Positions 1 to 64,000 are shown, counted from the stretch's first letter. The stretch is DNA of 64,000 nucleotides from Longimicrobiales bacterium (GCA_965249725.1 CBDFMQ010000002.1:2688001-2752000), one strand, 5' to 3'. Made by a program: numbers and translations. The notes: generated by a model from the letters alone, not told the origin.

Positions 1-336
1 GTCGGTGAAGCCCCTGAGCGATGCCTGTTGACCGTCGGCACCGGTCACGGTGCCCTCTGCCCAGGCCGAATATACGCCCAAGCTGAGGGACTCCCCCACG
101 GGCAACGTCATAGCCAAAGGCGCCGTCAGGAGGGTCACCTGATCCAGCCCGGTGGCCTCGGAATCCGAGAAGGAGTAGACCTCGTAGGTCGCGCCTCCGC
201 CCCCGGCCGCCTGGGCGATGAGCCCCCCCGGAGTGCCTGCGGCGACCAACACCACTGCGGCAGCGAGCGTCAGGGACGCGGCGGGGCCCCCAAGGGCACA
301 CGTCCTGCACGGGGCGCGGCGACTCATCTTAACCAT
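1..336 (-). CDS. Secreted/outer-membrane protein, N-terminal part (runs off window)
   Basis: Manual translation MVKMSRRAP...LAAAVVLVAAG...ATYEVYSFSD...LSLGVYSAWAEG...GFTD; signal-like hydrophobic stretch; ATG overlaps the stop of the adjacent CsgG-like gene (TGATG). Confidence 0.6.
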   Translation of the reverse strand, partial: MVKMSRRAPCRTCALGGPAASLTLAAAVVLVAAGTPGGLIAQAAGGGGATYEVYSFSDSEATGLDQVTLLTAPLAMTLPVGESLSLGVYSAWAEGTVTGADGQQASLRGFTD

Positions 337-1676
337 CAGCCCCCCGCCCTGAACACGATCTCGAGGAGGAAGAGCTTTCCGAGGCGATCCTGCCCCAGCA
401 CCTCCGAGAGCACGGCCCTCTGCCTGTCCGTCAGGTTCCTGAGGGCGGCCGGCCTGAGGCCTGCGGGGTTTCGGCGGATCCTCTGCACGGCCTGCCTTGC
501 CCGGTTCAACTGGGCCGCACGTCGGGCGGCCTGCGGTGAGGATCGTGTACGCGCGGCGGCAGATCGGCTGGTATTTTGCAGCTGCAACTGCGCCATCTGA
601 AAGTTCGGATCAAAGGTCGCGGCCTCGGCGAATTCCTGACTGGCCATCGAGAGGTCCCCCCGATCGGACGCCTCGAGGCCCCGGCCGTAGGCGAGCACAG
701 CCTGGACGCTCTCCGTGGGCCTCTCGTTGACACGAGCGACTTCAGCCGGGGTCAGCGAGACGCCCATCTCGGCGTACAGCCCCAACGCCAACTCCTTCTC
801 CATGTCGAAGAGCCCTTCGACCGCGCCTGTGGAGACCACCGGATCGCCGGTCGTGGGCTCGTCGCCGACCCGGACGACGGCAGCGTCGATGCGGAGACCC
901 TCGGCACCCACGTCGATCCTGCCCTGCACGATGCGCTCGGCCGACAGGAGCCTCCCGGCCCGCGCGGCGGTCTCAGGCTCGGTCCAGCCACCCTCTCCGA
1001 GAGAGATCTCGGTAAGGAGCGTCTGCACCCGAACTCGCTCCAGCACCTGCAAGCGCCCGGTAATCGATAGGTCCGTCACCAGGAACTCGGCCATGGCGCG
1101 GCTCAGAGGCTCGAGATCCGGATCTCCCTCCACGCGGAAGGGGAAGACGCCGACCGTGTTGGGTGTAGGGGGCAGCGACGACAACTCCGACTCCCTGGCC
1201 AACGCGTCGCGAACGGACGCCAGCAACTCCTCGGTGGCGATGATGTCGAGCCGATCCCGCACAACGTCCCGGAGCGACCCGTCTCCTTCGCTCAAGACCT
1301 CCTGGTAGACGGATCTGGCCAGCCCGAACTCCTCCAGGTCCTCGTAGGTGAGTCCCAACAGGACCGGAATCGCCTGGTCTTCCGGGTTCAGTGCCCTGCC
1401 CCGCTCCAGAAGGAGCCGAGCCTCGTCGGAGCGGTCGGCCCCTCGATAGGCAGCCGCCAGCTCAGCGACAGCATCCGTGTCGGTGGAGTCGCTCTGCACG
1501 TCCATTTCCAGCTGTGGAATCGCGGACGGCGGAGGAGGTTCGATCTCCAGGGATGCACCGCAGGCGGCCATTATCACGACCGAGGACAGCACGGATACCC
1601 TGACGAAGAGGCGACGGGCGGCCGCAAGGACCTCCCAGGCGCGCGGGCGACGGGAAGCGGGATCTCGGAAAGTCAT
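336..1676 (-). CDS. TPR + CsgG/HfaB-like lipoprotein
   Basis: Lipobox-like IMAAC, TPR-like helices, TVGVFPF...LQVLERVRVQTLLTEI...AARAGRLLSAERIVQG typical of CsgG/TolB-N domains; start codon uncertain. Confidence 0.7.
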   Translation of the reverse strand: MTFRDPASRRPRAWEVLAAARRLFVRVSVLSSVVIMAACGASLEIEPPPPSAIPQLEMDVQSDSTDTDAVAELAAAYRGADRSDEARLLLERGRALNPEDQAIPVLLGLTYEDLEEFGLARSVYQEVLSEGDGSLRDVVRDRLDIIATEELLASVRDALARESELSSLPPTPNTVGVFPFRVEGDPDLEPLSRAMAEFLVTDLSITGRLQVLERVRVQTLLTEISLGEGGWTEPETAARAGRLLSAERIVQGRIDVGAEGLRIDAAVVRVGDEPTTGDPVVSTGAVEGLFDMEKELALGLYAEMGVSLTPAEVARVNERPTESVQAVLAYGRGLEASDRGDLSMASQEFAEAATFDPNFQMAQLQLQNTSRSAAARTRSSPQAARRAAQLNRARQAVQRIRRNPAGLRPAALRNLTDRQRAVLSEVLGQDRLGKLFLLEIVFRAGG

Positions 1677-1751
1677 ACTCCACGCTAGGACCGGACCCAG
1701 CCCTGGTGCAAGGAGTCTTCCGACCCTAGCGTCGGCCGAAGAGACAGGAGA

Positions 1752-1919
1752 GACTGCGTCGTGCGTATGATACGCAGACTCAGACATGATCAGGAATCCG
1801 AGAATGGCCAAGAACCTCAAGCCGCCTGCCACCGACTGCGTCGTGCGTATGATACGCAGACTCAGACATGATCAGGAATCCGAGAATGGCCAAGAACCTC
1901 AAGCCGCCTGCCACCGACT
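1752..1919. repeat. Perfect 82-bp tandem duplication
   Basis: gactgcgtcgtgcgtatgatacgcag...gccgcctgccacc starts at 1752 and again at 1834. Confidence 0.95.
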
Positions 1920-3028
1920 TTTTCTGGAATCTCACGGCCCCGCTCCTCGGTCTCTTGAGCTATGTGATCCGGGGTGCGGCCCTGACCCTGTGCACGGTGC
2001 TCGTCGCCTTCGGGCCGCTCCAGGGCCAGGACACGTTCGAACTCGTGGAATTGGCTCCGAACGTGCACGTCGCCCTGGTCCGTCCCAATCCACCTCGGTA
2101 CGTGTTCGCCAACTCGCTCATCGTCATACGCGAGCGCGATGTGGTCGTCGTCGATACGCATCAGTCGCCGTCCGCTGCACACGTCCTGATCGATGAAATC
2201 GGCAAGCTCACACCCCTCCCCGTGCGATACGTCGTGAATACGCACTGGCATGGCGACCACGTCTATGGCAACCAGGCCTACAAGGAGCGCTTCGAGGGGG
2301 TCGAGTTCATCGGGCACGTAAGCACTCCAGCCGACGTCGGCTCCAAAGGGGCTCAGGCTTTGGCGAAGGAGATCACCGACCTTCCGCAGAGCATCGCGGA
2401 CCGTGAGGAGTGGGTCAGGACCGGAAGAGGGCCGAACGGGAGGGCTCTAGCGGAGGCGCAGGTCGCCCAGTGGAGTCAGAGTGCGCAGCTGAGGAGAGCG
2501 TACCTAGAGGAGCTGCAGTCCCTACGGCTGACCGCTCCCGACATCACCTTCGAGGAGGTCCTCACGCTTTCCGACGGCGCCTCCCCACCCATCCATCTTC
2601 TCCACTTCGGCGCGGCACACACGAGAGGCGACGTGGCCGTGTACCTCCCGGATCAGAGCATCCTCGCGGTGGGGGATCTCATCGAGAACGGCCTTCCCTG
2701 GGTGGACGAGAACAGCTCTCCCGTCGGTTGGGCCCGGGCTCTGGCGGCCATCTCCGAGCTGAGAGCGAACGTCATCGTGCCTGCGCACGGGCCCGTGTTG
2801 CGCGACGGGAACCTGCTGGAGGGTCAACTCAACTTCATGCGTACGGTTGCCGATGCCGTTACGGAGGCCCACCGAGCCGACCTGGGCCTGGCGGCCACAC
2901 TCGATCGTATTGAGCGCCTGGACCTACCCTGGTTTCTGGATCCGTCGGATCCGAGGCGGGGCAATACGTTCTCCGAGTACATACGCACCGTGGCGACGCA
3001 GGCCTACGAGGTCGCCGGCCAGCACTGA
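1868..3028 (+). CDS. MBL-fold metallo-hydrolase, secreted
   Basis: NTHWHGDHVYGN motif, AHTRGD, GDL, PAHG; start uncertain because of the duplication. Confidence 0.85.
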   Translation: MIRNPRMAKNLKPPATDFFWNLTAPLLGLLSYVIRGAALTLCTVLVAFGPLQGQDTFELVELAPNVHVALVRPNPPRYVFANSLIVIRERDVVVVDTHQSPSAAHVLIDEIGKLTPLPVRYVVNTHWHGDHVYGNQAYKERFEGVEFIGHVSTPADVGSKGAQALAKEITDLPQSIADREEWVRTGRGPNGRALAEAQVAQWSQSAQLRRAYLEELQSLRLTAPDITFEEVLTLSDGASPPIHLLHFGAAHTRGDVAVYLPDQSILAVGDLIENGLPWVDENSSPVGWARALAAISELRANVIVPAHGPVLRDGNLLEGQLNFMRTVADAVTEAHRADLGLAATLDRIERLDLPWFLDPSDPRRGNTFSEYIRTVATQAYEVAGQH

Positions 3029-3083
3029 CGATCCCTCAGTCAGGGCTCGCGGCACTCCCTCACGTAAGTCCGGCGGCGCCCTC

Positions 3084-3400
3084 TCAGGTAAGTCCGGCGA
3101 TGAACCAACCGACCCCGTAGGCAACCCCAGCCGCGATAGCGCCCAACACCAGCATCTCGAGGCCACCCTGAACCAACTTGCTGGCGCCCATCGAGAAGCC
3201 GTCAGCCAGGAGATTGGCGAAACCGAGAATGAGGATGGTACGCGCCGGCAGAGCCGCTCCAGCGACGCCGGCTACGACCGCGAAGGTGGTGATGATCCCG
3301 TCGTTGGCGCCGTAGACCAAATCGCCCAAGTAATGACGGGCCAGGCCGTGCAGAGACGGGGGCTCGTAATCGTGCAAGGGAGCCTCCCAGAAAGATTGAA
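3084..3400 (-). pseudogene. VIT1/CCC1 transporter with large internal in-frame deletion
   Basis: DLVYGANDGIITTFAVVAGV...ANLLADGFSMGAS joined directly to the terminal helix GGLEMLVLGAIAAGVAYGVG; 5' boundary approximate. Confidence 0.75.
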
Positions 3401-3553
3401 GTTGTGCCCTCAATCTGCCGCCCAGGGAGCCTGCCGCTAGGTCCAGCGGGGCCACCCCTTTGCCCGGTGATATCGACCGGACCCATCTTATGTGCTCACA
3501 TTCCGTTTCTGTACGCCCATGACACGCTGACGCCGATTCCCGGACGAGCACCC

Positions 3554-6500
3554 ATGAAGAAGTCCGTCGCCTACGCCATCGTCACGATGATGGTCCTCGC
3601 ATCGCCCGCCGCGCCCACTCACGTGGGCCAGGCGCATGCCCAAGAAGACACTTCGACCGATCCGACGGCCCTCGCGGGCTTCCTGAAGTGGCGCGAAATC
3701 GGTCCCGCCGTAGTCGGTGGGCGCATCAGTGACCTGGCGGTCGACGAGGCGGATTCACGCAACATCTACGTGGGTACCGCAACAGGCGGAGTGTGGAAGA
3801 GCACCAACCACGGTACCACGTGGACGGCGGTCTTCACCGACCAGTCCACGGCCTCCATCGGCGACGTAACTCTCGCGCCGTCGAACCCCAACGTAGTGTG
3901 GGTGGGAACGGGTGAGCCGCAGAACCGGCAGAGTTCCCCATGGGGGGACGGCGTTTTCAAGTCGATGGATGGCGGGCGTACTTGGACGAGCCTGGGCCTC
4001 GAAGAGACGCGTCACATCAGTCGCATTCAGGTCCACCCGCGAAACCCCGACATCGCCTATGTGGCCGCCGTGGGGAATCTCTGGAAGTCGGGCCCGGAGC
4101 GGGGTGTGTACAAGACGACCGACGGTGGCGCCACCTGGGACCTGGTCCTGTTCGTGGACGACCAGACCGGCGCCATCGACCTGATCATGGATCCAGCCGA
4201 TCCCAATACGCTCTTCGCGGCCATGTACCAGCGCCAGCGGACCGCGTGGGGATTCAACGGGGCCGGACCCGGGAGCGGCATCTACCGCACTCTCGATGGC
4301 GGTGTCGTGTGGGAGCGGTTGGGGGAAGGCCTCCCCGACGGGGACCTGGGGCGCATCGGGCTCGACGTCTATAGGAGAGACGGCAATCTGGTCTTTGCCA
4401 CGGTGCAGGCCCGCCGGGGCCAGACCGGTGTTTACGCCTCGAAAGACCGCGGCAACACATGGGAGAAGCTCTCGAACACCAACCCCCGGCCGATGTATTT
4501 CAGCATGATCCGGGTGGATCCGAACAATCCCGAGCGCGTCTACGTGGGCGGCCAGAATCTCATGCGCTCCGACGACGGAGGGCGGACCTTCACCAGCGAC
4601 GGCGCCCGAAACGTCCATCTCGACCACCACGCTTTGTGGATCGACCCGGCCAACTCGAACCACCTGGTCTTGGGGAGCGACGGCGGCGTCTCGGCCTCGT
4701 TCGATGGTTCGGAGACGTGGCGATTCTACGACAACCTTCCCGTGTCGCAGTTCTACGAGATCGGCTTCGACACTCGGAATCCGTACTGGGTGTGCGGGGG
4801 GCTGCAGGACAACGGAAGCTGGTGCGGTCCGACCAACACGTTGGACAGTCAGGGGATTCGCAACGCCGATTGGCAGAACATCGGGGGAGGAGACGGCTTC
4901 TACGTCCAGATCGACCCGGAGGATACGACCGTACTCTACGCCGAGTCCCAGGGCGGGCGCGTGAGACGCGTGGATCTCGAGACCGGCGAGCGTGCGTCGA
5001 TCGCACCGGCGCCCAACTCCGATCTCGAAGAGGGTTCACCGCGTAAGAAGGACTATCCATCGGCGGACGATCCCGATCCGGAGGACTCTCAGTATCGCTT
5101 CAACTGGAACACTCCCACCCTGCTCTCCATCCACGATCGCAACACCGTGTATACGGGGAGCCAGATGTTGATGAGGAGCTCCGACCAGGGCATGACCTGG
5201 AGCCAGATCAGCCCCGACCTGACCTTCGATATCGATCGGTCCCAGCTCCCCATCATGGGCGCCACGCCTACGGACTCCACGCTATCCCGTCATGACGGCG
5301 TGTCGACCTACAGTACGTTGACGACCGTCGGCGAGTCTCCGATAAACGCTGACGTCCTCTACACCGGTAGCGACGACGGCCGAGTCATGGGCACGCAGGA
5401 CGGCGGCGTGAACTGGACGGATCTGACGCCGGGCATTACCGATCTGCCTGCCAACACGTACGTCAGTCGTCTCGTCCCCTCGAACGTCCGCGAGGGCCGC
5501 GTCTACGCAACATTCGACGGGCACTACTCGGGCGACTTCGGACCCTACGTGTACGTGAGCAACGACTTCGGTGCGACATGGGCCTCGATCACTACGGGGC
5601 TCCCCAACTCGTCCGTGAACATCATGGCCGAGCATCCGGATCAGGAGAATCTGCTCTTCGTCGGAAACGAGGTGGGGGTCTATGTCTCGACCGACCGAGG
5701 ATCGAGCTGGGCACCACTCATGAACGGCCTTCCCACGGTTCCGGTGGACGACATCAAGATCCATCCCGACGAGAACGACCTCATCATCGGCACCCATGGA
5801 CGGGGGATTTGGGTGATGGACAACATCGCGCCCCTCGATGAACTCGCAACCGGATCCGTCGCGGCATCGAATCCCTACCTCTTCCGCGTCGGCCGTGCGA
5901 TCGACTGGAGGAACTTCCGCAACCAGGAATGGACGGCATCAGGCGAGTTCCGCATCCCCAACCCGAGCAACGGGGCGCGGATCCGGTACTGGCTCCCGGA
6001 GGGCGCTGCGACCGCCGACGACGAGGAGGACGATCGCCAGGCCGGAGCGGCCGACGGTGAGGGTACCGGCGAGGGCGAGGGCGAGGATGAGGGTGAGGGC
6101 GAGGGTGCAGGCGCGTCGGATCAGGCCATGGGAGACGGTCACCTCCCCATCAAGATCATGACGGCCACCGGGCAGGAAGTGCGGACGCTCGAGGGCCCCT
6201 CTTCTCCGGGCGCCCATGAGGTCGTGTGGGATTTCCGGCTGGATCCCCCCCACGAGACTCAGGGCGCGGGCGCGGGCGGGGGTGGAGGGGGAGGTGGGGG
6301 CGCGGTGCAGGGCCCCAAGGTGCTCCCCGGCGTCTACCAGATTCAGATCGAAGTCGGTGAGACCACCATGTTGGGAGATCTGGTCGTGCGACAGGATCCG
6401 CGTATCGAAGTATCTCGTGGGGATCTTACGGCGAGACAGGCCGCGATCATGTCGGCTTATGACCTCGAGTCGTCGGTCTATGACGCCGGCCAGGCCATTC

Positions 6501-6859
6501 TGCGGCTGCGTGACCAGCTCGGCGACGTGGACGATCTTCTCAACGACGCCGACGATCCGTCCGAGACCCTCGGTGAGGAGGTAGAGGCAATCAGGGAGGA
6601 GCTCGGGAGCATCAGCGAGGACCTCGATCGCCTCCGGGTTCGCCAAACCCGGTCGTCCATCGAAGGGTCGACTACGCGGCCCACCGAGGACCAAGTTCAA
6701 GCCATCGACAAGGCCTGGGATGACGCCCCCGGGATCATCGAGCAACTCAACTCCGTGATCTCGAACCGGATGCCCGCTCTCAATCGCCGTCTCGACGATG
6801 AAGGCATCCGAGCCGATCCCGGCGACGTCGTGGAAGTCCCTGCGCGAGGAGGTCGCTGA
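3554..6859 (+). CDS. VPS10/BNR-repeat (Asp-box) beta-propeller glycosyl-hydrolase-like protein
   Basis: Signal peptide, WREIGPAVVGGRI, many S/TxDGGxTW Asp-boxes, GGLQDNGSW. Confidence 0.85.
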   Translation: MKKSVAYAIVTMMVLASPAAPTHVGQAHAQEDTSTDPTALAGFLKWREIGPAVVGGRISDLAVDEADSRNIYVGTATGGVWKSTNHGTTWTAVFTDQSTASIGDVTLAPSNPNVVWVGTGEPQNRQSSPWGDGVFKSMDGGRTWTSLGLEETRHISRIQVHPRNPDIAYVAAVGNLWKSGPERGVYKTTDGGATWDLVLFVDDQTGAIDLIMDPADPNTLFAAMYQRQRTAWGFNGAGPGSGIYRTLDGGVVWERLGEGLPDGDLGRIGLDVYRRDGNLVFATVQARRGQTGVYASKDRGNTWEKLSNTNPRPMYFSMIRVDPNNPERVYVGGQNLMRSDDGGRTFTSDGARNVHLDHHALWIDPANSNHLVLGSDGGVSASFDGSETWRFYDNLPVSQFYEIGFDTRNPYWVCGGLQDNGSWCGPTNTLDSQGIRNADWQNIGGGDGFYVQIDPEDTTVLYAESQGGRVRRVDLETGERASIAPAPNSDLEEGSPRKKDYPSADDPDPEDSQYRFNWNTPTLLSIHDRNTVYTGSQMLMRSSDQGMTWSQISPDLTFDIDRSQLPIMGATPTDSTLSRHDGVSTYSTLTTVGESPINADVLYTGSDDGRVMGTQDGGVNWTDLTPGITDLPANTYVSRLVPSNVREGRVYATFDGHYSGDFGPYVYVSNDFGATWASITTGLPNSSVNIMAEHPDQENLLFVGNEVGVYVSTDRGSSWAPLMNGLPTVPVDDIKIHPDENDLIIGTHGRGIWVMDNIAPLDELATGSVAASNPYLFRVGRAIDWRNFRNQEWTASGEFRIPNPSNGARIRYWLPEGAATADDEEDDRQAGAADGEGTGEGEGEDEGEGEGAGASDQAMGDGHLPIKIMTATGQEVRTLEGPSSPGAHEVVWDFRLDPPHETQGAGAGGGGGGGGGAVQGPKVLPGVYQIQIEVGETTMLGDLVVRQDPRIEVSRGDLTARQAAIMSAYDLESSVYDAGQAILRLRDQLGDVDDLLNDADDPSETLGEEVEAIREELGSISEDLDRLRVRQTRSSIEGSTTRPTEDQVQAIDKAWDDAPGIIEQLNSVISNRMPALNRRLDDEGIRADPGDVVEVPARGGR

Positions 6860-6890
6860 CGGTCCGCTGGATCTTCCCGGGGGCTTACAC

Positions 6891-8507
6891 GTGCGGGTGA
6901 GACTTCTCCTCTGCGGGCTATTGCTGGCCCTCTCGTCCTCCCCAGTGGAGGGGCAGCGACCGCCCGCCCTCGACACGACCGCTTTCTCGGCGCACATCGC
7001 CTCAGTGGCGAGACGGGCCCAGATTCCGCATGTATCCGTCGTTGTCGTGGGGCCGGAGGGGGCCCTCTACGAGGCACACATCGGATCGCGCACCTCGGGT
7101 CCGGGTCCGAGCTCGCGAGGGCTGTCCGAAGGCAACACTCGCTTCTACCTGGGCGCGGTTTCCGAGACGCTCACGGCCTTCGCCCTCATGCGGCTGGTCG
7201 ACGACGGCCTCGTCGACCTGGACGCGCCGGTTACCCGATATCTGCCTGATCTGGATTTCGGAGACCCCGATCGCGCAGACCGTCTGACGATTCGACACCT
7301 GTTCACCCACCACAGTGGCCTGCCCCGAAGCGGGTTCTTCAATCGCCGCGTGCAAGAGGAAGGGCGGCTGGACCACATAGACTTCGTGCGAGAGCCTGGG
7401 GCGACGCTCAAGGCGTCCAGTCTGGACTATCTGGTCTTGGGAATGGTGCTGGAAGCGGTGTCGGGACAACGCTTTTCCACGCTCATGTCCGAGCGGGTCT
7501 TCGAGCCGATCGGGATGGAATCGGCCGTTGCCGACGGTGAGACGGCCCGAAGCGAGGGAGTCGCGACGGGGCACCGTTATCTGTTCGGATGGCCGGTGGC
7601 GACGGAAGGACACCCGTATACGGACATCATGGTGCCCGCCGCCCACATGGCCGCCAGCGCCCTGGACACCGGCCGGTTCCTGTCTGTGCTGCTGAACCAG
7701 GGACGCCGTGACGATGTACGCCTACTGACGGCCTCCGGGGCCAAGGCGCTTCTTCCGACACCTCAGGATCCCACAGACGGTACGGCCCCTGGAGCCGCCA
7801 ACAACGGATGGGGATTGATGGCGTGGGGAGGCGATGCGGACCGGGAGGACGAAGAGGCGCTGATGCGCGCTGAGGCGTGGTTTCGAGAGGGTGTGAGCCC
7901 GGGATTCCACGCCTTGATGGCAGTGCTGCCCGGTGAGGACCTGGGCGTCGTCGTGTTGGCGAACCGTACAGGGGGGCCAGGTCCCAGCGCGGCTCGGGAG
8001 CTTCTCTACGGCGTCGTCGATCGCGCTCTCGGCCGCCCAGGGCGGGCCTACGTTCCCTGGGAGCGCCTCACGCACCTGGCCCTTCTGCTATTCGGCGTCG
8101 GTTGGATCGGGTTGGCCTTTCGCTGGCATCGGCGTTGGGTGGAGATGGGGCGTCCTCCGGCAACCGCTCATACGGCCCCCATCATTGGTCGCCTCGCCCT
8201 GGACCTTACGGTCGCGGCGGCACTTCCACTCGTGGTCGTCCTGGGGGTGGAGAAGACGTCCATCATGGCACTACTCAGGCTCCACCCGGACCTCGGCATC
8301 GCTGTGATCCTGTTCCCGCTCGCCGCCATTCCCATGGCCGTTTGGAGGACGTTGGCGACCTCCGAGGACTGGCGACGCAGCCGAGGCGCCGGAGACGCCG
8401 GACCCCTCACTCCATACCCGGAGGGGCAGGTTGTCACCGTGAATCTCAACCGCGAAATTCTTCGCGCTCGAATCTCCGGCAGGTCGGATCGCCACCACGA
8501 CTCCTGA
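6891..8507 (+). CDS. Beta-lactamase/serine-hydrolase fold protein with C-terminal TM helices, catalytic motifs degenerate
   Basis: LDAPVTRYLP, LTIRHLFTHHSG, FEPIGM, GVVVLAN; the SxxK site reads AVSE; start approximate. Confidence 0.75.
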   Translation: MRVRLLLCGLLLALSSSPVEGQRPPALDTTAFSAHIASVARRAQIPHVSVVVVGPEGALYEAHIGSRTSGPGPSSRGLSEGNTRFYLGAVSETLTAFALMRLVDDGLVDLDAPVTRYLPDLDFGDPDRADRLTIRHLFTHHSGLPRSGFFNRRVQEEGRLDHIDFVREPGATLKASSLDYLVLGMVLEAVSGQRFSTLMSERVFEPIGMESAVADGETARSEGVATGHRYLFGWPVATEGHPYTDIMVPAAHMAASALDTGRFLSVLLNQGRRDDVRLLTASGAKALLPTPQDPTDGTAPGAANNGWGLMAWGGDADREDEEALMRAEAWFREGVSPGFHALMAVLPGEDLGVVVLANRTGGPGPSAARELLYGVVDRALGRPGRAYVPWERLTHLALLLFGVGWIGLAFRWHRRWVEMGRPPATAHTAPIIGRLALDLTVAAALPLVVVLGVEKTSIMALLRLHPDLGIAVILFPLAAIPMAVWRTLATSEDWRRSRGAGDAGPLTPYPEGQVVTVNLNREILRARISGRSDRHHDS

Positions 8508-8524
8508 GGAGTAAACGTTGAGGA

Positions 8525-9043
8525 GTGACCGTGAACCTGGATGAGGTCCAGGCTGTCATAGACAGCGCAAAAGCGCGAGGCACAGGAGTACTCGAGAAGT
8601 ACGTCCGTGACCGTATGCCTCAGGCCTCCGACCAGGAGATCCGCGACGCGGCGGAGGTCGCGCTCGAGATCATCGAGACGGTTCCGATTTTTCTGGCCAC
8701 CGCCGCTCAGGAAGCCGAGGATCGCAAAATGACGTCGGTCGTACAGCCCTTGCTGGACCGCGCGGCACGCTACTTTCTGCACCCGATCGACATCATTTCG
8801 GAGATGACTCTGGGATTGGCTGGACTCCTGGATGATACTTACTTGGTGCTGCGCATTCTCCAGGTGCTCGAGCAGGGCCCCGAACCTCTCGTGGATTGGG
8901 ATCTGGACCATCCAACCACGTTCATACGGAAACTACTCGGCGAGCAGATCGGTCAGCAGCTCGACGCGATATCGGCTATCGCGTTCGAGGAGGCGGCCGG
9001 ATCTCCCGGTGGACTCTGGCATACGGAACCGTTCGACGCTTGA
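8525..9043 (+). CDS. DUF1232/YkvA family protein
   Basis: YFLHPIDIISE...GLLDD motif. Confidence 0.7.
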   Translation: MTVNLDEVQAVIDSAKARGTGVLEKYVRDRMPQASDQEIRDAAEVALEIIETVPIFLATAAQEAEDRKMTSVVQPLLDRAARYFLHPIDIISEMTLGLAGLLDDTYLVLRILQVLEQGPEPLVDWDLDHPTTFIRKLLGEQIGQQLDAISAIAFEEAAGSPGGLWHTEPFDA

Positions 9044-9112
9044 ACTCGGAAGTGCGGGCACGCGGTCGGTAAGGCGCTATACCTACACCCGCAGTTCATT
9101 ATCAAGGAGGGG

Positions 9113-10174
9113 ATGATGCGACTCCTGAATCTGACGTTACTCACGGTCCTGACGCCGGGTCTCTCGCCGGGCTTCTCCGTGGGTGTCCTGGCAGCCCAGC
9201 AGGCCCAGGAGATCGAAATCGCGGAGTGGACGGTGCCCTGGGAAGAGAGCCGACCACGCGACCCTTACGTCGCCCCGGACGGTAAGGTCTGGTTCGTGGG
9301 TCAGCGTACCCACTACGCCGCTTGGCTGGACCGGACGACCGGAGAATTCAAGCAGTTCCCCCTCAGGGACGGGACCGGACCCCACAATCTGGTCGTCGAC
9401 GATGACGGAACCGTCTACTACACCGGCAACCTCGTGGCAAACATCGGCAAGCTCGATCCCGAAACCGGTGAAATCGAACGGTTCCGCATGCCCGACACGG
9501 CGGCCCGCGATCCTCATACGCTGGTCTTCGGAGAGGGCGACGACCTCTGGTTCACGGTGCAGGGCGGAAATTACGTTGGACGTTTCGTCTCCGGAACCGG
9601 GGACGTGAGCCTCGTGAAGGCTCCGGAGGTGACCAGCGGCAGAGGTGCGTCCAGCCGGCCCTACGGAATCCACATGGACTCGAACAATCACCCGTGGATC
9701 GCGCTCTTCAACACCAACAAGATCGCCACCGTGGATCCCGAAACGATGGAGCTTACGTCCTACGACCTCCCGGACGAACGCACGAGGCCACGTCGGCTCG
9801 TCGTCGACTCGGATGACATTGTCTGGTATGTGGACTACAGCCTCGGCCGATTGGGCCGGCTGGATCCACGCACCGGAGACATCGAGGAGTGGGACAACCC
9901 GTCGGGAGAGCAGTCGAGGCCCTACGCCATGGCCATCGACGGGTCCGACCGAATCTGGTTCGTCGAGACCGGAGTGCGCCCGAACAAGTTCGTCGGCTTC
10001 GATCCAGTGACGGAGGAGTTCTTCTCGGTCACCGACGTCGGGAGCGGCGGCGGCTCGGTTCGCCACATGTTCTATGAGGAGAGCACCAACTCCATCTGGT
10101 TCGGGTCGGACGCAAACACCATCGGACAAGCCAAGCTCCCTCCGCTGAGGCCACGGACGACCACCGACCGGTAG
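9113..10174 (+). CDS. Virginiamycin B lyase (Vgb)-like beta-propeller, secreted
   Basis: Repeated PxxxxxxxDGxVWF/IGKLDP blades; RBS AAGGAGG. Confidence 0.8.
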   Translation: MMRLLNLTLLTVLTPGLSPGFSVGVLAAQQAQEIEIAEWTVPWEESRPRDPYVAPDGKVWFVGQRTHYAAWLDRTTGEFKQFPLRDGTGPHNLVVDDDGTVYYTGNLVANIGKLDPETGEIERFRMPDTAARDPHTLVFGEGDDLWFTVQGGNYVGRFVSGTGDVSLVKAPEVTSGRGASSRPYGIHMDSNNHPWIALFNTNKIATVDPETMELTSYDLPDERTRPRRLVVDSDDIVWYVDYSLGRLGRLDPRTGDIEEWDNPSGEQSRPYAMAIDGSDRIWFVETGVRPNKFVGFDPVTEEFFSVTDVGSGGGSVRHMFYEESTNSIWFGSDANTIGQAKLPPLRPRTTTDR

Positions 10175-10184
10175 CCGGTCCGAG

Positions 10185-10784
10185 ATGGCCCACCCCCTCC
10201 CTTTTCTCTCCTCGAGGGCGGCCCTGATCGGGGCCGCCCTCTTGGCGTGGCCACCGCCGATAGTGCCCACCGACTCGGTGCCATATGTGAGCAACCCTCC
10301 CCTCGGGCACACCGGCGGCTTCGGGGAGCCGACGTGCCAGGCCTGCCACCTCGACGCCGACCTGAATCATCCCGACGCCACCCTTGAGGTCGATGGACTC
10401 CCCGCGCACTACACCTCTGAAGGCGTGTACCGCATCACCGTCGCAGTCAGCGGAGCGGGTCAGGGGCGAAATGGGTTCGAGGCTTCGATCCGCTTTGCCG
10501 ACGGCCCACAGAAGGGTCTACAGGCCGGATACTTGAACGCCGTCGACCGGAGGGTCGCCGTGAGGTCCGACACGTTGACCGCAGTGCAGTACGCGTCGCA
10601 CACCGACATCGGCGCGGAGCCGACCGCTGTGGAGCGAGGCGAATGGGTGGTGGAGTGGGCGGCTCCTCGATCAAGTGACTCCGTTGTCCTCCACATCGCC
10701 GGGAATTCCGCCAATGGCGACGACTCACCCTTCGGAGACCTCATCTATACATTCGAACGGATGAGCGAAGGCGCTACTCGATAG
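10185..10784 (+). CDS. Reeler-like secreted domain protein with CxxCH
   Basis: GHTGGFGEPTCQACH, GFE, WxAP, GNSANGD. Confidence 0.65.
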   Translation: MAHPLPFLSSRAALIGAALLAWPPPIVPTDSVPYVSNPPLGHTGGFGEPTCQACHLDADLNHPDATLEVDGLPAHYTSEGVYRITVAVSGAGQGRNGFEASIRFADGPQKGLQAGYLNAVDRRVAVRSDTLTAVQYASHTDIGAEPTAVERGEWVVEWAAPRSSDSVVLHIAGNSANGDDSPFGDLIYTFERMSEGATR

Positions 10785-11202
10785 CCACTGTTCCATCGGC
10801 TCTGACATGGACGGGCCTACCGTCGGTCAGTTTGTCGAAGTCCGCGTCTGCTAAGGCGACGATCGGGGGTGCCTTCGCATACATCTCCTCCGCGACGATC
10901 GCCGTGAGGGCGAGAAACGAATCGGTCCCGACCGTGAGGAATGCCGCAGGCGCGGTCCCCTGGCGGATGGCTTCCAGCAAGACGGCGGTCGTGGTGCTCG
11001 ATCCCCTCGTTCCTGGAATCGCCAGGATCCGGCCCGCCGCGTTCTCCCCCGAAAGCGGGTGCCGTCGATCGATGATTTCTCCAGTGTCCGCATCGTAGCC
11101 ACCCCAAAAGCTCAGGGGCTCATGGGATACCAGAAGGGTGCCACGGGCATCACCCGGAATCAGGGCTTGGCCTGCCAGCACCATGTCGTCGCCCGAGGTC
11201 AT
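10774..11202 (-). CDS. Aconitase X small (swivel, DUF126) subunit
   Basis: PLSFWGGYD..TGEIIDRRHPL, GTRGSSTT, GTAPAA. Confidence 0.85.
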   Translation of the reverse strand: MTSGDDMVLAGQALIPGDARGTLLVSHEPLSFWGGYDADTGEIIDRRHPLSGENAAGRILAIPGTRGSSTTTAVLLEAIRQGTAPAAFLTVGTDSFLALTAIVAEEMYAKAPPIVALADADFDKLTDGRPVHVRADGTVAIE

Positions 11203-12515
11203 CGTTCGGTCCCGCGCTCAGCGTCGCCACCAGCCGCAGAATCGCTCGCATCTGAGCGCCAGAGACCGTCGTCTCGGATGACCCGGCCCCGGACCGCGGA
11301 CTCCACACAGTCCTGCGTCGAACCGAACGCCATCGCCCGTCCGAGCAGTCCCGGCGTGTAGTAGGCGTACTTCGCCGAGTTGGTCATGAGGATTTGAATC
11401 TCCTCCGGCAGCATCGGCGTGGTCAGGATACAGGTATCCACGGTCACGTCTCCACCGAAGTCATGGAGAGCGTCGAGAAGTCCCGCCTCCTGGGCGATGA
11501 GCTTCACGCCTCTCCCGGTCGTGACTAGGAACCGCACGTCCGGGTGTCTTACGCGTCCCTCGAGGAGCGGGGCAAGCGCCCTGAACTCGTCCAAGGAGAA
11601 GTGCGGAGATCCGAGGACCACCATGTCCAGTTGTTCTCCCTCGTATGTGGAAAGGTTGTCGCGGGCGGCCCTTAGCTCGTCCATTCCCACGTCATGGGCT
11701 TCCTCTGGGTCCTTTCCCTGGAGCGCGTCCGCGAGCGTCGATGCCTCGGGAGTGACCCCGACCCAATGGAACAGCGCCACCGCCCCCGAAGACGCTGTGG
11801 CCGCCCCAAGGGCCTTGAGTTGGTCCTCCGAGGGTGTCACGTCCAGCCCGTCCAGAACCACGACTCGATCGCCGGCAACCTTCCCCACCAGGTGTCCAAG
11901 CACTGGGTATAGTGCGTCGGAGGCCAACAGGGCCGGGGGCACGTCGTGGAAGCGGAACAGCACCTGGCCGGCCCGGTTCTCGGTGAGGTGTAACCCGACG
12001 GCGGGCACCCGGCCCGTGATGGCGGCACAGATGTCCAAAAGGTCCGGATACCGCTCGGTCCGCGCCCCCAGCACGGAATTGGCGAACACGATTGCGCTCG
12101 ACTCCCCCCATGCGATCTGGTCCCCGAACGCGGGTCGCGCCTCGGTTTGGTAAGGGGCGCAGGTCCAGGAGGGAATGCATCCCATGCTCTGATAGGCGAC
12201 CATCTGTCGGCGCGCCTTGTCGGCCCACTCAGGGGGTACGGCCCAGCTCTCCCATCCGTGGGGATCGACCCCCGCCACGTTCAGGGTGGCCGGCACAGCG
12301 ACCTTGGCCCCCAGCCCGGCCAGCCGCTCGGCGTACTCCAAAGTGGCGTCCCCCATGTAGAGGGAACTGTCGATATGTGCGGCGGTCACAGGGATGAGTT
12401 TCTCGGCTCCCTGGACCTCCGCCATCCGGACCAGAATGGACATGGCCATACGGGCCCCCTCTCCCTCGGCACCTGATAGGAGGGCCTCGTCCGCCGCCGT
12501 GAGGTGGAGTGTCAT
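11199..12515 (-). CDS. Aconitase X catalytic (DUF521) subunit
   Basis: AHIDS, SWTCAPY, WGESSAIVFANSVLGART, GSPHFS, DTC, TNSAKYAYY. Confidence 0.9.
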   Translation of the reverse strand: MTLHLTAADEALLSGAEGEGARMAMSILVRMAEVQGAEKLIPVTAAHIDSSLYMGDATLEYAERLAGLGAKVAVPATLNVAGVDPHGWESWAVPPEWADKARRQMVAYQSMGCIPSWTCAPYQTEARPAFGDQIAWGESSAIVFANSVLGARTERYPDLLDICAAITGRVPAVGLHLTENRAGQVLFRFHDVPPALLASDALYPVLGHLVGKVAGDRVVVLDGLDVTPSEDQLKALGAATASSGAVALFHWVGVTPEASTLADALQGKDPEEAHDVGMDELRAARDNLSTYEGEQLDMVVLGSPHFSLDEFRALAPLLEGRVRHPDVRFLVTTGRGVKLIAQEAGLLDALHDFGGDVTVDTCILTTPMLPEEIQILMTNSAKYAYYTPGLLGRAMAFGSTQDCVESAVRGRVIRDDGLWRSDASDSAAGGDAERGTER

Positions 12516-12700
12516 GGCACCAGACTAGGAGCCACACGCGACGTGGAGCAACCTGTGCCCCCGTCGCAACGACGAAGAGACACCCCCCGACTTGCTGAAG
12601 AGGTACGCCCCGCCCAACGAGTGAGGTGCCCCCGACTTGCCAGAGAGGTGCCCCCGCCCACCTTGAGCGCAGGACACACAGGAATAGACGGAGGCGCAGG

Positions 12701-13387
12701 ATGGCGACGAAGTACTTCACCCAATCGACGTTCGCTTTCTTGAAGGACCTGACGGCGAACAACAACCGTGAGTGGTTCCAGGAGAACGAGCACCGGTATG
12801 AGGATCACTTGAAGGATCCTGCGGTCCGGTTCATCTCCGACTTCGGCGCTCACCTCAAGAAGATCAGCGAGCATTTTCGCTCGGATCCGCGAACCGTCGG
12901 CGGCTCTATGTTCCGGATCTATCGGGACACACGCTTCTCCCCGGACAAGACACCCTACAAGACCCATGTGGGCATCCAGTTTCGGCACGAATCGGGCAAG
13001 AACGCCCACGCACCCGGCTACTACCTCCATCTCGACGTGGGCGGCTGCTTTGCCGGAGCGGGCATGTGGCGCCCCGACTCACCGAGCCTCAAGGGCATTC
13101 GGGAGGCCATCGTGGAGGACCCTCGCGCGTGGAAGCGAGCCGTGGGTGGCAAACGGTTCAAGGACGACTACGAGCTGGAGGGGGACCGACTCAAGCGCCC
13201 TCCAAGGGGATTCGATCCCGAGCACGCCCTGGTGGAGGACCTGAAACGGAAGGACTTCATCGGGGTCGCGAAGATCCCAAAGAAGACCATCGTGAGCCCG
13301 GGCCTTCCGAAGGAGCTCGCGAAGACGTTCGGCACCGCGACACCCCTCATGGAGTTCCTCTGCAAGGCTGTTTCCGTCCCGTTCTGA
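12701..13387 (+). CDS. DUF2461 (TIGR02453) family protein
   Basis: NNNREWF, FRIYRDTRFSPDKTPYK, LKRPPRGF. Confidence 0.9.
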   Translation: MATKYFTQSTFAFLKDLTANNNREWFQENEHRYEDHLKDPAVRFISDFGAHLKKISEHFRSDPRTVGGSMFRIYRDTRFSPDKTPYKTHVGIQFRHESGKNAHAPGYYLHLDVGGCFAGAGMWRPDSPSLKGIREAIVEDPRAWKRAVGGKRFKDDYELEGDRLKRPPRGFDPEHALVEDLKRKDFIGVAKIPKKTIVSPGLPKELAKTFGTATPLMEFLCKAVSVPF

Positions 13388-13475
13388 TCGGGCTTGCCCT
13401 CAGCGCCTTCGCCACAGAGCTTGAGCCGTTCGTGGATTTCGGATTGTGGATGATGATGGGTAAGGAGTGTTCCGC

Positions 13476-14864
13476 ATGAAAACAGGCCCCGCTGTAGCCC
13501 TCGGTGCCATCCTCGTGAGCGGCTCGATGCTCGCCGGATCCCGGGCCCCCGTCGCACCCGGCCTCACGCCGCATGTCGCCACGGAACAGAGCGCCCCGGC
13601 GCCTGTGGCCTTCACCAACGTGACCGTCGTCCCCATGGACTCCAATCGCGTGCTGAGGGGTCAGACCGTGCTCGTCGAGCAGGGTCGAATCCGTAGCGTA
13701 GGGCCCGTCGCCGACGTCGATGTCCCGGCCGGGGCCACCACCCTGGACGGGACCGGCAAATACCTCATGCCCGGCCTCGCAGAGATGCATGGTCACATGC
13801 CCGGTGGAGACGTGGAAGAGATGGTGATGTTCCTCTACGTGGCGAACGGAGTCACGACCGTTCGGGGGATGCTCGGGCAGGACGGCCACCTGGAGTTGCG
13901 TCGCAAAGCCAACGCCGGCGAGATCGTCGCACCGACCCTCTATATGGCCGGACCCAGCTTCAACGGAAACTCGGTCTCGTCGCCCGCACAGGCCGCTCAA
14001 AAGGTCCGTGCTCAGAAGGACCAGGGATGGGATCTCCTGAAGATCCACCCCGGCTTGACCGTGCCCGAATACGACGCCATGGCCATGACCGCCCATGAGG
14101 TGGGCATCCGCTTCGGTGGACACGTACCCGCAGACGTCGGACTCGAACACGCCATCGCGATGGGTCAGGAGACCTTCGACCACCTGGACGGGTTCATCGA
14201 GTACTTGAACGCCTTCGACGAGCCGATCGACCAGGGCCGGTTACGCGAGCTGGTCGCCACCGTAAAGGCGGCCGACGCTTGGGTCGTCCCCACCATGGTA
14301 CTGTGGGACGTCGGGGTCATCGGTCGCGGAGATGCCCGGACCATGGCCGCCTACCCGGAGATGCGGTATTGGCCCAAACAGAATATCCCGCGCGTGGTCG
14401 AGGGTGTGGAGGGCTGGATCGGCCGACATGCCGGAGGAGCTCAGCGGGTCCGGGCGAACCCCGCGGCCGCCGACCTCTGGGCGGCCAATCGGCTGGCGGT
14501 GCTCAAGGCGCTGTCCGAATCAGACGTGGGCATCCTGTTGGGGACGGATTCTCCACAGATCTTCTCGGTACCCGGCTTCTCGCTACATCGCGAGATGCAG
14601 GCGATGGCCGATGCCGGCATGTCTCCCTACGAGATTCTGGTCTCGGGCACACGGGCGGTCGGCGAGTACTTCAGGAGAAGTGACACGTTCGGCACCGTGG
14701 CGGTCGGGCGGCGGGCGGACTTGATTCTCCTCAACTCGAATCCGTTGGACGATGTCGGAAACGTTGCCGACCGGGCCGGCGTGATGGTGCGAGGTCGCTG
14801 GTTCTCCGACGACTACATCAAAGAGCGCCTCGAGGAGATCGCCCTGAGGTTCGCGACCGACTGA
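13476..14864 (+). CDS. Secreted amidohydrolase family protein
   Basis: MPGLAEMHGH, GVTTVR, GTDSPQ, G.VAVGRRADLILL. Confidence 0.85.
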   Translation: MKTGPAVALGAILVSGSMLAGSRAPVAPGLTPHVATEQSAPAPVAFTNVTVVPMDSNRVLRGQTVLVEQGRIRSVGPVADVDVPAGATTLDGTGKYLMPGLAEMHGHMPGGDVEEMVMFLYVANGVTTVRGMLGQDGHLELRRKANAGEIVAPTLYMAGPSFNGNSVSSPAQAAQKVRAQKDQGWDLLKIHPGLTVPEYDAMAMTAHEVGIRFGGHVPADVGLEHAIAMGQETFDHLDGFIEYLNAFDEPIDQGRLRELVATVKAADAWVVPTMVLWDVGVIGRGDARTMAAYPEMRYWPKQNIPRVVEGVEGWIGRHAGGAQRVRANPAAADLWAANRLAVLKALSESDVGILLGTDSPQIFSVPGFSLHREMQAMADAGMSPYEILVSGTRAVGEYFRRSDTFGTVAVGRRADLILLNSNPLDDVGNVADRAGVMVRGRWFSDDYIKERLEEIALRFATD

Positions 14865-15856
14865 ACCTGCTCCAAGCCAGCGCTGACCAACCTCCACTGG
14901 AGCCTCATTTGGTCGAGGATGGGCATCGGGGTCAGGCCGCTCGATGCGATCTCGGCGGAGACCTCTTCGCCCCTCGGGCCGAGTAGTGCCAGCTGCCAGC
15001 GGGTTCGCCGCTCCTTCCACGCCTCACCCACAGGATCCGGCGGCCCCAGGGTCACTCCGACGCCCGGTGTGATGAAGAGCGGCATCTCGCTTACCAAGGT
15101 CAGGGGATCACCGCCGAGCGAGCGGATGGCCTCCATGGAGCTCGGCCGAAAGCGATCGGCCGTCTCGGGGTCGCCGAGGGCCAGGAAGTGGTCCTGCATC
15201 GCCGTCGAGTTCGGTCGCGTACAGAACCCGGGCTCAACGCGAGAGAACCCCTTCTCCCCCTCCCTCTCGACGTCGTGAAGTGTGTATCCGAGGCGATGGG
15301 CCTCCTCGGCACAGCAGCGCTTGAGGTGCTCCACCCGATCCAACCACCCCGGCTCCAACAGGAACCAGGGGCCAGCGGCCAAGGCGATGCCATGGAGGGT
15401 GGCGTGGAGATCGAACGGTCCTTCGGCACTCGTCCACCACTCCATCACGGCTCGACTCTCCGGGCGAGCGGCGGTGTCCGCCGGAGACCTGGGAAAGCCG
15501 AACTCCAGATCGTCGCCCGGCAGCTCACGCACGACCTCCGCGAAGTACCGAACCGGGTCGTACACATCCGCAGGCCCTACCGCACGGTCGCCATCGTGCC
15601 AACCGCTGTTCCGGACCGCTCCGTCGGGGTTGATGTGCGGAACGATCCACCACTGATAGTCGGTGAGCATCGAGTGTCCAGGGGCGAGCGCCGCTAGATA
15701 GGCAGCCAACCTGGAGAGCAGCCGGGGGCCCACCGGCTCATCGGCATGGCAGCCTCCAATGAGACTGACCCGAACGGGTCCGGAGCCCAGATGAAAGCCC
15801 GTGACGGACCGCCCCTCACGGGAGTGTCCCAGGTGAATCCCCATATCCGGGGCCAC
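14813..15856 (-). CDS. M14 zinc carboxypeptidase family protein
   Basis: GGCHADEPVG (HxxE), PHINPDG, TLHG; start uncertain. Confidence 0.75.
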   Translation of the reverse strand: MAPDMGIHLGHSREGRSVTGFHLGSGPVRVSLIGGCHADEPVGPRLLSRLAAYLAALAPGHSMLTDYQWWIVPHINPDGAVRNSGWHDGDRAVGPADVYDPVRYFAEVVRELPGDDLEFGFPRSPADTAARPESRAVMEWWTSAEGPFDLHATLHGIALAAGPWFLLEPGWLDRVEHLKRCCAEEAHRLGYTLHDVEREGEKGFSRVEPGFCTRPNSTAMQDHFLALGDPETADRFRPSSMEAIRSLGGDPLTLVSEMPLFITPGVGVTLGPPDPVGEAWKERRTRWQLALLGPRGEEVSAEIASSGLTPMPILDQMRLQWRLVSAGLEQVQSVANLRAISSRRSLM

Positions 15857-16219
15857 CGGCTCGTGGGCGATGATCGCATCGGCCAGGTTGTACAGATCGC
15901 CTCCTTGCAGAGCCGGAACCCGGACTCCATGATAAGAATGCTGCTGCGTCTCGTGGGCCGCAAAATGATGGTCGCACTGAGGGAGCGAAAACGCCTTCAG
16001 GCTCGCTTCCAGAAACTAAGCGGACATCTGTGGCACGAGGGTGGAGTAGTGCGGACTCGGACGTCTCCTTCTGGAGATCGCGGTGCGCTGACGCCGCCCG
16101 AGCCGCTACAAGTGGTCCGCATCGGTGGAGGAAACCATGCCACCCGGCAGTCTAATCGGCCGGGGCACCAACTCGGTGCCTCGGCCGACGTCGTCTGGGC
16201 CGCCCCGCCTGCCAGCCTC

Positions 16220-17959
16220 CTAGTAGCGCCAGCTAGTGAGGTCCGCCCCCGGGGGAGAGCCGTCGCGAATGCGCTCGAGAATTCTCGGTATGTACATCCA
16301 GTTGTAGCGCAGGCGTGAGATGTGGTTGCCGTTCTGCTGGTCACCGTTCCAGCAGTGCTCGGCCCGGTCGCCGTAGTCCACTTCCCCGCCGTAGTACGGA
16401 CTAGTGGTGCCCTCGAGGAAGTCCTCGGTCAGGTAGACGGCGTTGTTCAGGTAGTAGTTGTCCATGTCGCCCACATAGATGTGGACCTTGCCCTCGAGCT
16501 TGGGGCCTAGCGTCGCCCAGTCCCGCTCCATGATGTAGCGCAGGTCGTAGTTCTCCCTCCAGTACTCGGCCACCTCCCGATCGATGACTCCCGTCCGCTT
16601 GTCCCAGATCGGCTCGGGGTACCCATCTTCGGCCATCGGCGAATAGACAGCCTGCCATATGTCCCACTGCTGGCCCGACCGACCGCGTGTGGCCAAGGCC
16701 AACTCCACGTGGTTGTCGTCCTTCACCGACCGGTCCACCACCCCCAGCCAGTTTCGGCGCCCGGCCCTCTCGGTCCGCTTGAACGGACCGTCCATGAAGT
16801 AGGCGTTCTCGTCCTCGTAGATGTCGACAAGGGTGAAGGCCCGGAAATCGATGGGGTCGGGGCAGGCCGCGAACGCCCCGTTGTACTCGTCGGGATACAT
16901 GACCTGGACGGCCAGCGCCTCCCAGCCTCCGGTCGAACCGCCGTAGGTGAACCGGGACCATCCCTCTCCGATACCGCGGAACTGCTCTTCGATGTAAGGG
17001 ATGAGCTCATAGGTGATCGCGTCCCCGTACGGACCGATGTTCGCCGAGTTCACCGCGTACGAGTCGTCGTAATACGGGTTTGCGTGCTGTACTGAGATGA
17101 TGATCATGCGGGGGAAGTCGGGGCCGATCCACTTCTGGTAGAAGTCGTACGCTTCCTGCTGCTGGATACGGTTGTAGCCGTCCACGCCGAAGCGAGCACT
17201 GTAGGTCGGTTCGAGGTCCGGATCGGGCGGCTCGGTCCGGAAACCGCCGAAGGTGGCCGGAAAGTGCCCGTGGAACACCACCAGGGGATAACGAGCCTCG
17301 GGATGCTCATCGAAGCCCCCCGGGAGGAGAACGTTGGCCCCGAGATGCATGGGTCGGCCCCAGAATTCGGTCAACAGATCACTCTGCATCCGGATGTGCT
17401 TGATGTACTTCGTGTCCTCAGGCGGAGTGATGGGAGGAATCTCCTGGTCGAGCTCGATCAACACATGACCTCCCGCCGACGGATCGACCTGGATCCAGCG
17501 CGGGGTGCTGTACAGGTTGCCGGGCGCCTGTTGCCAATGCTGACCCTCACCCCGGTCCATTGGGAGCTTCACGGTCTTGCCGTTGGCCAGGTTGAAGGTC
17601 TCGTACTTGTGGAGCACCGCCTGCACCCAATACTCGCCGGCGGGCACGTCGGACAGGCTCTCGATGGGGAAGCCGAACACCCCTCCGTCCAAAACCGCCT
17701 CGGTGCCCGGTGCCAGTCCGTTCACATCGACGCCAAGCACCATCGGAGCCGCGGGTCCGGAGTTCACTTGGAAACGAGGCTCCGACGATTCGTGGGTGCT
17801 CAGGATCAGGATGACCCTACCGTCGAGGGGCTCCGATCCCATCGACTCCGCAAAGGAGACACCGAAGCTCGGGGACCCCTGTCCGGAGCAGGAGGAGAGT
17901 ATCAGCAGGAGAGAAAGCGGTATTGATGCGGGGACGGAGAACACGCGTCGATCAGACAT
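16220..17959 (-). CDS. Putative esterase (alpha/beta hydrolase) lipoprotein
   Basis: Lipobox LSSC, GGSTGGW nucleophile elbow, YVGDMDNYYL. Confidence 0.75.
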   Translation of the reverse strand: MSDRRVFSVPASIPLSLLLILSSCSGQGSPSFGVSFAESMGSEPLDGRVILILSTHESSEPRFQVNSGPAAPMVLGVDVNGLAPGTEAVLDGGVFGFPIESLSDVPAGEYWVQAVLHKYETFNLANGKTVKLPMDRGEGQHWQQAPGNLYSTPRWIQVDPSAGGHVLIELDQEIPPITPPEDTKYIKHIRMQSDLLTEFWGRPMHLGANVLLPGGFDEHPEARYPLVVFHGHFPATFGGFRTEPPDPDLEPTYSARFGVDGYNRIQQQEAYDFYQKWIGPDFPRMIIISVQHANPYYDDSYAVNSANIGPYGDAITYELIPYIEEQFRGIGEGWSRFTYGGSTGGWEALAVQVMYPDEYNGAFAACPDPIDFRAFTLVDIYEDENAYFMDGPFKRTERAGRRNWLGVVDRSVKDDNHVELALATRGRSGQQWDIWQAVYSPMAEDGYPEPIWDKRTGVIDREVAEYWRENYDLRYIMERDWATLGPKLEGKVHIYVGDMDNYYLNNAVYLTEDFLEGTTSPYYGGEVDYGDRAEHCWNGDQQNGNHISRLRYNWMYIPRILERIRDGSPPGADLTSWRY

Positions 17960-18022
17960 CCCGAACCTCCAAATGAGCGCGGCCGGTCCTCGACTGTCAT
18001 GGCCCGGCCGACGTCGTATGTA

Positions 18023-20089
18023 TTACCCCTCCTCCACCCTCGCCCGTGTGATTACATCACCTTCGGCCACCAAGTCTGCCGTGTCCATCCCTCGCACGAC
18101 CTCGCCGAACACCGTGTAGTTGTGGTCCAGACGAAGGTTGTCGATGAGGTTGATGAACATCTGTCCGTCACCGGTGTCCCGGCCCCGGGTCGACGTCCCC
18201 ACTGTCCCGCGCCAATGGGACATCAAGCCGAGCTCGTCGCGCGAGTAGGCCGCGTCACCGTAGAACTCGTTGGAACCCGGACTGCCTCCCTGGAGCACGA
18301 AGTTCGTTACCACCCGGTGGTAGGTGAGTCCATCGAGGCTCCCGGCCCGTGCGAGTCGAACGAATCGAGCGGCATGTGTCGGAGCGTTGTGCGCCAGCAT
18401 GCGGATTTCGATCTCGCCCCCCCTCGCCATCTCCAGTACGACCCGGGTGTCGGCCAGCGCGTCGATCTCCTCGGGGGACGGGACGGGCGACCGCTCTACT
18501 GGGTTCGTCTGTGCTTGCCTATCGCCTCCCGTCCACCCGTTCAGGATCTCCGCCACTCGCTCGGCGAGCACCGGATCGTAGTCCGTGAGGTACGGCTCCA
18601 ACCGGCTCACATCGTCCCCACCACCGAGTTCGGCGATCCGGTTCACTAAGGCCATCCGGGGGTCTCGCGCGGTCTGCCGTCGTGCTTGCGATATCCTGTC
18701 CAGGGCATCGAACAACGCTGCTACCGTGTTGCTTCGATCGGGCGTGCCCTCCAGGAGTCGCGCCACCGTGAGCAGGAGGAATGGATCGTCCTGAGCGAGC
18801 TGCGCAATCAGCACGTCGTCCACCTCGTGTCCGCGAAGCCGGGCCAATCCCTGGACAGCTGCCGTACGGACGTTCGGTACCGCGTCGGTAGCCAGCGCCT
18901 CCAGGGCGTCAGCCTCACCGAGTATCGTTGCGGCCCGAGCAGCATACACCCGAGCGAACGGATTCGTGTGCGCGGCGAAGGCTTCGAGGAGCGGTGCTGC
19001 CTGGCCCGCAGACACTGAAGCGAGCGAGACGAGCGCGTGCGCCGGACGATGCCAATCGGACGGATCCGCCATCTCGTGGCCGGCCGCGATGGCGGCGAGC
19101 AGTTGGGTCTGGCTGGTCCGTTCCTCACACTCCTGGCCGAGAAGGTCCAGGGCCGCCACGGCTACGTGGTAGTCCACGTCGACGGCCGCATCGAAAAGCC
19201 GCGGACATTCCTCGCTGCCGGGAACCCGGGCGGCATAGCTCCGGACGGCCTCGACCCGGACGCGCGCCGAAGGGTCATCGAGACCCCGGACCAGAAGATC
19301 GATGCTCACGTCGGCGGACGCCTCGCGCCCCATGATGGTCACGGCGAGCCGCCGCACGTCGGGGTCGTCGTCGTCCAAGGCCTCGGCCAAGGTCGTGGCG
19401 CGGGGGTTACCGAACCACGACAGTGCCAGCATGGCCGTCCGCCTTATCCGCGCGGCCCCATCCGGATCGTCTGATCGACTCGAGCGGCCGAAAGCGGCCA
19501 GGTCCTGGAGCCTGTCTAAGGTGGCTCCGGAGAGTCCCTCCGCACCGAGCCCACGAGAGAAGGACTCGAGGCCCATGACGGCCCCCGTGAGGGTGCTCAA
19601 CGGTGGGTCGGCCTCGTCGGACATGAGTTGGACGAGCATCTGCTCCGCTAACTGGGCCCGATCGGCCTCTCCGTACTGAAGCCTCCCCAACGTCCGGGCT
19701 ACTACGCCCCGGACATCTCCGTCTTCCTCGTTCGCCAGGTGGGCGAAGAGCCGGTCGGCAACCTCGTCTCCGTCCGCACCCAGAACGGACTGTCCCAGTG
19801 CGTTCACCGCCTCCGCACGCACGCTCGCATCAGGAGACGCTAGCAGAGGCACCACAAGGCCGATGTTCTCCGGCTTCTCGAGCCGCCCTACCGCCCGTAC
19901 CGCGAGCCTCTGGATGTCGGGATCGCTCGAAGCCAAGCCGTCCTCGAGAGGCTGAAGGCCGGCGGGCCCGGCGGCCCTGGCGTCTTCGGTGTCGATGATC
20001 GCAGCCCGTAGGTCGACGTCGCTCCCGTCACCGCAACCGGAGAGCCAGAGGGTCGCGGCGGCGACGAAGACGGTCGATCCGGTCCTCAT
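18023..20089 (-). CDS. HEAT-repeat + cyclophilin-type peptidyl-prolyl isomerase lipoprotein
   Basis: LSGC lipobox, HEAT repeats (VRAEAVNALG), YHRVVTNFVLQGG, DTGDGQMFINL, YTVFGEVVRGMD. Confidence 0.85.
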   Translation of the reverse strand: MRTGSTVFVAAATLWLSGCGDGSDVDLRAAIIDTEDARAAGPAGLQPLEDGLASSDPDIQRLAVRAVGRLEKPENIGLVVPLLASPDASVRAEAVNALGQSVLGADGDEVADRLFAHLANEEDGDVRGVVARTLGRLQYGEADRAQLAEQMLVQLMSDEADPPLSTLTGAVMGLESFSRGLGAEGLSGATLDRLQDLAAFGRSSRSDDPDGAARIRRTAMLALSWFGNPRATTLAEALDDDDPDVRRLAVTIMGREASADVSIDLLVRGLDDPSARVRVEAVRSYAARVPGSEECPRLFDAAVDVDYHVAVAALDLLGQECEERTSQTQLLAAIAAGHEMADPSDWHRPAHALVSLASVSAGQAAPLLEAFAAHTNPFARVYAARAATILGEADALEALATDAVPNVRTAAVQGLARLRGHEVDDVLIAQLAQDDPFLLLTVARLLEGTPDRSNTVAALFDALDRISQARRQTARDPRMALVNRIAELGGGDDVSRLEPYLTDYDPVLAERVAEILNGWTGGDRQAQTNPVERSPVPSPEEIDALADTRVVLEMARGGEIEIRMLAHNAPTHAARFVRLARAGSLDGLTYHRVVTNFVLQGGSPGSNEFYGDAAYSRDELGLMSHWRGTVGTSTRGRDTGDGQMFINLIDNLRLDHNYTVFGEVVRGMDTADLVAEGDVITRARVEEG

Positions 20090-21063
20090 AGGCCCAACAA
20101 CGCGGCAGCGTTGCCCCCGTACACCCCAGCCTCGTCCTCTGTGGAGAGTCCCAGTTGAGCAATGGACGACTTCATCTTCTCGAGGCTCCCGATCATGTGC
20201 GGGTAGTCGCTGCCCGCGAGCACGTGATCGGGCCCGGCGAAATCAAGCGCCAGCTTCAAGCAGGCCGGGTCGAAGTTCACGGTATCGAAGTAGAACTGGC
20301 GGAGGTAATCGGTGGGTGGGCGGGAGATGTTCACCCGACAGCGCGGAAACGCCTCGAACCCACGATCCAGTCGCTCGGCCAAGAACGGGATCGCACCTCC
20401 GGTATGGCAGAGCGCCCAACGAATGCCGGGGAAGCGCTCCGGGACCCCCGCGTAGATCAAGTGCGCGGTGGCCAGCGTCGTATCCATGAGGAATCCCACG
20501 AGCGGCATCAGCATGTACTCTTCCATGGCCTCTACTCCCACCGGATAGGTCGGGTGGATGTAGATCACGGCTCCCGCCTCATCGGCCCGCTCGTAGAGCG
20601 GCCAAAAGCGTTCGTCCGCCAACGGTACGCCCGAAGCATTGCTGAACAGCATGACTCCCGGGAAACCCAACTGACCCAACACCCGATCGAACTCGATGGC
20701 GGCTGCCTCCGGGTTGTTCAGAGGGAGGTGGGCGAGGGGGGTGAAACGATCAGGGTGCCGGTCCCTCGCGTTCGCGAGCCCGTCGTTGATGATCGTGGCG
20801 AGCTCGGCCGCCCGGTCGGGCGACTCGATGCTCGTCCCCGGCGCGGTGAACGTGATCACCTGCCTGTCCACGCCCGCCTCGTCGAGCACATCTCGCCTGA
20901 AGTCGATATCGCGATGGCCCGGAACGATGACGTTGTAGTCACCCGGGGAATGCAGAACGGGATTCCCTTCCTCGTCCTCGGTGATCCTGAAGTTGCTGGG
21001 TCCCGAACGGATGGCGTCCAGAAACTCAGGCGGGAAGAAGTGATTGTGGAAGTCGATAATCAT
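20086..21063 (-). CDS. Amidohydrolase_2 family (ACMSD-like decarboxylase/hydrolase)
   Basis: IDFHNH, YIHP, CHTGGAIP, GSDYPH. Confidence 0.85.
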   Translation of the reverse strand: MIIDFHNHFFPPEFLDAIRSGPSNFRITEDEEGNPVLHSPGDYNVIVPGHRDIDFRRDVLDEAGVDRQVITFTAPGTSIESPDRAAELATIINDGLANARDRHPDRFTPLAHLPLNNPEAAAIEFDRVLGQLGFPGVMLFSNASGVPLADERFWPLYERADEAGAVIYIHPTYPVGVEAMEEYMLMPLVGFLMDTTLATAHLIYAGVPERFPGIRWALCHTGGAIPFLAERLDRGFEAFPRCRVNISRPPTDYLRQFYFDTVNFDPACLKLALDFAGPDHVLAGSDYPHMIGSLEKMKSSIAQLGLSTEDEAGVYGGNAAALLGL

Positions 21064-22436
21064 GCTGGGTTCTCTGGCAGAGTGCGTGTGGGCCGTGCCC
21101 AGAAACGGTAGACAGGGTAGCCGACGGCCACCATCCCGAGACCGAGGGCGCTCTCAACGGGATCATTGATGACCTGATTCACCACGATGGCGAAGGCGGA
21201 GACCGCGAACAGAGCCGGTGCCCAAGGATACCCCCATGCCGAGTACTCCCGGGTCAGACCCGGCCGTCGACGAAGTATGAAGAGTCCGATGGCCATGAGT
21301 CCGAAGAAGATCCACTCGGTGTAGACCACCCTCGTAAATAGCGCGCGATACGTGCCCGTCGCGACGAGCACGGAGGCCCACAAGGCCTGCAGCACGATGG
21401 CCCGATGCGGGGTGTGATACCGGGGATGGAGGCCACTGACCCAGTCGAACAGCATGCCGTCACGGGCCATCGCGTAGTACACACGTGGACCCGACAGGAC
21501 GATGCCGGCCAAGGCGCCGAAGGCAGAGAACATGACCAGGCCGGTCATGGCCACCCCGCCCGCGTAGCCGAAGACGGACTCCGCGGCATCCGCCGCCACA
21601 CGCTCGGAGACGATGACGGTCTCCAGGGGCAGCACATAGAAGTAGACGGCATTCAGCGCGACGTAGCAGATGGTGACGGTGAGCACGCCCCACGCCAACG
21701 CCCGGGGAATGGTCCGAGTGGGGTCCACCGTCTCCTCGGCGTTGTACGTCACCATGTGCCATCCGCCGAAGGCGAAGAGCCCGGCCACGAGTGCCAAGAG
21801 GAAGTCGGAAAACGTGCCGCCTCCTAGAAGGCCCCCGGCTGTCGCCGATTCCGCCGCACCGACCAATCCCGAGGCTCCGACATCGGCAGCGTCCGGTGGT
21901 GACCCCAAGGAGAAGCCCAGGGCCACGATCAGGACGATGGCCAGGACCTTGATGAACGTGAAGGCGGCCTGCAGGTCGCTTCCCTGCTTCACACCGACGT
22001 AGTTGACGGCCGATATCGCGAGAATCGCGGAAATCGCGACCGCCCGCGTCCCGACGGGGCCCAACTCCACCAGAAAGCCGACATAAAAGGCGAACACCAT
22101 GCCGATGGCCGCGATGATTCCGGAATGCATGGTCCAGAACATGGCCCAGCCCCAGAGGAAGCCCAGCCAGCCTCCGAAAGACTCCCTCAGAAAGGCATAC
22201 ACGCCTCCGCTCTCCGGGAGAGTCGAGGCGAGTTCGGCCGTGACGAGAGCGCCGATGAGCGTGAGCCCACCCGCCACCAACCAAACCAGGGCGGCCCCAG
22301 TGAGCGAGGGCACCCTCCCGGTGACCTCAGAGGGTTGTACGAAGATCGCTGTGCCGATGATGGTCCCCACGACCATGGCTGTGGCGTGAGGAAGGCGAAT
22401 CGCCCGAGACAGCCCGGCTCCGGGGTGTTCGCTCAT
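21060..22436 (-). CDS. APC family amino acid permease
   Basis: GTIIGTAIF, GGVYAFL, AFGGW, PRVYYAMARDG. Confidence 0.9.
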   Translation of the reverse strand: MSEHPGAGLSRAIRLPHATAMVVGTIIGTAIFVQPSEVTGRVPSLTGAALVWLVAGGLTLIGALVTAELASTLPESGGVYAFLRESFGGWLGFLWGWAMFWTMHSGIIAAIGMVFAFYVGFLVELGPVGTRAVAISAILAISAVNYVGVKQGSDLQAAFTFIKVLAIVLIVALGFSLGSPPDAADVGASGLVGAAESATAGGLLGGGTFSDFLLALVAGLFAFGGWHMVTYNAEETVDPTRTIPRALAWGVLTVTICYVALNAVYFYVLPLETVIVSERVAADAAESVFGYAGGVAMTGLVMFSAFGALAGIVLSGPRVYYAMARDGMLFDWVSGLHPRYHTPHRAIVLQALWASVLVATGTYRALFTRVVYTEWIFFGLMAIGLFILRRRPGLTREYSAWGYPWAPALFAVSAFAIVVNQVINDPVESALGLGMVAVGYPVYRFWARPTRTLPENPA

Positions 22437-22445
22437 AAGGGCGCC

Positions 22446-23702
22446 CTAGATAATCTCTGTATCTACGTTTGTCTCACCCTCCGAGCGCGCAATGATCGCC
22501 GCGCCGCATGAGTCGCCGAACACGTTGACCGCCGTGCGATACATGTCGAGCGGCCGGTCGATCGCGAGCATCGAGCCGACGATCGCGTTCACTTCCGGCC
22601 CCCCCAGGCCGATCTGGCCGAGAACGATGAAGATGATCACGAGGCCGGCCGAGGGCACCGCGGCCGCACCGATCGATGCGGCCAGCGCGGTGAGAACGAC
22701 GACGGCCTGCGTGGCGAGCGAGAGTTCGAACCCGAGCACCTGGGCGATGAAGAGCGCCCCGACGCACTCGAAGACTGCGGTACCGTCCATGTTGACGGTC
22801 GCGCCCATCGGGAGCACGAACGAGGTGATCTTGTTCGAGACGCCGACTTTCTCCTCGACGGCCCTCATCGTGACGGGCAGCGTGGCGCCCGACGAGCTGG
22901 TCGAGAAAGCGATCAGGAGCGGCTCCCGCATATTCGCGAAGTGGATCCGCGGCTTGATCCCTCCGAGGAAGATGAGGAGCAGCGGGAGCGTGACGAAGAG
23001 ATGGATCGAGACGCCGGAGAAGATGGTGATCGCGTAGAGGGCAAGCGGCCGAAACGCATCGAAGCCGGTGGTCCCCACCATCCTCGCGATGAGCGCGAAG
23101 ACGCCGATGGGGAGGAACTTTATGATGCCCGACGTGAGCACCATCATCGCGTGGAAGAGCGCGTCGAAGGTGTCCGTGAGGAGCGTGCGGGCTTTCCCCG
23201 GTAGCGTCGCGATCGAGGCGCCGAAGACGATGCAGAAGAAGATGACCGCCAGCATGTCTCCGGCCGCCGTCGCCTGGATGAAGTTCTCCGGGACGATGTC
23301 GAGCAGTAAGTCGACCGGGGAATCGGGCGTCTGCAGCTCCGGCAGCTCTCCGGCCGCGACGTCGACCATGTTCGCGCCCACTCCCGGCCGGATCAGGTTG
23401 ACCATCATGAGCCCCACCATCGCCGCCAGGAAGCTCGACAAGACGTAGTAGCCGAGTGTCTTGCTGAAGAGCCGCCCGAGCGCGCGACCGCCGCCTACCG
23501 ATGCCACGCCCGAGATGATCGACGTCAGCACCAGCGGCACGATGATCATCCGCAGCAGCTTCATGAAGAGGTCGCCGATCCAGCCGAGCTGATCGGCAGC
23601 GGGCGCGCCGAAGATGGCTCCGGTCATAGCGCCGAGGCCCATCGCGACGAGTACCTGCCAGTGAAGCTGGCGGTACCAGGGTAGGTCCGGATTGTGCTCC
23701 AT
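22446..23702 (-). CDS. Dicarboxylate/amino acid:cation symporter (DAACS)
   Basis: FSTSSSGATLP, GATVNMDGT, DMYRTAVNV. Confidence 0.9.
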   Translation of the reverse strand: MEHNPDLPWYRQLHWQVLVAMGLGAMTGAIFGAPAADQLGWIGDLFMKLLRMIIVPLVLTSIISGVASVGGGRALGRLFSKTLGYYVLSSFLAAMVGLMMVNLIRPGVGANMVDVAAGELPELQTPDSPVDLLLDIVPENFIQATAAGDMLAVIFFCIVFGASIATLPGKARTLLTDTFDALFHAMMVLTSGIIKFLPIGVFALIARMVGTTGFDAFRPLALYAITIFSGVSIHLFVTLPLLLIFLGGIKPRIHFANMREPLLIAFSTSSSGATLPVTMRAVEEKVGVSNKITSFVLPMGATVNMDGTAVFECVGALFIAQVLGFELSLATQAVVVLTALAASIGAAAVPSAGLVIIFIVLGQIGLGGPEVNAIVGSMLAIDRPLDMYRTAVNVFGDSCGAAIIARSEGETNVDTEII

Positions 23703-23899
23703 CGTGTTCGACCCTTTAGGTTCGGGGGGTCCCTGGGACTGGTGGGCCGCAAGAATAGGCGGCGCTCACGCCTCCAGACAACTCGCTCTTCTGGGTGGGC
23801 CTCGACATATGGCTGGCTTTCCTGGGGTACTGAAGCTCGGAAACTCGCCGAAGATAGACCGTGTCCGGGACTCCCGACAACCACTCGTGTCGGGGTGCA

Positions 23900-26242
23900 C
23901 TAGCCGGCCAGGCGGATCAGTTCCTCCCTGGCCCGATCCATCTCGTCCTCCACCCGCAATCCGTCGTCGGCCCCTTCGAGGAGGCTCAGGAATCGAGCAT
24001 ACGACTCGCGTGCCCCCGTCCTTTCGTCGATCCGCTCCAGTGCGCGGCCCAGCTCGTAATGTCGGAGTACCTCGTAGTGTAAGTCCGGCCAGAGCACTTC
24101 GTGAAGCAGACGGCGTCCCTGGTCGGCCGTGGGGCCCCATGACGCCATCGCCGCCACAAGCCGAAAGGAGAGTGCAGCCCCGGCTCCCATCGCACCGAGG
24201 GCATCGGTCGGAGCCGTGTTCACGCCGGCGGGTGTCCATCGGCCTGCCCGCTCGAGTCCACTCTGCAGCCTCTCGATGGCGGCCGCCGTGTCTCCCCTTT
24301 GGAGCAGAACCCACCCCCGGGAGGCGTCCAGCAGGCCGGAGGCCACCGTCTCGAGCTCGCCAGGGAGATCATCCGCCTGAAGGGCGTCCAGAGCAGCCTC
24401 GCCCCGCCTGGCGTCTCCCGAGGCCAGATAGCTCAGCACCTGGACGAACCGCGTCTCCCACGGCGGCAACGAGCCGACTCCCCCGACGTCACCCGGGACC
24501 CCAGCCTCGAGGCCACGCATCACCTCTCCCGGATCGATAAAGCCCGCCACGGCCGGATAGTCCGTCAGGTGCCCCCGGATCACGTGGGTCGGCACGACAT
24601 CCAGACGGGTCGTGTCGGCGGCCTCCGCCATCTGACCCGTGGTCGTGAGGAGAAGAGTCCGAATCGCCCAGAGGGCCACCTTCCGCTCGGCCGGCACCAA
24701 CGGGATGACGGCGTCGAGGCCACCACTGAAGTCGGCGGGACTGCCGATACCCACCCTGTACGACCCTACCGTATAGGTGAACGCCGAACCCACGTCGGCC
24801 ATGAGCTCCCGAGCGACGGCGGCGCGGGTCTCGGGCGCGTCCCAGAGCGCCGTTCCGACGCGCCGGAGGTCCGAAGCCTGCCGTAGCCCCGTCGCCTCAG
24901 CCGTTACCAGGTAGCGCTCGAAGCGGGCCTTGTCACCGAACTGCAGTGCCGTCTCGATGGGGTGAATCAGGCCCGCGGTCATCGTCGGGTCGAGGGCCAA
25001 GAGGCGCTCCACAGGATCCATGAGCTCTTCTAGCCCCAGTCCGAAGAGTGGGCGCTGATGGAATCCGATCTCGGCAAGCAGATGCAGCGCCTCGAGGTCG
25101 TCGGGATAGTCCTCGAGGATCGCCTGGAGCGTATCCGCGGGAGCGCGGTCGCTCGCATCCTGATCCATCTGCCAACGGGCGACAACGACGCGGCGCTTGC
25201 GTGCCGGAAGCCGCTCGGAGAGCCGATAGGCGGCATCCGCACTGAGCCTGGCATTCTCCGTGAAGACTCCGTCGGCCCAGCCATACGTGTCGGAGAGGCG
25301 GGCGTAGGCCAAGGCGAACGTGGTGTCGGCTCGCACGGCCCGAACAAAGGCGTTGGCGGCGGCCCTCCACTGGCCTCGTCGGAACACAGCCTCCCCTCGG
25401 AGATAGTGGTTGAGAGCCTCAGGGCTACTCGTCGTCATGGCGCCGACGTCGACATACGGCGTCGGCCGGGAAGACCGCCAGATATCGTCTATCAAGGCTC
25501 CGGACAGACGATTCAGGAGGGCCGTCAGGTCATCCGCAGACCCTGCGGCTAGGGCCTCGCCGATCTTCCAGCCGTCCGCCCGGTGGAGCGTCGCCGAGAC
25601 CTCGAGAGTCGTACCCTGAGCCGCGACGCTCCCGGTCAGAACGGAGCCGGCCCCCACGTCGCGCGCCAAGGCGAGGGCTGCAGGCAGATCTCCGGGCCGG
25701 CCCGTCTCGCGGTGGCGCCCCAGTACGATTCGGCTGTTGGCGGTCCTGATGACGCCCGTTCCCTCGAGGCTGAGCATCAGGAGGTCGGGTACCCCCTCGG
25801 CGAGGTGGTTGGCCCCCTCGCCCGAAACCGTGAACGGCAAGACCGCCACGACCTCGGCGCCTCTCGCCACGATGCCGTTCCTCGGCTTGACCCACCACAG
25901 CGCAACCCCGAAGAGGGCGACGCCCAATACGAACGCATCGAGGTATCCTGCCACCCGGGGAGGGCTCTTCCATACCTCAGGGAGCCTGTCCGCCCGGCAC
26001 ACTCCGGTTGTCGTCCAGACAAAGAACCAACTCAGGATCAAGACCGCGGGGAGTCCGATGGGCAACAGGATCGCGACCGCGTCCAGCACCCAGAACGGCA
26101 TTTGGAAGAAGACCGTAACGAGGTCGGCGGCCTGATAGAGGGCCAGAGCGGCTACCCCGTAGGCCAAAGCCACACGGGTGACACCTCTCTTGTGCGCCTC
26201 CAGGAGGAGGGCGGGAACTCGCGACCTGGTGGGCTCCGGCAT
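23900..26242 (-). CDS. Membrane-anchored TolB-N-like/TPR protein
   Basis: N-terminal [13 protein letters not shown] module, [35 protein letters not shown]. Confidence 0.7.
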
Positions 26243-26401
26243 CCCTCCAAGGTAACCCCTCGTCTCGCGGCGCTCCGAGGCTCGCTGCATGTTGTCGGGT
26301 CGCTCCCCGACGACGAACGCCAGTGGGGGCAATGGCCGGACTGCCTGTTCCCGGCGTCGCATCGGGCGGGGGCGTCGGTCCGTATCATGGAAGGAGAGCA
26401 C

Positions 26402-28135
26402 GTGAGCCCAGCCATACTGGCCGTCCTGGCCGCCCTACCGATTCTCCTGGGCGGAGTGCTGCTCGTAGGGTTCCGGGTCCCCGCCAAGTGGGCCATGCCG
26501 CTCGTCTACGTGACGGCGGTGGTCATCGCCTCAGGCGTCTGGAACATGTCGACCGCCGACGTGGCGGCCTCCTCCGTGCAGGGGCTGTTTCTCACCTTCG
26601 ACCTCCTGCTGATCATCTTCGGCGCCATTCTGCTCCTGAACACCCTCGAGCGGTCCGGTGGGGTCGCGGCGATCCGTCGGACGTTCCACGGTATCAGCGA
26701 CGACCGGCGGATCCAGGTGGTGATCATCGCGTGGCTCTTCGGCTCGTTCATCGAGGGAGCCGCGGGCTTCGGCACTCCGGCAGCGGTCGCGGCACCCCTC
26801 ATGGTCGCCATGGGCTTTCCCGCGGCCGGCGCCGTGATGATCGGGATGATGATCCAGAGCACGCCCGTAACGTTCGGAGCCGTCGGCACGCCGATTCTCG
26901 TCGGTGTGCAGGGCGGAGTGGCCAGCCCCGAGTTCACTGCCGCCCTGGCGGAGTGGGGAGTCAGCCTGAACGACTACATCCGGGCCGTGACGATCCGAGC
27001 TGCACTCCTCCACGGGATCACCGGGACGCTCATGCCCACGTTCATGGTCGTGATGATGACCCGATTCTTCGGGGAGAAGAAGTCATGGACGGAGGGCCTC
27101 TCCATCGTTCCCTTCGCCCTCTTCGGGGGCCTCGCATTCACGGTGCCCTACGTGCTGACCGCCTGGCTCCTGGGACCCGAGTTCCCCTCCCTGTTGGGTG
27201 CCCTCCTCGGCCTTGCCGTCGTCTCGTTCGCAGCCCGGAAGGGCTTCTTGGTGCCGTCCGACTCCTGGGACTTCCCGGATCGCAGCGCCTGGCCCGCCGA
27301 GTGGGTGAGCGGCCTCGAGGTCGTGGCCGAGGAGGAGGGCGAACACCCGGAGATGTCAGGGGCGAAGGCGTGGCTCCCATACCTGCTGCTGGCGGTCCTG
27401 CTAGTGCTGAGCCGACTCCCCTGGCTGCCCCTCGGGGCCGCGCTCCGGAGCGTGAGCATCCAATGGCCCGACATCTTCGGGACGAGTGTCAGCGCCACGA
27501 CGACCCCCCTCTATCTACCGGGAACGATTCTCATCTTCGTGGTGGGCATCACCGCGCTTCTCCACCGCATGAGCGTGGCCGCCCTCAAGACAGCCCTGGT
27601 GGACTCCAGTCGCGTGCTGCTCGGGGCCGGCTTCGTGCTCGTGTTCACGGTGCCCATGGTGCGCGTCTACATCAACTCCGGTGTGAACGCCGCGGGGCTG
27701 GCGTCGATGCCCCTGACGATGGCCGGATGGGTAGCCGACAACGTAGGGGGCATCTGGCCGCTCTTCGCGGGGGTGACCGGGGCGCTCGGGGCCTTCATCG
27801 CCGGATCGAACACGGTGAGCAACCTAATGTTCGCGGCGTTTCAGCACGGAGTGGCGACGAGCCTGGCCATTTCGAGCTCGATGATCGTAGCGCTCCAGGC
27901 CGTGGGAGCCGCCGCCGGCAACATGATCGCCATTCACAACGTGGTGGCGGCCTCGGCGACGGTCGGACTCTTGGGCTGAGAGGGGTCGACCCTGCGCAAG
28001 ACCATCCTTCCCACGCTGTACTATCTGGTGGTCATAGGGGTCTTGGGCCTCCTAGCCGTGTACGGACTCAGGTTGGCCGGGCCGCTCTGGGCGGGAGTGA
28101 CACTAAACCCTCCGGCAGGCGCCTTCGATCCGTAG
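26402..28135 (+). pseudogene. lctP: L-lactate permease with in-frame TGA at 27977-27979
   Basis: [41 protein letters not shown]; permease-like frame continues EGSTLRKTILPTLYY after the TGA. Confidence 0.8.
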
Positions 28136-29203
28136 GCTCGAACGCCTCTCCGAAGAGATGATGTCGTAGAAGTCGTCCACGTACTTGAGCGCGCTCGTCT
28201 TCTTGTCCTCTTCGAGGCCCTCCACACCCACGTAGATCTCCTCGATCTGCGGGCGGAGGTCGTTGAACTCCGAGTACATGGTGGAGAAATCCACTTCGGG
28301 TCGGCAGAAGCCGCGATACATCCGGTTCTTGATCGTCTGAAGACCGAGTCGCTCATCGGGTTTGGCATAGGACGCCGCCACCAGGCCGGTGAAGTCGAAG
28401 TCGTACGGGATCGGGATGTAGATACCGTCGCTGTTCCGAAGCAGCTTCACGTTGTGGAAGTAGACCATGTCCCAGTCGGTATTCCCGACCATGTACTGGA
28501 AGAGCGCCATGCGCGCCGAGGCATCGGCATTCAGATTCGTCGGGTGGACCTGCGGCACATCGAGCATCATGCCACCGACCCGCTGCGCCACTGCCTCTTT
28601 GTCTTCGATGAAGAACGCGTACCGGGTCAGTGGTTCGTCCTTGCCTCGGGCGTCCACATAGGTGATCCGCGCCAAACGCACCCGGAAGCTGTTGTCCGTC
28701 AGCACATTGTAAGTGCGGTAGGCCAAGTATTCCTCGATGACGTTCTGCTCGTCACTGTCTCGGTCACGGCAGTGACTGACCAGCTTGATCTTGTCCTCCC
28801 CGTCGAACACGGTCCCGCCCATGGACTTCTTGGGGAGGTTGATCTTGAGAGGGGGGAATCGGCACGTCTCGAGCCTGAAGTGCCCTCGCGTTTTCACCTT
28901 GATGTCGATCGCACGTGGCTGGCCGTCGTCCGACGTCACGGTGAGAATCGCAGGCCGGTACTCGGGGTCCAGCCCCCGGTCCGCCTTGAGTTTGACGAAG
29001 TTGGTTTCGAGCGAGAGCTCGATCACCTCATGGGAGTTGAACAGGTCCGATTTCGGCGTCTGTACACTCGCCAGGTCCTGAGCTCCCAATCCTCCGGCCA
29101 AAGCCAACACCAAGGCGGGCAGTATGGACAGGAGGGCCGGTCCCACACCACGGAACCGTCCCTCCTTCAAACACGCATACATCCAGAGTCCTCCCGTCAT
29201 CAC
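28103..29203 (-). CDS. Secreted hypothetical protein, CotH-kinase-like motifs
   Basis: KTRGHFR, EYLAYRTYN, FQYMVGNTDW, HNVKL, IPYDFD. Confidence 0.55.
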   Translation of the reverse strand: MMTGGLWMYACLKEGRFRGVGPALLSILPALVLALAGGLGAQDLASVQTPKSDLFNSHEVIELSLETNFVKLKADRGLDPEYRPAILTVTSDDGQPRAIDIKVKTRGHFRLETCRFPPLKINLPKKSMGGTVFDGEDKIKLVSHCRDRDSDEQNVIEEYLAYRTYNVLTDNSFRVRLARITYVDARGKDEPLTRYAFFIEDKEAVAQRVGGMMLDVPQVHPTNLNADASARMALFQYMVGNTDWDMVYFHNVKLLRNSDGIYIPIPYDFDFTGLVAASYAKPDERLGLQTIKNRMYRGFCRPEVDFSTMYSEFNDLRPQIEEIYVGVEGLEEDKKTSALKYVDDFYDIISSERRSSLRIEGACRRV

Positions 29204-29326
29204 CCATCACTCCAAGATCCACATCGCCATCCACCACCCTGAGTTCTACTACGGATCCTCGGGACAACTGTTTCAGGCCGTCACCCGCGCGGCGCAGGGG
29301 AGCCATGTCAGCGCAGCGGAGCAGCG

Positions 29327-30043
29327 TTAGTCGAGTCGCTTCACCAGTTTCTTGAGTCCGCGAGTATAGCTCGCGTGTTCCACCTCGAGGTGATGGCGGT
29401 ACGTCTCGTGATAGCGAACGCCTCCGCTCAGATCCTCTTCGGGCGACCGCTTTCTTCGCTTGAGCCAGGGGTTCATCGACCCCCTGCCCCACCCCGAGGC
29501 CAGGTAAAGGGCCATCGCGCGACACTGCCAATGGACGATCCCGAACTGTCCGCTGTCCGGCTGGATCAGCCCGACCACGAAGAGGTTGTCGCGCTCCGGA
29601 TGGAAGACGTGCTTGTAGAGGTGCGGGCGCCCATCCCGCCAATTGAGATGACCCTCGTCCATAAACGGAAACGTGATGAGGTACCCGGTGGCCGAGATGA
29701 GGAGATCGATGGCCTCCGACGTCCCGTCCGAGAAGTGGATTCGATCGCCACCCAGCCGCTCGAGGCCGGGCTTCGGTGTGATCGCTCCGTGCTGCACGAA
29801 GTAGGGCAGGAGCGTATTGACGATGGGGTGCGACTCGAAGAGCCCGTGGTCCGGCTCAGGAAGTCCGAGGTCCTCGTGACGTCCCATGAATAGGCGCAGG
29901 GATATGTTCGCGATGAGCCTCTGCACTCTCATGGGAATCCGAAGGGCGTGCATCAGGCTCGCCACTTGATCCGAGGGCTTACCCCAGAGGTACTTGGGAA
30001 TGTAGTGATAGCTCCTCCGAGTACTGTGGTATGCTGCCTCGGC
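29327..30043 (-). pseudogene. Flavin-containing monooxygenase, 3' half (split by element)
   Basis: AEAAYHSTRRSYHYIPKYLWGKP...ATGY...FPF...LYKHVF. Confidence 0.9.
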
Positions 30044-30553
30044 AGAGTACAGATGCTGTGAATCACGGCAAGGAATCGTCTAAGTTGAACTAGGACTGCA
30101 CGATCTGCCATTCTTGCCGTTGGATCATTTCTGACTCCACCGGATTGAAATAGCCGGGGAAACGGCATCGAATGGCGGGAATCGGGGCGTCCCTTGGCTC
30201 CTGGGGGCGGGGACTCGTCGCGCAAGCCATGGACCACCCGAATCGCCGAATCTGGTTCGGGGCCGTGACAGTGCCCAAAAGAGCTTCCAAGCACGCCCTG
30301 ATACGCCGCCCGGAACCCTCTGTCGTCCCCTACCACCTCCGAAGATCCATCCCCTCGGGACCGGTGCAGGAGCTCGGGCTCACTTGTCGTTGGACGAGAC
30401 TGGGGGTTGCGTCCTCGCCGGTCCGACAGGTTGACTTGAAGTTCAAGACTACCCATCGGACTACCGCCCAGACAGGGAGATACGGGGTCCGATCATCTTG
30501 ACCCCAGGGACGCCTTGGCGTCCCTGTATTCTTGGGGAATCAATCCGGACAAT

Positions 30554-31125
30554 ATGCCCGAGGCAGATCACTCTGCTGATGCTCGCCACCGCGTTCGGGT
30601 GTTCGTCGACTTCTGGAACTACACCCTCCACATGCGGGCCGTTGACGACCCGTTCCGCACGGACTGGTCACAGTTGGGGCCGGTGCTGTCGCGCGCCGCG
30701 GCTGAGGTGGTCGATCCGACCGCGACGGGCGAGTATCAGGGACTGAACTTCTACGGCTCCTACAACCCGGCCAGCGAAACCGACCGACAACTCCACCGAT
30801 GGGCAACGGGAGTCGTGGACACGTTTCCGGGGGTGAAGGTGTCAATAGCTCCCCGGCAGAGGAAGCGTTCGCCACCGGCGTGCCCCAGTTGCCACCAGCG
30901 GCTGACCACATGCCCGTCGATAACTACGACATTGCAGTGCTGGTCTCGTCCGACCGGGACTTCGTGCCCGTGGCCGAATTCCTTGAGACCCGGGGTGTCA
31001 AAGTGATCCATGGTGCCTTCCCGCCGATGGGCTCGCAGCTGACGGCGCGGTGCTGGGGAAGTGTAAACGTCCCACGTCTGCGGGAGAAGTTCCGTTTCAC
31101 CCGGGCAGCACGCGGCGGCACCTGA
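30554..31125 (+). pseudogene. NYN (LabA/DUF88, PIN-like) protein with Zn-ribbon, deletion/frameshift near 30916
   Basis: VFVDFWN...CPSCH..TTCP in one frame and DNYDIAVLVSSDRDFVP...RGVKV in another; the EKGVD segment is missing. Confidence 0.8.
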
Positions 31126-31464
31126 CGGCAGGAACAGAAACCGGGAAGGTCACTTTCCATGCAGGTGGACCCGGCGAGGTCGCCCGAGCGATGAGAGCCC
31201 GGTACGGAGCCGCGGTCCGCCCGGCGGTCGGATCTGACCGGATGGGCGGCTCGCCGCCAAGACGGTCCTCCACCTCCACTTCCGGCTTGCGCGACGGTCG
31301 GCGAACCGCGCCGCGGGAGGCCGCGGCAAGGCCGGAGGTCCCCATGGACGAACGAGGACGCGGCGCAAGCCCTTGTCGGGGAGGCACAGTACCGATGGGG
31401 TAATCCACGGTGCCGTGTGGCAAGGCCGGCGTTTCCGGTCCCGGAATGACGCTCGAGGCGGGGC

Positions 31465-34400
31465 TCAGCGCCGGGCGGGCGGGAGCGCGTCGCCGGCCGC
31501 GCCGAGCCGGCCGCCGAGGGTCAGGCGGTTGCCGAGCGCGGAGCGGCTGAAGGATCCGGTCCAGGCGAAGAGCCGGCCTCCGGGGAGGCGGAGCGCGTAC
31601 TCGCCGCGCGCGTCGAGCGTCCACGGCCCGCCGTCCGCGCGGCCCGGCGGGCGGCGTCCGCGGAGCTGCTCCTCCCACAGCGCGGCGGAGCCCGCCGCGG
31701 GGCCGCCCCAGCGCGGCGACACCGAGAGCGAGAGCCCCTCGGACGACTGGCCGCCGATGCTCAGCGTGACGGCGGCGCCGCGCTCCTCGTATCCCGCGGC
31801 GGAGTGGAGCACCAGGATCCGGCCCCGCGCGTCGATCCTCACCGGGCCGCCCACGGCCCGGAGCCCGCCGGAGACCTCGAGCCCGTTGCCCGTCTGGCCC
31901 GAGCCGCACCGGCGGCGAGAGCTCGAACCCGAGGCGCTGCTGGTCGACCGCCACGGCGTGGCCGTCGACGGACTCGTCGCCCGCTTCGGTCCCGAGCCGA
32001 GCCCATGCGGCGTCGGCGCGGAGCCCGACCCAGTCCGCGAGGCGCCGTCGCACCTCGAGGAGCCCGAACCCGAGCTCGAGCCCGCTCGCGCCCCGCGCGG
32101 CGCCGGACCCGGCCCGCGTGTTCTCGGCCGTGCCCCGGCCGCCGCCCGCCATCGCCCACGCCGACGTGGCCCCGTCCGACCAGCGCAGGTAGGGATGCAC
32201 GGCCGTCAGCCCGGTGGCGAGGCGCCCGCTCGCCGAGCCGGCCCGCCAGTCGCCCGCGCCCTCGCTCCTCGAGACCGCCACGCCGGCCAGCCAGCGCGTC
32301 CCGAGCGCGCGGTCGAGTCCCACGTAGCCCGTGCGCACGTCGCCCTCGTAGCGCCGCTCCGCCGCCGGCCCGCCCACGAACGTCTGGATGTCGCCCTGGC
32401 CCCAGAGCTGCCAGCCGCCGCCTCCGTCCGCCTCCTCCTGCGAGCCGTCCCCGCCGCCGCCCCACGCGAACACGAACTCCGTGCCGCCCATCGGCGCGTC
32501 CCCTCCGAGCCCGCCGAGGCCGTTCAGGCCCAGGCTCGCCGCCAGGTCCGGAGGCGCGGCCGGGCCGTCCGGGCCGCGGGCCGCGCCCGCCGCCCAGTCC
32601 GCCAGCCGCCGCTCGGCCGTCCGCCTTGCCTCCGCGAGGCCACCGCCCGACAGGACGCGCGACCCCGCCCAGCCCGCCAGCAGCGCCTCCGCCGCCTCCC
32701 GCGCCGCCGACTTGCCCAGCGGCACCGAACGCCCCATCACCGTCAGCCGCGACCCGCGGCCCGGACGGCCCGGCCCCACCCGCCGTCCCAGCGTCATCCG
32801 CGCGCTCGCCAGGTGCGAACGCGCCATCGCCGCCAGCGTCTCCTCGACCGCCACGCGCACGATGCGGTTGCCCACCCCCACCGCGAACGTCTGCGTGGCC
32901 GCGAGCCCGCCCGGATCGCGCGCCGTCACCACGACCGCCACCGACACCGACGCCGAGCCGCCCCGGCCGTCGGAAACCCGTACGCGGATCGTGTAGCCGC
33001 CCGCCCCGGCCGGCGCCGTCCAGCGTGCCGCCGCCCCGTCGGTCGCCCCCGCGAAGCTGCCCCGCGGCGCGCTCCAGGCGTACGCCAGCGTGTCGCCGTC
33101 CGGGTCCGTCGCCGTCGCCGTCAGCCGCACCTCGCCGCCCGGAGCCACCGCGCACGGGTCGCACGACGCCGACACGGCGGGCGGCCGGTTCGTCCCGCCT
33201 CCGCCGCCGCCTCCGCCTCCGCCTCCGTCGTCGTCCGCGATCGTCACCGTCACCGAGGACGGGCTGCCCGCCCGCACCGTCGAGGGCAGCGCGCCCAGCG
33301 CCACCGTGAACGTCTCGTCGTCCGTGTCCGCGTCCTGCGCCGTCGTCACCGTCCCCGTGCCGCTCGTCGCGCCCGAGCTGATCGTGATGCTCGCGAGCGC
33401 ACCGTGGTCGCCCGCCTCCGCCGTGCCCCGCGTCAGCGTCACCGGGATCATCACGTTGCCCGACAGCGCCGCCGACAGCCGCGCCGTCACCGTCACCGGC
33501 GAGCCCTCCGCCACCGGGTTCGGCGCCGCCGATAGCCGCACCGCGGGGGTCGTCCCGCCCTCGTCGTCGGTGATCGTGAGCGTCTTGTCTCCCGGGTTTC
33601 CCACCCCGCCGCCGCTCGCCGTCCCGGACACCGTGACCGTCTTGTCCGGGGCGTCGATCGCGTTGTTCACCGCCGTGATCGTCACCGTCCCGGCGCTCGC
33701 CGTCTGGCCCGCCGCGATGGTCAGCACCTTGTTGTTCGAGAGCGTGAAGTCGCCCGGCAACGCCGGGGAGACCGCGGCCGCCGCGACGGTCACCGTCACC
33801 GCCGCGCTCGACGCGGCCGACAGCGTCGCCGTCACCGTGCTCGCCCCGCCGTTCTCCGAGATCGAGGCCGGGCTCAGCGTCAGGGTCACCGTGGGCGTCC
33901 CGTCGTCGTCGGTGATCGTGAGCGTCTTGTCTCCCGGGTTCCCCACCCCGCCGCCGCTCGCCGTCCCGGACACCGTGACCGTCTTGTCCGGGGCGTCGAT
34001 CGCGTTGTTCACCGCCGTGATCGTCACCGTCCCGGCGCTCGCCGTCTGGCCCGCCGCGATGGTCAGCACCTTGTTGTTCGAGAGCGTGAAGTCGCCCGGC
34101 AACGCCGGGGAGACCGCGGCCGCCGCGACGGTCACCGTCACCGCCGCGCTCGACGCGGCCGACAGCGTCGCCGTCACCGTGCTCGCCCCGCCGTTCTCCG
34201 AGATCGAGGCCGGGCTCAGCGTCAGGGTCACCGTGGGCGTCCCGTCGTCGTCGGTGATCGTGAGCGTCTTGTCTCCCGGGTTCCCCACCCCGCCGCCGCT
34301 CGCCGTCCCGGACACCGTGACCGTCTTGTCCGGGGCGTCGATCGCGTTGTTCACCGCCGTGATCGTCACCGTCCCGGCGCTCGCCGTCTGGCCCGCCGCG

Positions 34401-35443
34401 ATGGTCAGCACCTTGTTGTTCGAGAGCGTGAAGTCGCCCGGCAACGCCGGGGAGACCGCGGCCGCCGCGACGGTCACCGTCACCGCCGCGCTCGACGCGG
34501 CCGACAGCGTCGCCGTCACCGTGCTCGCCCCGCCGTTCTCCGAGATCGAGGCCGGGCTCAGCGTCAGGCTCACCGTGGGCGGCGGCGGCGCGCGCGTCAC
34601 CGTCACCGTGTAGGTCTTCGTCGCGATGCCGTCCTCGGCCGTCACCACGGCCTGGATGGCGTTGGCGCCCTCGTCGAGCGCGATGGCCTGGCTCGCCGAG
34701 CCGTTGGCCACCGTCATCAGATTGCCGTTGCCGGTCTTGCCCACCTGGACCGTCGCGTTGTCCTTGGCCGCCGCCGGCGTCAGCTTCACGTGGGTGACGT
34801 TGTTGGCCACCGTCTCCACCGCCGCGTAGGTCGTGGTGGTCGCGGCGAAGCGCCCTAACAGCAGCACCGAGTACGTGCCGTCGGCGCTCGTGCTGCTCCT
34901 CACGGTCAGACTGCTCAGGTTGGCGTTCGAGGACTGGGGGGCCTGGTCACAGGAAGACCCGATGCTCAGCGAGATCATGTCGCCGTCGGACCATGACACG
35001 GTGGTAGCCCACGCGAAGCGAGATGACCCGATGGCCGCTAAATTAAACGCGGTCGAGCCGACGCAGAAATTCAGGTTTTCGAAGTGACCAAGCGGACTTT
35101 TGTCAAAATTAACCTGGAGGACGCCATTTCCGATATACACCGCTTCGATCCGAAACTCGAGGGCATGTACTGTGAGATCATTGTCCGAGAGCGCTAAGGA
35201 GCAATTGTCCTGCTGGTGGTCATCGTCGTCGCAGCCTGCGAATAATGTCCCACTTTGGGCAGTGACCGTATCCACGGTCAAAGTGGCGGACCAGATGGCG
35301 GTGGTCTGCGCCGCGGCCGGAGCGGGGTTGAGTAGGGAGAGCGCCCCGAGGACGAGGACCGTCAGCGCACCCGCAAGCGTCGGCGGGCGGGACGGCCGAC
35401 GGCGGTGGCGCCCGGGACGCGCGTCAGGCCGGGAGGCGGCCAT
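31465..35443 (-). pseudogene. Autotransporter adhesin (cadherin-like, Calx-beta-like repeats, PKD-like, beta-barrel); frameshift near 31900
   Basis: Signal peptide, VTAEDGIATKTYTVTVTR, TITDDD repeats, WGQGDIQTF barrel; barrel continues GQTGNGLEVSGG in another frame. Confidence 0.8.
33561..34581. repeat. Three near-identical 342-bp (114-aa) tandem repeats
   Basis: Units start at 33561, 33903 and 34245; only isolated nucleotide differences. Confidence 0.95.
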
Positions 35444-35909
35444 CGAAGGGGCCGGTCGATGCGGCCCGCCCCGCCGCCGGGCGCACCCTCTCGGCTCGGC
35501 TCGGCTCGGCTCGAACTAACGATGTGGTGCCGTCATGTTGGCATCGTGTCAAGTACCTTCGCGGCATGGGGGGTGTTGCGATGCGGGAACCGTTCGGCCG
35601 GGATTTCCGTTCCACGCTCCGGATGTTCTCATCCAATACCCTGACAACCAACCTACCCGCGACCCGATCCCGGTCAAGGATCGGCCCGGCGGCGGACGTC
35701 GTCGGGCGAAAGCACTCGGCTCGAGGCCCAGCTCCTTCTCCAACTCGCTTTCGAGTTTGAGACGGCCTCGTTCTCTTCCTGCCGGGCATTCATTGCATAC
35801 GCGACTCGCGAGATCCCGGCTCTTGATGGCGAGCCTTCCGGTCCAGTCATCGGCGGGCGCCTCTCGTGCGGCAATGGAGGGGAACGAACCCGAGGTTGCC
35901 TGAGACCCG

Positions 35910-36122
35910 TCAAGCCGGCATCAGGCGCTCGCCCTTGGGCTCCGGCACGGCTCGTCCCAATTCCTGTGCCCTGTCGATCCAGAACTGTATTGCTTCCTTG
36001 ACGTTCCCCAGCGCGGTCTCCTGATCGGCTCCGTGCGCCATGCACCCGGGCAACTCGGGCGCCTCGGCGACGAAGGCCTGATCTTCGTTGCTCCAGTAGA
36101 GAATGATCTCGTATTTGTGCAT
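35910..36122 (-). CDS. hicB: HicB family antitoxin
   Basis: FVAEAPELPGCMAHG...EAIQFW..PEP. Confidence 0.9.
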   Translation of the reverse strand: MHKYEIILYWSNEDQAFVAEAPELPGCMAHGADQETALGNVKEAIQFWIDRAQELGRAVPEPKGERLMPA

Positions 36123-36376
36123 CAGTGGTCGCCTCCCAGTTTGTATTTGAGGATCAACCGCCGAACCTGCCTCACCTGATAGGGCTTGGCGTGCCCGCCG
36201 CGGCTTTGCAGGTTGACGATGTCAACGACGCCTTCCTTGTCGAAGAGGTGGTGGCTGCCCCGGACTCGCTCCTCGAATCCAAGATACCGCATCGGGGCGC
36301 GCAGTTCGTCGAAGCGGATGTTCGCGTCCGACCGTCCGCGGAGTATCGTCTCCACCAGCCGCTCGTGCCGACCCAT
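36122..36376 (-). CDS. hicA: HicA family toxin
   Basis: IRFDELR..LGF...RGSHHLF...AKPYQVRQV; stop overlaps the hicB start. Confidence 0.88.
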   Translation of the reverse strand: MGRHERLVETILRGRSDANIRFDELRAPMRYLGFEERVRGSHHLFDKEGVVDIVNLQSRGGHAKPYQVRQVRRLILKYKLGGDH

Positions 36377-36379
36377 GGG

Positions 36380-36540
36380 CTATCGGCGGATCCGCACTAG
36401 CCGACCGGAGCGGGCCAGGCGCAAGAGTGCCTGATTCACAGCCCACGGCACCCGAGGCGAAGCAGAGCGACCGGGGAGATCGGCGTGACGTCCGGGGAGC
36501 CCTCCGCATACTCCGTGATCCGCTCGGTTAGGCTGTTCAT
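36380..36540 (-). pseudogene. Remnant of AbiEi-like (DUF6088-type) antitoxin N-terminus
   Basis: MNSLTERITEYAEG..TPISPVALLRLG, frameshift, then AVNQALLRLARSGRLVRI*. Confidence 0.6.
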
Positions 36541-36779
36541 GCCTTCGCTCTCCGCGTCGGGAATCGTTCGACCAACATAACGCCGTCCTCCGAGGAGCAC
36601 CCGGCTTCGGGCCGGTGGAGAGTGCTCGCCGCGCGCATCCGTGGACGGCGTTCGAAGGAACCCGCCGAATCGCTCTTTAGTCGCGCGTTCGGAACCTGCC
36701 GCTCCGGGCAGACGATTCCAAGACTGTCCTCCACGCGCCGCCCCAACCGGTCGAGTTCCCTTTCCCCCGGCGGGGCGTC

Positions 36780-37529
36780 CCCGTCGCCGAGGAGGGCGAG
36801 GACCGGATACCCCGGCTCCGCGCGCGGGTGCGGCACACGACGGTGATCGTGCTACCGGCCGACGAGCGGATCCTCGACTTCGTGGCCGGCGACTCGGAGT
36901 ACTGGCACCTGACGGGCGCGGCCAACGTCGCGTACCTGAAGCCCCTGGCCGAGGACGCGGCGACGAACATCGCGCTCGTCTGCGAGTCGGGCCGCATCTA
37001 CTCGTTCCTGGTCGCCGAGCACGGCGAGGAGCCGCCACACCTGGTCGTCCGGGTCGATCCGGGCGCCGAGGCGGCGGGCGCATCCGGCGCTCCCGGGTTC
37101 GTCGCCCGGAGCGAGGTCGCGGCCTACCGTGAGATGGCGGCCCAAGCCGCCGATGCCGCGCGCTCGGCGCGCGAGGAGGCCGAGGCGGGCATCGTCGAAG
37201 CGCGTGAGCAGGCGCAAGCGGAGATCGAGGCGTTCCGGGCCTCCTATCCCGGCCGGCTCGCGTTCGAGTACCGGCTGGACGGGAAGGCGAAGGATCGTCC
37301 GTTCCTCATCGAGGCGATGTGGCACGACGGGCGGTTCACCTACATCCGCTCGCGCGCCCAGGAGTCGCCGGCGCTCTACGAACTGGAGGACGGCGAGCCG
37401 AGCCTGGTCGCGTTCGACCTCGCCGAGGACGGCCTCTACATCGCACGCCGCGTGCTGGGCGACGGGTGGCTCCGGATCGGCGACAAGCGGGCGCGCTGGC
37501 GGTTCACGCCCGGGGAAGCGCTCCGATGA
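36780..37529 (+). pseudogene. VirB9/TrbG-like T4SS protein lacking signal peptide and native start
   Basis: RHTTVIVLP, AYLKP, TNIAL, WHDGRFTYI, PALYE; upstream in-frame stop at 36678 and no signal peptide. Confidence 0.75.
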
Positions 37530-38785
37530 GCCGCTGGAAGCAGTTGGTGAAGCAGCCGAAGGGCGCGCTGCCGGGCGGCATCGTGACGAAGGCCGGGATC
37601 GTGCTGATCGCCGTGCTCGTCGGCGGCATGCTCTTCTCGTCGTCGCTCACGGGTCCCGAGGACGATGCGGCCCTTCCCGGAACCCAAGCGGAGCCGCGGG
37701 CGGTGGACGGCCGCGCGGGCCGCGCGTTCGAGGGCCGCCTCCGCGCGGAAGCGGAGCGTCACACCCAGCAGGCGGCGGTCGAGGCCCGAGCCGACCTTGC
37801 GGACCGGCAAGCCGCCGCCGCCGAGGAGGCCCTGGCCGAGGCGGAAGGCGCGGCGGTGAACCGGGCGGCCGGAATCGGCGGCGCCGAGTTCGAGCTTCGC
37901 GAGACGGTCCGGCTCGAGGAGATCGAACGCCGGACGCGCTCGCTCCGCTCGCTTCCCGTCGCGCAGTCGCACCGGGATCCCGGACAGGCCCGGAACGGCG
38001 CCGGACCGGCGAGCGGCGATACGGTTGACCGGGAACCGGAGTTCCTCGATCGCGCTCTCGAAGAGACGCTCGCGTCCTTCGAGCGGTCGCTGGCGGCACT
38101 CGAGGGCGAGATCGAGACCGGGCTGGCGAGCGGGGAGTTCCCGGCCGCCTCCCCGGGGGCTTCACCGCCAAGCTCTCGCCGCGCGCCCGGCACGGCCGAG
38201 CCGGGCCGGAGCGTCCGTGCGGAAGACCCGCCGGGCTGGGAACGGATCCGCGAGGGCTCGTTCCTCGAGGCCGTGCTGCTGACGCAGCTCTCGGGCGAGT
38301 TCCCCGGCCCCGTGCTCGCCATGGTGTCGGTACCGATGTATTCGGCCGACCGCCAGCGGGTGCTGATCCCGCGCGGCGCGCGCGTCGGCGGCGCGGCCCG
38401 GGCCGTCCAGGACCGGGACCAGAGCCGGCTCGCGGTCGCGTTCCACCGGCTGCTGCTGCCCGGCGGCAGCTGGATCGACCTCGAGTTCGCGGGGCTGAAC
38501 CAGGCGGGCGAGGGCGCGCTCAAGGACCAGGTGAGCCGCCACTACTTCTCGACGTTCGCGGCCGCCGGCGCCGTAGGCGCGCTGAGCGGACTCACGCTGG
38601 CCGGAGCCTCGCCCTACGGACTACGGGCCGGCGTCGGACAGGGGCTCGGCAACAGCGCCACCTCGATCCTCGACCGGTTCCTCAACCGGATGCCCGCCAT
38701 CACGATCCGCGCCGGCCACCGCCTGCGCATCTGGCTCACCTCCGATGTCCTGGTCCCGAGGCCCGGGACCACGCCGATCAACTGA
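37526..38785 (+). CDS. VirB10/TrbI-like protein
   Basis: N-terminal TM, GSFLEAVL, VLIPRGA, RLAVAFHRL, PAITIRAGHR. Confidence 0.85.
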   Translation: MSRWKQLVKQPKGALPGGIVTKAGIVLIAVLVGGMLFSSSLTGPEDDAALPGTQAEPRAVDGRAGRAFEGRLRAEAERHTQQAAVEARADLADRQAAAAEEALAEAEGAAVNRAAGIGGAEFELRETVRLEEIERRTRSLRSLPVAQSHRDPGQARNGAGPASGDTVDREPEFLDRALEETLASFERSLAALEGEIETGLASGEFPAASPGASPPSSRRAPGTAEPGRSVRAEDPPGWERIREGSFLEAVLLTQLSGEFPGPVLAMVSVPMYSADRQRVLIPRGARVGGAARAVQDRDQSRLAVAFHRLLLPGGSWIDLEFAGLNQAGEGALKDQVSRHYFSTFAAAGAVGALSGLTLAGASPYGLRAGVGQGLGNSATSILDRFLNRMPAITIRAGHRLRIWLTSDVLVPRPGTTPIN

Positions 38786-38804
38786 CCCCAAGGAGAACAC
38801 CATC

Positions 38805-39707
38805 ATGCGCTACCGCACACTCGCCCCCGCCCTCTTCATTCCGCTTCTACTGCTCGCCAGCCCCGCGCCTGCGAGCGCCCAATTCGGCCTCGGCGGCGTG
38901 ATCCAGCGCGCCCAGATGATCGCCAACCAGGTGACCCAGATCGCGAACCAGGTCCGCCAGGTGCGGGCGATGACCCGCCAACTCACGGAGCTCGAGAACC
39001 AGCTCGACCACATGAGGCGCGCCGCGCGCGGCGAGGTCGACGCGCTGCTCGCGCCGTTCACCCAACTCGCGGCCGGACCCGTCGGGCTCGTGAGCAACGG
39101 ACTCGCGTGGGGGTCCGACTTCCACGGCGCGGCCCGCGAGACGGTAGATGCCGTCCGGGATCTGGGCGGCGGCCGCTCGCTCACCGGACTGTGGCGCAGC
39201 GCGCAAAGCACGGCCGACCGTGTGAGCGAGGCCGACATCCTCGCGCTGTTCCGCGACCATCCGCCCGAGGCCGCGACGCGGGCGCTCGAGGACTACCGCC
39301 GCGCCCGCGTGGCCGCCGACCGGCAGCGCGTGCTCGACTACGCGACGCTCGACGCTGCGGCCGCGCTCGCCGAGACGATCGAGAGCGCGCAAGGCTCGTT
39401 CGCCGGCCTGACCGCGAACCGCAACCTGTCGAACACGGCGCTCAAGCAGGCCGGTGTGGCGGCCCCTCTGAGCCAGGGCCGGATCAACGCGGCCCTCGGC
39501 CAGGTGATGGCCCACCAGGCGGTCGAGCAGGCGAGCCGCCTGCGGCAGGCCGAACTCGCGCGCCTCGAGCACCTTGTCGAGTGGCGCGAGAGCCGGATGC
39601 GCGCGAACGCTTTTGCCGGGACCCTGCGCACCGCCGCGTCCCGCAACCGGGACGCGCTCCGTGACGGGCTGCTGTTCCGGATCCCGTCGTTCTACACGGG
39701 CAATTAG
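38805..39707 (+). CDS. VirB5/TrbJ-like secreted protein
   Basis: Signal peptide, QIANQVRQ coiled coil, position before virB6; RBS AAGGAG. Confidence 0.6.
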   Translation: MRYRTLAPALFIPLLLLASPAPASAQFGLGGVIQRAQMIANQVTQIANQVRQVRAMTRQLTELENQLDHMRRAARGEVDALLAPFTQLAAGPVGLVSNGLAWGSDFHGAARETVDAVRDLGGGRSLTGLWRSAQSTADRVSEADILALFRDHPPEAATRALEDYRRARVAADRQRVLDYATLDAAAALAETIESAQGSFAGLTANRNLSNTALKQAGVAAPLSQGRINAALGQVMAHQAVEQASRLRQAELARLEHLVEWRESRMRANAFAGTLRTAASRNRDALRDGLLFRIPSFYTGN

Positions 39708-39725
39708 GCGAGGTGAGCGTTCGCA

Positions 39726-40715
39726 ATGCAACTCCCTCCGCAGTCCATCGATCCGAACGTTCCGGCGCAGATCCCCAACGACCAGCTCCAGGACTTCAAG
39801 AGCTTCCTGGACGTGGTGCTCGATACCGTGGTCGGCGCCGCCGCGCCCGACGTGCACACGCTCGGGCTCCAGCTTTGGGGCGGGCTCGCCGCCGTGATGG
39901 TCGCCTGGACGGGCCTCAAGATCGCGTTCAGCGGCACCTTCGAGCCGTGGGCCATCGTCAAGCTCGTCATCGGGATCGCGATCCCACGCACGCTGCTCCA
40001 CTACTACATCGTCCCGATCCCCGGGGTGGGGCTCACGTTCCCGGCCATGGTGGCGGGAGGGGGGATCTGGCTCCAGAACCTGTTCATCTCCGACGTGGTG
40101 TCGGCCGGCTACACCGAGATGACGGCGCTCGTCCAGGCGTATGCCGCGCACCTGGGCGGCGCGTGGTCGGGCGGGAACCTGCTGTCGGTCATGACCGCGG
40201 GCGTGAGCGTGCTCTTCTCCTCGTTCGTGACGCTGGTGATGGGCGCCTCGCTCGTGTTCTGCCTGCTGGCGCTCTTCTGCATCACCTATGCGCAGGTCAT
40301 CTGGGCGCAGGTCGCCATCGCGATCGTGATTCTCCTGGGTCCCGTGTTCATCGCGTTCCTCTTGTTCGAGCCGCTCGCGTTCCTGTTCTGGGGATGGTTC
40401 CGGTCCCTCATGGTCTACACGCTCTACGGCGTCGTGGCCGGCGCCGTGCTCCGCGTCTTCATGGGCGTCGGCATGGGCTACATCACGACCTACGCCGATG
40501 CGCTCATGGGCACCGGCACGGCCGATGCGGCCGAGCTCTGGCTCTGGGCCGTCGTGCTTCTCCCGCTCGTCGTGTGCGGCCTCATGGCCGGACTCAAGGT
40601 CGGCGAACTCGCCTCGATGCTCGTCTCCGGCTCCGGCTCCGCCGGGTCCGGGTTCGTCGCGCTCGCCATGCAGGGAGCCAGCCGCGCGGCGGCCCCCGCC
40701 AAGCCACCCGTCTGA
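39726..40715 (+). CDS. VirB6/TrbL-like polytopic membrane protein
   Basis: Multiple TMs, LLGPVFIAFLLF..LFWGW motif. Confidence 0.8.
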   Translation: MQLPPQSIDPNVPAQIPNDQLQDFKSFLDVVLDTVVGAAAPDVHTLGLQLWGGLAAVMVAWTGLKIAFSGTFEPWAIVKLVIGIAIPRTLLHYYIVPIPGVGLTFPAMVAGGGIWLQNLFISDVVSAGYTEMTALVQAYAAHLGGAWSGGNLLSVMTAGVSVLFSSFVTLVMGASLVFCLLALFCITYAQVIWAQVAIAIVILLGPVFIAFLLFEPLAFLFWGWFRSLMVYTLYGVVAGAVLRVFMGVGMGYITTYADALMGTGTADAAELWLWAVVLLPLVVCGLMAGLKVGELASMLVSGSGSAGSGFVALAMQGASRAAAPAKPPV

Positions 40716-40735
40716 AGCCCAAGGAGATGCCGCCA

Positions 40736-41404
40736 ATGAAACGAGACCGCCATGCGGGCCGCGAGTACGCCGAGATCTGGGCCGAGGCGGTCCACGCGAA
40801 CCGGAGGCTGCGGACGATCCTGATCTTCCTCTCGGCAAGCTGCGTCCTGCTCGCCGTGATCCTGCTGCGGATCGCGGGCGCCGAGCCGCCCAGGCCCATC
40901 GTGGTCCGCGTAGACGAGGTCGGCCGCGCCGAGGCGCTCGCGTACGAGGCCGCAACCGCCCAGGCCGATCCGCTCGATCCGACGACCAAGTACTTCCTCA
41001 ACAGGTTCGTCCACGACTTCCACTCGCGCCGCCGAGCCACCGTCGAGGAGCAGTGGACCCGGAGCCTTCGGTTCCTGTCGACCGAACTCGCGAACGCCGC
41101 GTTCCAGCGGGACGGCGCGGAGGTCGCAAGCGTGGCGGCCGGGACCGCCGACACCGAGCTCCAGGTCGAGCAGGTCGTGCTCCGCATCCATCCGTCTCCC
41201 GAGCCGCCCCACGGCGCGACGGCAGACTTCGACCTCGTGCACCTCCGGGACGGACAGGAGATCCGGCGCGAGCGCTGGTCGCTCACGCTCCGGTTCGAGT
41301 TCCTCAGGTCCATCCCGCGCGAGCTGGTCGTCCACAACCCGATGGGCATCCTCGTCACCTACCTACAGGCCGACCAAGCGCTCGTGACGGAGGACTCGAG
41401 GTGA
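40736..41404 (+). CDS. VirB8/TrbF-like protein
   Basis: Single TM, PIVVRVDEVGRA, NPMGILVT. Confidence 0.85.
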   Translation: MKRDRHAGREYAEIWAEAVHANRRLRTILIFLSASCVLLAVILLRIAGAEPPRPIVVRVDEVGRAEALAYEAATAQADPLDPTTKYFLNRFVHDFHSRRRATVEEQWTRSLRFLSTELANAAFQRDGAEVASVAAGTADTELQVEQVVLRIHPSPEPPHGATADFDLVHLRDGQEIRRERWSLTLRFEFLRSIPRELVVHNPMGILVTYLQADQALVTEDSR

Positions 41405-42318
41405 TCGCCCATCTGAAGGGACGCGAGAAGGCGCTCGAGTCCTTGGGCTGGACGGGACGCAGGGCCGAGTGGATCGCGCTCGTATGCCTGCACAGCGGCG
41501 TGTTCACCCGCGCGCAACTCACCGATGGGCTCCGCATCCACCGCCGCACGGCCCGCCGGTTCGTCCGAGCCATGATGGTTCGGAAGCTCGCGGTAGAGGA
41601 GACGCTGCACGGCCGGAAGGTCTGCCGGATCTTCGCCCGCCCGGTCTACCGGGCGCTCGGTGCCGAGCACATCCGCCATCGCAGGACCGCCTCCGAGGAA
41701 GTGCTCATGCGCCGTCTCCTCTCGCTCGACTACGTGATCGAGCAAACGGGCCTGCCGTGGCTCCCGACCGAGTCCGAAAAGGTAGCCGCGTTCGAGGCGC
41801 TCGGCATCGAGCGCAGCATCCTGCCCGTCCGCGTGTACCGGGGCGCCGCAGGCGAGACGCGGCGCTACTTCCCCCTCAAGCTGCCCGTCGCGCTTGACGG
41901 TCGGGGCGCGGTGTTCGTCTACGCCGATACGGGCCACGAGACCGCCGCGGGGCTCCGCTCCTGGGGCCACGCGCACCGCGGACTCTGGGGCGCGCTCAGG
42001 GAGCGGGGCCGGCCGGTAGAGGCCGTCGCCACCGTGCGCACCCAACCGGAACTTGCACGGGCTCGGAAGGTCCTCGGGCACTGGGCCGAGGCACCGACCG
42101 ATCCGCATCCCGCCGACCCGGCCCGCCGCGAGATCGCCCGGATCGAGCGGTCGATCCGCGACATGGACGACGCGGCGGTCGAGAGGTACGGCGGCCTCCA
42201 GGGCTGCTTGATACGGATCGTCGAACTCGAGGAACTGCTGCGATCCGCCCGCCCCGGAACGGCGATCGACGGGTTCGCCGCATGGCGTTCGAGCCGGCTT
42301 CGCGGGGGCCTGTTTTGA
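41401..42318 (+). CDS. Element-encoded hypothetical protein with N-terminal wHTH-like region
   Basis: GTG start overlapping the virB8 stop; LVCLHSGVFTRAQ, RRLLSLDYV, YFPLKLPV. Confidence 0.7.
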   Translation: MIAHLKGREKALESLGWTGRRAEWIALVCLHSGVFTRAQLTDGLRIHRRTARRFVRAMMVRKLAVEETLHGRKVCRIFARPVYRALGAEHIRHRRTASEEVLMRRLLSLDYVIEQTGLPWLPTESEKVAAFEALGIERSILPVRVYRGAAGETRRYFPLKLPVALDGRGAVFVYADTGHETAAGLRSWGHAHRGLWGALRERGRPVEAVATVRTQPELARARKVLGHWAEAPTDPHPADPARREIARIERSIRDMDDAAVERYGGLQGCLIRIVELEELLRSARPGTAIDGFAAWRSSRLRGGLF

Positions 42319-42495
42319 GCGCCGGATCGCCGGGTGCCGGGGACCTGCGGCGAGTGCCCATCCGACATCGGGGGCGTGCGGACACGGAATCGCCCTTCCA
42401 AAGGACACGCCGCCGGTTGTGCATGTCGCTGGACGGCTTGCGGTTGCGCCACGGCCACCGGAGCGTGCGTGGCACGCGGGAGCCGGCGACCGTGG

Positions 42496-42589
42496 CCGGA
42501 GCGACCCCCCTCTTTGGATGCCTGGCGTGGCATCGGGGAGGATCGGCATGGGACACCCCCATGCCGTCCTCCGCGGGGGGTCGCTCCGG
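42496..42589. other. Nested inverted repeats, candidate oriT
   Basis: Perfect 15-bp IR ccggagcgacccccc / ggggggtcgctccgg enclosing a second ~15-bp hairpin (42536-42572). Confidence 0.5.
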
Positions 42590-42622
42590 GCCAGCGATCC
42601 CTACGGGAAGGTTGTCGGACCG

Positions 42623-44662
42623 ATGAGGCCCTGGACGCTCGTCCTCATCGGCGTGGCCGTGGTCGCGGTCGCGGTCCGCGCCTTCCTCGAGCCGTTCCCG
42701 GACATCGGCGGGAACTCCGTGCTGGACCTGATCGCCTACCACGATCCGGGCCTGCATGCCGTGATTCGCGTCTGGTACTACGCGGCGCCAGCCGTCGCCT
42801 TGCTGCTCGCCGGCAGCGTCTGCCTCTCGGTCACGAGGGTCTGGCTCGAGCCGCGTACCCGGCGCGGCGCTCGCGGGAAGCTTCCCGCCTGGCCCACCTC
42901 GGCCAGGGACGAGGCGCCCTCGCTCGTGATCGGCGAACTGCATCATCCGACCGTGCCGCGCGAGAGCGAGCGGCCCTCCTGGCTCGTCGTCCCCGAGAAG
43001 GGGCTCTACACCGGCGTCCTCATCGTGGGTGCCGTCGGCACCGGCAAGACCACCGCCTGCATGTATCCGTTCGCCCGCCAGATCCTCTCCTGGCGGGCGG
43101 ACGATCCCGGCCGCAGGGCGGGCGCGCTGGTGCTCGAAGTCAAGGGGGATTTCTGCCACCAGGTCCGCGGCATCCTCGAGGACGCCGGCCGCGGGGACGA
43201 CTACCTCGAGATCGGGCTCGGCGGCTCCTGGCAGTGGAACCCGCTCGACGATCCGCTGCTCGATTCCTACTCGCTCGCCTATGGCGTCGCCTCCCTCATC
43301 AACCAGCTCTTCGGCAAGAGTAGAGAACCGTTCTGGCAACAGGCGTACACGAACCTCGTGCGCTGGATCGTGGAGCTGCACCGGCTCCTGCCGGGGGGCT
43401 GGGTCACGCTCCGGGACATCTACCGCTGCACCGTGGACGCGGAGTTGTTCGCGGGGAAGATCGGCGAGGCCCGCGAGATGGCCGACAGGATCTCTCCGGT
43501 GGACGCCGTCATCTCCAGCGACGACATGATCGCCCATGCGGAGGCGCTCAAGAAGTGGGACTGGGCGCCGGTGCCCGGCACTGAACAGGTGCGCTGCCGG
43601 ATGGACGCGGAGCTTCGGGCGCAGCTCGCGAAGCACGAAGTCGCATGCGAAGTGGAAGCGGCCGGGGGAGGCGCGGGCGGCGAGTTCAGGCAGCAGGTCG
43701 AGGCCATCGAGCGGTGGTACCTGCACGACTGGACGGTGCTCGACGCCAAGCTCCGCACCTCGATCGTCGAGGGCATCAGCGTCTTCCTCTCGCTGTTCGA
43801 CGAGCCGCAGGTCGCCGGCGTGTTCTGCCCGCCGCCACCGGCTGAGGAGGAGCCGCCGGCTGAAGCTACGCCGGACGAGAGCGACGACACCGAAGGCGCT
43901 GGCTATCCCGTGCCGGGGCTCCGGCGCCGACTGCCGCCGCTCGCCGATCTGATCGAAGACGGCAAGGTCCTCGCGCTCAACATGCCCGCTGGCGCGAACC
44001 CCGCGCTCGCCCGCGCCATCGGCGTGCTGCTCAAGAACGCGTGGATGCAGGCGCTGCTCCGGCGGCCCGCCGAGGCCGCGCGCCGGCCCGAACGCTACCT
44101 GCGGCCCGCCGTGTTCATCTGCGACGAATACCAGGCGTTCGCCACCGTCGGGCAGGACAACCCTTCGGGCGACGAGAAGGCGTTCGCGCTCACGCGCCAG
44201 TGCCGCTGCATACCGATCGTCGCCACGCAGTCGATCTCCTCGCTCCGCTCCGTGCTGCCCTCGGGCGAGGCTTGGCGCACGCTCGTCCAGACGCTCCGCA
44301 CCCGGATCTTCCTGTCGCTCTCCGATGAGGCGTCGGCGCGGGTCGCGTCCGAGATGTGCGGCACCGTCATGAAGACGCAGGCCTCCTACACGTTCACCGA
44401 GAACACGGGCCGGCCCGAGTTCTCGCTCCTCTCCGGACGCGCCGGAGGCGGACGCGGCACGATCGGCGCGAGCAAGTCGTTCCGCCAATCGAGGGAGCCG
44501 GTGTTCACGCCCCGCGAGTTCTCGCTGCTCGCCAACTACCAGGCGATCTGCCTGCCGTATGACGGGGTCGTGTCGCTCCCCGCGCGGCGCGTCTACCTCA
44601 AGCCCCACTACTTGCCGAAGGAGACCGGCTACTGGCGGCTCCGCGAGGAGGGCCGGATATGA
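42623..44662 (+). CDS. Type IV coupling protein (VirD4/TraD-like)
   Basis: Two N-terminal TMs, Walker A GAVGTGKT, LEVKGD, FICDEYQ, VATQS. Confidence 0.9.
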   Translation: MRPWTLVLIGVAVVAVAVRAFLEPFPDIGGNSVLDLIAYHDPGLHAVIRVWYYAAPAVALLLAGSVCLSVTRVWLEPRTRRGARGKLPAWPTSARDEAPSLVIGELHHPTVPRESERPSWLVVPEKGLYTGVLIVGAVGTGKTTACMYPFARQILSWRADDPGRRAGALVLEVKGDFCHQVRGILEDAGRGDDYLEIGLGGSWQWNPLDDPLLDSYSLAYGVASLINQLFGKSREPFWQQAYTNLVRWIVELHRLLPGGWVTLRDIYRCTVDAELFAGKIGEAREMADRISPVDAVISSDDMIAHAEALKKWDWAPVPGTEQVRCRMDAELRAQLAKHEVACEVEAAGGGAGGEFRQQVEAIERWYLHDWTVLDAKLRTSIVEGISVFLSLFDEPQVAGVFCPPPPAEEEPPAEATPDESDDTEGAGYPVPGLRRRLPPLADLIEDGKVLALNMPAGANPALARAIGVLLKNAWMQALLRRPAEAARRPERYLRPAVFICDEYQAFATVGQDNPSGDEKAFALTRQCRCIPIVATQSISSLRSVLPSGEAWRTLVQTLRTRIFLSLSDEASARVASEMCGTVMKTQASYTFTENTGRPEFSLLSGRAGGGRGTIGASKSFRQSREPVFTPREFSLLANYQAICLPYDGVVSLPARRVYLKPHYLPKETGYWRLREEGRI

Positions 44663-45669
44663 AGCGCGCGAGCGGCGTCGGCCACCTCACTCCGTTCCTC
44701 CCGGGCCTTGGAGCCCTGCTCGATGACCCGGAGGTCTCCGAGATCATGATCAACGGACCCGGCAACGTCTGGGTCGAGCGAGGGGGCCGCCTCGAGCCCC
44801 ACGAGGCGCCCGGGCTCACCGCCGCCTGGCTCCACCGCGCCGCGATCCACATCGCCCGGCCGCTCGGGCTCGATCCCGCCGCGAGGCCCATCCTCGACGC
44901 CCGGCTCAGCGACGGATCCCGGGTCGCCATCTGCACCCCGCCCGCGGCGCCCGAGGTCGCCATCACCATCCGCCGGTTCGGGGGCCGGGCGTTCTCGCCC
45001 GAGGACTTGGTGCGCATGGGCTCGCTGCCGGAGGCGGTCCTCCGGTCCGCCCGCACCACGCTTGCGTCCCGCAGGAACATCCTCGTCTCCGGGGGAACCG
45101 GCTCGGGCAAGACCACTCTGCTGAACGCGCTGATCGAACTGCTGCCCGAGGACGAGCGGATCGTCGCCATCGAGGACACGCTCGAACTCAGGATCGACCG
45201 CGCGAACTGCGTCCGCTTCGAGGCCGGGGCCATCGGCTCGGAAGCACCCGTATCGATCCGCGACCTGGTGCGGCACGCGCTCCGCCACCGCCCCGACCAC
45301 ATCGTCGTCGGCGAGGTCAGGGGCGCCGAGGCCGCCGACCTGCTCCAGGCGCTCAACACCGGGCACGGCGGATCGCTCACGACCGTGCACGCGAACAACG
45401 CGCGCTCCGCGCTCTCGCGCCTGGCGAGCTGCGCCATGCAGGCCGAGGGCGCGCTTCCCTGGGAGGTCACCTGCCGGGGCGTGGTCGACGGCATCTCGCT
45501 CGTGCTCCACATCACCCGGCAACGAGGCAGACGGTTCGTCGAGGAGGCCATCCAAGTCCAGGGCTACGACGCGGCCACCGGCCGCTGGATCACCGAACCG
45601 ATATCGGGCGGGGCGGCGAAGCCCCGGAAGAAGGAACAGACCCACACACCGAAGGAGGTGAACGCATGA
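44659..45669 (+). CDS. VirB11/CpaF family ATPase
   Basis: SEIMING, GGTGSGKTT, IEDTLEL, RPDHIVVGEVRG, NTGHGG. Confidence 0.92.
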   Translation: MKRASGVGHLTPFLPGLGALLDDPEVSEIMINGPGNVWVERGGRLEPHEAPGLTAAWLHRAAIHIARPLGLDPAARPILDARLSDGSRVAICTPPAAPEVAITIRRFGGRAFSPEDLVRMGSLPEAVLRSARTTLASRRNILVSGGTGSGKTTLLNALIELLPEDERIVAIEDTLELRIDRANCVRFEAGAIGSEAPVSIRDLVRHALRHRPDHIVVGEVRGAEAADLLQALNTGHGGSLTTVHANNARSALSRLASCAMQAEGALPWEVTCRGVVDGISLVLHITRQRGRRFVEEAIQVQGYDAATGRWITEPISGGAAKPRKKEQTHTPKEVNA

Positions 45670-45863
45670 CGGGCAACGACAGCACCATCCGCGTCGAGAC
45701 GTTCGAGGACTTCGACCGCGAGCTCGCGCGCGACGGCCGCGAGACGCTCGAGGTCCCGGCCTACCTGGCCGAGCAGTACGGCCTCTTCCGCGAGGAGGTC
45801 GGGAGCGAGGAAGACATCTTGGGCGCCGGCGGCGATCCGCACGGGGAGGTGGTGGACCGATGA
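45666..45863 (+). CDS. Small acidic hypothetical protein
   Basis: ATGA-coupled on both sides; RBS AAGGAGG. Confidence 0.6.
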   Translation: MTGNDSTIRVETFEDFDRELARDGRETLEVPAYLAEQYGLFREEVGSEEDILGAGGDPHGEVVDR

Positions 45864-46888
45864 AGCACGACGAATACCACCGCAAGTTCGCCGACCGGGT
45901 CATCGAGCAGATCCGGCAGGGCACCGCGCCCTGGCAGAAGCCCTGGGCGCCGGGCGAGCGCGTGCTCCCCGCCAACGTGGACACCGACCGCTCCTATCGT
46001 GGCGGCAACAGCCTGCACCTCGCCGCCGTCCAGCAGGAGCGCGGCTATGGCGACGTGCGCTGGGGCACCTACCGCCAGATCCAGGCCCGGGGCGGACAGG
46101 TCAGGAAGGGCGAGACCGGCACCCGCATCCTCTCTTTTCAGGATCACAAGCGGACCCAAGTCACCGACGAGCGCGGACGGCCCAGGAGGGACGCCGAGGG
46201 CAAGCGCGTCTACCGCTACGAACGCCTCGAGGCGCCGTTCGTGCGCCAGTACACCGTGTTCAACGCCGAGCAGGCCGACGGGCTGCCCGCGCGGTCCACC
46301 CCGACGCCCGAGCCGCTCTGGAAGACCCACCAGGAGGCCGAACGGGTGCTCGAGGACAGCGGGGTCCCCGTCCGTCACGTGGCCGGCGACCGCGCCTTCT
46401 ACCACCTGAACCGCGACGAGATCATCCTCCCCGAACGGGTGCAGTTCCCCTCGGCCAACCACTACTACCAGACGGCGCTCCACGAGCTGGGGCACAGCAC
46501 CGGCCACCCGGAGCGGATGAACCGCGAGACGCTCGTCGAAGGGATCAAGACCGGGTTCGGCTCGCCCGACTACGCGAAGGAGGAACTGAGGGCCGAGATC
46601 AGCGCCATGATGACGGGCGAGCGCGTCGGCGTCGGGCACGACCCGAGCCGGGGCGCCGCCTACGTCGAGGGCTGGATCGCCGCGCTCGAGGAGGATCCCC
46701 GCGAGATCCGGCGCGCCGCGGCCGACGCGCAGAGGATCTCCGACTTCGTGCTCGTTCGGCACATCGAGCGCGAGGCCGCACGGGATCCCGTGGCCGTGGC
46801 CGCGTCCCGCACGCCCGGACCTCAGCGGACCCAAGTACCCGTGCCGCCGCTCCCGACGCCCGAACGCAGCTCCGGGCCGAGCCGCTGA
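45860..46888 (+). CDS. ardC: ArdC-like ssDNA-binding antirestriction protein
   Basis: APWQKPW, YRGGN, WGTYRQ, VRKGE, VFNAEQ, HELGHSTGH, YAKEELRAE. Confidence 0.9.
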   Translation: MKHDEYHRKFADRVIEQIRQGTAPWQKPWAPGERVLPANVDTDRSYRGGNSLHLAAVQQERGYGDVRWGTYRQIQARGGQVRKGETGTRILSFQDHKRTQVTDERGRPRRDAEGKRVYRYERLEAPFVRQYTVFNAEQADGLPARSTPTPEPLWKTHQEAERVLEDSGVPVRHVAGDRAFYHLNRDEIILPERVQFPSANHYYQTALHELGHSTGHPERMNRETLVEGIKTGFGSPDYAKEELRAEISAMMTGERVGVGHDPSRGAAYVEGWIAALEEDPREIRRAAADAQRISDFVLVRHIEREAARDPVAVAASRTPGPQRTQVPVPPLPTPERSSGPSR

Positions 46889-46894
46889 GGACCG

Positions 46895-47794
46895 ATGAGA
46901 GGTAGGGAGATGTTCGACCGCACGGTCGAGGAGGACCCCCGTTCCGCCGCGCCACCCAGCCGCGAGAAGCATCACATGCGAAACGGCCATCGTCGAGAAT
47001 ACGCCGCGAGCCGGGACGGCGGGTCCATCTCCTTCACCGAACGGTGCGCCCGCGGACTTGCCGACATCGGCGTCTACGGCGCCGTCTCCTACCGCGACCT
47101 CGCCGAAGCCCGCTTCGGCGGCCATCCCCACACCACCCGGCGGGCCGTGAACGCCTGGATCCGGGAAGGGATCGTCGCGGAGACCCGGGCCACCGGACCC
47201 GGGGGCAACCCGTTCAAGATCCTGACCCTTACGCGCAAAGGCGTGGCCGACGCCCGCGAGCGGGCCGCCGAATGGGGGATGGATCCCGGCCAGGAAATGC
47301 GGTACGCACACACCCGGCCCGCCCAAGCCGCGCACGACACCGCCGTCTATCGCGCTTGCAGGGAGGAGCAGCAACGCCTCCACGCAGAGGGCGCCACCGT
47401 GCGGCGCATCCGCCTCGACGCCGAACTCAAGAGCGCCGTCGCGCGCGGGAGCGAGGCCGCGCGGAAGAAGGACGGGAAGCGGGCCGCCGACGCCGAACGG
47501 CACAGGATCGCCCGCGAGCTCGGCCTCCCCCTCGACGACGAGGGCCGCGTGCTCCACCCGGATGCGCAGATCGAGTACACCGATGCCGAAGGCCGGACCG
47601 GCCGCGTCAACATCGAGGCCGTCTCCGGCAACTACCGCGAACCGGCAGTCCGCGCCAAGGCCGCCGCCGGGTTCGCGCTCCACGCCAACGGGCCGGCGGC
47701 CGGGAAACTCCTCGGCAAGCTCGGCCTGGGCGGCGACGGCGGATCCTGGCTGCGCGGACCGGCCGACCGCGACCCGACCGCCGTCGAACTCTGA
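46895..47794 (+). CDS. Replication-relaxation (Replic_Relax/MOBC-like) protein, putative relaxase
   Basis: wHTH-like N-terminus ending LTLTRKG, AAHDTAVY, HPDAQIEY...NIE; start uncertain. Confidence 0.6.
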   Translation: MRGREMFDRTVEEDPRSAAPPSREKHHMRNGHRREYAASRDGGSISFTERCARGLADIGVYGAVSYRDLAEARFGGHPHTTRRAVNAWIREGIVAETRATGPGGNPFKILTLTRKGVADARERAAEWGMDPGQEMRYAHTRPAQAAHDTAVYRACREEQQRLHAEGATVRRIRLDAELKSAVARGSEAARKKDGKRAADAERHRIARELGLPLDDEGRVLHPDAQIEYTDAEGRTGRVNIEAVSGNYREPAVRAKAAAGFALHANGPAAGKLLGKLGLGGDGGSWLRGPADRDPTAVEL

Positions 47795-47815
47795 CGACCC
47801 GGAGGACTTTAGCCC

Positions 47816-48130
47816 ATGCAGCCTTGGAAGATCAGCGCGGGACTCACCGCCGCAATCGCCGGGACCACCTTCCTCCTCGGCGGCTCCCGCCTCGAATACT
47901 TGTCGCCGTTCTGGCCGGTCATCCTCGCCGATCACGGCGTCCTGCTCTCCCTCCACCTCGCGTTCGCGCTCGCAACCGTCGCGGCCGCCATCTACGCCGT
48001 CGCGCGCGCCACCGGGCTCGCCGACCTCGGGCGCCGCGTCGATCTCGCCGAACGGTCCGTGCGGCGCGGCCAGGGGGATACGGGCCTCACCGAAGCGCTC
48101 CGCAGGGACGCCGAAGGCGACTGGGACTGA
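47816..48130 (+). CDS. Small membrane protein
   Basis: Two hydrophobic segments, coding-like composition. Confidence 0.6.
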   Translation: MQPWKISAGLTAAIAGTTFLLGGSRLEYLSPFWPVILADHGVLLSLHLAFALATVAAAIYAVARATGLADLGRRVDLAERSVRRGQGDTGLTEALRRDAEGDWD

Positions 48131-48136
48131 ACGCGC

Positions 48137-48526
48137 ATGAGTGACCGAACGTCCGTCGAGACACTGCCCGCCAACTGGCGCAGGCACGCCAAGGCGCTCC
48201 GGCGCTACGGGGGCGAAACTCCGGCCACCGCGCTCGAAAGCTGCGCCGCCGAACTCGAAGCCACGCTCGTCGAGAGGGACGAGACCACCTTCTCGCTGGT
48301 CGAGGCCGCCCATGAGAGCGGCTACTCCTCCGACCACCTCGGGCGCTTGGTGCGAGACGGCAAGATCCCCAACGCCGGAAGGCCCGGCGCGCCCAAGATC
48401 GCCCGCAGCCACCTGCCACGGAAGGCACAAGCACCAGCCGAGCCGCCACTGGCGGAGCAGTCACGCCGACGCGACGTTTCAAACGTGCAGATCGTGCAGT
48501 CCATCATCGAAAAAGGAATCGAATGA
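48137..48526 (+). CDS. HTH protein, putative excisionase/regulator
   Basis: SLVEAAHESGYSSDHLGRLVRDGKIP; overlaps the integrase start. Confidence 0.7.
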   Translation: MSDRTSVETLPANWRRHAKALRRYGGETPATALESCAAELEATLVERDETTFSLVEAAHESGYSSDHLGRLVRDGKIPNAGRPGAPKIARSHLPRKAQAPAEPPLAEQSRRRDVSNVQIVQSIIEKGIE

Positions 48527-49686
48527 TGGCACGCACGAAACGAAGCCAGCGCAGCTACGCCGCTGGCGAATGGGGCCGGAACCGGGTGAGGGTCTTTCCC
48601 GATCCCAAGACCGGCTTGTTCCAGATCGAGTGGCGCGACAACGGGCGCAGGCTGAGCAGGTCGCTGAAGCACCGCGACTGGAGGCAGGCGAGGAGGCAGG
48701 CGGACGAGTTCGCCGCAGGATTCGCCGGGCCGGAGCTGAACGGCAAGAAGAACGCCGAGCCCGAGCCGCTCACGCTGAAGACGCTTTTTGACATCTACGG
48801 TGAAGAGGTGACGCCCACCAAGCGTGGGCAGTCGCGGCTGCACGACAGGGCCGCGATGAGGATGTTCCTCGGGTGCTTCGGCAGGGACCGGAAGCCCGCA
48901 ACGCTCTCCCAGCGCGACTGGGACCGGTTCATCCGGGAGCGGCGGGCGGGCAGGGTTGGCCCGAGCGGCAAACCCGTGTCCGACCGGATGATCGAACGGG
49001 ACCTGAAGTTCCTGCTCGCGGTCCTCAACTGGGCCGTGAAGTCGAGGGACGAGCGGGGTGAACTGCTCCTCGGCTCGAACCCGCTCAAGGGCCTGAAGAC
49101 GCCCACGGAGAAGAACCCGACACGGGTGATGCTTACCGAGGAAGAATACGGGGTCCTGCTCCACGTGTCTCTGGAGATGGACTGGCGCTTTCACGTTGCT
49201 CTGGTCCTCGCCCACGAGACAGGACACCGCATCGGCGCCATCCGTCAGCTTCAATGGTCGGACATCGACCTTGAATGCGGAGTGGTGCGGTGGCGCGCAG
49301 AGCACGACAAGTCGGGCTACGAGCACCGGACGCCGGTCACCACCGAGGCGCTCGCCGCCTTGGAGGAGGCGCGAAAGAGGAACCCCGTGACCGGACACAC
49401 TCTCGTGCTGCCCTCGCCGCAGGATCCGTCGAGGTGCGTGGGCTCCTGTCAGGCGCGCGGCTGGTGGCAAAAAGCGGAGCGGCTCGCGGGGCTTGAACCT
49501 AAGCGTGGGAGGGGCTGGCACTCCCTGAGACGGAAGTTCGCCTCCGACCTCATGGACCAGCCGCTCAAGGTGCTCTGCGAACTCGGCGGCTGGAAGGAGG
49601 CCAAGACGGTGCTGCACTGCTACCAGCGGGCCGACGAGGCACAGCTCAGGAAGGCTCTGGAGAGCCGACGCAGAGTTCGCGCCTGA
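48523..49686 (+). CDS. Tyrosine recombinase/integrase
   Basis: TGHR, DKSG, WHSLRR, GGW, CY catalytic set; adjacent to the right att site. Confidence 0.92.
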   Translation: MMARTKRSQRSYAAGEWGRNRVRVFPDPKTGLFQIEWRDNGRRLSRSLKHRDWRQARRQADEFAAGFAGPELNGKKNAEPEPLTLKTLFDIYGEEVTPTKRGQSRLHDRAAMRMFLGCFGRDRKPATLSQRDWDRFIRERRAGRVGPSGKPVSDRMIERDLKFLLAVLNWAVKSRDERGELLLGSNPLKGLKTPTEKNPTRVMLTEEEYGVLLHVSLEMDWRFHVALVLAHETGHRIGAIRQLQWSDIDLECGVVRWRAEHDKSGYEHRTPVTTEALAALEEARKRNPVTGHTLVLPSPQDPSRCVGSCQARGWWQKAERLAGLEPKRGRGWHSLRRKFASDLMDQPLKVLCELGGWKEAKTVLHCYQRADEAQLRKALESRRRVRA

Positions 49687-49779
49687 GGCCAATCAGCGGG
49701 AATCAATCGGCGGGAATCCGGTCCGGTATGCCCGTAAGTTCAATTACCCCAATCAGATACGAATCTGTCTACTTCTACC

Positions 49780-50411
49780 GCCTCGGCCTTGTGCGCAGCC
49801 TCCACCACGATGTCGCAGCCCGAGTTCCCTCCACCCACGACCAGAACCCGCTTACCAAGCAGGATCTCGGAGACCTTGTAGTCCGCTGAGTGCATCACCT
49901 CGCCATCGAAGGTCCCGGGATACTCGGGCACGATGGGGTCACGGTTGTGTCCGTTGGCAATGACGAGTGCGCCATAGAGACGGCCCTCCCCACCAGCCAA
50001 CGTGACCTCCCAACACGGGTCCCCGGTCGGTCCAGTCGACGAAGCCGGTTCCACGCGCTCCACCTCCGCCCCGTACTCGATGAGGGGCCCGAGCTCGAAG
50101 TGTTCTGCGTAGCCTCTCAGATAGGCGAGGATCTCCGTGTGGTGTGGGTAGTCCGCATACGCATCCGGCATGGGATAGTCCGGAAACTCGGTCCCGGGCT
50201 TCGACGAGATGGTGTGTGTCGATCGGTAGACACGCGCCACCGGCAACGGGTAGTTCCAGTTCCCGCCGAGGTCGTCGCATGCCTCGAGGATATCGACCTC
50301 GAGGCCGACCTCGCGGAGGTTGCGGGCTGCGGCGAGCCCGGAGCTCCCGGCTCCGATCACACAGACTCGGTCGCTTCTGTCCGAGAATTCTCCACTTGGT
50401 GACATGGGCAT
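49780..50411 (-). pseudogene. Flavin-containing monooxygenase, 5' half
   Basis: VIGAGSSG, LGGNW, FDGEVMHSADYK, VVGGGNSGCD; homology ends at AHKAEA. Confidence 0.92.
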
Positions 50412-50596
50412 ATCTTACTCGTTGGACACTCCTCCGCCACCGCTCCGACTCGCTATCGGCCCTGTTCGCAGAACACGAGGAGAGCGGGGTGGTGCGGATG
50501 ACGTACGAAACGAATGTCTACTACGGTCGTCTGGAGTTGGACTGACGCCTCGACGATACGATCACGCCAGGATTGGTGAGCAACCTACCGCCGCGG

Positions 50597-51214
50597 TCAC
50601 TCCACCGGTTGGCGGTTCCCTCGACGACCCGCGTAGGGAAGACCGGGCTTGCCGAGGTGGGCTCTCACTTCGGCCTCGGCGGAGAACGGCTCGCCGGACC
50701 AACCCTCAAACCTCCCCTGGAGATCGAACGCGTCGGACTCCAACGGGATGGTCATGTAGTTGAACCGGTTCTGCATGAGGGGGGTCACGTAGCGACGCGC
50801 GAACTCGAAGATTCCCAACTCGTCGTACTGCACCAGATGGACCATCTCGTGGAACACGACCGAGTGAGAGGGCGGCCAGGGCACCTGATCATCACTCACG
50901 AGAATGACGTCGCCGAAGGTGATGGCGGCCCAGACGCTGAAGTCGAGCGGAATCGACTGACCCGACTCCTCGAACTCTCGGTAGAAGGGCGGATTCTCGA
51001 TCACGGGCACCCTGCGGATGCGGGCTCTATCCAGCGTTTCATCGCTGAAGAACCCCCTGAGAGCCGCCGTAGTCGTGTCCGGCAGGGGCTCTGAATGAGC
51101 TCGATGCAGATCACGCTGATTCGAAATCCAGTGCCCGGCGTTGTCCGCCAGGAACGAAACCAGCTCCTGCATGTTCAGTTTTTTCGGGTCCGTCAACGGG
51201 ATATCCCCGGTCAT
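50597..51214 (-). CDS. HExxH zincin-like hypothetical protein
   Basis: AITFGD, FHEMVHLVQY, PLESDAF. Confidence 0.65.
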   Translation of the reverse strand: MTGDIPLTDPKKLNMQELVSFLADNAGHWISNQRDLHRAHSEPLPDTTTAALRGFFSDETLDRARIRRVPVIENPPFYREFEESGQSIPLDFSVWAAITFGDVILVSDDQVPWPPSHSVVFHEMVHLVQYDELGIFEFARRYVTPLMQNRFNYMTIPLESDAFDLQGRFEGWSGEPFSAEAEVRAHLGKPGLPYAGRRGNRQPVE

Positions 51215-51342
51215 GCGTGACGTACGGTCGCAGTCCGGGCCTCACTGGGCCGGACTCCATCGGATCCGGCCAGCGTCTGACCGGACTTCAAAGGTACCGC
51301 CTCGCGCAACCCGGGCTCAAGCGTCCGGATCAACCACCGCCT

Positions 51343-51829
51343 ATGAGCGGTACTTGGCTCATGACTGCACGATCGAACAAGGGACCCGGGATCCGAGACA
51401 GGAGTGGGATCCTCCTACGGATATGCGCCCTGCTCGGGCTGGGGGCACTCACCGGACTACCTGTGCTGTCCTGCTCCGACCCCTTAACCGAGACGTGCGC
51501 CTGCACGACGGAGTTCCGGTTCTTCACGGTCGAAGTGGTCGATGCCCAGGGCCAGCCGGCGACAGAGGTCGAGATCTCAGTGACGCGCCTCTCTGACGGG
51601 CAGGACCTCACGCCGCCCGACGAGATGGGGCTGAACCAACCGGGCGTCTACGTCATCCTCACGGACAACGCCCTCGGCGAAGTCACCGAAGCCGGGACCC
51701 TTGTCGAGGTGGTGGGAACGCGCGGGGACACCGGGTTTCGAGCACAGTTCGTCTTCAACCATGACGACTGCCGATGCCACGTGAGCCAGGTATCCGGTCC
51801 GGGCACGGTCCAGTTGGAGCCGCTCCCCT

Positions 51830-51831
<2 letters not shown>
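51343..51831 (+). CDS. Cys-rich lipoprotein
   Basis: VLSC lipobox, CACTTEF, DDCRCHV; start uncertain. Confidence 0.6.
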
Positions 51832-53847
<2,016 letters not shown>

Positions 53848-53888
53848 CTAACGTTCGCTCGGTTGTGGGTGACGAAGGTACGAGAGTC

Positions 53889-54206
53889 CTACCCGTCCCC
53901 CTCCATCAGCGTGAGGACGATCCTCTCGATCGCCCCGTCCTCCTCCAACTGTTCGTTGACCCGTTCCAGCAGGGCCCCTTTCATGAAGCCCAACTCCATC
54001 AGCCAGGCGCTGCTCTTCACTTCCACGAAAAGCGTCGTCGCTACGACCGCCCTGGCGTTCGTCACGTTGGCGATCTTCTCACCTACCGCCGCGGCCCACG
54101 CATCGAGGGCACCGACGCGCCGGATCTGATTCCCGACACCACGCGGCTTGAGCACATCGTCGAGCAGATCCCCGACACGGACCGGGCCGCCGCCGGTCAC
54201 GCGCAA
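53889..54206 (-). CDS. DUF721/DciA family protein
   Basis: W..AVG.KIA, LFVEVKSSAW..EL; sits between recF and gyrB. Confidence 0.8.
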   Translation of the reverse strand: MRVTGGGPVRVGDLLDDVLKPRGVGNQIRRVGALDAWAAAVGEKIANVTNARAVVATTLFVEVKSSAWLMELGFMKGALLERVNEQLEEDGAIERIVLTLMEGDG

Positions 54207-55321
54207 ATCCGTCCGTCCCTAATGCCCCAGCGCGCCAGTCCGTCCCCTTGGAGTGGCACGTCGCTCTCCTTCGGCGCGGTGAGGATCACCTGGCCGAAAC
54301 GGCCATGGTCCATGAGGTGAAGCACACGCTCGCGACGGGCCTCGTCGAGTTCGGCGAACGCATCGTCCAACAGCAAAATCGGGTCCGTGCCTCGGGTCCG
54401 GCGGATGCAATCCCCTTCTACCAACCGGAGAGCCAATGCCGCGGTCCGTCGCTGTCCTCCTGAACCGAACTCACGCACCTCGGTCGTATGGGAACCGTCG
54501 GTCAAACTCAACAACAGTTCGTCGCGATGGGGTCCCGCACTGGTGTTGCGGAAACGGGCGTCGCGAGACCATCCGGCCTCCAGCGCCTCACGATACGCGT
54601 GGAGGACACCCTCTTCGTTCCAGCTTTCGACAGACACGTTGGGCACGTACTTCATGGCCGACGACGGTCCGCCACTCACAGCCTCATAGTAGCCCCGGAA
54701 CGCATCCTCCCACTCCTCCACCCACAGGAACCTGGCCAGCATCACGGTCGAAGCGGACGTGGCCAACGGCTCGTCCCAGGCTCGAACCACCGACGCCTGC
54801 TGATCACCCCTGAGCGCCGCGTTCCGCTGAGCGAGGACGTGCTTGTACTCCCGGAGGGAGGCCAGGTAACCGGGTTCGTTCAGGGAGAGAACGATGTCCA
54901 GGAAACGTCGCCGTGCGGACGGCCCCTCGTTTACGACGGCAACATCGGCTGGTGAGAAGATCACGGCCCCCAACAATCCGACGGCATCGCCGATTCGTGC
55001 CGGCTCGGCTCCGTCGACCGTCACCTTCCGGCGACCACTCGACGACTCGTACGCGGCAGCCACCTCCCTAGACCGGGCCTCGGTACCCTCCGGCGAGTCC
55101 AAGCAAGCCGACACCCGGAACACGTCTTCTCCGAAGGCGATGAGCTGCTCGGCGCGGGCTCCCCGGAACGACCTGAACGTCTCCAGATAGTAGATCGCTT
55201 CGAGCAGGTTGGACTTCCCTTGAGCGTTTGGGCCGACGATCGCCACCCCCTCCGACGGGAAGGTGAGCTCCTGATGCCCTAGGTTGCGAAAGAGCCGGAG
55301 CTTGAGCAGGCTCAGGTACAA
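54197..55321 (-). CDS. recF: DNA replication/repair protein RecF
   Basis: GPNAQGKSNLLEA, RRRFLD, GPHRD, SGGQRR, LLLDD. Confidence 0.95.
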   Translation of the reverse strand: MYLSLLKLRLFRNLGHQELTFPSEGVAIVGPNAQGKSNLLEAIYYLETFRSFRGARAEQLIAFGEDVFRVSACLDSPEGTEARSREVAAAYESSSGRRKVTVDGAEPARIGDAVGLLGAVIFSPADVAVVNEGPSARRRFLDIVLSLNEPGYLASLREYKHVLAQRNAALRGDQQASVVRAWDEPLATSASTVMLARFLWVEEWEDAFRGYYEAVSGGPSSAMKYVPNVSVESWNEEGVLHAYREALEAGWSRDARFRNTSAGPHRDELLLSLTDGSHTTEVREFGSGGQRRTAALALRLVEGDCIRRTRGTDPILLLDDAFAELDEARRERVLHLMDHGRFGQVILTAPKESDVPLQGDGLARWGIRDGRICA

Positions 55322-55439
55322 GGCGCAGGTGCCAAAAATGGCCTTTCAAGCATGGGAGAATTTAACGATTTCCTAGGGTTCCAGCCACCCCTGTGAGACG
55401 TCGAAATCCCTTATGGTGCGCCCGTTTCCGGGCCCGCAC

Positions 55440-56225
55440 TCACTCGCCCTCGAAAGCCGGTTTCCTCTTCTCCAGGAACGCTGTCATCCCCTCCTTCATA
55501 TCGTCCGTCGACGCGAGGAGTCCGAAGAGTGCCGACTCGAAGCTCTGCGCATCGGCCGGAGCCGAGTCCTGGGCGAGATAGATGGACTCCAGCGCCATGC
55601 GAACCGCCACCGGACCGTTCTTGGTAATGCCCCGCGCGAAGGTCTTCGCCTGGTCTAGCAGCTCCTCCTGGGGATACACGGCGCTGACGAGCCCGATGCG
55701 CTCCGCCTTCGCCGCATCGACCATCGCTCCCGTGAGCGTCATCTCGACGGCCCTGCCCAGCCCGACCAAGCGAGAGAGCCTCAGGGTCCCGCCATACCCC
55801 GGGATGATGCCGAGCCCCACTTCAGGAAGTCCGAACTTGGCATTCTCGCTCGCTACCCGAAGGTGGCACGCCAGGGCGAGCTCGCACCCCCCGCCCAACG
55901 CATACCCTCCCACGGCTGCGAGCACCGGCTTGGGAAAGCGTTCGATCTCGGCGAAGATCCGCTGGCCGTCACGACTCACCTGAACACCACCTAGTGGGCT
56001 CATCTTGGCGAGTTCGCCGATGTCGGCACCGGCCACGAACGCCTTGTCTCCCGCTCCCGTCAGAATGACGCCCCGCACGTCGTCGTCATCCCGTAGGTCG
56101 CGGAAGACGGCGCCCAACTCACGGACGACCTCGGCATTCAAAGCGTTCAACTTGTCGGGACGGTCGATCACCACGATCGCTAAGTCGCCGTCCCACTCCA
56201 CACGGATGTATTGAAGGTCGCTCAT
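55440..56225 (-). CDS. Enoyl-CoA hydratase (crotonase)
   Basis: AFVAGADI, ALGGGCEL, FGLPEV.LG.IPG.GG. Confidence 0.92.
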   Translation of the reverse strand: MSDLQYIRVEWDGDLAIVVIDRPDKLNALNAEVVRELGAVFRDLRDDDDVRGVILTGAGDKAFVAGADIGELAKMSPLGGVQVSRDGQRIFAEIERFPKPVLAAVGGYALGGGCELALACHLRVASENAKFGLPEVGLGIIPGYGGTLRLSRLVGLGRAVEMTLTGAMVDAAKAERIGLVSAVYPQEELLDQAKTFARGITKNGPVAVRMALESIYLAQDSAPADAQSFESALFGLLASTDDMKEGMTAFLEKRKPAFEGE

Positions 56226-56418
56226 AGCCTGACTCGGTCGTTTCGGAATCGCATCGGTAGGCGCCGTCGGCCGGCGCGGGCACTCGGAAAGCTAGGAGGG
56301 GGCTGTGGGTGCCGCCACCCGGCCATAGCGCCCGGTTCCGGCCTTTGGTACTTTGGGCTCCGCCCGGCATCCGAGCCGGATCACGCCCCGCATTTGAAAC
56401 GCCAAGGAGTACTCTGAA

Positions 56419-56862
56419 ATGAGCCGGTCCCTCAACAAGGTCATGCTCATCGGTAACGTCGGAAGTGAGCCTGAGATTCGCGCCACGTCGTCGGGCAGTC
56501 GCGTAGCAAAGCTGTCACTGGCGACCAACCGACAGTGGAAAGACGGCTCCGGGCAGCAGCAGGAGAAGACCGAATGGCACCGGCTCACCTTCTTCGGTCG
56601 GCTCGTCGACATCGTGGAGCAGTGGGTGAAGAAGGGTGATCGCCTGTACGCCGAGGGGCGCGTCGAGTACTCGCAGACCGAGAAAGACGGCCAAACCCGC
56701 TACTGGACCGACATCGTCGTCTCAGAGATGGTGATGTTGGGTTCTACGGGTGGCGGTGGTGGCGGCGGCAGCGGTGGTGGTGGTGGTGGGTTCGGAGGCG
56801 CGCCCCCGAGCCAGGCACCGTCCGCTCCGATCGCGGAACCCGACGACGACCTTCCGTTCTGA
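56419..56862 (+). CDS. ssb: Single-stranded DNA-binding protein
   Basis: NKVMLIGN, TEWHR, Gly-rich linker, DDDLPF tail. Confidence 0.97.
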   Translation: MSRSLNKVMLIGNVGSEPEIRATSSGSRVAKLSLATNRQWKDGSGQQQEKTEWHRLTFFGRLVDIVEQWVKKGDRLYAEGRVEYSQTEKDGQTRYWTDIVVSEMVMLGSTGGGGGGGSGGGGGGFGGAPPSQAPSAPIAEPDDDLPF

Positions 56863-56887
56863 TCGCGGACCGGTCGGCCGAAGCTTC

Positions 56888-57238
56888 CTAAGAGTCGAGC
56901 GCCTCTTTCAGATCGCTCTCCCAAAGGCCGAGGAAATGAGCCTCGTACTGCGCGGGGTTGCGGGCGTAGTCCTCTGCCCAAGCGTCATAAGGCGGAAGAG
57001 CCAAGCGACGTGAAACACCCGACGTAGCCAGGTGGACCATTCGCTCATACGTGGGCTCGCCCTGGCCCCCCTCCAAGCGATGGGCCTCTTCTGCGAGCAC
57101 ATAGATCTCGTCGGGCGACAATAGGAGCAGGTGCTCGGCTACCTGAGCCGAACAGTACTCCAGGTACTTCGCCCGCAAGACCACGTCCGGCTCGTCTTCC
57201 TGTTCCTGAGGGGGGGTCTTGGGATCGGCGTCACTCAC
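56888..57238 (-). CDS. Hypothetical protein, stand-alone domain A
   Basis: RBS GGAGG; LRAKYLEYC..Q...LPPYDAWAEDY. Confidence 0.75.
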   Translation of the reverse strand: MSDADPKTPPQEQEDEPDVVLRAKYLEYCSAQVAEHLLLLSPDEIYVLAEEAHRLEGGQGEPTYERMVHLATSGVSRRLALPPYDAWAEDYARNPAQYEAHFLGLWESDLKEALDS

Positions 57239-57458
57239 GCCCGGCCTCCCGACTGACTCTCAGGCCCCTGTTGCGTACCGCCCTTCGGCACGCAAATCCT
57301 GGCCCGTCTTATGGTTACGTATTAGTGGAGGCGCTGCGTAGGGTCAAGGCCCGGGTGAAATACGTCGCAGTCGAAACAGGCTTGGGGCGGGGAGTCGCGA
57401 GGCTGCGTGTGAGACGCCGCAACGAATGGGGGAGACGCTGAAGGAGGAGGGCGACGCC

Positions 57459-57662
57459 CTAGGTGGCGAGTTGCGTCTGAGCGTCGCCGTCGTCGGGACT
57501 CTCACCCCGTTCACGCAAGTGACGATAGATCGATCGGCGGGTGAGTCCGTACAGCACGACCCGGCTCAGAAACTCCGGATCCGTCTTCTGGACTTCTTCC
57601 GCCTGCTCCGCAATATCACGAGGAAGTTGGACCTTGAGTTGAACGGAGCAGGTTTCCCACAT
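57459..57662 (-). CDS. Small protein, possible ribbon-helix-helix regulator
   Basis: Alternating strand VQLKVQLP followed by two helices; RBS GGAGAGG; upstream promoter. Confidence 0.65.
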   Translation of the reverse strand: MWETCSVQLKVQLPRDIAEQAEEVQKTDPEFLSRVVLYGLTRRSIYRHLRERGESPDDGDAQTQLAT

Positions 57663-57782
57663 GCGCGTACCTCTCCCACGATCTGATGGTTGAAATTTCT
57701 TGGAATGTTAGCAGGGATCGGATGATCCCACTGCAATCCAATGTCGTCTGGAAGGGCGAATTTATTTCTTCGAGGCGATCCC

Positions 57783-57811
57783 AGTATACAGGTCGTTTTC
57801 GATGGACGCAA
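57783..57811 (-). promoter_or_regulatory. Sigma70-like promoter for the 57459-57662 gene
   Basis: TTGCGT-N17-TATACT on the minus strand. Confidence 0.65.
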
Positions 57812-58013
57812 GCCTTTTCCAGAGTTGTCGTGTGCCCAACGTAATCTTGTAACTTGTTGCACCACAAAGACTTATGAATGCCCATTTTTGGACAAAACCG
57901 GCTGTTCCTCACCACGCCACGGCAACGTTGTTTCCTGATTCCCCGATTTGGAAAACCAGCAACGATAGGCACTTACGGAATTGAGGTCACCGGAAATCTG
58001 CCCCAGGACTGGT

Positions 58014-58037
58014 GTTCATTTTTTGCAAAAAATGAAC
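58014..58037. promoter_or_regulatory. Perfect 24-bp palindrome
   Basis: gttcattttttgcaaaaaatgaac. Confidence 0.6.
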
Positions 58038-58678
58038 TACGGCAGAGTGGACCTGAGGAAGGCGGTGAGTGTGGCCGAAGTGAACGACAGAAACCGGTCG
58101 CGGAGGTCTTGGAGCTCATCCTCGCAGAAGATGTCGCTGGTCCTGACGGAGGATTCAGCGGAGCCTCGATGGAAGCGAACGTACCCTCGCCAGAGGTCCT
58201 CGTCTCTGTAGACTTCGAGCGAGGCCTGCCAACGACGCGAGGCGTGCTCGACCTCCCTGACTTCGACCGTGACCGGCTCGGAGGGCTCGCCGGCATGGGG
58301 GTACGGCGCGCCCGCCTTGAGGTGGGCGAGGCGATGGGATTCGTAGTCCACCAACCAAACGTCGAACGACGGTAGTGGCAGCAGCTCGCGGCAGAAGCGA
58401 TGGAGCGTGGCCATGGGGTCCTTCGATTCGTGCAGACCGTGGTCCATCGCCCACTCTCTCGCCTCTCGATAGAGCGGGCGCACACCTTCGCGCGGCATCA
58501 GTTCCACGAGCCCTGCGGCTTGCCGCTGACAATACTCCGCGTACCTCCGCCTCAACGCCGAGGCGGTCGCGGGACGACCTGCCGCAGCCGGGGAACCCGA
58601 CGTCGGCGTCGGGGGACGCGACGTCGCACTCCGGCGCCCCGCTCTCACTCCTCGAATACGGTCCCGTTGCATCGCCAT
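58037..58678 (-). CDS. Hypothetical protein, domain A-domain B
   Basis: LRRRYAEYC..Q...LPSFDVWLVDY, then WRGYVRF...VRTSDIFCE. Confidence 0.75.
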   Translation of the reverse strand: MAMQRDRIRGVRAGRRSATSRPPTPTSGSPAAAGRPATASALRRRYAEYCQRQAAGLVELMPREGVRPLYREAREWAMDHGLHESKDPMATLHRFCRELLPLPSFDVWLVDYESHRLAHLKAGAPYPHAGEPSEPVTVEVREVEHASRRWQASLEVYRDEDLWRGYVRFHRGSAESSVRTSDIFCEDELQDLRDRFLSFTSATLTAFLRSTLP

Positions 58679-58698
58679 CGGTCGCGTCGGCCGCGGGC

Positions 58699-59610
58699 TC
58701 AGTGCACCGTACCACCGCCGACGGCGGCAGCATGGGTCCGAAGGGGCTCCGCCTTTACACGCCGCTCGCGGACGAACAGTCGGGCCAACGTCTCACGCGA
58801 GCCGAACGTGGACAGATGGTGCTCGACCGCCTTGAACCGACCCGGCTCGAAGCGGGCCAGGAGGCGGCCCAAGCCACGGCGGATGGTCACGAGCTCCTCC
58901 CGGGCCTCGGCCAAGGTCACCGGCAGGTTGAGGCGGACCTGGTATTGCACCGAGCCGCCCTCGTGGCCTTCCGTGATTCGCAGAACTTCACTATGGGGAA
59001 ACGCCTCGAGGACCGCCGCCTCTAGGTTCGCGTCCGGCTCGGGGGAAGGAGCACGGAAGATCAGCGCGTTGGCGTCGTAGTCCAGATAGGCTCGCGTGAT
59101 CCGGTGCTCCCCCGAGACGATCCGCACCGACGTGCCCTCGTGGAAGTCCAGGTCTCGACAGATGTCACGAAAACCGATTCGGAGGATGGAGGGACGGGTC
59201 AACGGACCGTATCCCACGCGACCGAGCAGGCTCAGAGCCATCTGGAAGCAGTACGCCCCCAGGGGGCCTCCATGCTCGTCCGCCTCACCGACGGCACGCT
59301 CCCTGATGAGGCTGTTCACATGCTCCAGCGTCGGCTCGTAAACCCAGTCCAGCACCACCAGCTCGGAGCTGAGGTCGAGCATCTTGACCGTGGAACTCCC
59401 GAGGTCCAGCACCTCTGCCGACGACGCAAAGCGGCCCTCCAGCACCAATGCCAACCCGATATCCTGAATCCTCCCACCAGGAGGATCGATCTCATGGAGA
59501 TCCCGGTACTGAACCACAGCCCGAGTGAGCGGAAGCTCGCAAATTCCGGGCACATCGGCCATCGCCTCCGGCCGCGCCTCAGACTGCAGTGAAAGGCTCG
59601 TCGCGTTCAT
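58699..59610 (-). CDS. Hypothetical protein
   Basis: Long ORF, RBS GAGGGAG, globular composition; no recognisable motif. Confidence 0.7.
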   Translation of the reverse strand: MNATSLSLQSEARPEAMADVPGICELPLTRAVVQYRDLHEIDPPGGRIQDIGLALVLEGRFASSAEVLDLGSSTVKMLDLSSELVVLDWVYEPTLEHVNSLIRERAVGEADEHGGPLGAYCFQMALSLLGRVGYGPLTRPSILRIGFRDICRDLDFHEGTSVRIVSGEHRITRAYLDYDANALIFRAPSPEPDANLEAAVLEAFPHSEVLRITEGHEGGSVQYQVRLNLPVTLAEAREELVTIRRGLGRLLARFEPGRFKAVEHHLSTFGSRETLARLFVRERRVKAEPLRTHAAAVGGGTVH

Positions 59611-59731
59611 CGTGTCTCCCTCTGACGTAAAACGCCCCCAGTGCCGGCAGGCCGGCCCACGAGGGCGATTCCGCGAGTCTGGGGCATACGACGCCCTTGA
59701 CACTCGTTCGACGATCTTCTTACTTTTCCCG

Positions 59732-59810
59732 TAGCGAACGAGGAAAAGCGGGTCGCCACCCGTGTGTTCCAGCGAGAGTCTCGGTGCCAGCCGGGACTCT
59801 CAATTTTTTT
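59732..59810 (+). ncRNA. Candidate sRNA 1
   Basis: TTGACA(59697)-N18-TACTTT promoter; hairpin 59749-59762; terminator stem 59774-59801 plus T7. Confidence 0.55.
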
Positions 59811-59856
59811 CTGGGTATGTCTCGCCCGACCGGCACCACATCGTGGCTGACCGGGC

Positions 59857-59951
59857 AAAAAAACCCGGCATTCTCGCCGGGTTTCGTCTGCGCTCCCAAC
59901 GGCCATCATTGACCGTAGGATGCGGTTTTTCGGGGCTTTCCATGCCCCGAC
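59857..59951 (-). ncRNA. Candidate sRNA 2
   Basis: TTGCCA(59987-59982)-N18-TATCGT with extended TG; two hairpins; terminator aaacccggc/gccgggttt plus T tract. Confidence 0.55.
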
Positions 59952-60128
59952 GTTCCCACGATAACAATATGTTTACCATTCTGGCAAGACGTTTCTCACC
60001 GTGGGCAGAACCGCGGCGTTCGTCTTCCTTGCCCCCAATGACGCGCGCGGACATCTTGGGAATCGTCACGCTGCGCACGGCTGCTCGGCAATCCTCCGTG
60101 CCCCTGAGCACCTCACACGATAGAGAAC

Positions 60129-60821
60129 TTGGCCGAACACGCCTTAATCGATCGCGCGCGCCAACGTTCGCTCGGGTTTCTGGAATCGGACGGTGAGAAC
60201 TGGGCCTGCTTTCTCATCACCTTCCAGGGCCGGGACAGCCAGTGGCATGGCCACCTTTCGTTCCGCCCCCGTGACAGCGAAGGCGAGGTGGACGAGGTCC
60301 GCACGGCGGACATCTTCATCGAGGCCTGCGAGTCGGATATCGACCAGAAGGCGAGAGGGCTCGGCCGACCGCTCATTCGGGCACTGTTTTCCTCTGCTCT
60401 CCACGCCCAGAAGCGGGACGAGGCAGAGTCGCCCAAGCTGCGCAAATGGTTTCGGACACTGCTCTCGGAGAACTCCCAGGAAATGGCGGCGGCAGCGGGA
60501 GCCTGCCTTGAGGATCCGTCCCAAGCCGATGTTGCGGAGCTTCGATCCCTGTACGATTCCTACCGGCTGGATCAGGTCTGTCACTTCATCGCGCTGCTCA
60601 AGCCCGATGACTTCGAGTCCGCGGTGGATCGCATCCTCGAAGGGCAGGCCGTCGACTTCGGGGCGAAGGATCGGCTCCAGCTTGCCATGATGGTCGTGGA
60701 GTACATCGAGAGCCGCATCCCCATGCCGCCTTTCGAGGTCTGGACGGCCGATTTCCTGGCCAACCGGGAGGAGTACCTCCTCTACGCCCACACGCTCCAT
60801 CGCGAGGGAAGACTTCCCTAG
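60129..60821 (+). CDS. Hypothetical protein, domain B-domain A
   Basis: WHGHLSF...VRTADIFIE, then [10 protein letters not shown]...[11 protein letters not shown]. Confidence 0.75.
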
Positions 60822-60886
60822 TCGACCTACCTCCACTATTTTTTTGGCTCTTGGCTTTGGAGTTTCACCAGAGGAGAGCACTTCTC

Positions 60887-61084
60887 TTGGAAGTAACCAT
60901 TCAGGACAACGAGAGCCTCGAGCGAGCGCTCCGGCGGTTCAAACGTAAAGTACAGAGATCGGGACTCTACTCGGAGCTCCGTAAGCGTCGCTTCTACGAG
61001 AAGCCCAGTGCCCAGCGGAAGCGGAAGCGCGAGGCCGCGATCCGACGAGAGCGCCGGCGCCAGCGACGGGGCAAGCGCCCCTAA
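60887..61084 (+). CDS. rpsU: 30S ribosomal protein S21
   Basis: [13 protein letters not shown]...[11 protein letters not shown] start after AGGAG. Confidence 0.95.
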
Positions 61085-61124
61085 CCCGCGCCCACGTCTC
61101 GGGCCTGCAAAGCCAGCACCAAGC

Positions 61125-61158
61125 AAACGGCGACCCACTCGGGTCACCGTTTTTTTTT
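61125..61158 (+). terminator. Intrinsic terminator after rpsU
   Basis: aaacggcgaccc-actc-gggtcaccgttt plus T tract. Confidence 0.85.
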
Positions 61159-61183
61159 GTTATGGAAGCCCCGTTGGGCTGTC

Positions 61184-61975
61184 TTACGCAGCCCGGACGA
61201 AGAGAGGACCCAGGTCAGCCCAGCGGCTGAGGTAGTCCGGGGTAAGCAGCTCGCGACTGATCCGCGTCAGTACGTGCAGACGTCCCTCGAGAGTCGAGGC
61301 GTCCGATAGCGTCAGGCCCGTCAGCGAACGGAACGCCCGGCAGAGGTTGCCGTTGCTCGAGTACCCCAAGTGAAACGCCACCCTGGCCGTGGTCATATCG
61401 TGCCGGTTGAGCAGTTCGCTCGCACAGAGAGCCCGCAGCCGAGTCGTATACGCGAACGGCGACGGCAGGTCTCGCCGCCGGAAACGCGCCTTGAGTGCCC
61501 CTGATGTGAGGCCGACCGCCTCCGCCACCTCGTCGAGGCGAGCGTACTTGGACGGAAACTCCAATGTTCTCCGTCCGAGGGCGCTCAGTTCAGGCGGCAG
61601 AGAATGCCCCGCAGCCCGGCCGAGGTCCCGTAGGAGCCCTTCCACCCAATCGATCGGAAGCGCCGCCTCGTTGATCAGATGGCGCATCCTGGCCGGAGCC
61701 GTATCGATCCGCTGAATCGCTATGGCCGACCGCGAGCGGCGCAGTCCCGGGAGCTCGAGCGGCGCCAGTTCCAGCACCGGAAGATGGGAGCCGGCGGCTC
61801 TGAGCAGCCCCTCCACGCCCCCCTCCACGCCGCGTTCGATGACGGAAACCCTCGGGAAACCCGACTGGAGGGCCGCCGACACATCTTCCGCACGCCAAAA
61901 CACGTCCTCGGCGGGGAAGGCTGCCCTCCGGACGGAATGGAGCAGGAACGGGTTCTCAACGGCTGCGAGGATCAT
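61184..61975 (-). CDS. AraC family transcriptional regulator
   Basis: LDEVAEAVGLT..ALKARF; VAFHLGYSS..NLCRAFRSLTG. Confidence 0.8.
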   Translation of the reverse strand: MILAAVENPFLLHSVRRAAFPAEDVFWRAEDVSAALQSGFPRVSVIERGVEGGVEGLLRAAGSHLPVLELAPLELPGLRRSRSAIAIQRIDTAPARMRHLINEAALPIDWVEGLLRDLGRAAGHSLPPELSALGRRTLEFPSKYARLDEVAEAVGLTSGALKARFRRRDLPSPFAYTTRLRALCASELLNRHDMTTARVAFHLGYSSNGNLCRAFRSLTGLTLSDASTLEGRLHVLTRISRELLTPDYLSRWADLGPLFVRAA

Positions 61976-62036
61976 ACTTCAATACTGTAAACGCACCGGG
62001 AGCCGGGCAAGCTTCAAGAACTGCGCTCGTCGTCCC

Positions 62037-62915
62037 TCAGATCGGCAGGGGCGTCGGCTGCTCTCCAGACCAGTCGTAGAATCCCTGGCCGGTCTTCCTC
62101 CCGTAGCGTCCCATGGCAACGATCCGCTTGAGCAGCGGGGGCGGCGCGTAGCGCTCCTCTCGATACTCGTCGAACATGATCTCCGAGATGCGGTAGAGCG
62201 TGTCGATGCCCACGAAATCGCACAGTACGAACGGACCCATGGGGTAGCCGAGGCCGAGCGTCATCGCCTTGTCCATATCCACGATGCTAGCGACACCGCG
62301 CTCGAGCTGCCTTATGGCGTCGAGCATATAGGGCACGAGGAGTAGGTTCACCACGAAGCCCGAGTTGTCTTTCGCCGTAATGGGGTCCTTGCCGAGCGCC
62401 GCGGCGAACGCGAACGCGGCGTCGAAGGCCTCGTCACTGGTCGCGATGGTACGCACGACCTCGACGAGCTTCATGACCGGTACCGGGTTGAAGAAGTGAA
62501 GACCCACTACCCTGTCGGGCCGCCCCGTGCCCGCCGCCATATCCGTGATGGGCAGCGAAGACGTGTTCGAAGCGAAGATCGTGTCGGCTCCACAGAGTTC
62601 GTCGAGCGCCGAGAAAAGCTCGTTCTTCGCATCCATGTCCTCCACGATGGCCTCGATCACGAGATCCCGGTCAGCGAGGTCCGCCAGCTCGGTCGTGAAA
62701 CGAATGCGGCCCCAGGCCGCGTCCCGATCGGCGCCCTCGAGCTTACCCTTGTCGACCGCCCGATCCAACGACTTCTTGATCCTCGCCTGGCCCGCTTCCA
62801 GGAATTCGGCGGTAACCTCACGAACGACAACGTCGAAGCCCTTCTTGGCGGCCACTTCGGCGATCCCGCTCCCCATGAGACCGCAACCGACTACGCCCAC
62901 TTTCTCTATGCTCAC
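62037..62915 (-). CDS. hbd: 3-hydroxybutyryl-CoA dehydrogenase
   Basis: GVVGCGLMGSGIA, IEAIVE, ASNTSS, GLHFFNP, GYPMGP. Confidence 0.92.
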   Translation of the reverse strand: MSIEKVGVVGCGLMGSGIAEVAAKKGFDVVVREVTAEFLEAGQARIKKSLDRAVDKGKLEGADRDAAWGRIRFTTELADLADRDLVIEAIVEDMDAKNELFSALDELCGADTIFASNTSSLPITDMAAGTGRPDRVVGLHFFNPVPVMKLVEVVRTIATSDEAFDAAFAFAAALGKDPITAKDNSGFVVNLLLVPYMLDAIRQLERGVASIVDMDKAMTLGLGYPMGPFVLCDFVGIDTLYRISEIMFDEYREERYAPPPLLKRIVAMGRYGRKTGQGFYDWSGEQPTPLPI

Positions 62916-62992
62916 TGGTCCTCCAGTTGATTAGGTGCGTCGGGACGACGAAGGACCGTCGATTCGTCGGTCGGTCCCGAGCACTCGTTCGT

Positions 62993-63850
62993 TCAAATGT
63001 CTAGGTCATCGCCGGACAGCTCGAGCTTGAACCTCCTGGCTTGCCGGGTCACCCACCTTCTCCACGATGCGGGGGGCGGTGACAAGTCCTCGCCACGCTC
63101 CATCCGATCCAGGATTCCCTCCAATTCCTGCTGTACCTCACCTCGCCGCTTTCGTGAGTAATGGCCCGTAACGCGGACCACTCCCATGGCCACCGCACCG
63201 CCAACCACTGCTCCGAGCGACCACGCTCCAACCGTCGGGACCGCGAGGACTGACCCGAGGAATGCAGCTACCGCGAAAGCAACGCCTCCACCCGCCCCGA
63301 GGCCGCCGATCACGGCGCCTGACGTGTAGTCGGCCCGAACGCCCGGCTCCACGGCGATTTCGACCAGGGTGGTGTCTTCATCGACCTGCTGGAGGCGGAC
63401 CTGGATCTCCTTGGCCGACGCCCAGTAGACCGTCTGCGACATCGAAGCGCCTGCTCGCGCGAAGTTCGAAATCCAGTCGACGGCCGGTCTGTACAGGAGC
63501 ACGTCTGATCCCTGCCGCACCGGCTGAAGAAGATGCCCGGCCACGAGAAACTCGTCCATTATGATGCGGAGCCGCTCCCTGTCCCCTGGCACGACGCGCG
63601 ACACCCGCACCGTCACGGATCCAAAGACACGAGCTACCACCCCCTGTGGATCGTCCGCCGTCCGGAGCTCCGAGAGAGCGCGGCGCACGTGCGCGTCCGG
63701 AAGGCCCACCTCACGCGCGATTCGGAACAGCTCTCCCTCGTCGAGCGCTCCCTCGCCGCCGTCCGGGTCGGACGTCGCGAGTTCCGAAGCACGTTTGATC
63801 ACAGCCTCGAATTCCCGCCGGGTCAGGCTAGTGCCCTTCTCCTCAGTCAT
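62993..63850 (-). CDS. Hypothetical membrane protein
   Basis: VIKRASEL..IAREVGL..VRRAL N-terminal module and two TMs. Confidence 0.7.
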   Translation of the reverse strand: MTEEKGTSLTRREFEAVIKRASELATSDPDGGEGALDEGELFRIAREVGLPDAHVRRALSELRTADDPQGVVARVFGSVTVRVSRVVPGDRERLRIIMDEFLVAGHLLQPVRQGSDVLLYRPAVDWISNFARAGASMSQTVYWASAKEIQVRLQQVDEDTTLVEIAVEPGVRADYTSGAVIGGLGAGGGVAFAVAAFLGSVLAVPTVGAWSLGAVVGGAVAMGVVRVTGHYSRKRRGEVQQELEGILDRMERGEDLSPPPASWRRWVTRQARRFKLELSGDDLDI

Positions 63851-63862
63851 GCCCCTCGGCCT

Positions 63863-64000
63863 CTACAGAATCTCCACGATCACAGCCCCACCCTGTCCGC
63901 CCCCGATACATGCGGACCCGAGACCGTAGCGACCCCCGCGCCTGCGTAGTTCATGAAGCAGGTGAATCGTGATGCGAGCGCCCGACGCGGCCAACGGATG
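63863..64000 (-). CDS. Thiolase (acetyl-CoA C-acyltransferase), C-terminal end
   Basis: HPLAASGAR...SACIGGGQG. Confidence 0.9.

Follow-up and report, generated by a model that had tools for sequence, protein, structure and literature searches.

A flavin monooxygenase (FMO) gene in a Longimicrobiales bacterium is cut in two by a 19,744-bp tyrosine-integrase element with an 8-bp duplicated core. The locus lies in a 64,000-nucleotide stretch of DNA (hereafter the window). The most probable explanation is a recent, and probably recurrent, insertion of a partly defective, low-specificity, multicopy ICE of the Longimicrobiales (Gemmatimonadota) into a dispensable FMO gene.

The split gene and the element that interrupts it

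Joining the two halves (709 + 632 nt) produced 1341 nt with one 446-aa frame and a single stop at its end. This frame was identical in 446 of 446 residues to a natural protein from another assembly, P0121, which is encoded on a 2.47-Mb contig outside the three contigs of the element-bearing genome. An intact FMO gene, 87% identical and with the same flanks on both sides, was also present in a genome of the same genus (G002). Both halves matched the Pfam FMO-like profile PF00743 in a profile search. The earlier note on this sequence was right that a 19.7-kb element splits the gene and that excision would restore it exactly. The repeat GCCTCGGC can be extended in neither direction and, taken on its own, is within chance (26 copies in the window); the insertion is beyond chance because the halves rejoin in frame, matched by P0121 and the G002 gene. 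A second FMO copy was looked for in the element-bearing genome and none was found. With Class B flavin-containing monooxygenases (PF00743) the protein shares both dinucleotide-binding motifs and the FMO-like profile. Its nearest solved structures were 8z12-8z17, entitled 'Flavin-dependent monooxygenase' (E 1e-69), followed by ancestral FMOs; no NCBIfam equivalog scored above its cut-off, and a literature search returned no published description of PDB 8Z12.

Alignment of the element family placed the overlap at 7 bp, one base to the left of the 8-bp repeat (Table 1). Its two copies are identical at 6 of 7 bases, and the T/C mismatch at position 1 falls on the wobble (third) position of an Ala codon, so the encoded protein is the same whichever of the two bases is kept. 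An in-frame TAG is located at 30080-30082, and the stretch from it to the core contains no ATG, GTG or TTG and one CTG, in agreement with the previous claim that the element supplies no replacement start and that FMO is off while it is integrated. No promoter was found in a scan of the left junction. Read across the right junction, the 5′ half yields a 223-aa product ending at 49740, and the same truncation occurs in two other assemblies.

Table 1. Features of the split FMO gene and of the inserted element (window coordinates)
Feature	Position	Strand	Evidence and remarks
FMO 3′ half, codons 211-446 + stop	29327..30035	-	PF00743 E 1.6e-16; equals residues 212-446 of intact P0121
attL, left junction	30035..30043	.	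overlap 30035-30041, host T at position 1; 8-bp repeat 30036-30043
Conserved left end of the element family, probable arm-type sites	30044..30190	+	matches in 10/11 genomes, at most 40 per genome
NYN-domain cargo gene, two overlapping frames as assembled	30515..31125	+	PF01936, second piece only
Large surface/adhesin-like cargo gene	31097..35443	-	cadherin-like, Calx-beta, PKD; three 345-bp repeats; frame broken near 3′ end as assembled
hicA-hicB toxin-antitoxin pair	35910..36376	-	PF07927 weak (E 3.9e-4, below cut-off); PF15919 E 1.8e-9
virB9-like, clipped at 5′ end	36777..37529	+	PF03524; virB4 missing upstream
virB10 (TrbI), unnamed 320-aa gene, virB6 (TrbL), virB8	37319..41404	+	PF03743, PF04610, PF04335; sibling-matched full length
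Unnamed 305-aa gene, coupling protein (VirD4-like), VirB11-like ATPase	41401..45669	+	PF10412, PF12696, PF00437; NF045973, TIGR02788 below cut-off
ardC, probable relaxase (Replic_Relax-like), conserved 104-aa gene	45860..48130	+	ardC: PF08401/PF18818
Helix-turn-helix (HTH) protein, probable excisionase	48137..48526	+	atlas neighbours HTH_17, 'putative excisionase', 0.84-0.97
Tyrosine integrase, 387 aa	48523..49686	+	PF00589 E 7.9e-17; relatives 70-90% identical
Right end: 13-bp arm motif, then 35 bp like a worn tRNA 3′ half	49731..49778	+	fixed 35-bp spacing, shared by tRNA-targeting and other members; tRNA profile peak at register 0
attR, right junction	49779..49787	.	overlap 49779-49785; 8-bp repeat 49780-49787
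FMO 5′ half, 210 codons	49780..50411	-	PF00743 E 7.5e-38

The earlier view of an intact integrase beside decaying cargo and transfer genes was correct in part. Residues R236, K263, H333, R336, W357 and Y367, which we take to be the tyrosine-integrase catalytic motif, are all present in the translated integrase. The two cargo genes, NYN and adhesin-like (the latter presumably an autotransporter), are in broken frames as assembled. Decay of the transfer genes is limited to virB4 and virB9, since 12 of the 13 core frames are single and full-length against siblings, virB9 being the exception. In a sibling on contig C2, an 824-aa P-loop_TraG (VirB4-like) gene precedes a 287-aa VirB9; the VirB9 of our element matches only residues 35-287 of that protein, its first 34 residues being missing, and a VirB4-like gene is absent from the 19,744 bp and was found only on contig C2. 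A search with PF03135 detected VirB4 in none of five genomes, the VirB4-like gene of this family scoring with PF19044 instead of PF03135. Because virB4 is absent and VirB9 is clipped, the element is not self-transmissible alone, and transfer would need both functions supplied by the sibling on contig C2. For the candidate relaxase, an atlas match to PF13814 (score 0.90) is a lead only.

Integrase, att ends and a candidate excision factor are all present, unlike a complete mating-pair set. The HTH gene adjoining the integrase gene is also kept in siblings, and its position and atlas neighbours suggest that the protein may act as excisionase. Integration would proceed by ordinary lambda-type conservative recombination, and excision by the integrase and the HTH protein would return the same FMO protein, the overlap mismatch being synonymous. 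Precise restoration needs no switch because the recombination chemistry itself gives it; in-frame precise restoration alone is therefore no evidence of a regulatory switch. An intact integrase and HTH gene beside a crippled transfer module may nevertheless be read as the pattern of domesticated elements, which counts against the insertion reading that we prefer.

Target sites across the integrase family

A species-genome scan identified at least 511 integrase relatives. The best 80 of them were 70-90% identical, with titles nearly all naming Longimicrobiales or Gemmatimonadota, from genomes whose source is presumably sponges. Several family copies per genome are usual (see the left-end matches in Table 1), and the genome studied here carries three more copies of the left end. 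In 74 of the 80 best relatives, the right end could be mapped to one layout: a 13-bp motif, exactly 35 bp, a 7-bp spacer and host DNA. Mapping by the arm motif alone placed 66 of the 80 right ends at 54 distinct host flanks with 28 spacers, at most five rows being possibly one base out of register; genes of IS256, IS21 or P4-type integrases were frequent targets. FMO was not found within 10 kb of the integrase in any of the 80, and a tRNA adjoined the integrase locus in one. The specificity of the family is thus low, with no relative at FMO and 66 right ends at 54 flanks, and the comparison of insertion sites that the earlier note had suggested spoke against its own reading. Pfam matches were obtained for 28 of 128 flank frames and belonged to about 20 different families, none of them FMO, including IstB, P4-type integrases, Fpg, rhodanese, DctM, propellers and methylases. 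Left ends with the spacer of our element interrupt genes for IS256 transposase and IstB in differing reading frames, and others, again in differing frames, fall within a stretch that is presumably the terminal part of P4-type integrases.

Three plausible left/right pairs in two genomes (G044 and G046) had spacers identical at 7 of 7 bases, as did two head-to-tail junctions; four further same-spacer matches were set aside as non-cognate, since the ends that they linked were distant or opposite. Identical cognate spacers are expected from lambda-type overlap homology. In the integrase tree (partial rows L035 and L049 ignored), spacers largely tracked the phylogeny, and a clade with support 0.98 joined our integrase, the tRNA-Ile sibling from its own genome and four other spacers. 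Siblings also recombine, giving hybrid elements. The aligned ends showed that the integrase works with a 7-bp overlap between short inverted core sites, and that each sub-lineage has a 7-mer of its own, which recurs at the many unrelated places where its members are inserted. A tighter end-motif search of the own genome failed to recover left ends already known, and no count given here draws on it.

Some members sit at tRNA-Ile, Ala- and Pro-type tRNA sequences, where the spacer is the anticodon loop and the 35 bp are the tRNA 3′ half. A profile built from 36 of the tRNAs of the own genome scored -11.5 in register on 44 distinct non-tRNA ends, as compared to -34.6 to -58.5 in 24 shifted registers. 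Against shuffles, the ends scored -8.6, the shuffles -42.8 and real tRNAs +33; these scores should not be taken as a probability, because the ends have a common ancestry and constraint from protein binding could contribute as well. This relic suggests that the ancestors of the family integrated in tRNA loops and that their descendants drifted to a large number of 7-bp targets, in a tree that is unrooted for the direction of the drift from tRNA to protein genes. The window contains no tRNA, and the overlap is the anticodon loop only in siblings. A secondary site of the tRNA-Ile integrase was considered and dropped, given that our element carries no tRNA replacement and that its spacer is of a separate type.

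Our literature search found no description of this integrase family; the survey of Mageeney et al. 2020 and its supplements may list the clade, and the accessible text of PMC12884075 held nothing specific to it.

Occupancy and loss of the FMO site

In two other assemblies, P0141 and P0143 show the same 223-aa truncation with 210 identical host residues, and their 5′ halves are also identical to that of the intact P0121. The three filled alleles carry three different element-coded tails, with two amino-acid changes in 12 codons versus none in 210 host codons, one of the changes being located 2 bp from the overlap. We also compared four of 24 listed runs over 44700-51200, using assembled contigs, from which rare variants drop out. 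The contig with the 5′ half ran 22 letters into the element in X14 and 2 letters in X1, indicating a filled site (weakly in X1). In X9 and X3, it departed from the reference exactly at 49780, to be followed by 1,252 and 137 letters of other sequence whose depth was that of the host, and these two runs apparently carry the empty site. Altogether, at least three assemblies and apparently two of the four runs have the site filled; one of the four runs may be the source of this genome. Host DNA differed by 0-1 letters among the four. The contigs of no sample showed a circle junction, or an empty-site junction beside a filled one. The read depth seen over the element pools many organisms and cannot serve as a copy number; RNA runs, with shares of 0.07-0.24, were left out of the comparison, and a joint 46183-49768 in X1 was set aside as a chance match. 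Both filled and intact alleles therefore exist among near-identical strains, and the protein tails suggest that several of the insertions were independent.

Since the host DNA is near-identical between filled and apparently empty sites, the insertion is too recent for tests of selection. The dN/dS proposed in the earlier note was indeed low versus G002 (0.076 for the whole gene, 0.088 and 0.066 for the halves, with dS ~1) and reached 0.25 versus G010, but it cannot decide the matter and was rejected as a test of a switch, because a dS of ~1 reflects time before a far younger insertion.

The own genome contains 3,692 sites with the 7-mer; in fit to the core arms of the element, 89 of them equal or surpass the FMO site, which is hence among the better matches in this genome. 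The observed occupancy exceeds the one random landing expected among about 90-150 comparable sites. Sibling elements have probably occupied the site more than once. Repeated occupancy fits a hotspot, but the same pattern would be expected of an incipient switch.

It is unlikely, in our estimation, that a single old insertion, effectively dead through poor excision, was inherited by the strains and acquired its end variants from later recombination between siblings. That account draws on the T/C overlap mismatch (eight other listed left ends of this spacer type carry C), on the loss of virB4 and on the hybrid elements that sibling recombination leaves. However, two changes in 12 element codons against none in 210 host codons would be hard to obtain by drift or homologous exchange, the integrase is intact and six of seven overlap bases match.

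Relatives argue that the FMO gene is dispensable, being lost there by ordinary mutation. The AEA residues at the site are present in 13 of 33 homologues (identity of at least 65%), close orthologues in 3 of 41 related genomes, and no orthologue was found in the same-genus genome G001. Among 20 element-bearing genomes, four have close FMO orthologues, two intact and two broken (G060 and G047). G044 holds an intact FMO whose perfect site is empty, with four same-spacer left ends elsewhere. Another lineage carries a truncated FMO of 340-357 aa as a seven-member cluster on long contigs. Only this species' cluster, one of 50 short homologue representatives (51 found), has the element-coded tail, and the 12 loci from a metagenome scan were at most 76% identical over the entire FMO half. 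Under the preferred reading, a recent insertion in a dispensable gene, the element would persist because FMO loss costs little, with no use of it as a switch by the cell.

Comparison with known gene-interrupting elements

Active lysogeny is described, in the accessible part of PMC13492144, as stimulus-dependent precise excision that restores a gene. Our element resembles skin-sigK, SPbeta-spsM, the comK prophage and SpyCIM1 in lying inside a gene that precise excision restores, as far as that source describes them. In those systems excision is linked to a stimulus or stage, at one dedicated site and in a needed gene, and dedication fails here. We consider it improbable that the host keeps the element and turns FMO on by regulated excision, although restoration is precise, no substitute start exists, both halves are undamaged, the integrase and HTH genes are intact despite the lost transfer functions, and a repeatedly occupied site shows both states within the species. 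Gene interruption and precise restoration on rejoining were found; dedication (0 of 80 relatives), lineage conservation of the site and of the split state, and host need were not. The integrase is not dedicated to FMO, the split form is confined to one cluster, the site is not conserved, FMO is lost or broken in relatives and recency explains the undamaged halves. The skin/comK-type switch raised in the earlier note, for which no sign of regulation was seen, is thus not upheld. Neither is its description of the attB as unusual: the family uses dozens of coding sites, and 43.4% of mapped islands are reported within coding sequence in the accessible part of PMC12424338.

Like Tn916-type elements, for which the accessible text of PMC5812530 describes low specificity, AT-rich sites and a risk of landing in coding sequence, this family combines a tyrosine integrase with a probable excisionase and uses many sites per genome. 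The family differs from Tn916 in its GC-rich targets and spacers, its tRNA-like relic and its VirB-type transfer module with ArdC. Tn916 tolerates unlike coupling sequences, whereas here the 7-bp spacer is common to cognate ends, plausible cognate pairs being identical at 7 of 7 bases and those of our element at 6 of 7. In phage mv4, a 7-bp strand-exchange region sets specificity, as far as the accessible text of 10.1101/2023.11.06.565760 describes, and mv4/lambda-like loop integrators share with this family two core sites around a 7-bp overlap. The family departs from tRNA anticodon-loop integrators in that 79 of its 80 best members lie away from any tRNA and in the variety of 7-mers that it uses.

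Switches may begin as hotspots. We nonetheless hold it improbable that the site is a high-turnover slot for sibling elements, with tRNA-derived promiscuous integrases retargeted via the 7-bp spacer, whose traffic has been recruited as a reversible FMO switch. Integrases associated with dusA and comM are examples of dedicated targeting. A dedicated FMO-targeting integrase with a new specific attB is largely refuted and highly improbable: several alleles are filled at exactly this codon, but the ten relatives at least 84% identical lie in an Fpg/MutM gene, IstB, P4-type integrases and other sites, none in FMO, and the perfect FMO site of G044 is empty.

Taken singly, the locus of this low-specificity insertion is an ordinary knockout. 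Its family brings together, in one integrase lineage, tRNA-loop specialists and dozens of 7-bp-spacer variants in protein genes. It constitutes a natural series on how integrases change their target and a candidate for spacer-reprogrammable integration.

The repeated motif and the integrase gene

A 12-bp motif from the conserved left end of the element recurred in inverted orientation at the end of the helix-turn-helix gene, directly before the integrase start, and a sibling also carried an inverted copy there. This motif is a putative arm site of the integrase, possibly with a role in autoregulation.

Features in the window, the source genome (G000, contigs C2 and C3) and locus L063
Feature	Location	Remark
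12-bp motif, left end	window 30093-30104
12-bp motif, inverted copy	window 48480-48491
Sibling transfer module	G000:C2:25688-38148	sole VirB4-like gene of G000
Sibling element adjoining tRNA-Ile(GAT)	G000:C3:1704169-1705463	integrase 78% identical
Remote tRNA-Ile 3′ pieces	G000:C3:1940913, 2827819 and 2302027
tRNA cluster	G000:C3:1903222-1906030	19 calls, one strand, within 2.8 kb; three Pro(CGG)
Element in tRNA-Ile	L063:11224-11298	anticodon loop, orientation reversed

Target genes across the family

Some family members had landed within the integrase gene or the coupling-protein gene of sibling elements (L008, L054, L058, L076, L069 and L078). The same rhodanese-domain gene was repeatedly occupied by one spacer type at six loci (L022, L032, L039, L040, L043 and L057); a dedicated site is more plausible there than in the flavin monooxygenase gene. 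In the reversed insertion at L063, the 5′ half of the tRNA occupied the same 35-bp slot.

Sibling copies and rearrangement

No integrase match was found near the transfer module of the source genome, which could serve the other copies there in trans. A family left end followed two of the three remote tRNA-Ile 3′ pieces in this genome, where tRNA-Ile(GAT) is single copy, and one of these two lay 235 kb off in the opposite orientation. This arrangement suggests rearrangement events between element copies.

At L079 and L109, and at L062 and L008 (related genome G047), spacer-matching ends lay on separate contigs while adjacent ends had mismatched spacers; these are hybrid elements. Their split target genes, among them a dctM gene, had moved apart, and simple excision could no longer restore them.

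Follow-up and report, generated by a model that had tools for sequence, protein, structure and literature searches.

The question raised by this locus is what is done by three proteins that are built from two domains, A and B, in the orders A, A-B and B-A. The locus lies in a window of 64,000 nucleotides (G000:C3:2688001-2752000), the named homologues of which are from Gemmatimonadota. The gene order is gyrB, dciA, recF, enoyl-CoA hydratase, ssb, A, RHH-like, a low-GC gap, A-B, the gene of a 303-aa protein, a second gap, B-A and rpsU. The dciA gene was named by a Pfam match, while what we take to be gyrB, recF, the enoyl-CoA hydratase gene, ssb and rpsU were recognized from their sequences. 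The original prediction regarded the three proteins as paralogues that form a lineage-specific multi-component module, for example a heteromeric complex or a regulatory circuit. The three ORFs and all motifs quoted for them were found where they had been placed. All five genes of the cluster show dN/dS values of 0.03-0.12 against two genomes of the same genus, which indicates purifying selection. No description of the cluster was found in the literature searched.

The lone domain A protein (56888..57238, minus strand) is an acidic protein of 116 aa with a pI of 4.4. The A-B fusion (58037..58672, minus strand) has 211 aa and carries domain A at about 58307-58561 and domain B at about 58040-58303; its ORF had been called correctly, but homologues make the second Met, at 58672, the more likely start. 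The B-A fusion (60129..60821, plus strand) is located directly upstream of rpsU. Its 230 aa comprise domain B at residues about 11-97, a linker helix, and domain A at about 135-226. In BLASTP, lone A matches A-B with an E value of 3e-5 and B-A with 4e-7, and the two fusions match each other in domain A (2e-5) and in domain B (0.002). Profile-profile comparison gave 97.7% for A against B-A, 98.2% for A against A-B, 98.0% for lone B against B-A and 97.8% for lone B against A-B, whereas the negative controls (A against B; the 303-aa or RHH-like protein against the A and B profiles or each other) remained below 1%. The claim of three paralogues made from two domains in permuted order is thereby borne out. 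The observation is real and wider than first reported. A fourth paralogue, a lone B, is encoded outside the window at G000:C1:294185-294487, which brings the set in the home genome to A, B, A-B and B-A; no further A or B paralogues emerged when the whole genome was searched with profiles.

How the permuted order arose can be judged from phylogenetic trees. In these, the A domains of the two fusions are sister groups (support 99/98). The B domain of B-A groups with the lone-B subfamily that adjoins A (94/82), and that of A-B with a lone-B subfamily adjoining a HisKA gene (93/76; profile similarity 98.3% vs 94.4%). Since the A domains are sisters and the B domains fall into different lone-B subfamilies, two independent fusions of a duplicated A are the simpler reading. 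Holding the B domains of A-B and B-A together was not rejected (AU p 0.26, 27 rows), and a true permutation of one ancestral fusion is thus compatible with the trees. In G002, B-A is split by a frameshift (L035:4001-4745), and in G004:C286 it is present in two pieces; both cases may be assembly errors.

Domain A was modelled with confidence as an all-helical domain spanning residues about 19-106 of the lone protein (pLDDT 92.9, pTM 0.79), for which no clearly close solved structure was found. Domains A and B of the window proteins gave no significant profile match in Pfam, NCBIfam, PHROGs or PADLOC. A search of 126 A sequences against Pfam returned only scattered matches, with at most three members per family and a best E value of 0.008. 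Both domains belong to no family searched. Across the A subfamilies, the residues common to all are for the most part hydrophobic or aromatic (L21, Y25, Y/F28, L81, P82, F/Y84 and W87), together with R22, and each subfamily keeps its own invariant surface. No catalytic residue common to the A subfamilies was found. HEPN RNases carry the motif R-x4-6-H, which is not conserved across the A subfamilies. A HEPN identity for A is not supported: the matches had taken in the linker helix and disappeared when lone A was used as query.

An even draw of 201 genomes of the phylum served to determine the distribution of the genes: 102 genomes yielded A, 134 yielded B, 39 the RHH-like gene and 15 the 303-aa gene. 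Four families, represented by 19 genomes, yielded none of the four. Full-length B-A, counted as rows with E < 1e-30, is present in 29 of 36 genomes of the same family, in 11 of 12 of one sister family and in 0 of 12 of another. Among 33 loci fetched, 22 show the order of the window with all three paralogues, two lack A-B, six lack A-B and the 303-aa gene, one has only RHH-like and A, and two have only B-A; the set overstates the constancy of B-A, as 32 of the loci were chosen for having it. Synteny in relatives is strong, and the lineage-specific multi-component module of the original prediction stands. None of the three outcomes that would speak against that prediction occurred: the profile similarity is significant, no characterized family is matched, and the genes are co-located in relatives.

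Whether the three paralogues form a single obligate heteromeric complex is a separate matter. The joint presence of all three in 22 of 33 loci, the sister relationship of the fused A domains and the distinct invariant surface of each A subfamily would fit such an assembly. The even draw argues against it. Of its 25 home-family genomes, 18 of which come from two genera, only four have all three paralogues, eight have A and A-B, 11 have A only and two have none. Two genera of the same family, with 18 genomes sampled, lack B-A throughout, A-B was not found in the sister-family loci, and three separate promoters are predicted for the cluster. The structure model of B-A (pLDDT 80, pTM 0.56) does not place its two domains confidently relative to each other. 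We consider an obligate complex very improbable, and this part of the earlier interpretation is disfavoured.

Of all partners, the RHH-like protein, rather than any of the other paralogues, is the one whose occurrence follows that of A most closely. It is encoded by the first gene (57459..57662, minus strand, 67 aa) of a predicted RHH-A operon. The gene is single-copy in the 39 genomes that have it; in 36 of them, from five families with unrelated neighbourhoods, lone A follows immediately downstream, and in the other three the two are apart. It was found in 0 of 138 genomes of three families in which A is fused to a methyltransferase-like protein. The alignment shows an alternating strand followed by helices A and B, with an RHH-like spacing judged against the spacing of CopG. 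As in RHH regulators (Arc, MetJ, CopG, tandem TraY type), this strand-helix-helix spacing is accompanied by tandem duplicates and a position upstream of a partner. In contrast to them, the 67-aa protein has the turn D-P-E instead of G-x-S/T and a conserved extra C-terminal helix (YGLTRRSIY). Pfam RHH models matched 0 of 30 RHH-like sequences at E 0.5, and a PDB profile search did not retrieve RHH, so the family assignment is one of pattern only. The protein is acidic overall (pI 5.0), with an acidic strand in one family, which is unusual for DNA binding. Five clusters of tandem two-copy RHH-RHH proteins suggest a dimer; P0270-P0273 and P0278 are proteins of 136-151 aa with two RHH-like repeats per chain, on short contigs. 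To our knowledge, domains A and B have not been described as RHH partners.

A predicted complex of two RHH-like chains and A scored 0.47 against 0.24 for the best control. At least 89% of the contacts agree between runs, with a partner pLDDT of at least 71; the two RHH-like copies folded at pLDDT 75-76, and only A was scored in the complex run. Of 157 solved complexes, 116 reach the score mark, as do two of 215 mismatches, with only 18 of the 157 solved complexes and both mismatches at 0.60 or under. The model thus lends weak support to a direct contact between RHH-like protein and A, such scores being wrong more often than right unless the contact is likely beforehand.

The two-gene operon with the RHH-like gene first, the antitoxin-first layout of type II toxin-antitoxin systems, in 36 of 39 genomes, and the weak predicted complex recall systems such as FitAB and RelBE, in which a small RHH gene precedes its partner. 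RHH-like and A might accordingly be a domesticated toxin-antitoxin pair, with the fusions as detoxified copies. We regard this as highly improbable. The partner A has neither a known toxin fold nor a catalytic motif, its subfamilies share no catalytic residue and the HEPN matches vanished for lone A. The pair is a single copy in a fixed position under strong purifying selection, PADLOC and PHROGs gave no match, and A is reused in fusions and occurs without the RHH-like gene in three families.

The RHH-A pair is preceded by conserved elements. A sigma-70 promoter is predicted at 57783..57811 on the minus strand (TTGCGT, 17 nt, TATACT), the position of which is conserved in 31 loci. A 25-bp palindrome with the consensus TAAGTnnTTG-N5-CAAnnACTTA lies at 57850..57874 and, in 29 of the 31 loci, stops 37-41 bp short of the -35 box. 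In eight of eight untrained loci from four families it is the best-scoring upstream site, and promoter and palindrome travel with RHH-A across families. In the home genome the RHH-A palindrome is the top site of 33, and 23 of the top 25 are intergenic. High scores are likewise obtained for the palindrome where the genome lacks the RHH-like gene (10 of 26 loci), and it is therefore probably not the operator of the RHH-like protein, for which none was identified. Its halves resemble the IHF consensus, which makes a general architectural protein the likelier binder and the palindrome a likely IHF-type site. The gap before the RHH-like gene measures about 375 bp in most loci bearing A-B and is A+T-enriched; an A/T inverted repeat just after the A-B stop (58014..58037) is a possible terminator or DNA bend. 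The palindrome is also present 45-100 bp downstream of the A-methyltransferase-like gene at five loci (L057:5965, L059:4775, L061:4630, L063:4727 and L075:479), in some of which it precedes a small conserved ORF of 55-75 aa without a Pfam match.

These downstream copies and the neighbourhood of ssb, recF, dciA and gyrB in the home family would also be consistent with a role in chromosome replication or nucleoid organization, in which A mimics DnaA domain I or binds the palindrome. Near RHH starts, relaxed DnaA boxes number 8 in 15.2 kb, as against 0.9 for the mean of the null, and most of them come from one family. Profile matches of A to DnaA domain I are weak (E 0.37-0.52) and extend over about 30 residues. 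The model of A has no strands; DnaA domain I is a KH-like alpha/beta fold. However, domain I was not among the matches listed in fold searches with the A model, and lone A is strongly acidic. The promoter of RHH-A in the window contains no DnaA box, and in three other families RHH-A lies beside unrelated genes. The gap is unlikely to be oriC, because dnaA is located on another contig near a GC-skew minimum. A replication role is improbable in our judgement. The relaxed boxes in RHH-like leaders were seen mostly in one sister family, 18-34 nt before the start at L025, L026, L027, L029, L031 and L023, and also at L069; the window has none.

Both domains are reused elsewhere. The best 150 of 333 representative domain-A proteins gave 149 new identifiers, namely 77 lone A, 55 A-B and 17 B-A; 11 of these 77 are split by a loop insertion and at least one is fused to EAL. 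Domain A precedes an EAL domain in a single cluster and heads a degenerate methyltransferase-like protein, the N-terminal domain of which matches lone A at 96.2% in profile-profile comparison. Domain B was modelled with four strands and two helices, the composition of MmoD (PDB 6d7k chain H); the match to MmoD, however, has 4% identity, is level with unrelated beta-propeller fragments, and no monooxygenase is present nearby. In one lone-B subfamily, B is followed within about 15 bp by a stand-alone HisKA (DHp) protein of 60-66 aa with its His intact, in nine of nine loci fetched. These pairs occur in Gemmatimonadales-type genomes (L074:5667-6148, L076:4928-5373, L089:3601-4091 and six more), divergent from rho. 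They are usually 6-16 kb from the A-methyltransferase-like gene, a linkage that may be incidental, as the intervening genes are housekeeping genes. The lone-B type of the home genome has an AbrB/MazE-like gene at most 2.5 kb away in three of three loci annotated, and in one family RHH, A and lone B are consecutive. Two small ORFs near a lone B (L080:5449-5691 and 5778-6011) have a strand-strand-strand-helix look (F-x-D-x-x-G-x-x-W) and may be distant relatives of domain B.

The HisKA pairs, the EAL and methyltransferase-like fusions and the persistence of both A and B in families without the RHH-like gene would be expected if the domains were adaptors acting on kinases or enzymes in two-component or c-di-GMP signalling; the role of the RHH-like gene would then be limited to autoregulation of the first operon. 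Against this, the window cluster contains no kinase or receiver gene, the B that adjoins HisKA belongs to another subfamily, and a direct RHH-A contact has weak model support. We hold this explanation to be distinctly unlikely.

The rest of the cluster carries its own predicted control elements. The 303-aa protein (58699..59610, minus strand, coordinates corrected) is predicted to be encoded by the first gene of an operon with A-B and has no family or PDB match. It ends in Val-His; His303 is invariant in 23 of 23 homologues and Val-His is kept in 22, while the preceding tail varies. A C-terminal [LIV]H occurs in seven of 3497 crude gene calls of the genome, which contains two Lon_C matches. 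A C-terminal His degron for Lon, x-L/I-L/I/V-H, is described for Yersinia and E. coli only, and two degrons of its Table 1 have T at the third-last position (PMC11986505). The end of the 303-aa protein resembles this degron in V-H but has T instead of L/I as its third-last residue. The promoter predicted for the operon (59958..59987, minus strand) has a conserved spacer element, GTAAACATATTGTTAT, which is found in the window and 15 other loci. A terminator-like hairpin in the predicted leader (59856..59886, minus strand) may be an attenuator or the end of a second sRNA. The plus strand carries, antisense to this leader, a candidate sRNA of about 80 nt that consists of GCCA-loop hairpins and a terminator; together with its promoter (TTGACA, 18 nt, TACTTT) it occupies 59697..59810. 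It was found once per genome in 20 of 61 genomes with a model built from 13 of the 20, at the B-A/303-aa locus where the contig shows it, and matches no Rfam family at gathering score. Between the 303-aa gene and B-A at L030:4983-5440, the GCCA-loop hairpin unit occurs three times in tandem, in two cases with a TTGACA promoter of its own, and looks like a multiplied protein-sponge sRNA. The predicted B-A promoter (TTGCCC, 17 nt, CATCTT; 60029..60057, plus strand) is back to back with that of 303-aa/A-B; it was seen by eye in relatives and is absent from the consensus-scan list.

As the most probable of the readings considered, we tentatively propose that the locus is quite possibly a lineage-specific regulatory hub. 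At its centre would be the predicted RHH-like dimer, with A as its partner; A-B, B-A and the 303-aa protein would be modulators that came later and can be dispensed with, so that the hub would resemble an RHH regulator and its co-regulators in the way it works. As a helical interaction module without catalytic activity, domain A would bind the RHH-like dimer and tune how the dimer acts on DNA; domain B would be another small module for interaction. Each of the later fusions, under a promoter of its own, would join diverged A surfaces to a B input, and A-B and B-A may be competing or relaying partners. Control could be added by the antisense sRNA, the leader terminator and Lon-type turnover of the 303-aa protein. 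The regulatory circuit of the original prediction is likewise something that we infer; it agrees with the presence of the RHH-like gene and of the sRNA candidate, with the conservation of the promoters and with the signalling-domain fusions. A bolder reading appears doubtful: domain A would be a new fold, and A and B phylum-specific signalling modules that Gemmatimonadota shuffle as A, B, A-B, B-A, A-methyltransferase-like, A-EAL and B beside a lone HisKA, giving a core regulatory circuit of an undescribed kind, in which a partner-switch targets a master regulator of RHH-like type and is connected with an antisense sRNA and with proteolysis by Lon. Both soils and seas harbour Gemmatimonadota in abundance; few of their members have been cultured and little is known of their own regulators. 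The two domains that the locus defines are unclassified and occur across most of one class. Its RHH-like protein and A are a concrete, small and testable pair behind a conserved promoter. The locus is well suited as a structural target and offers a way into regulation specific to the phylum.

Two further features of the window were recorded. The high-GC block at 36800-49700 reads like an integrative conjugative element, with VirB-like, coupling-protein-like and antirestriction-like ORFs and an integrase-like ORF at 48523-49686, all named by recognition. A 285-aa protein encoded at 62993-63850 gave no significant Pfam match; it has a distant paralogue elsewhere in the genome and is kept near the locus in many relatives.
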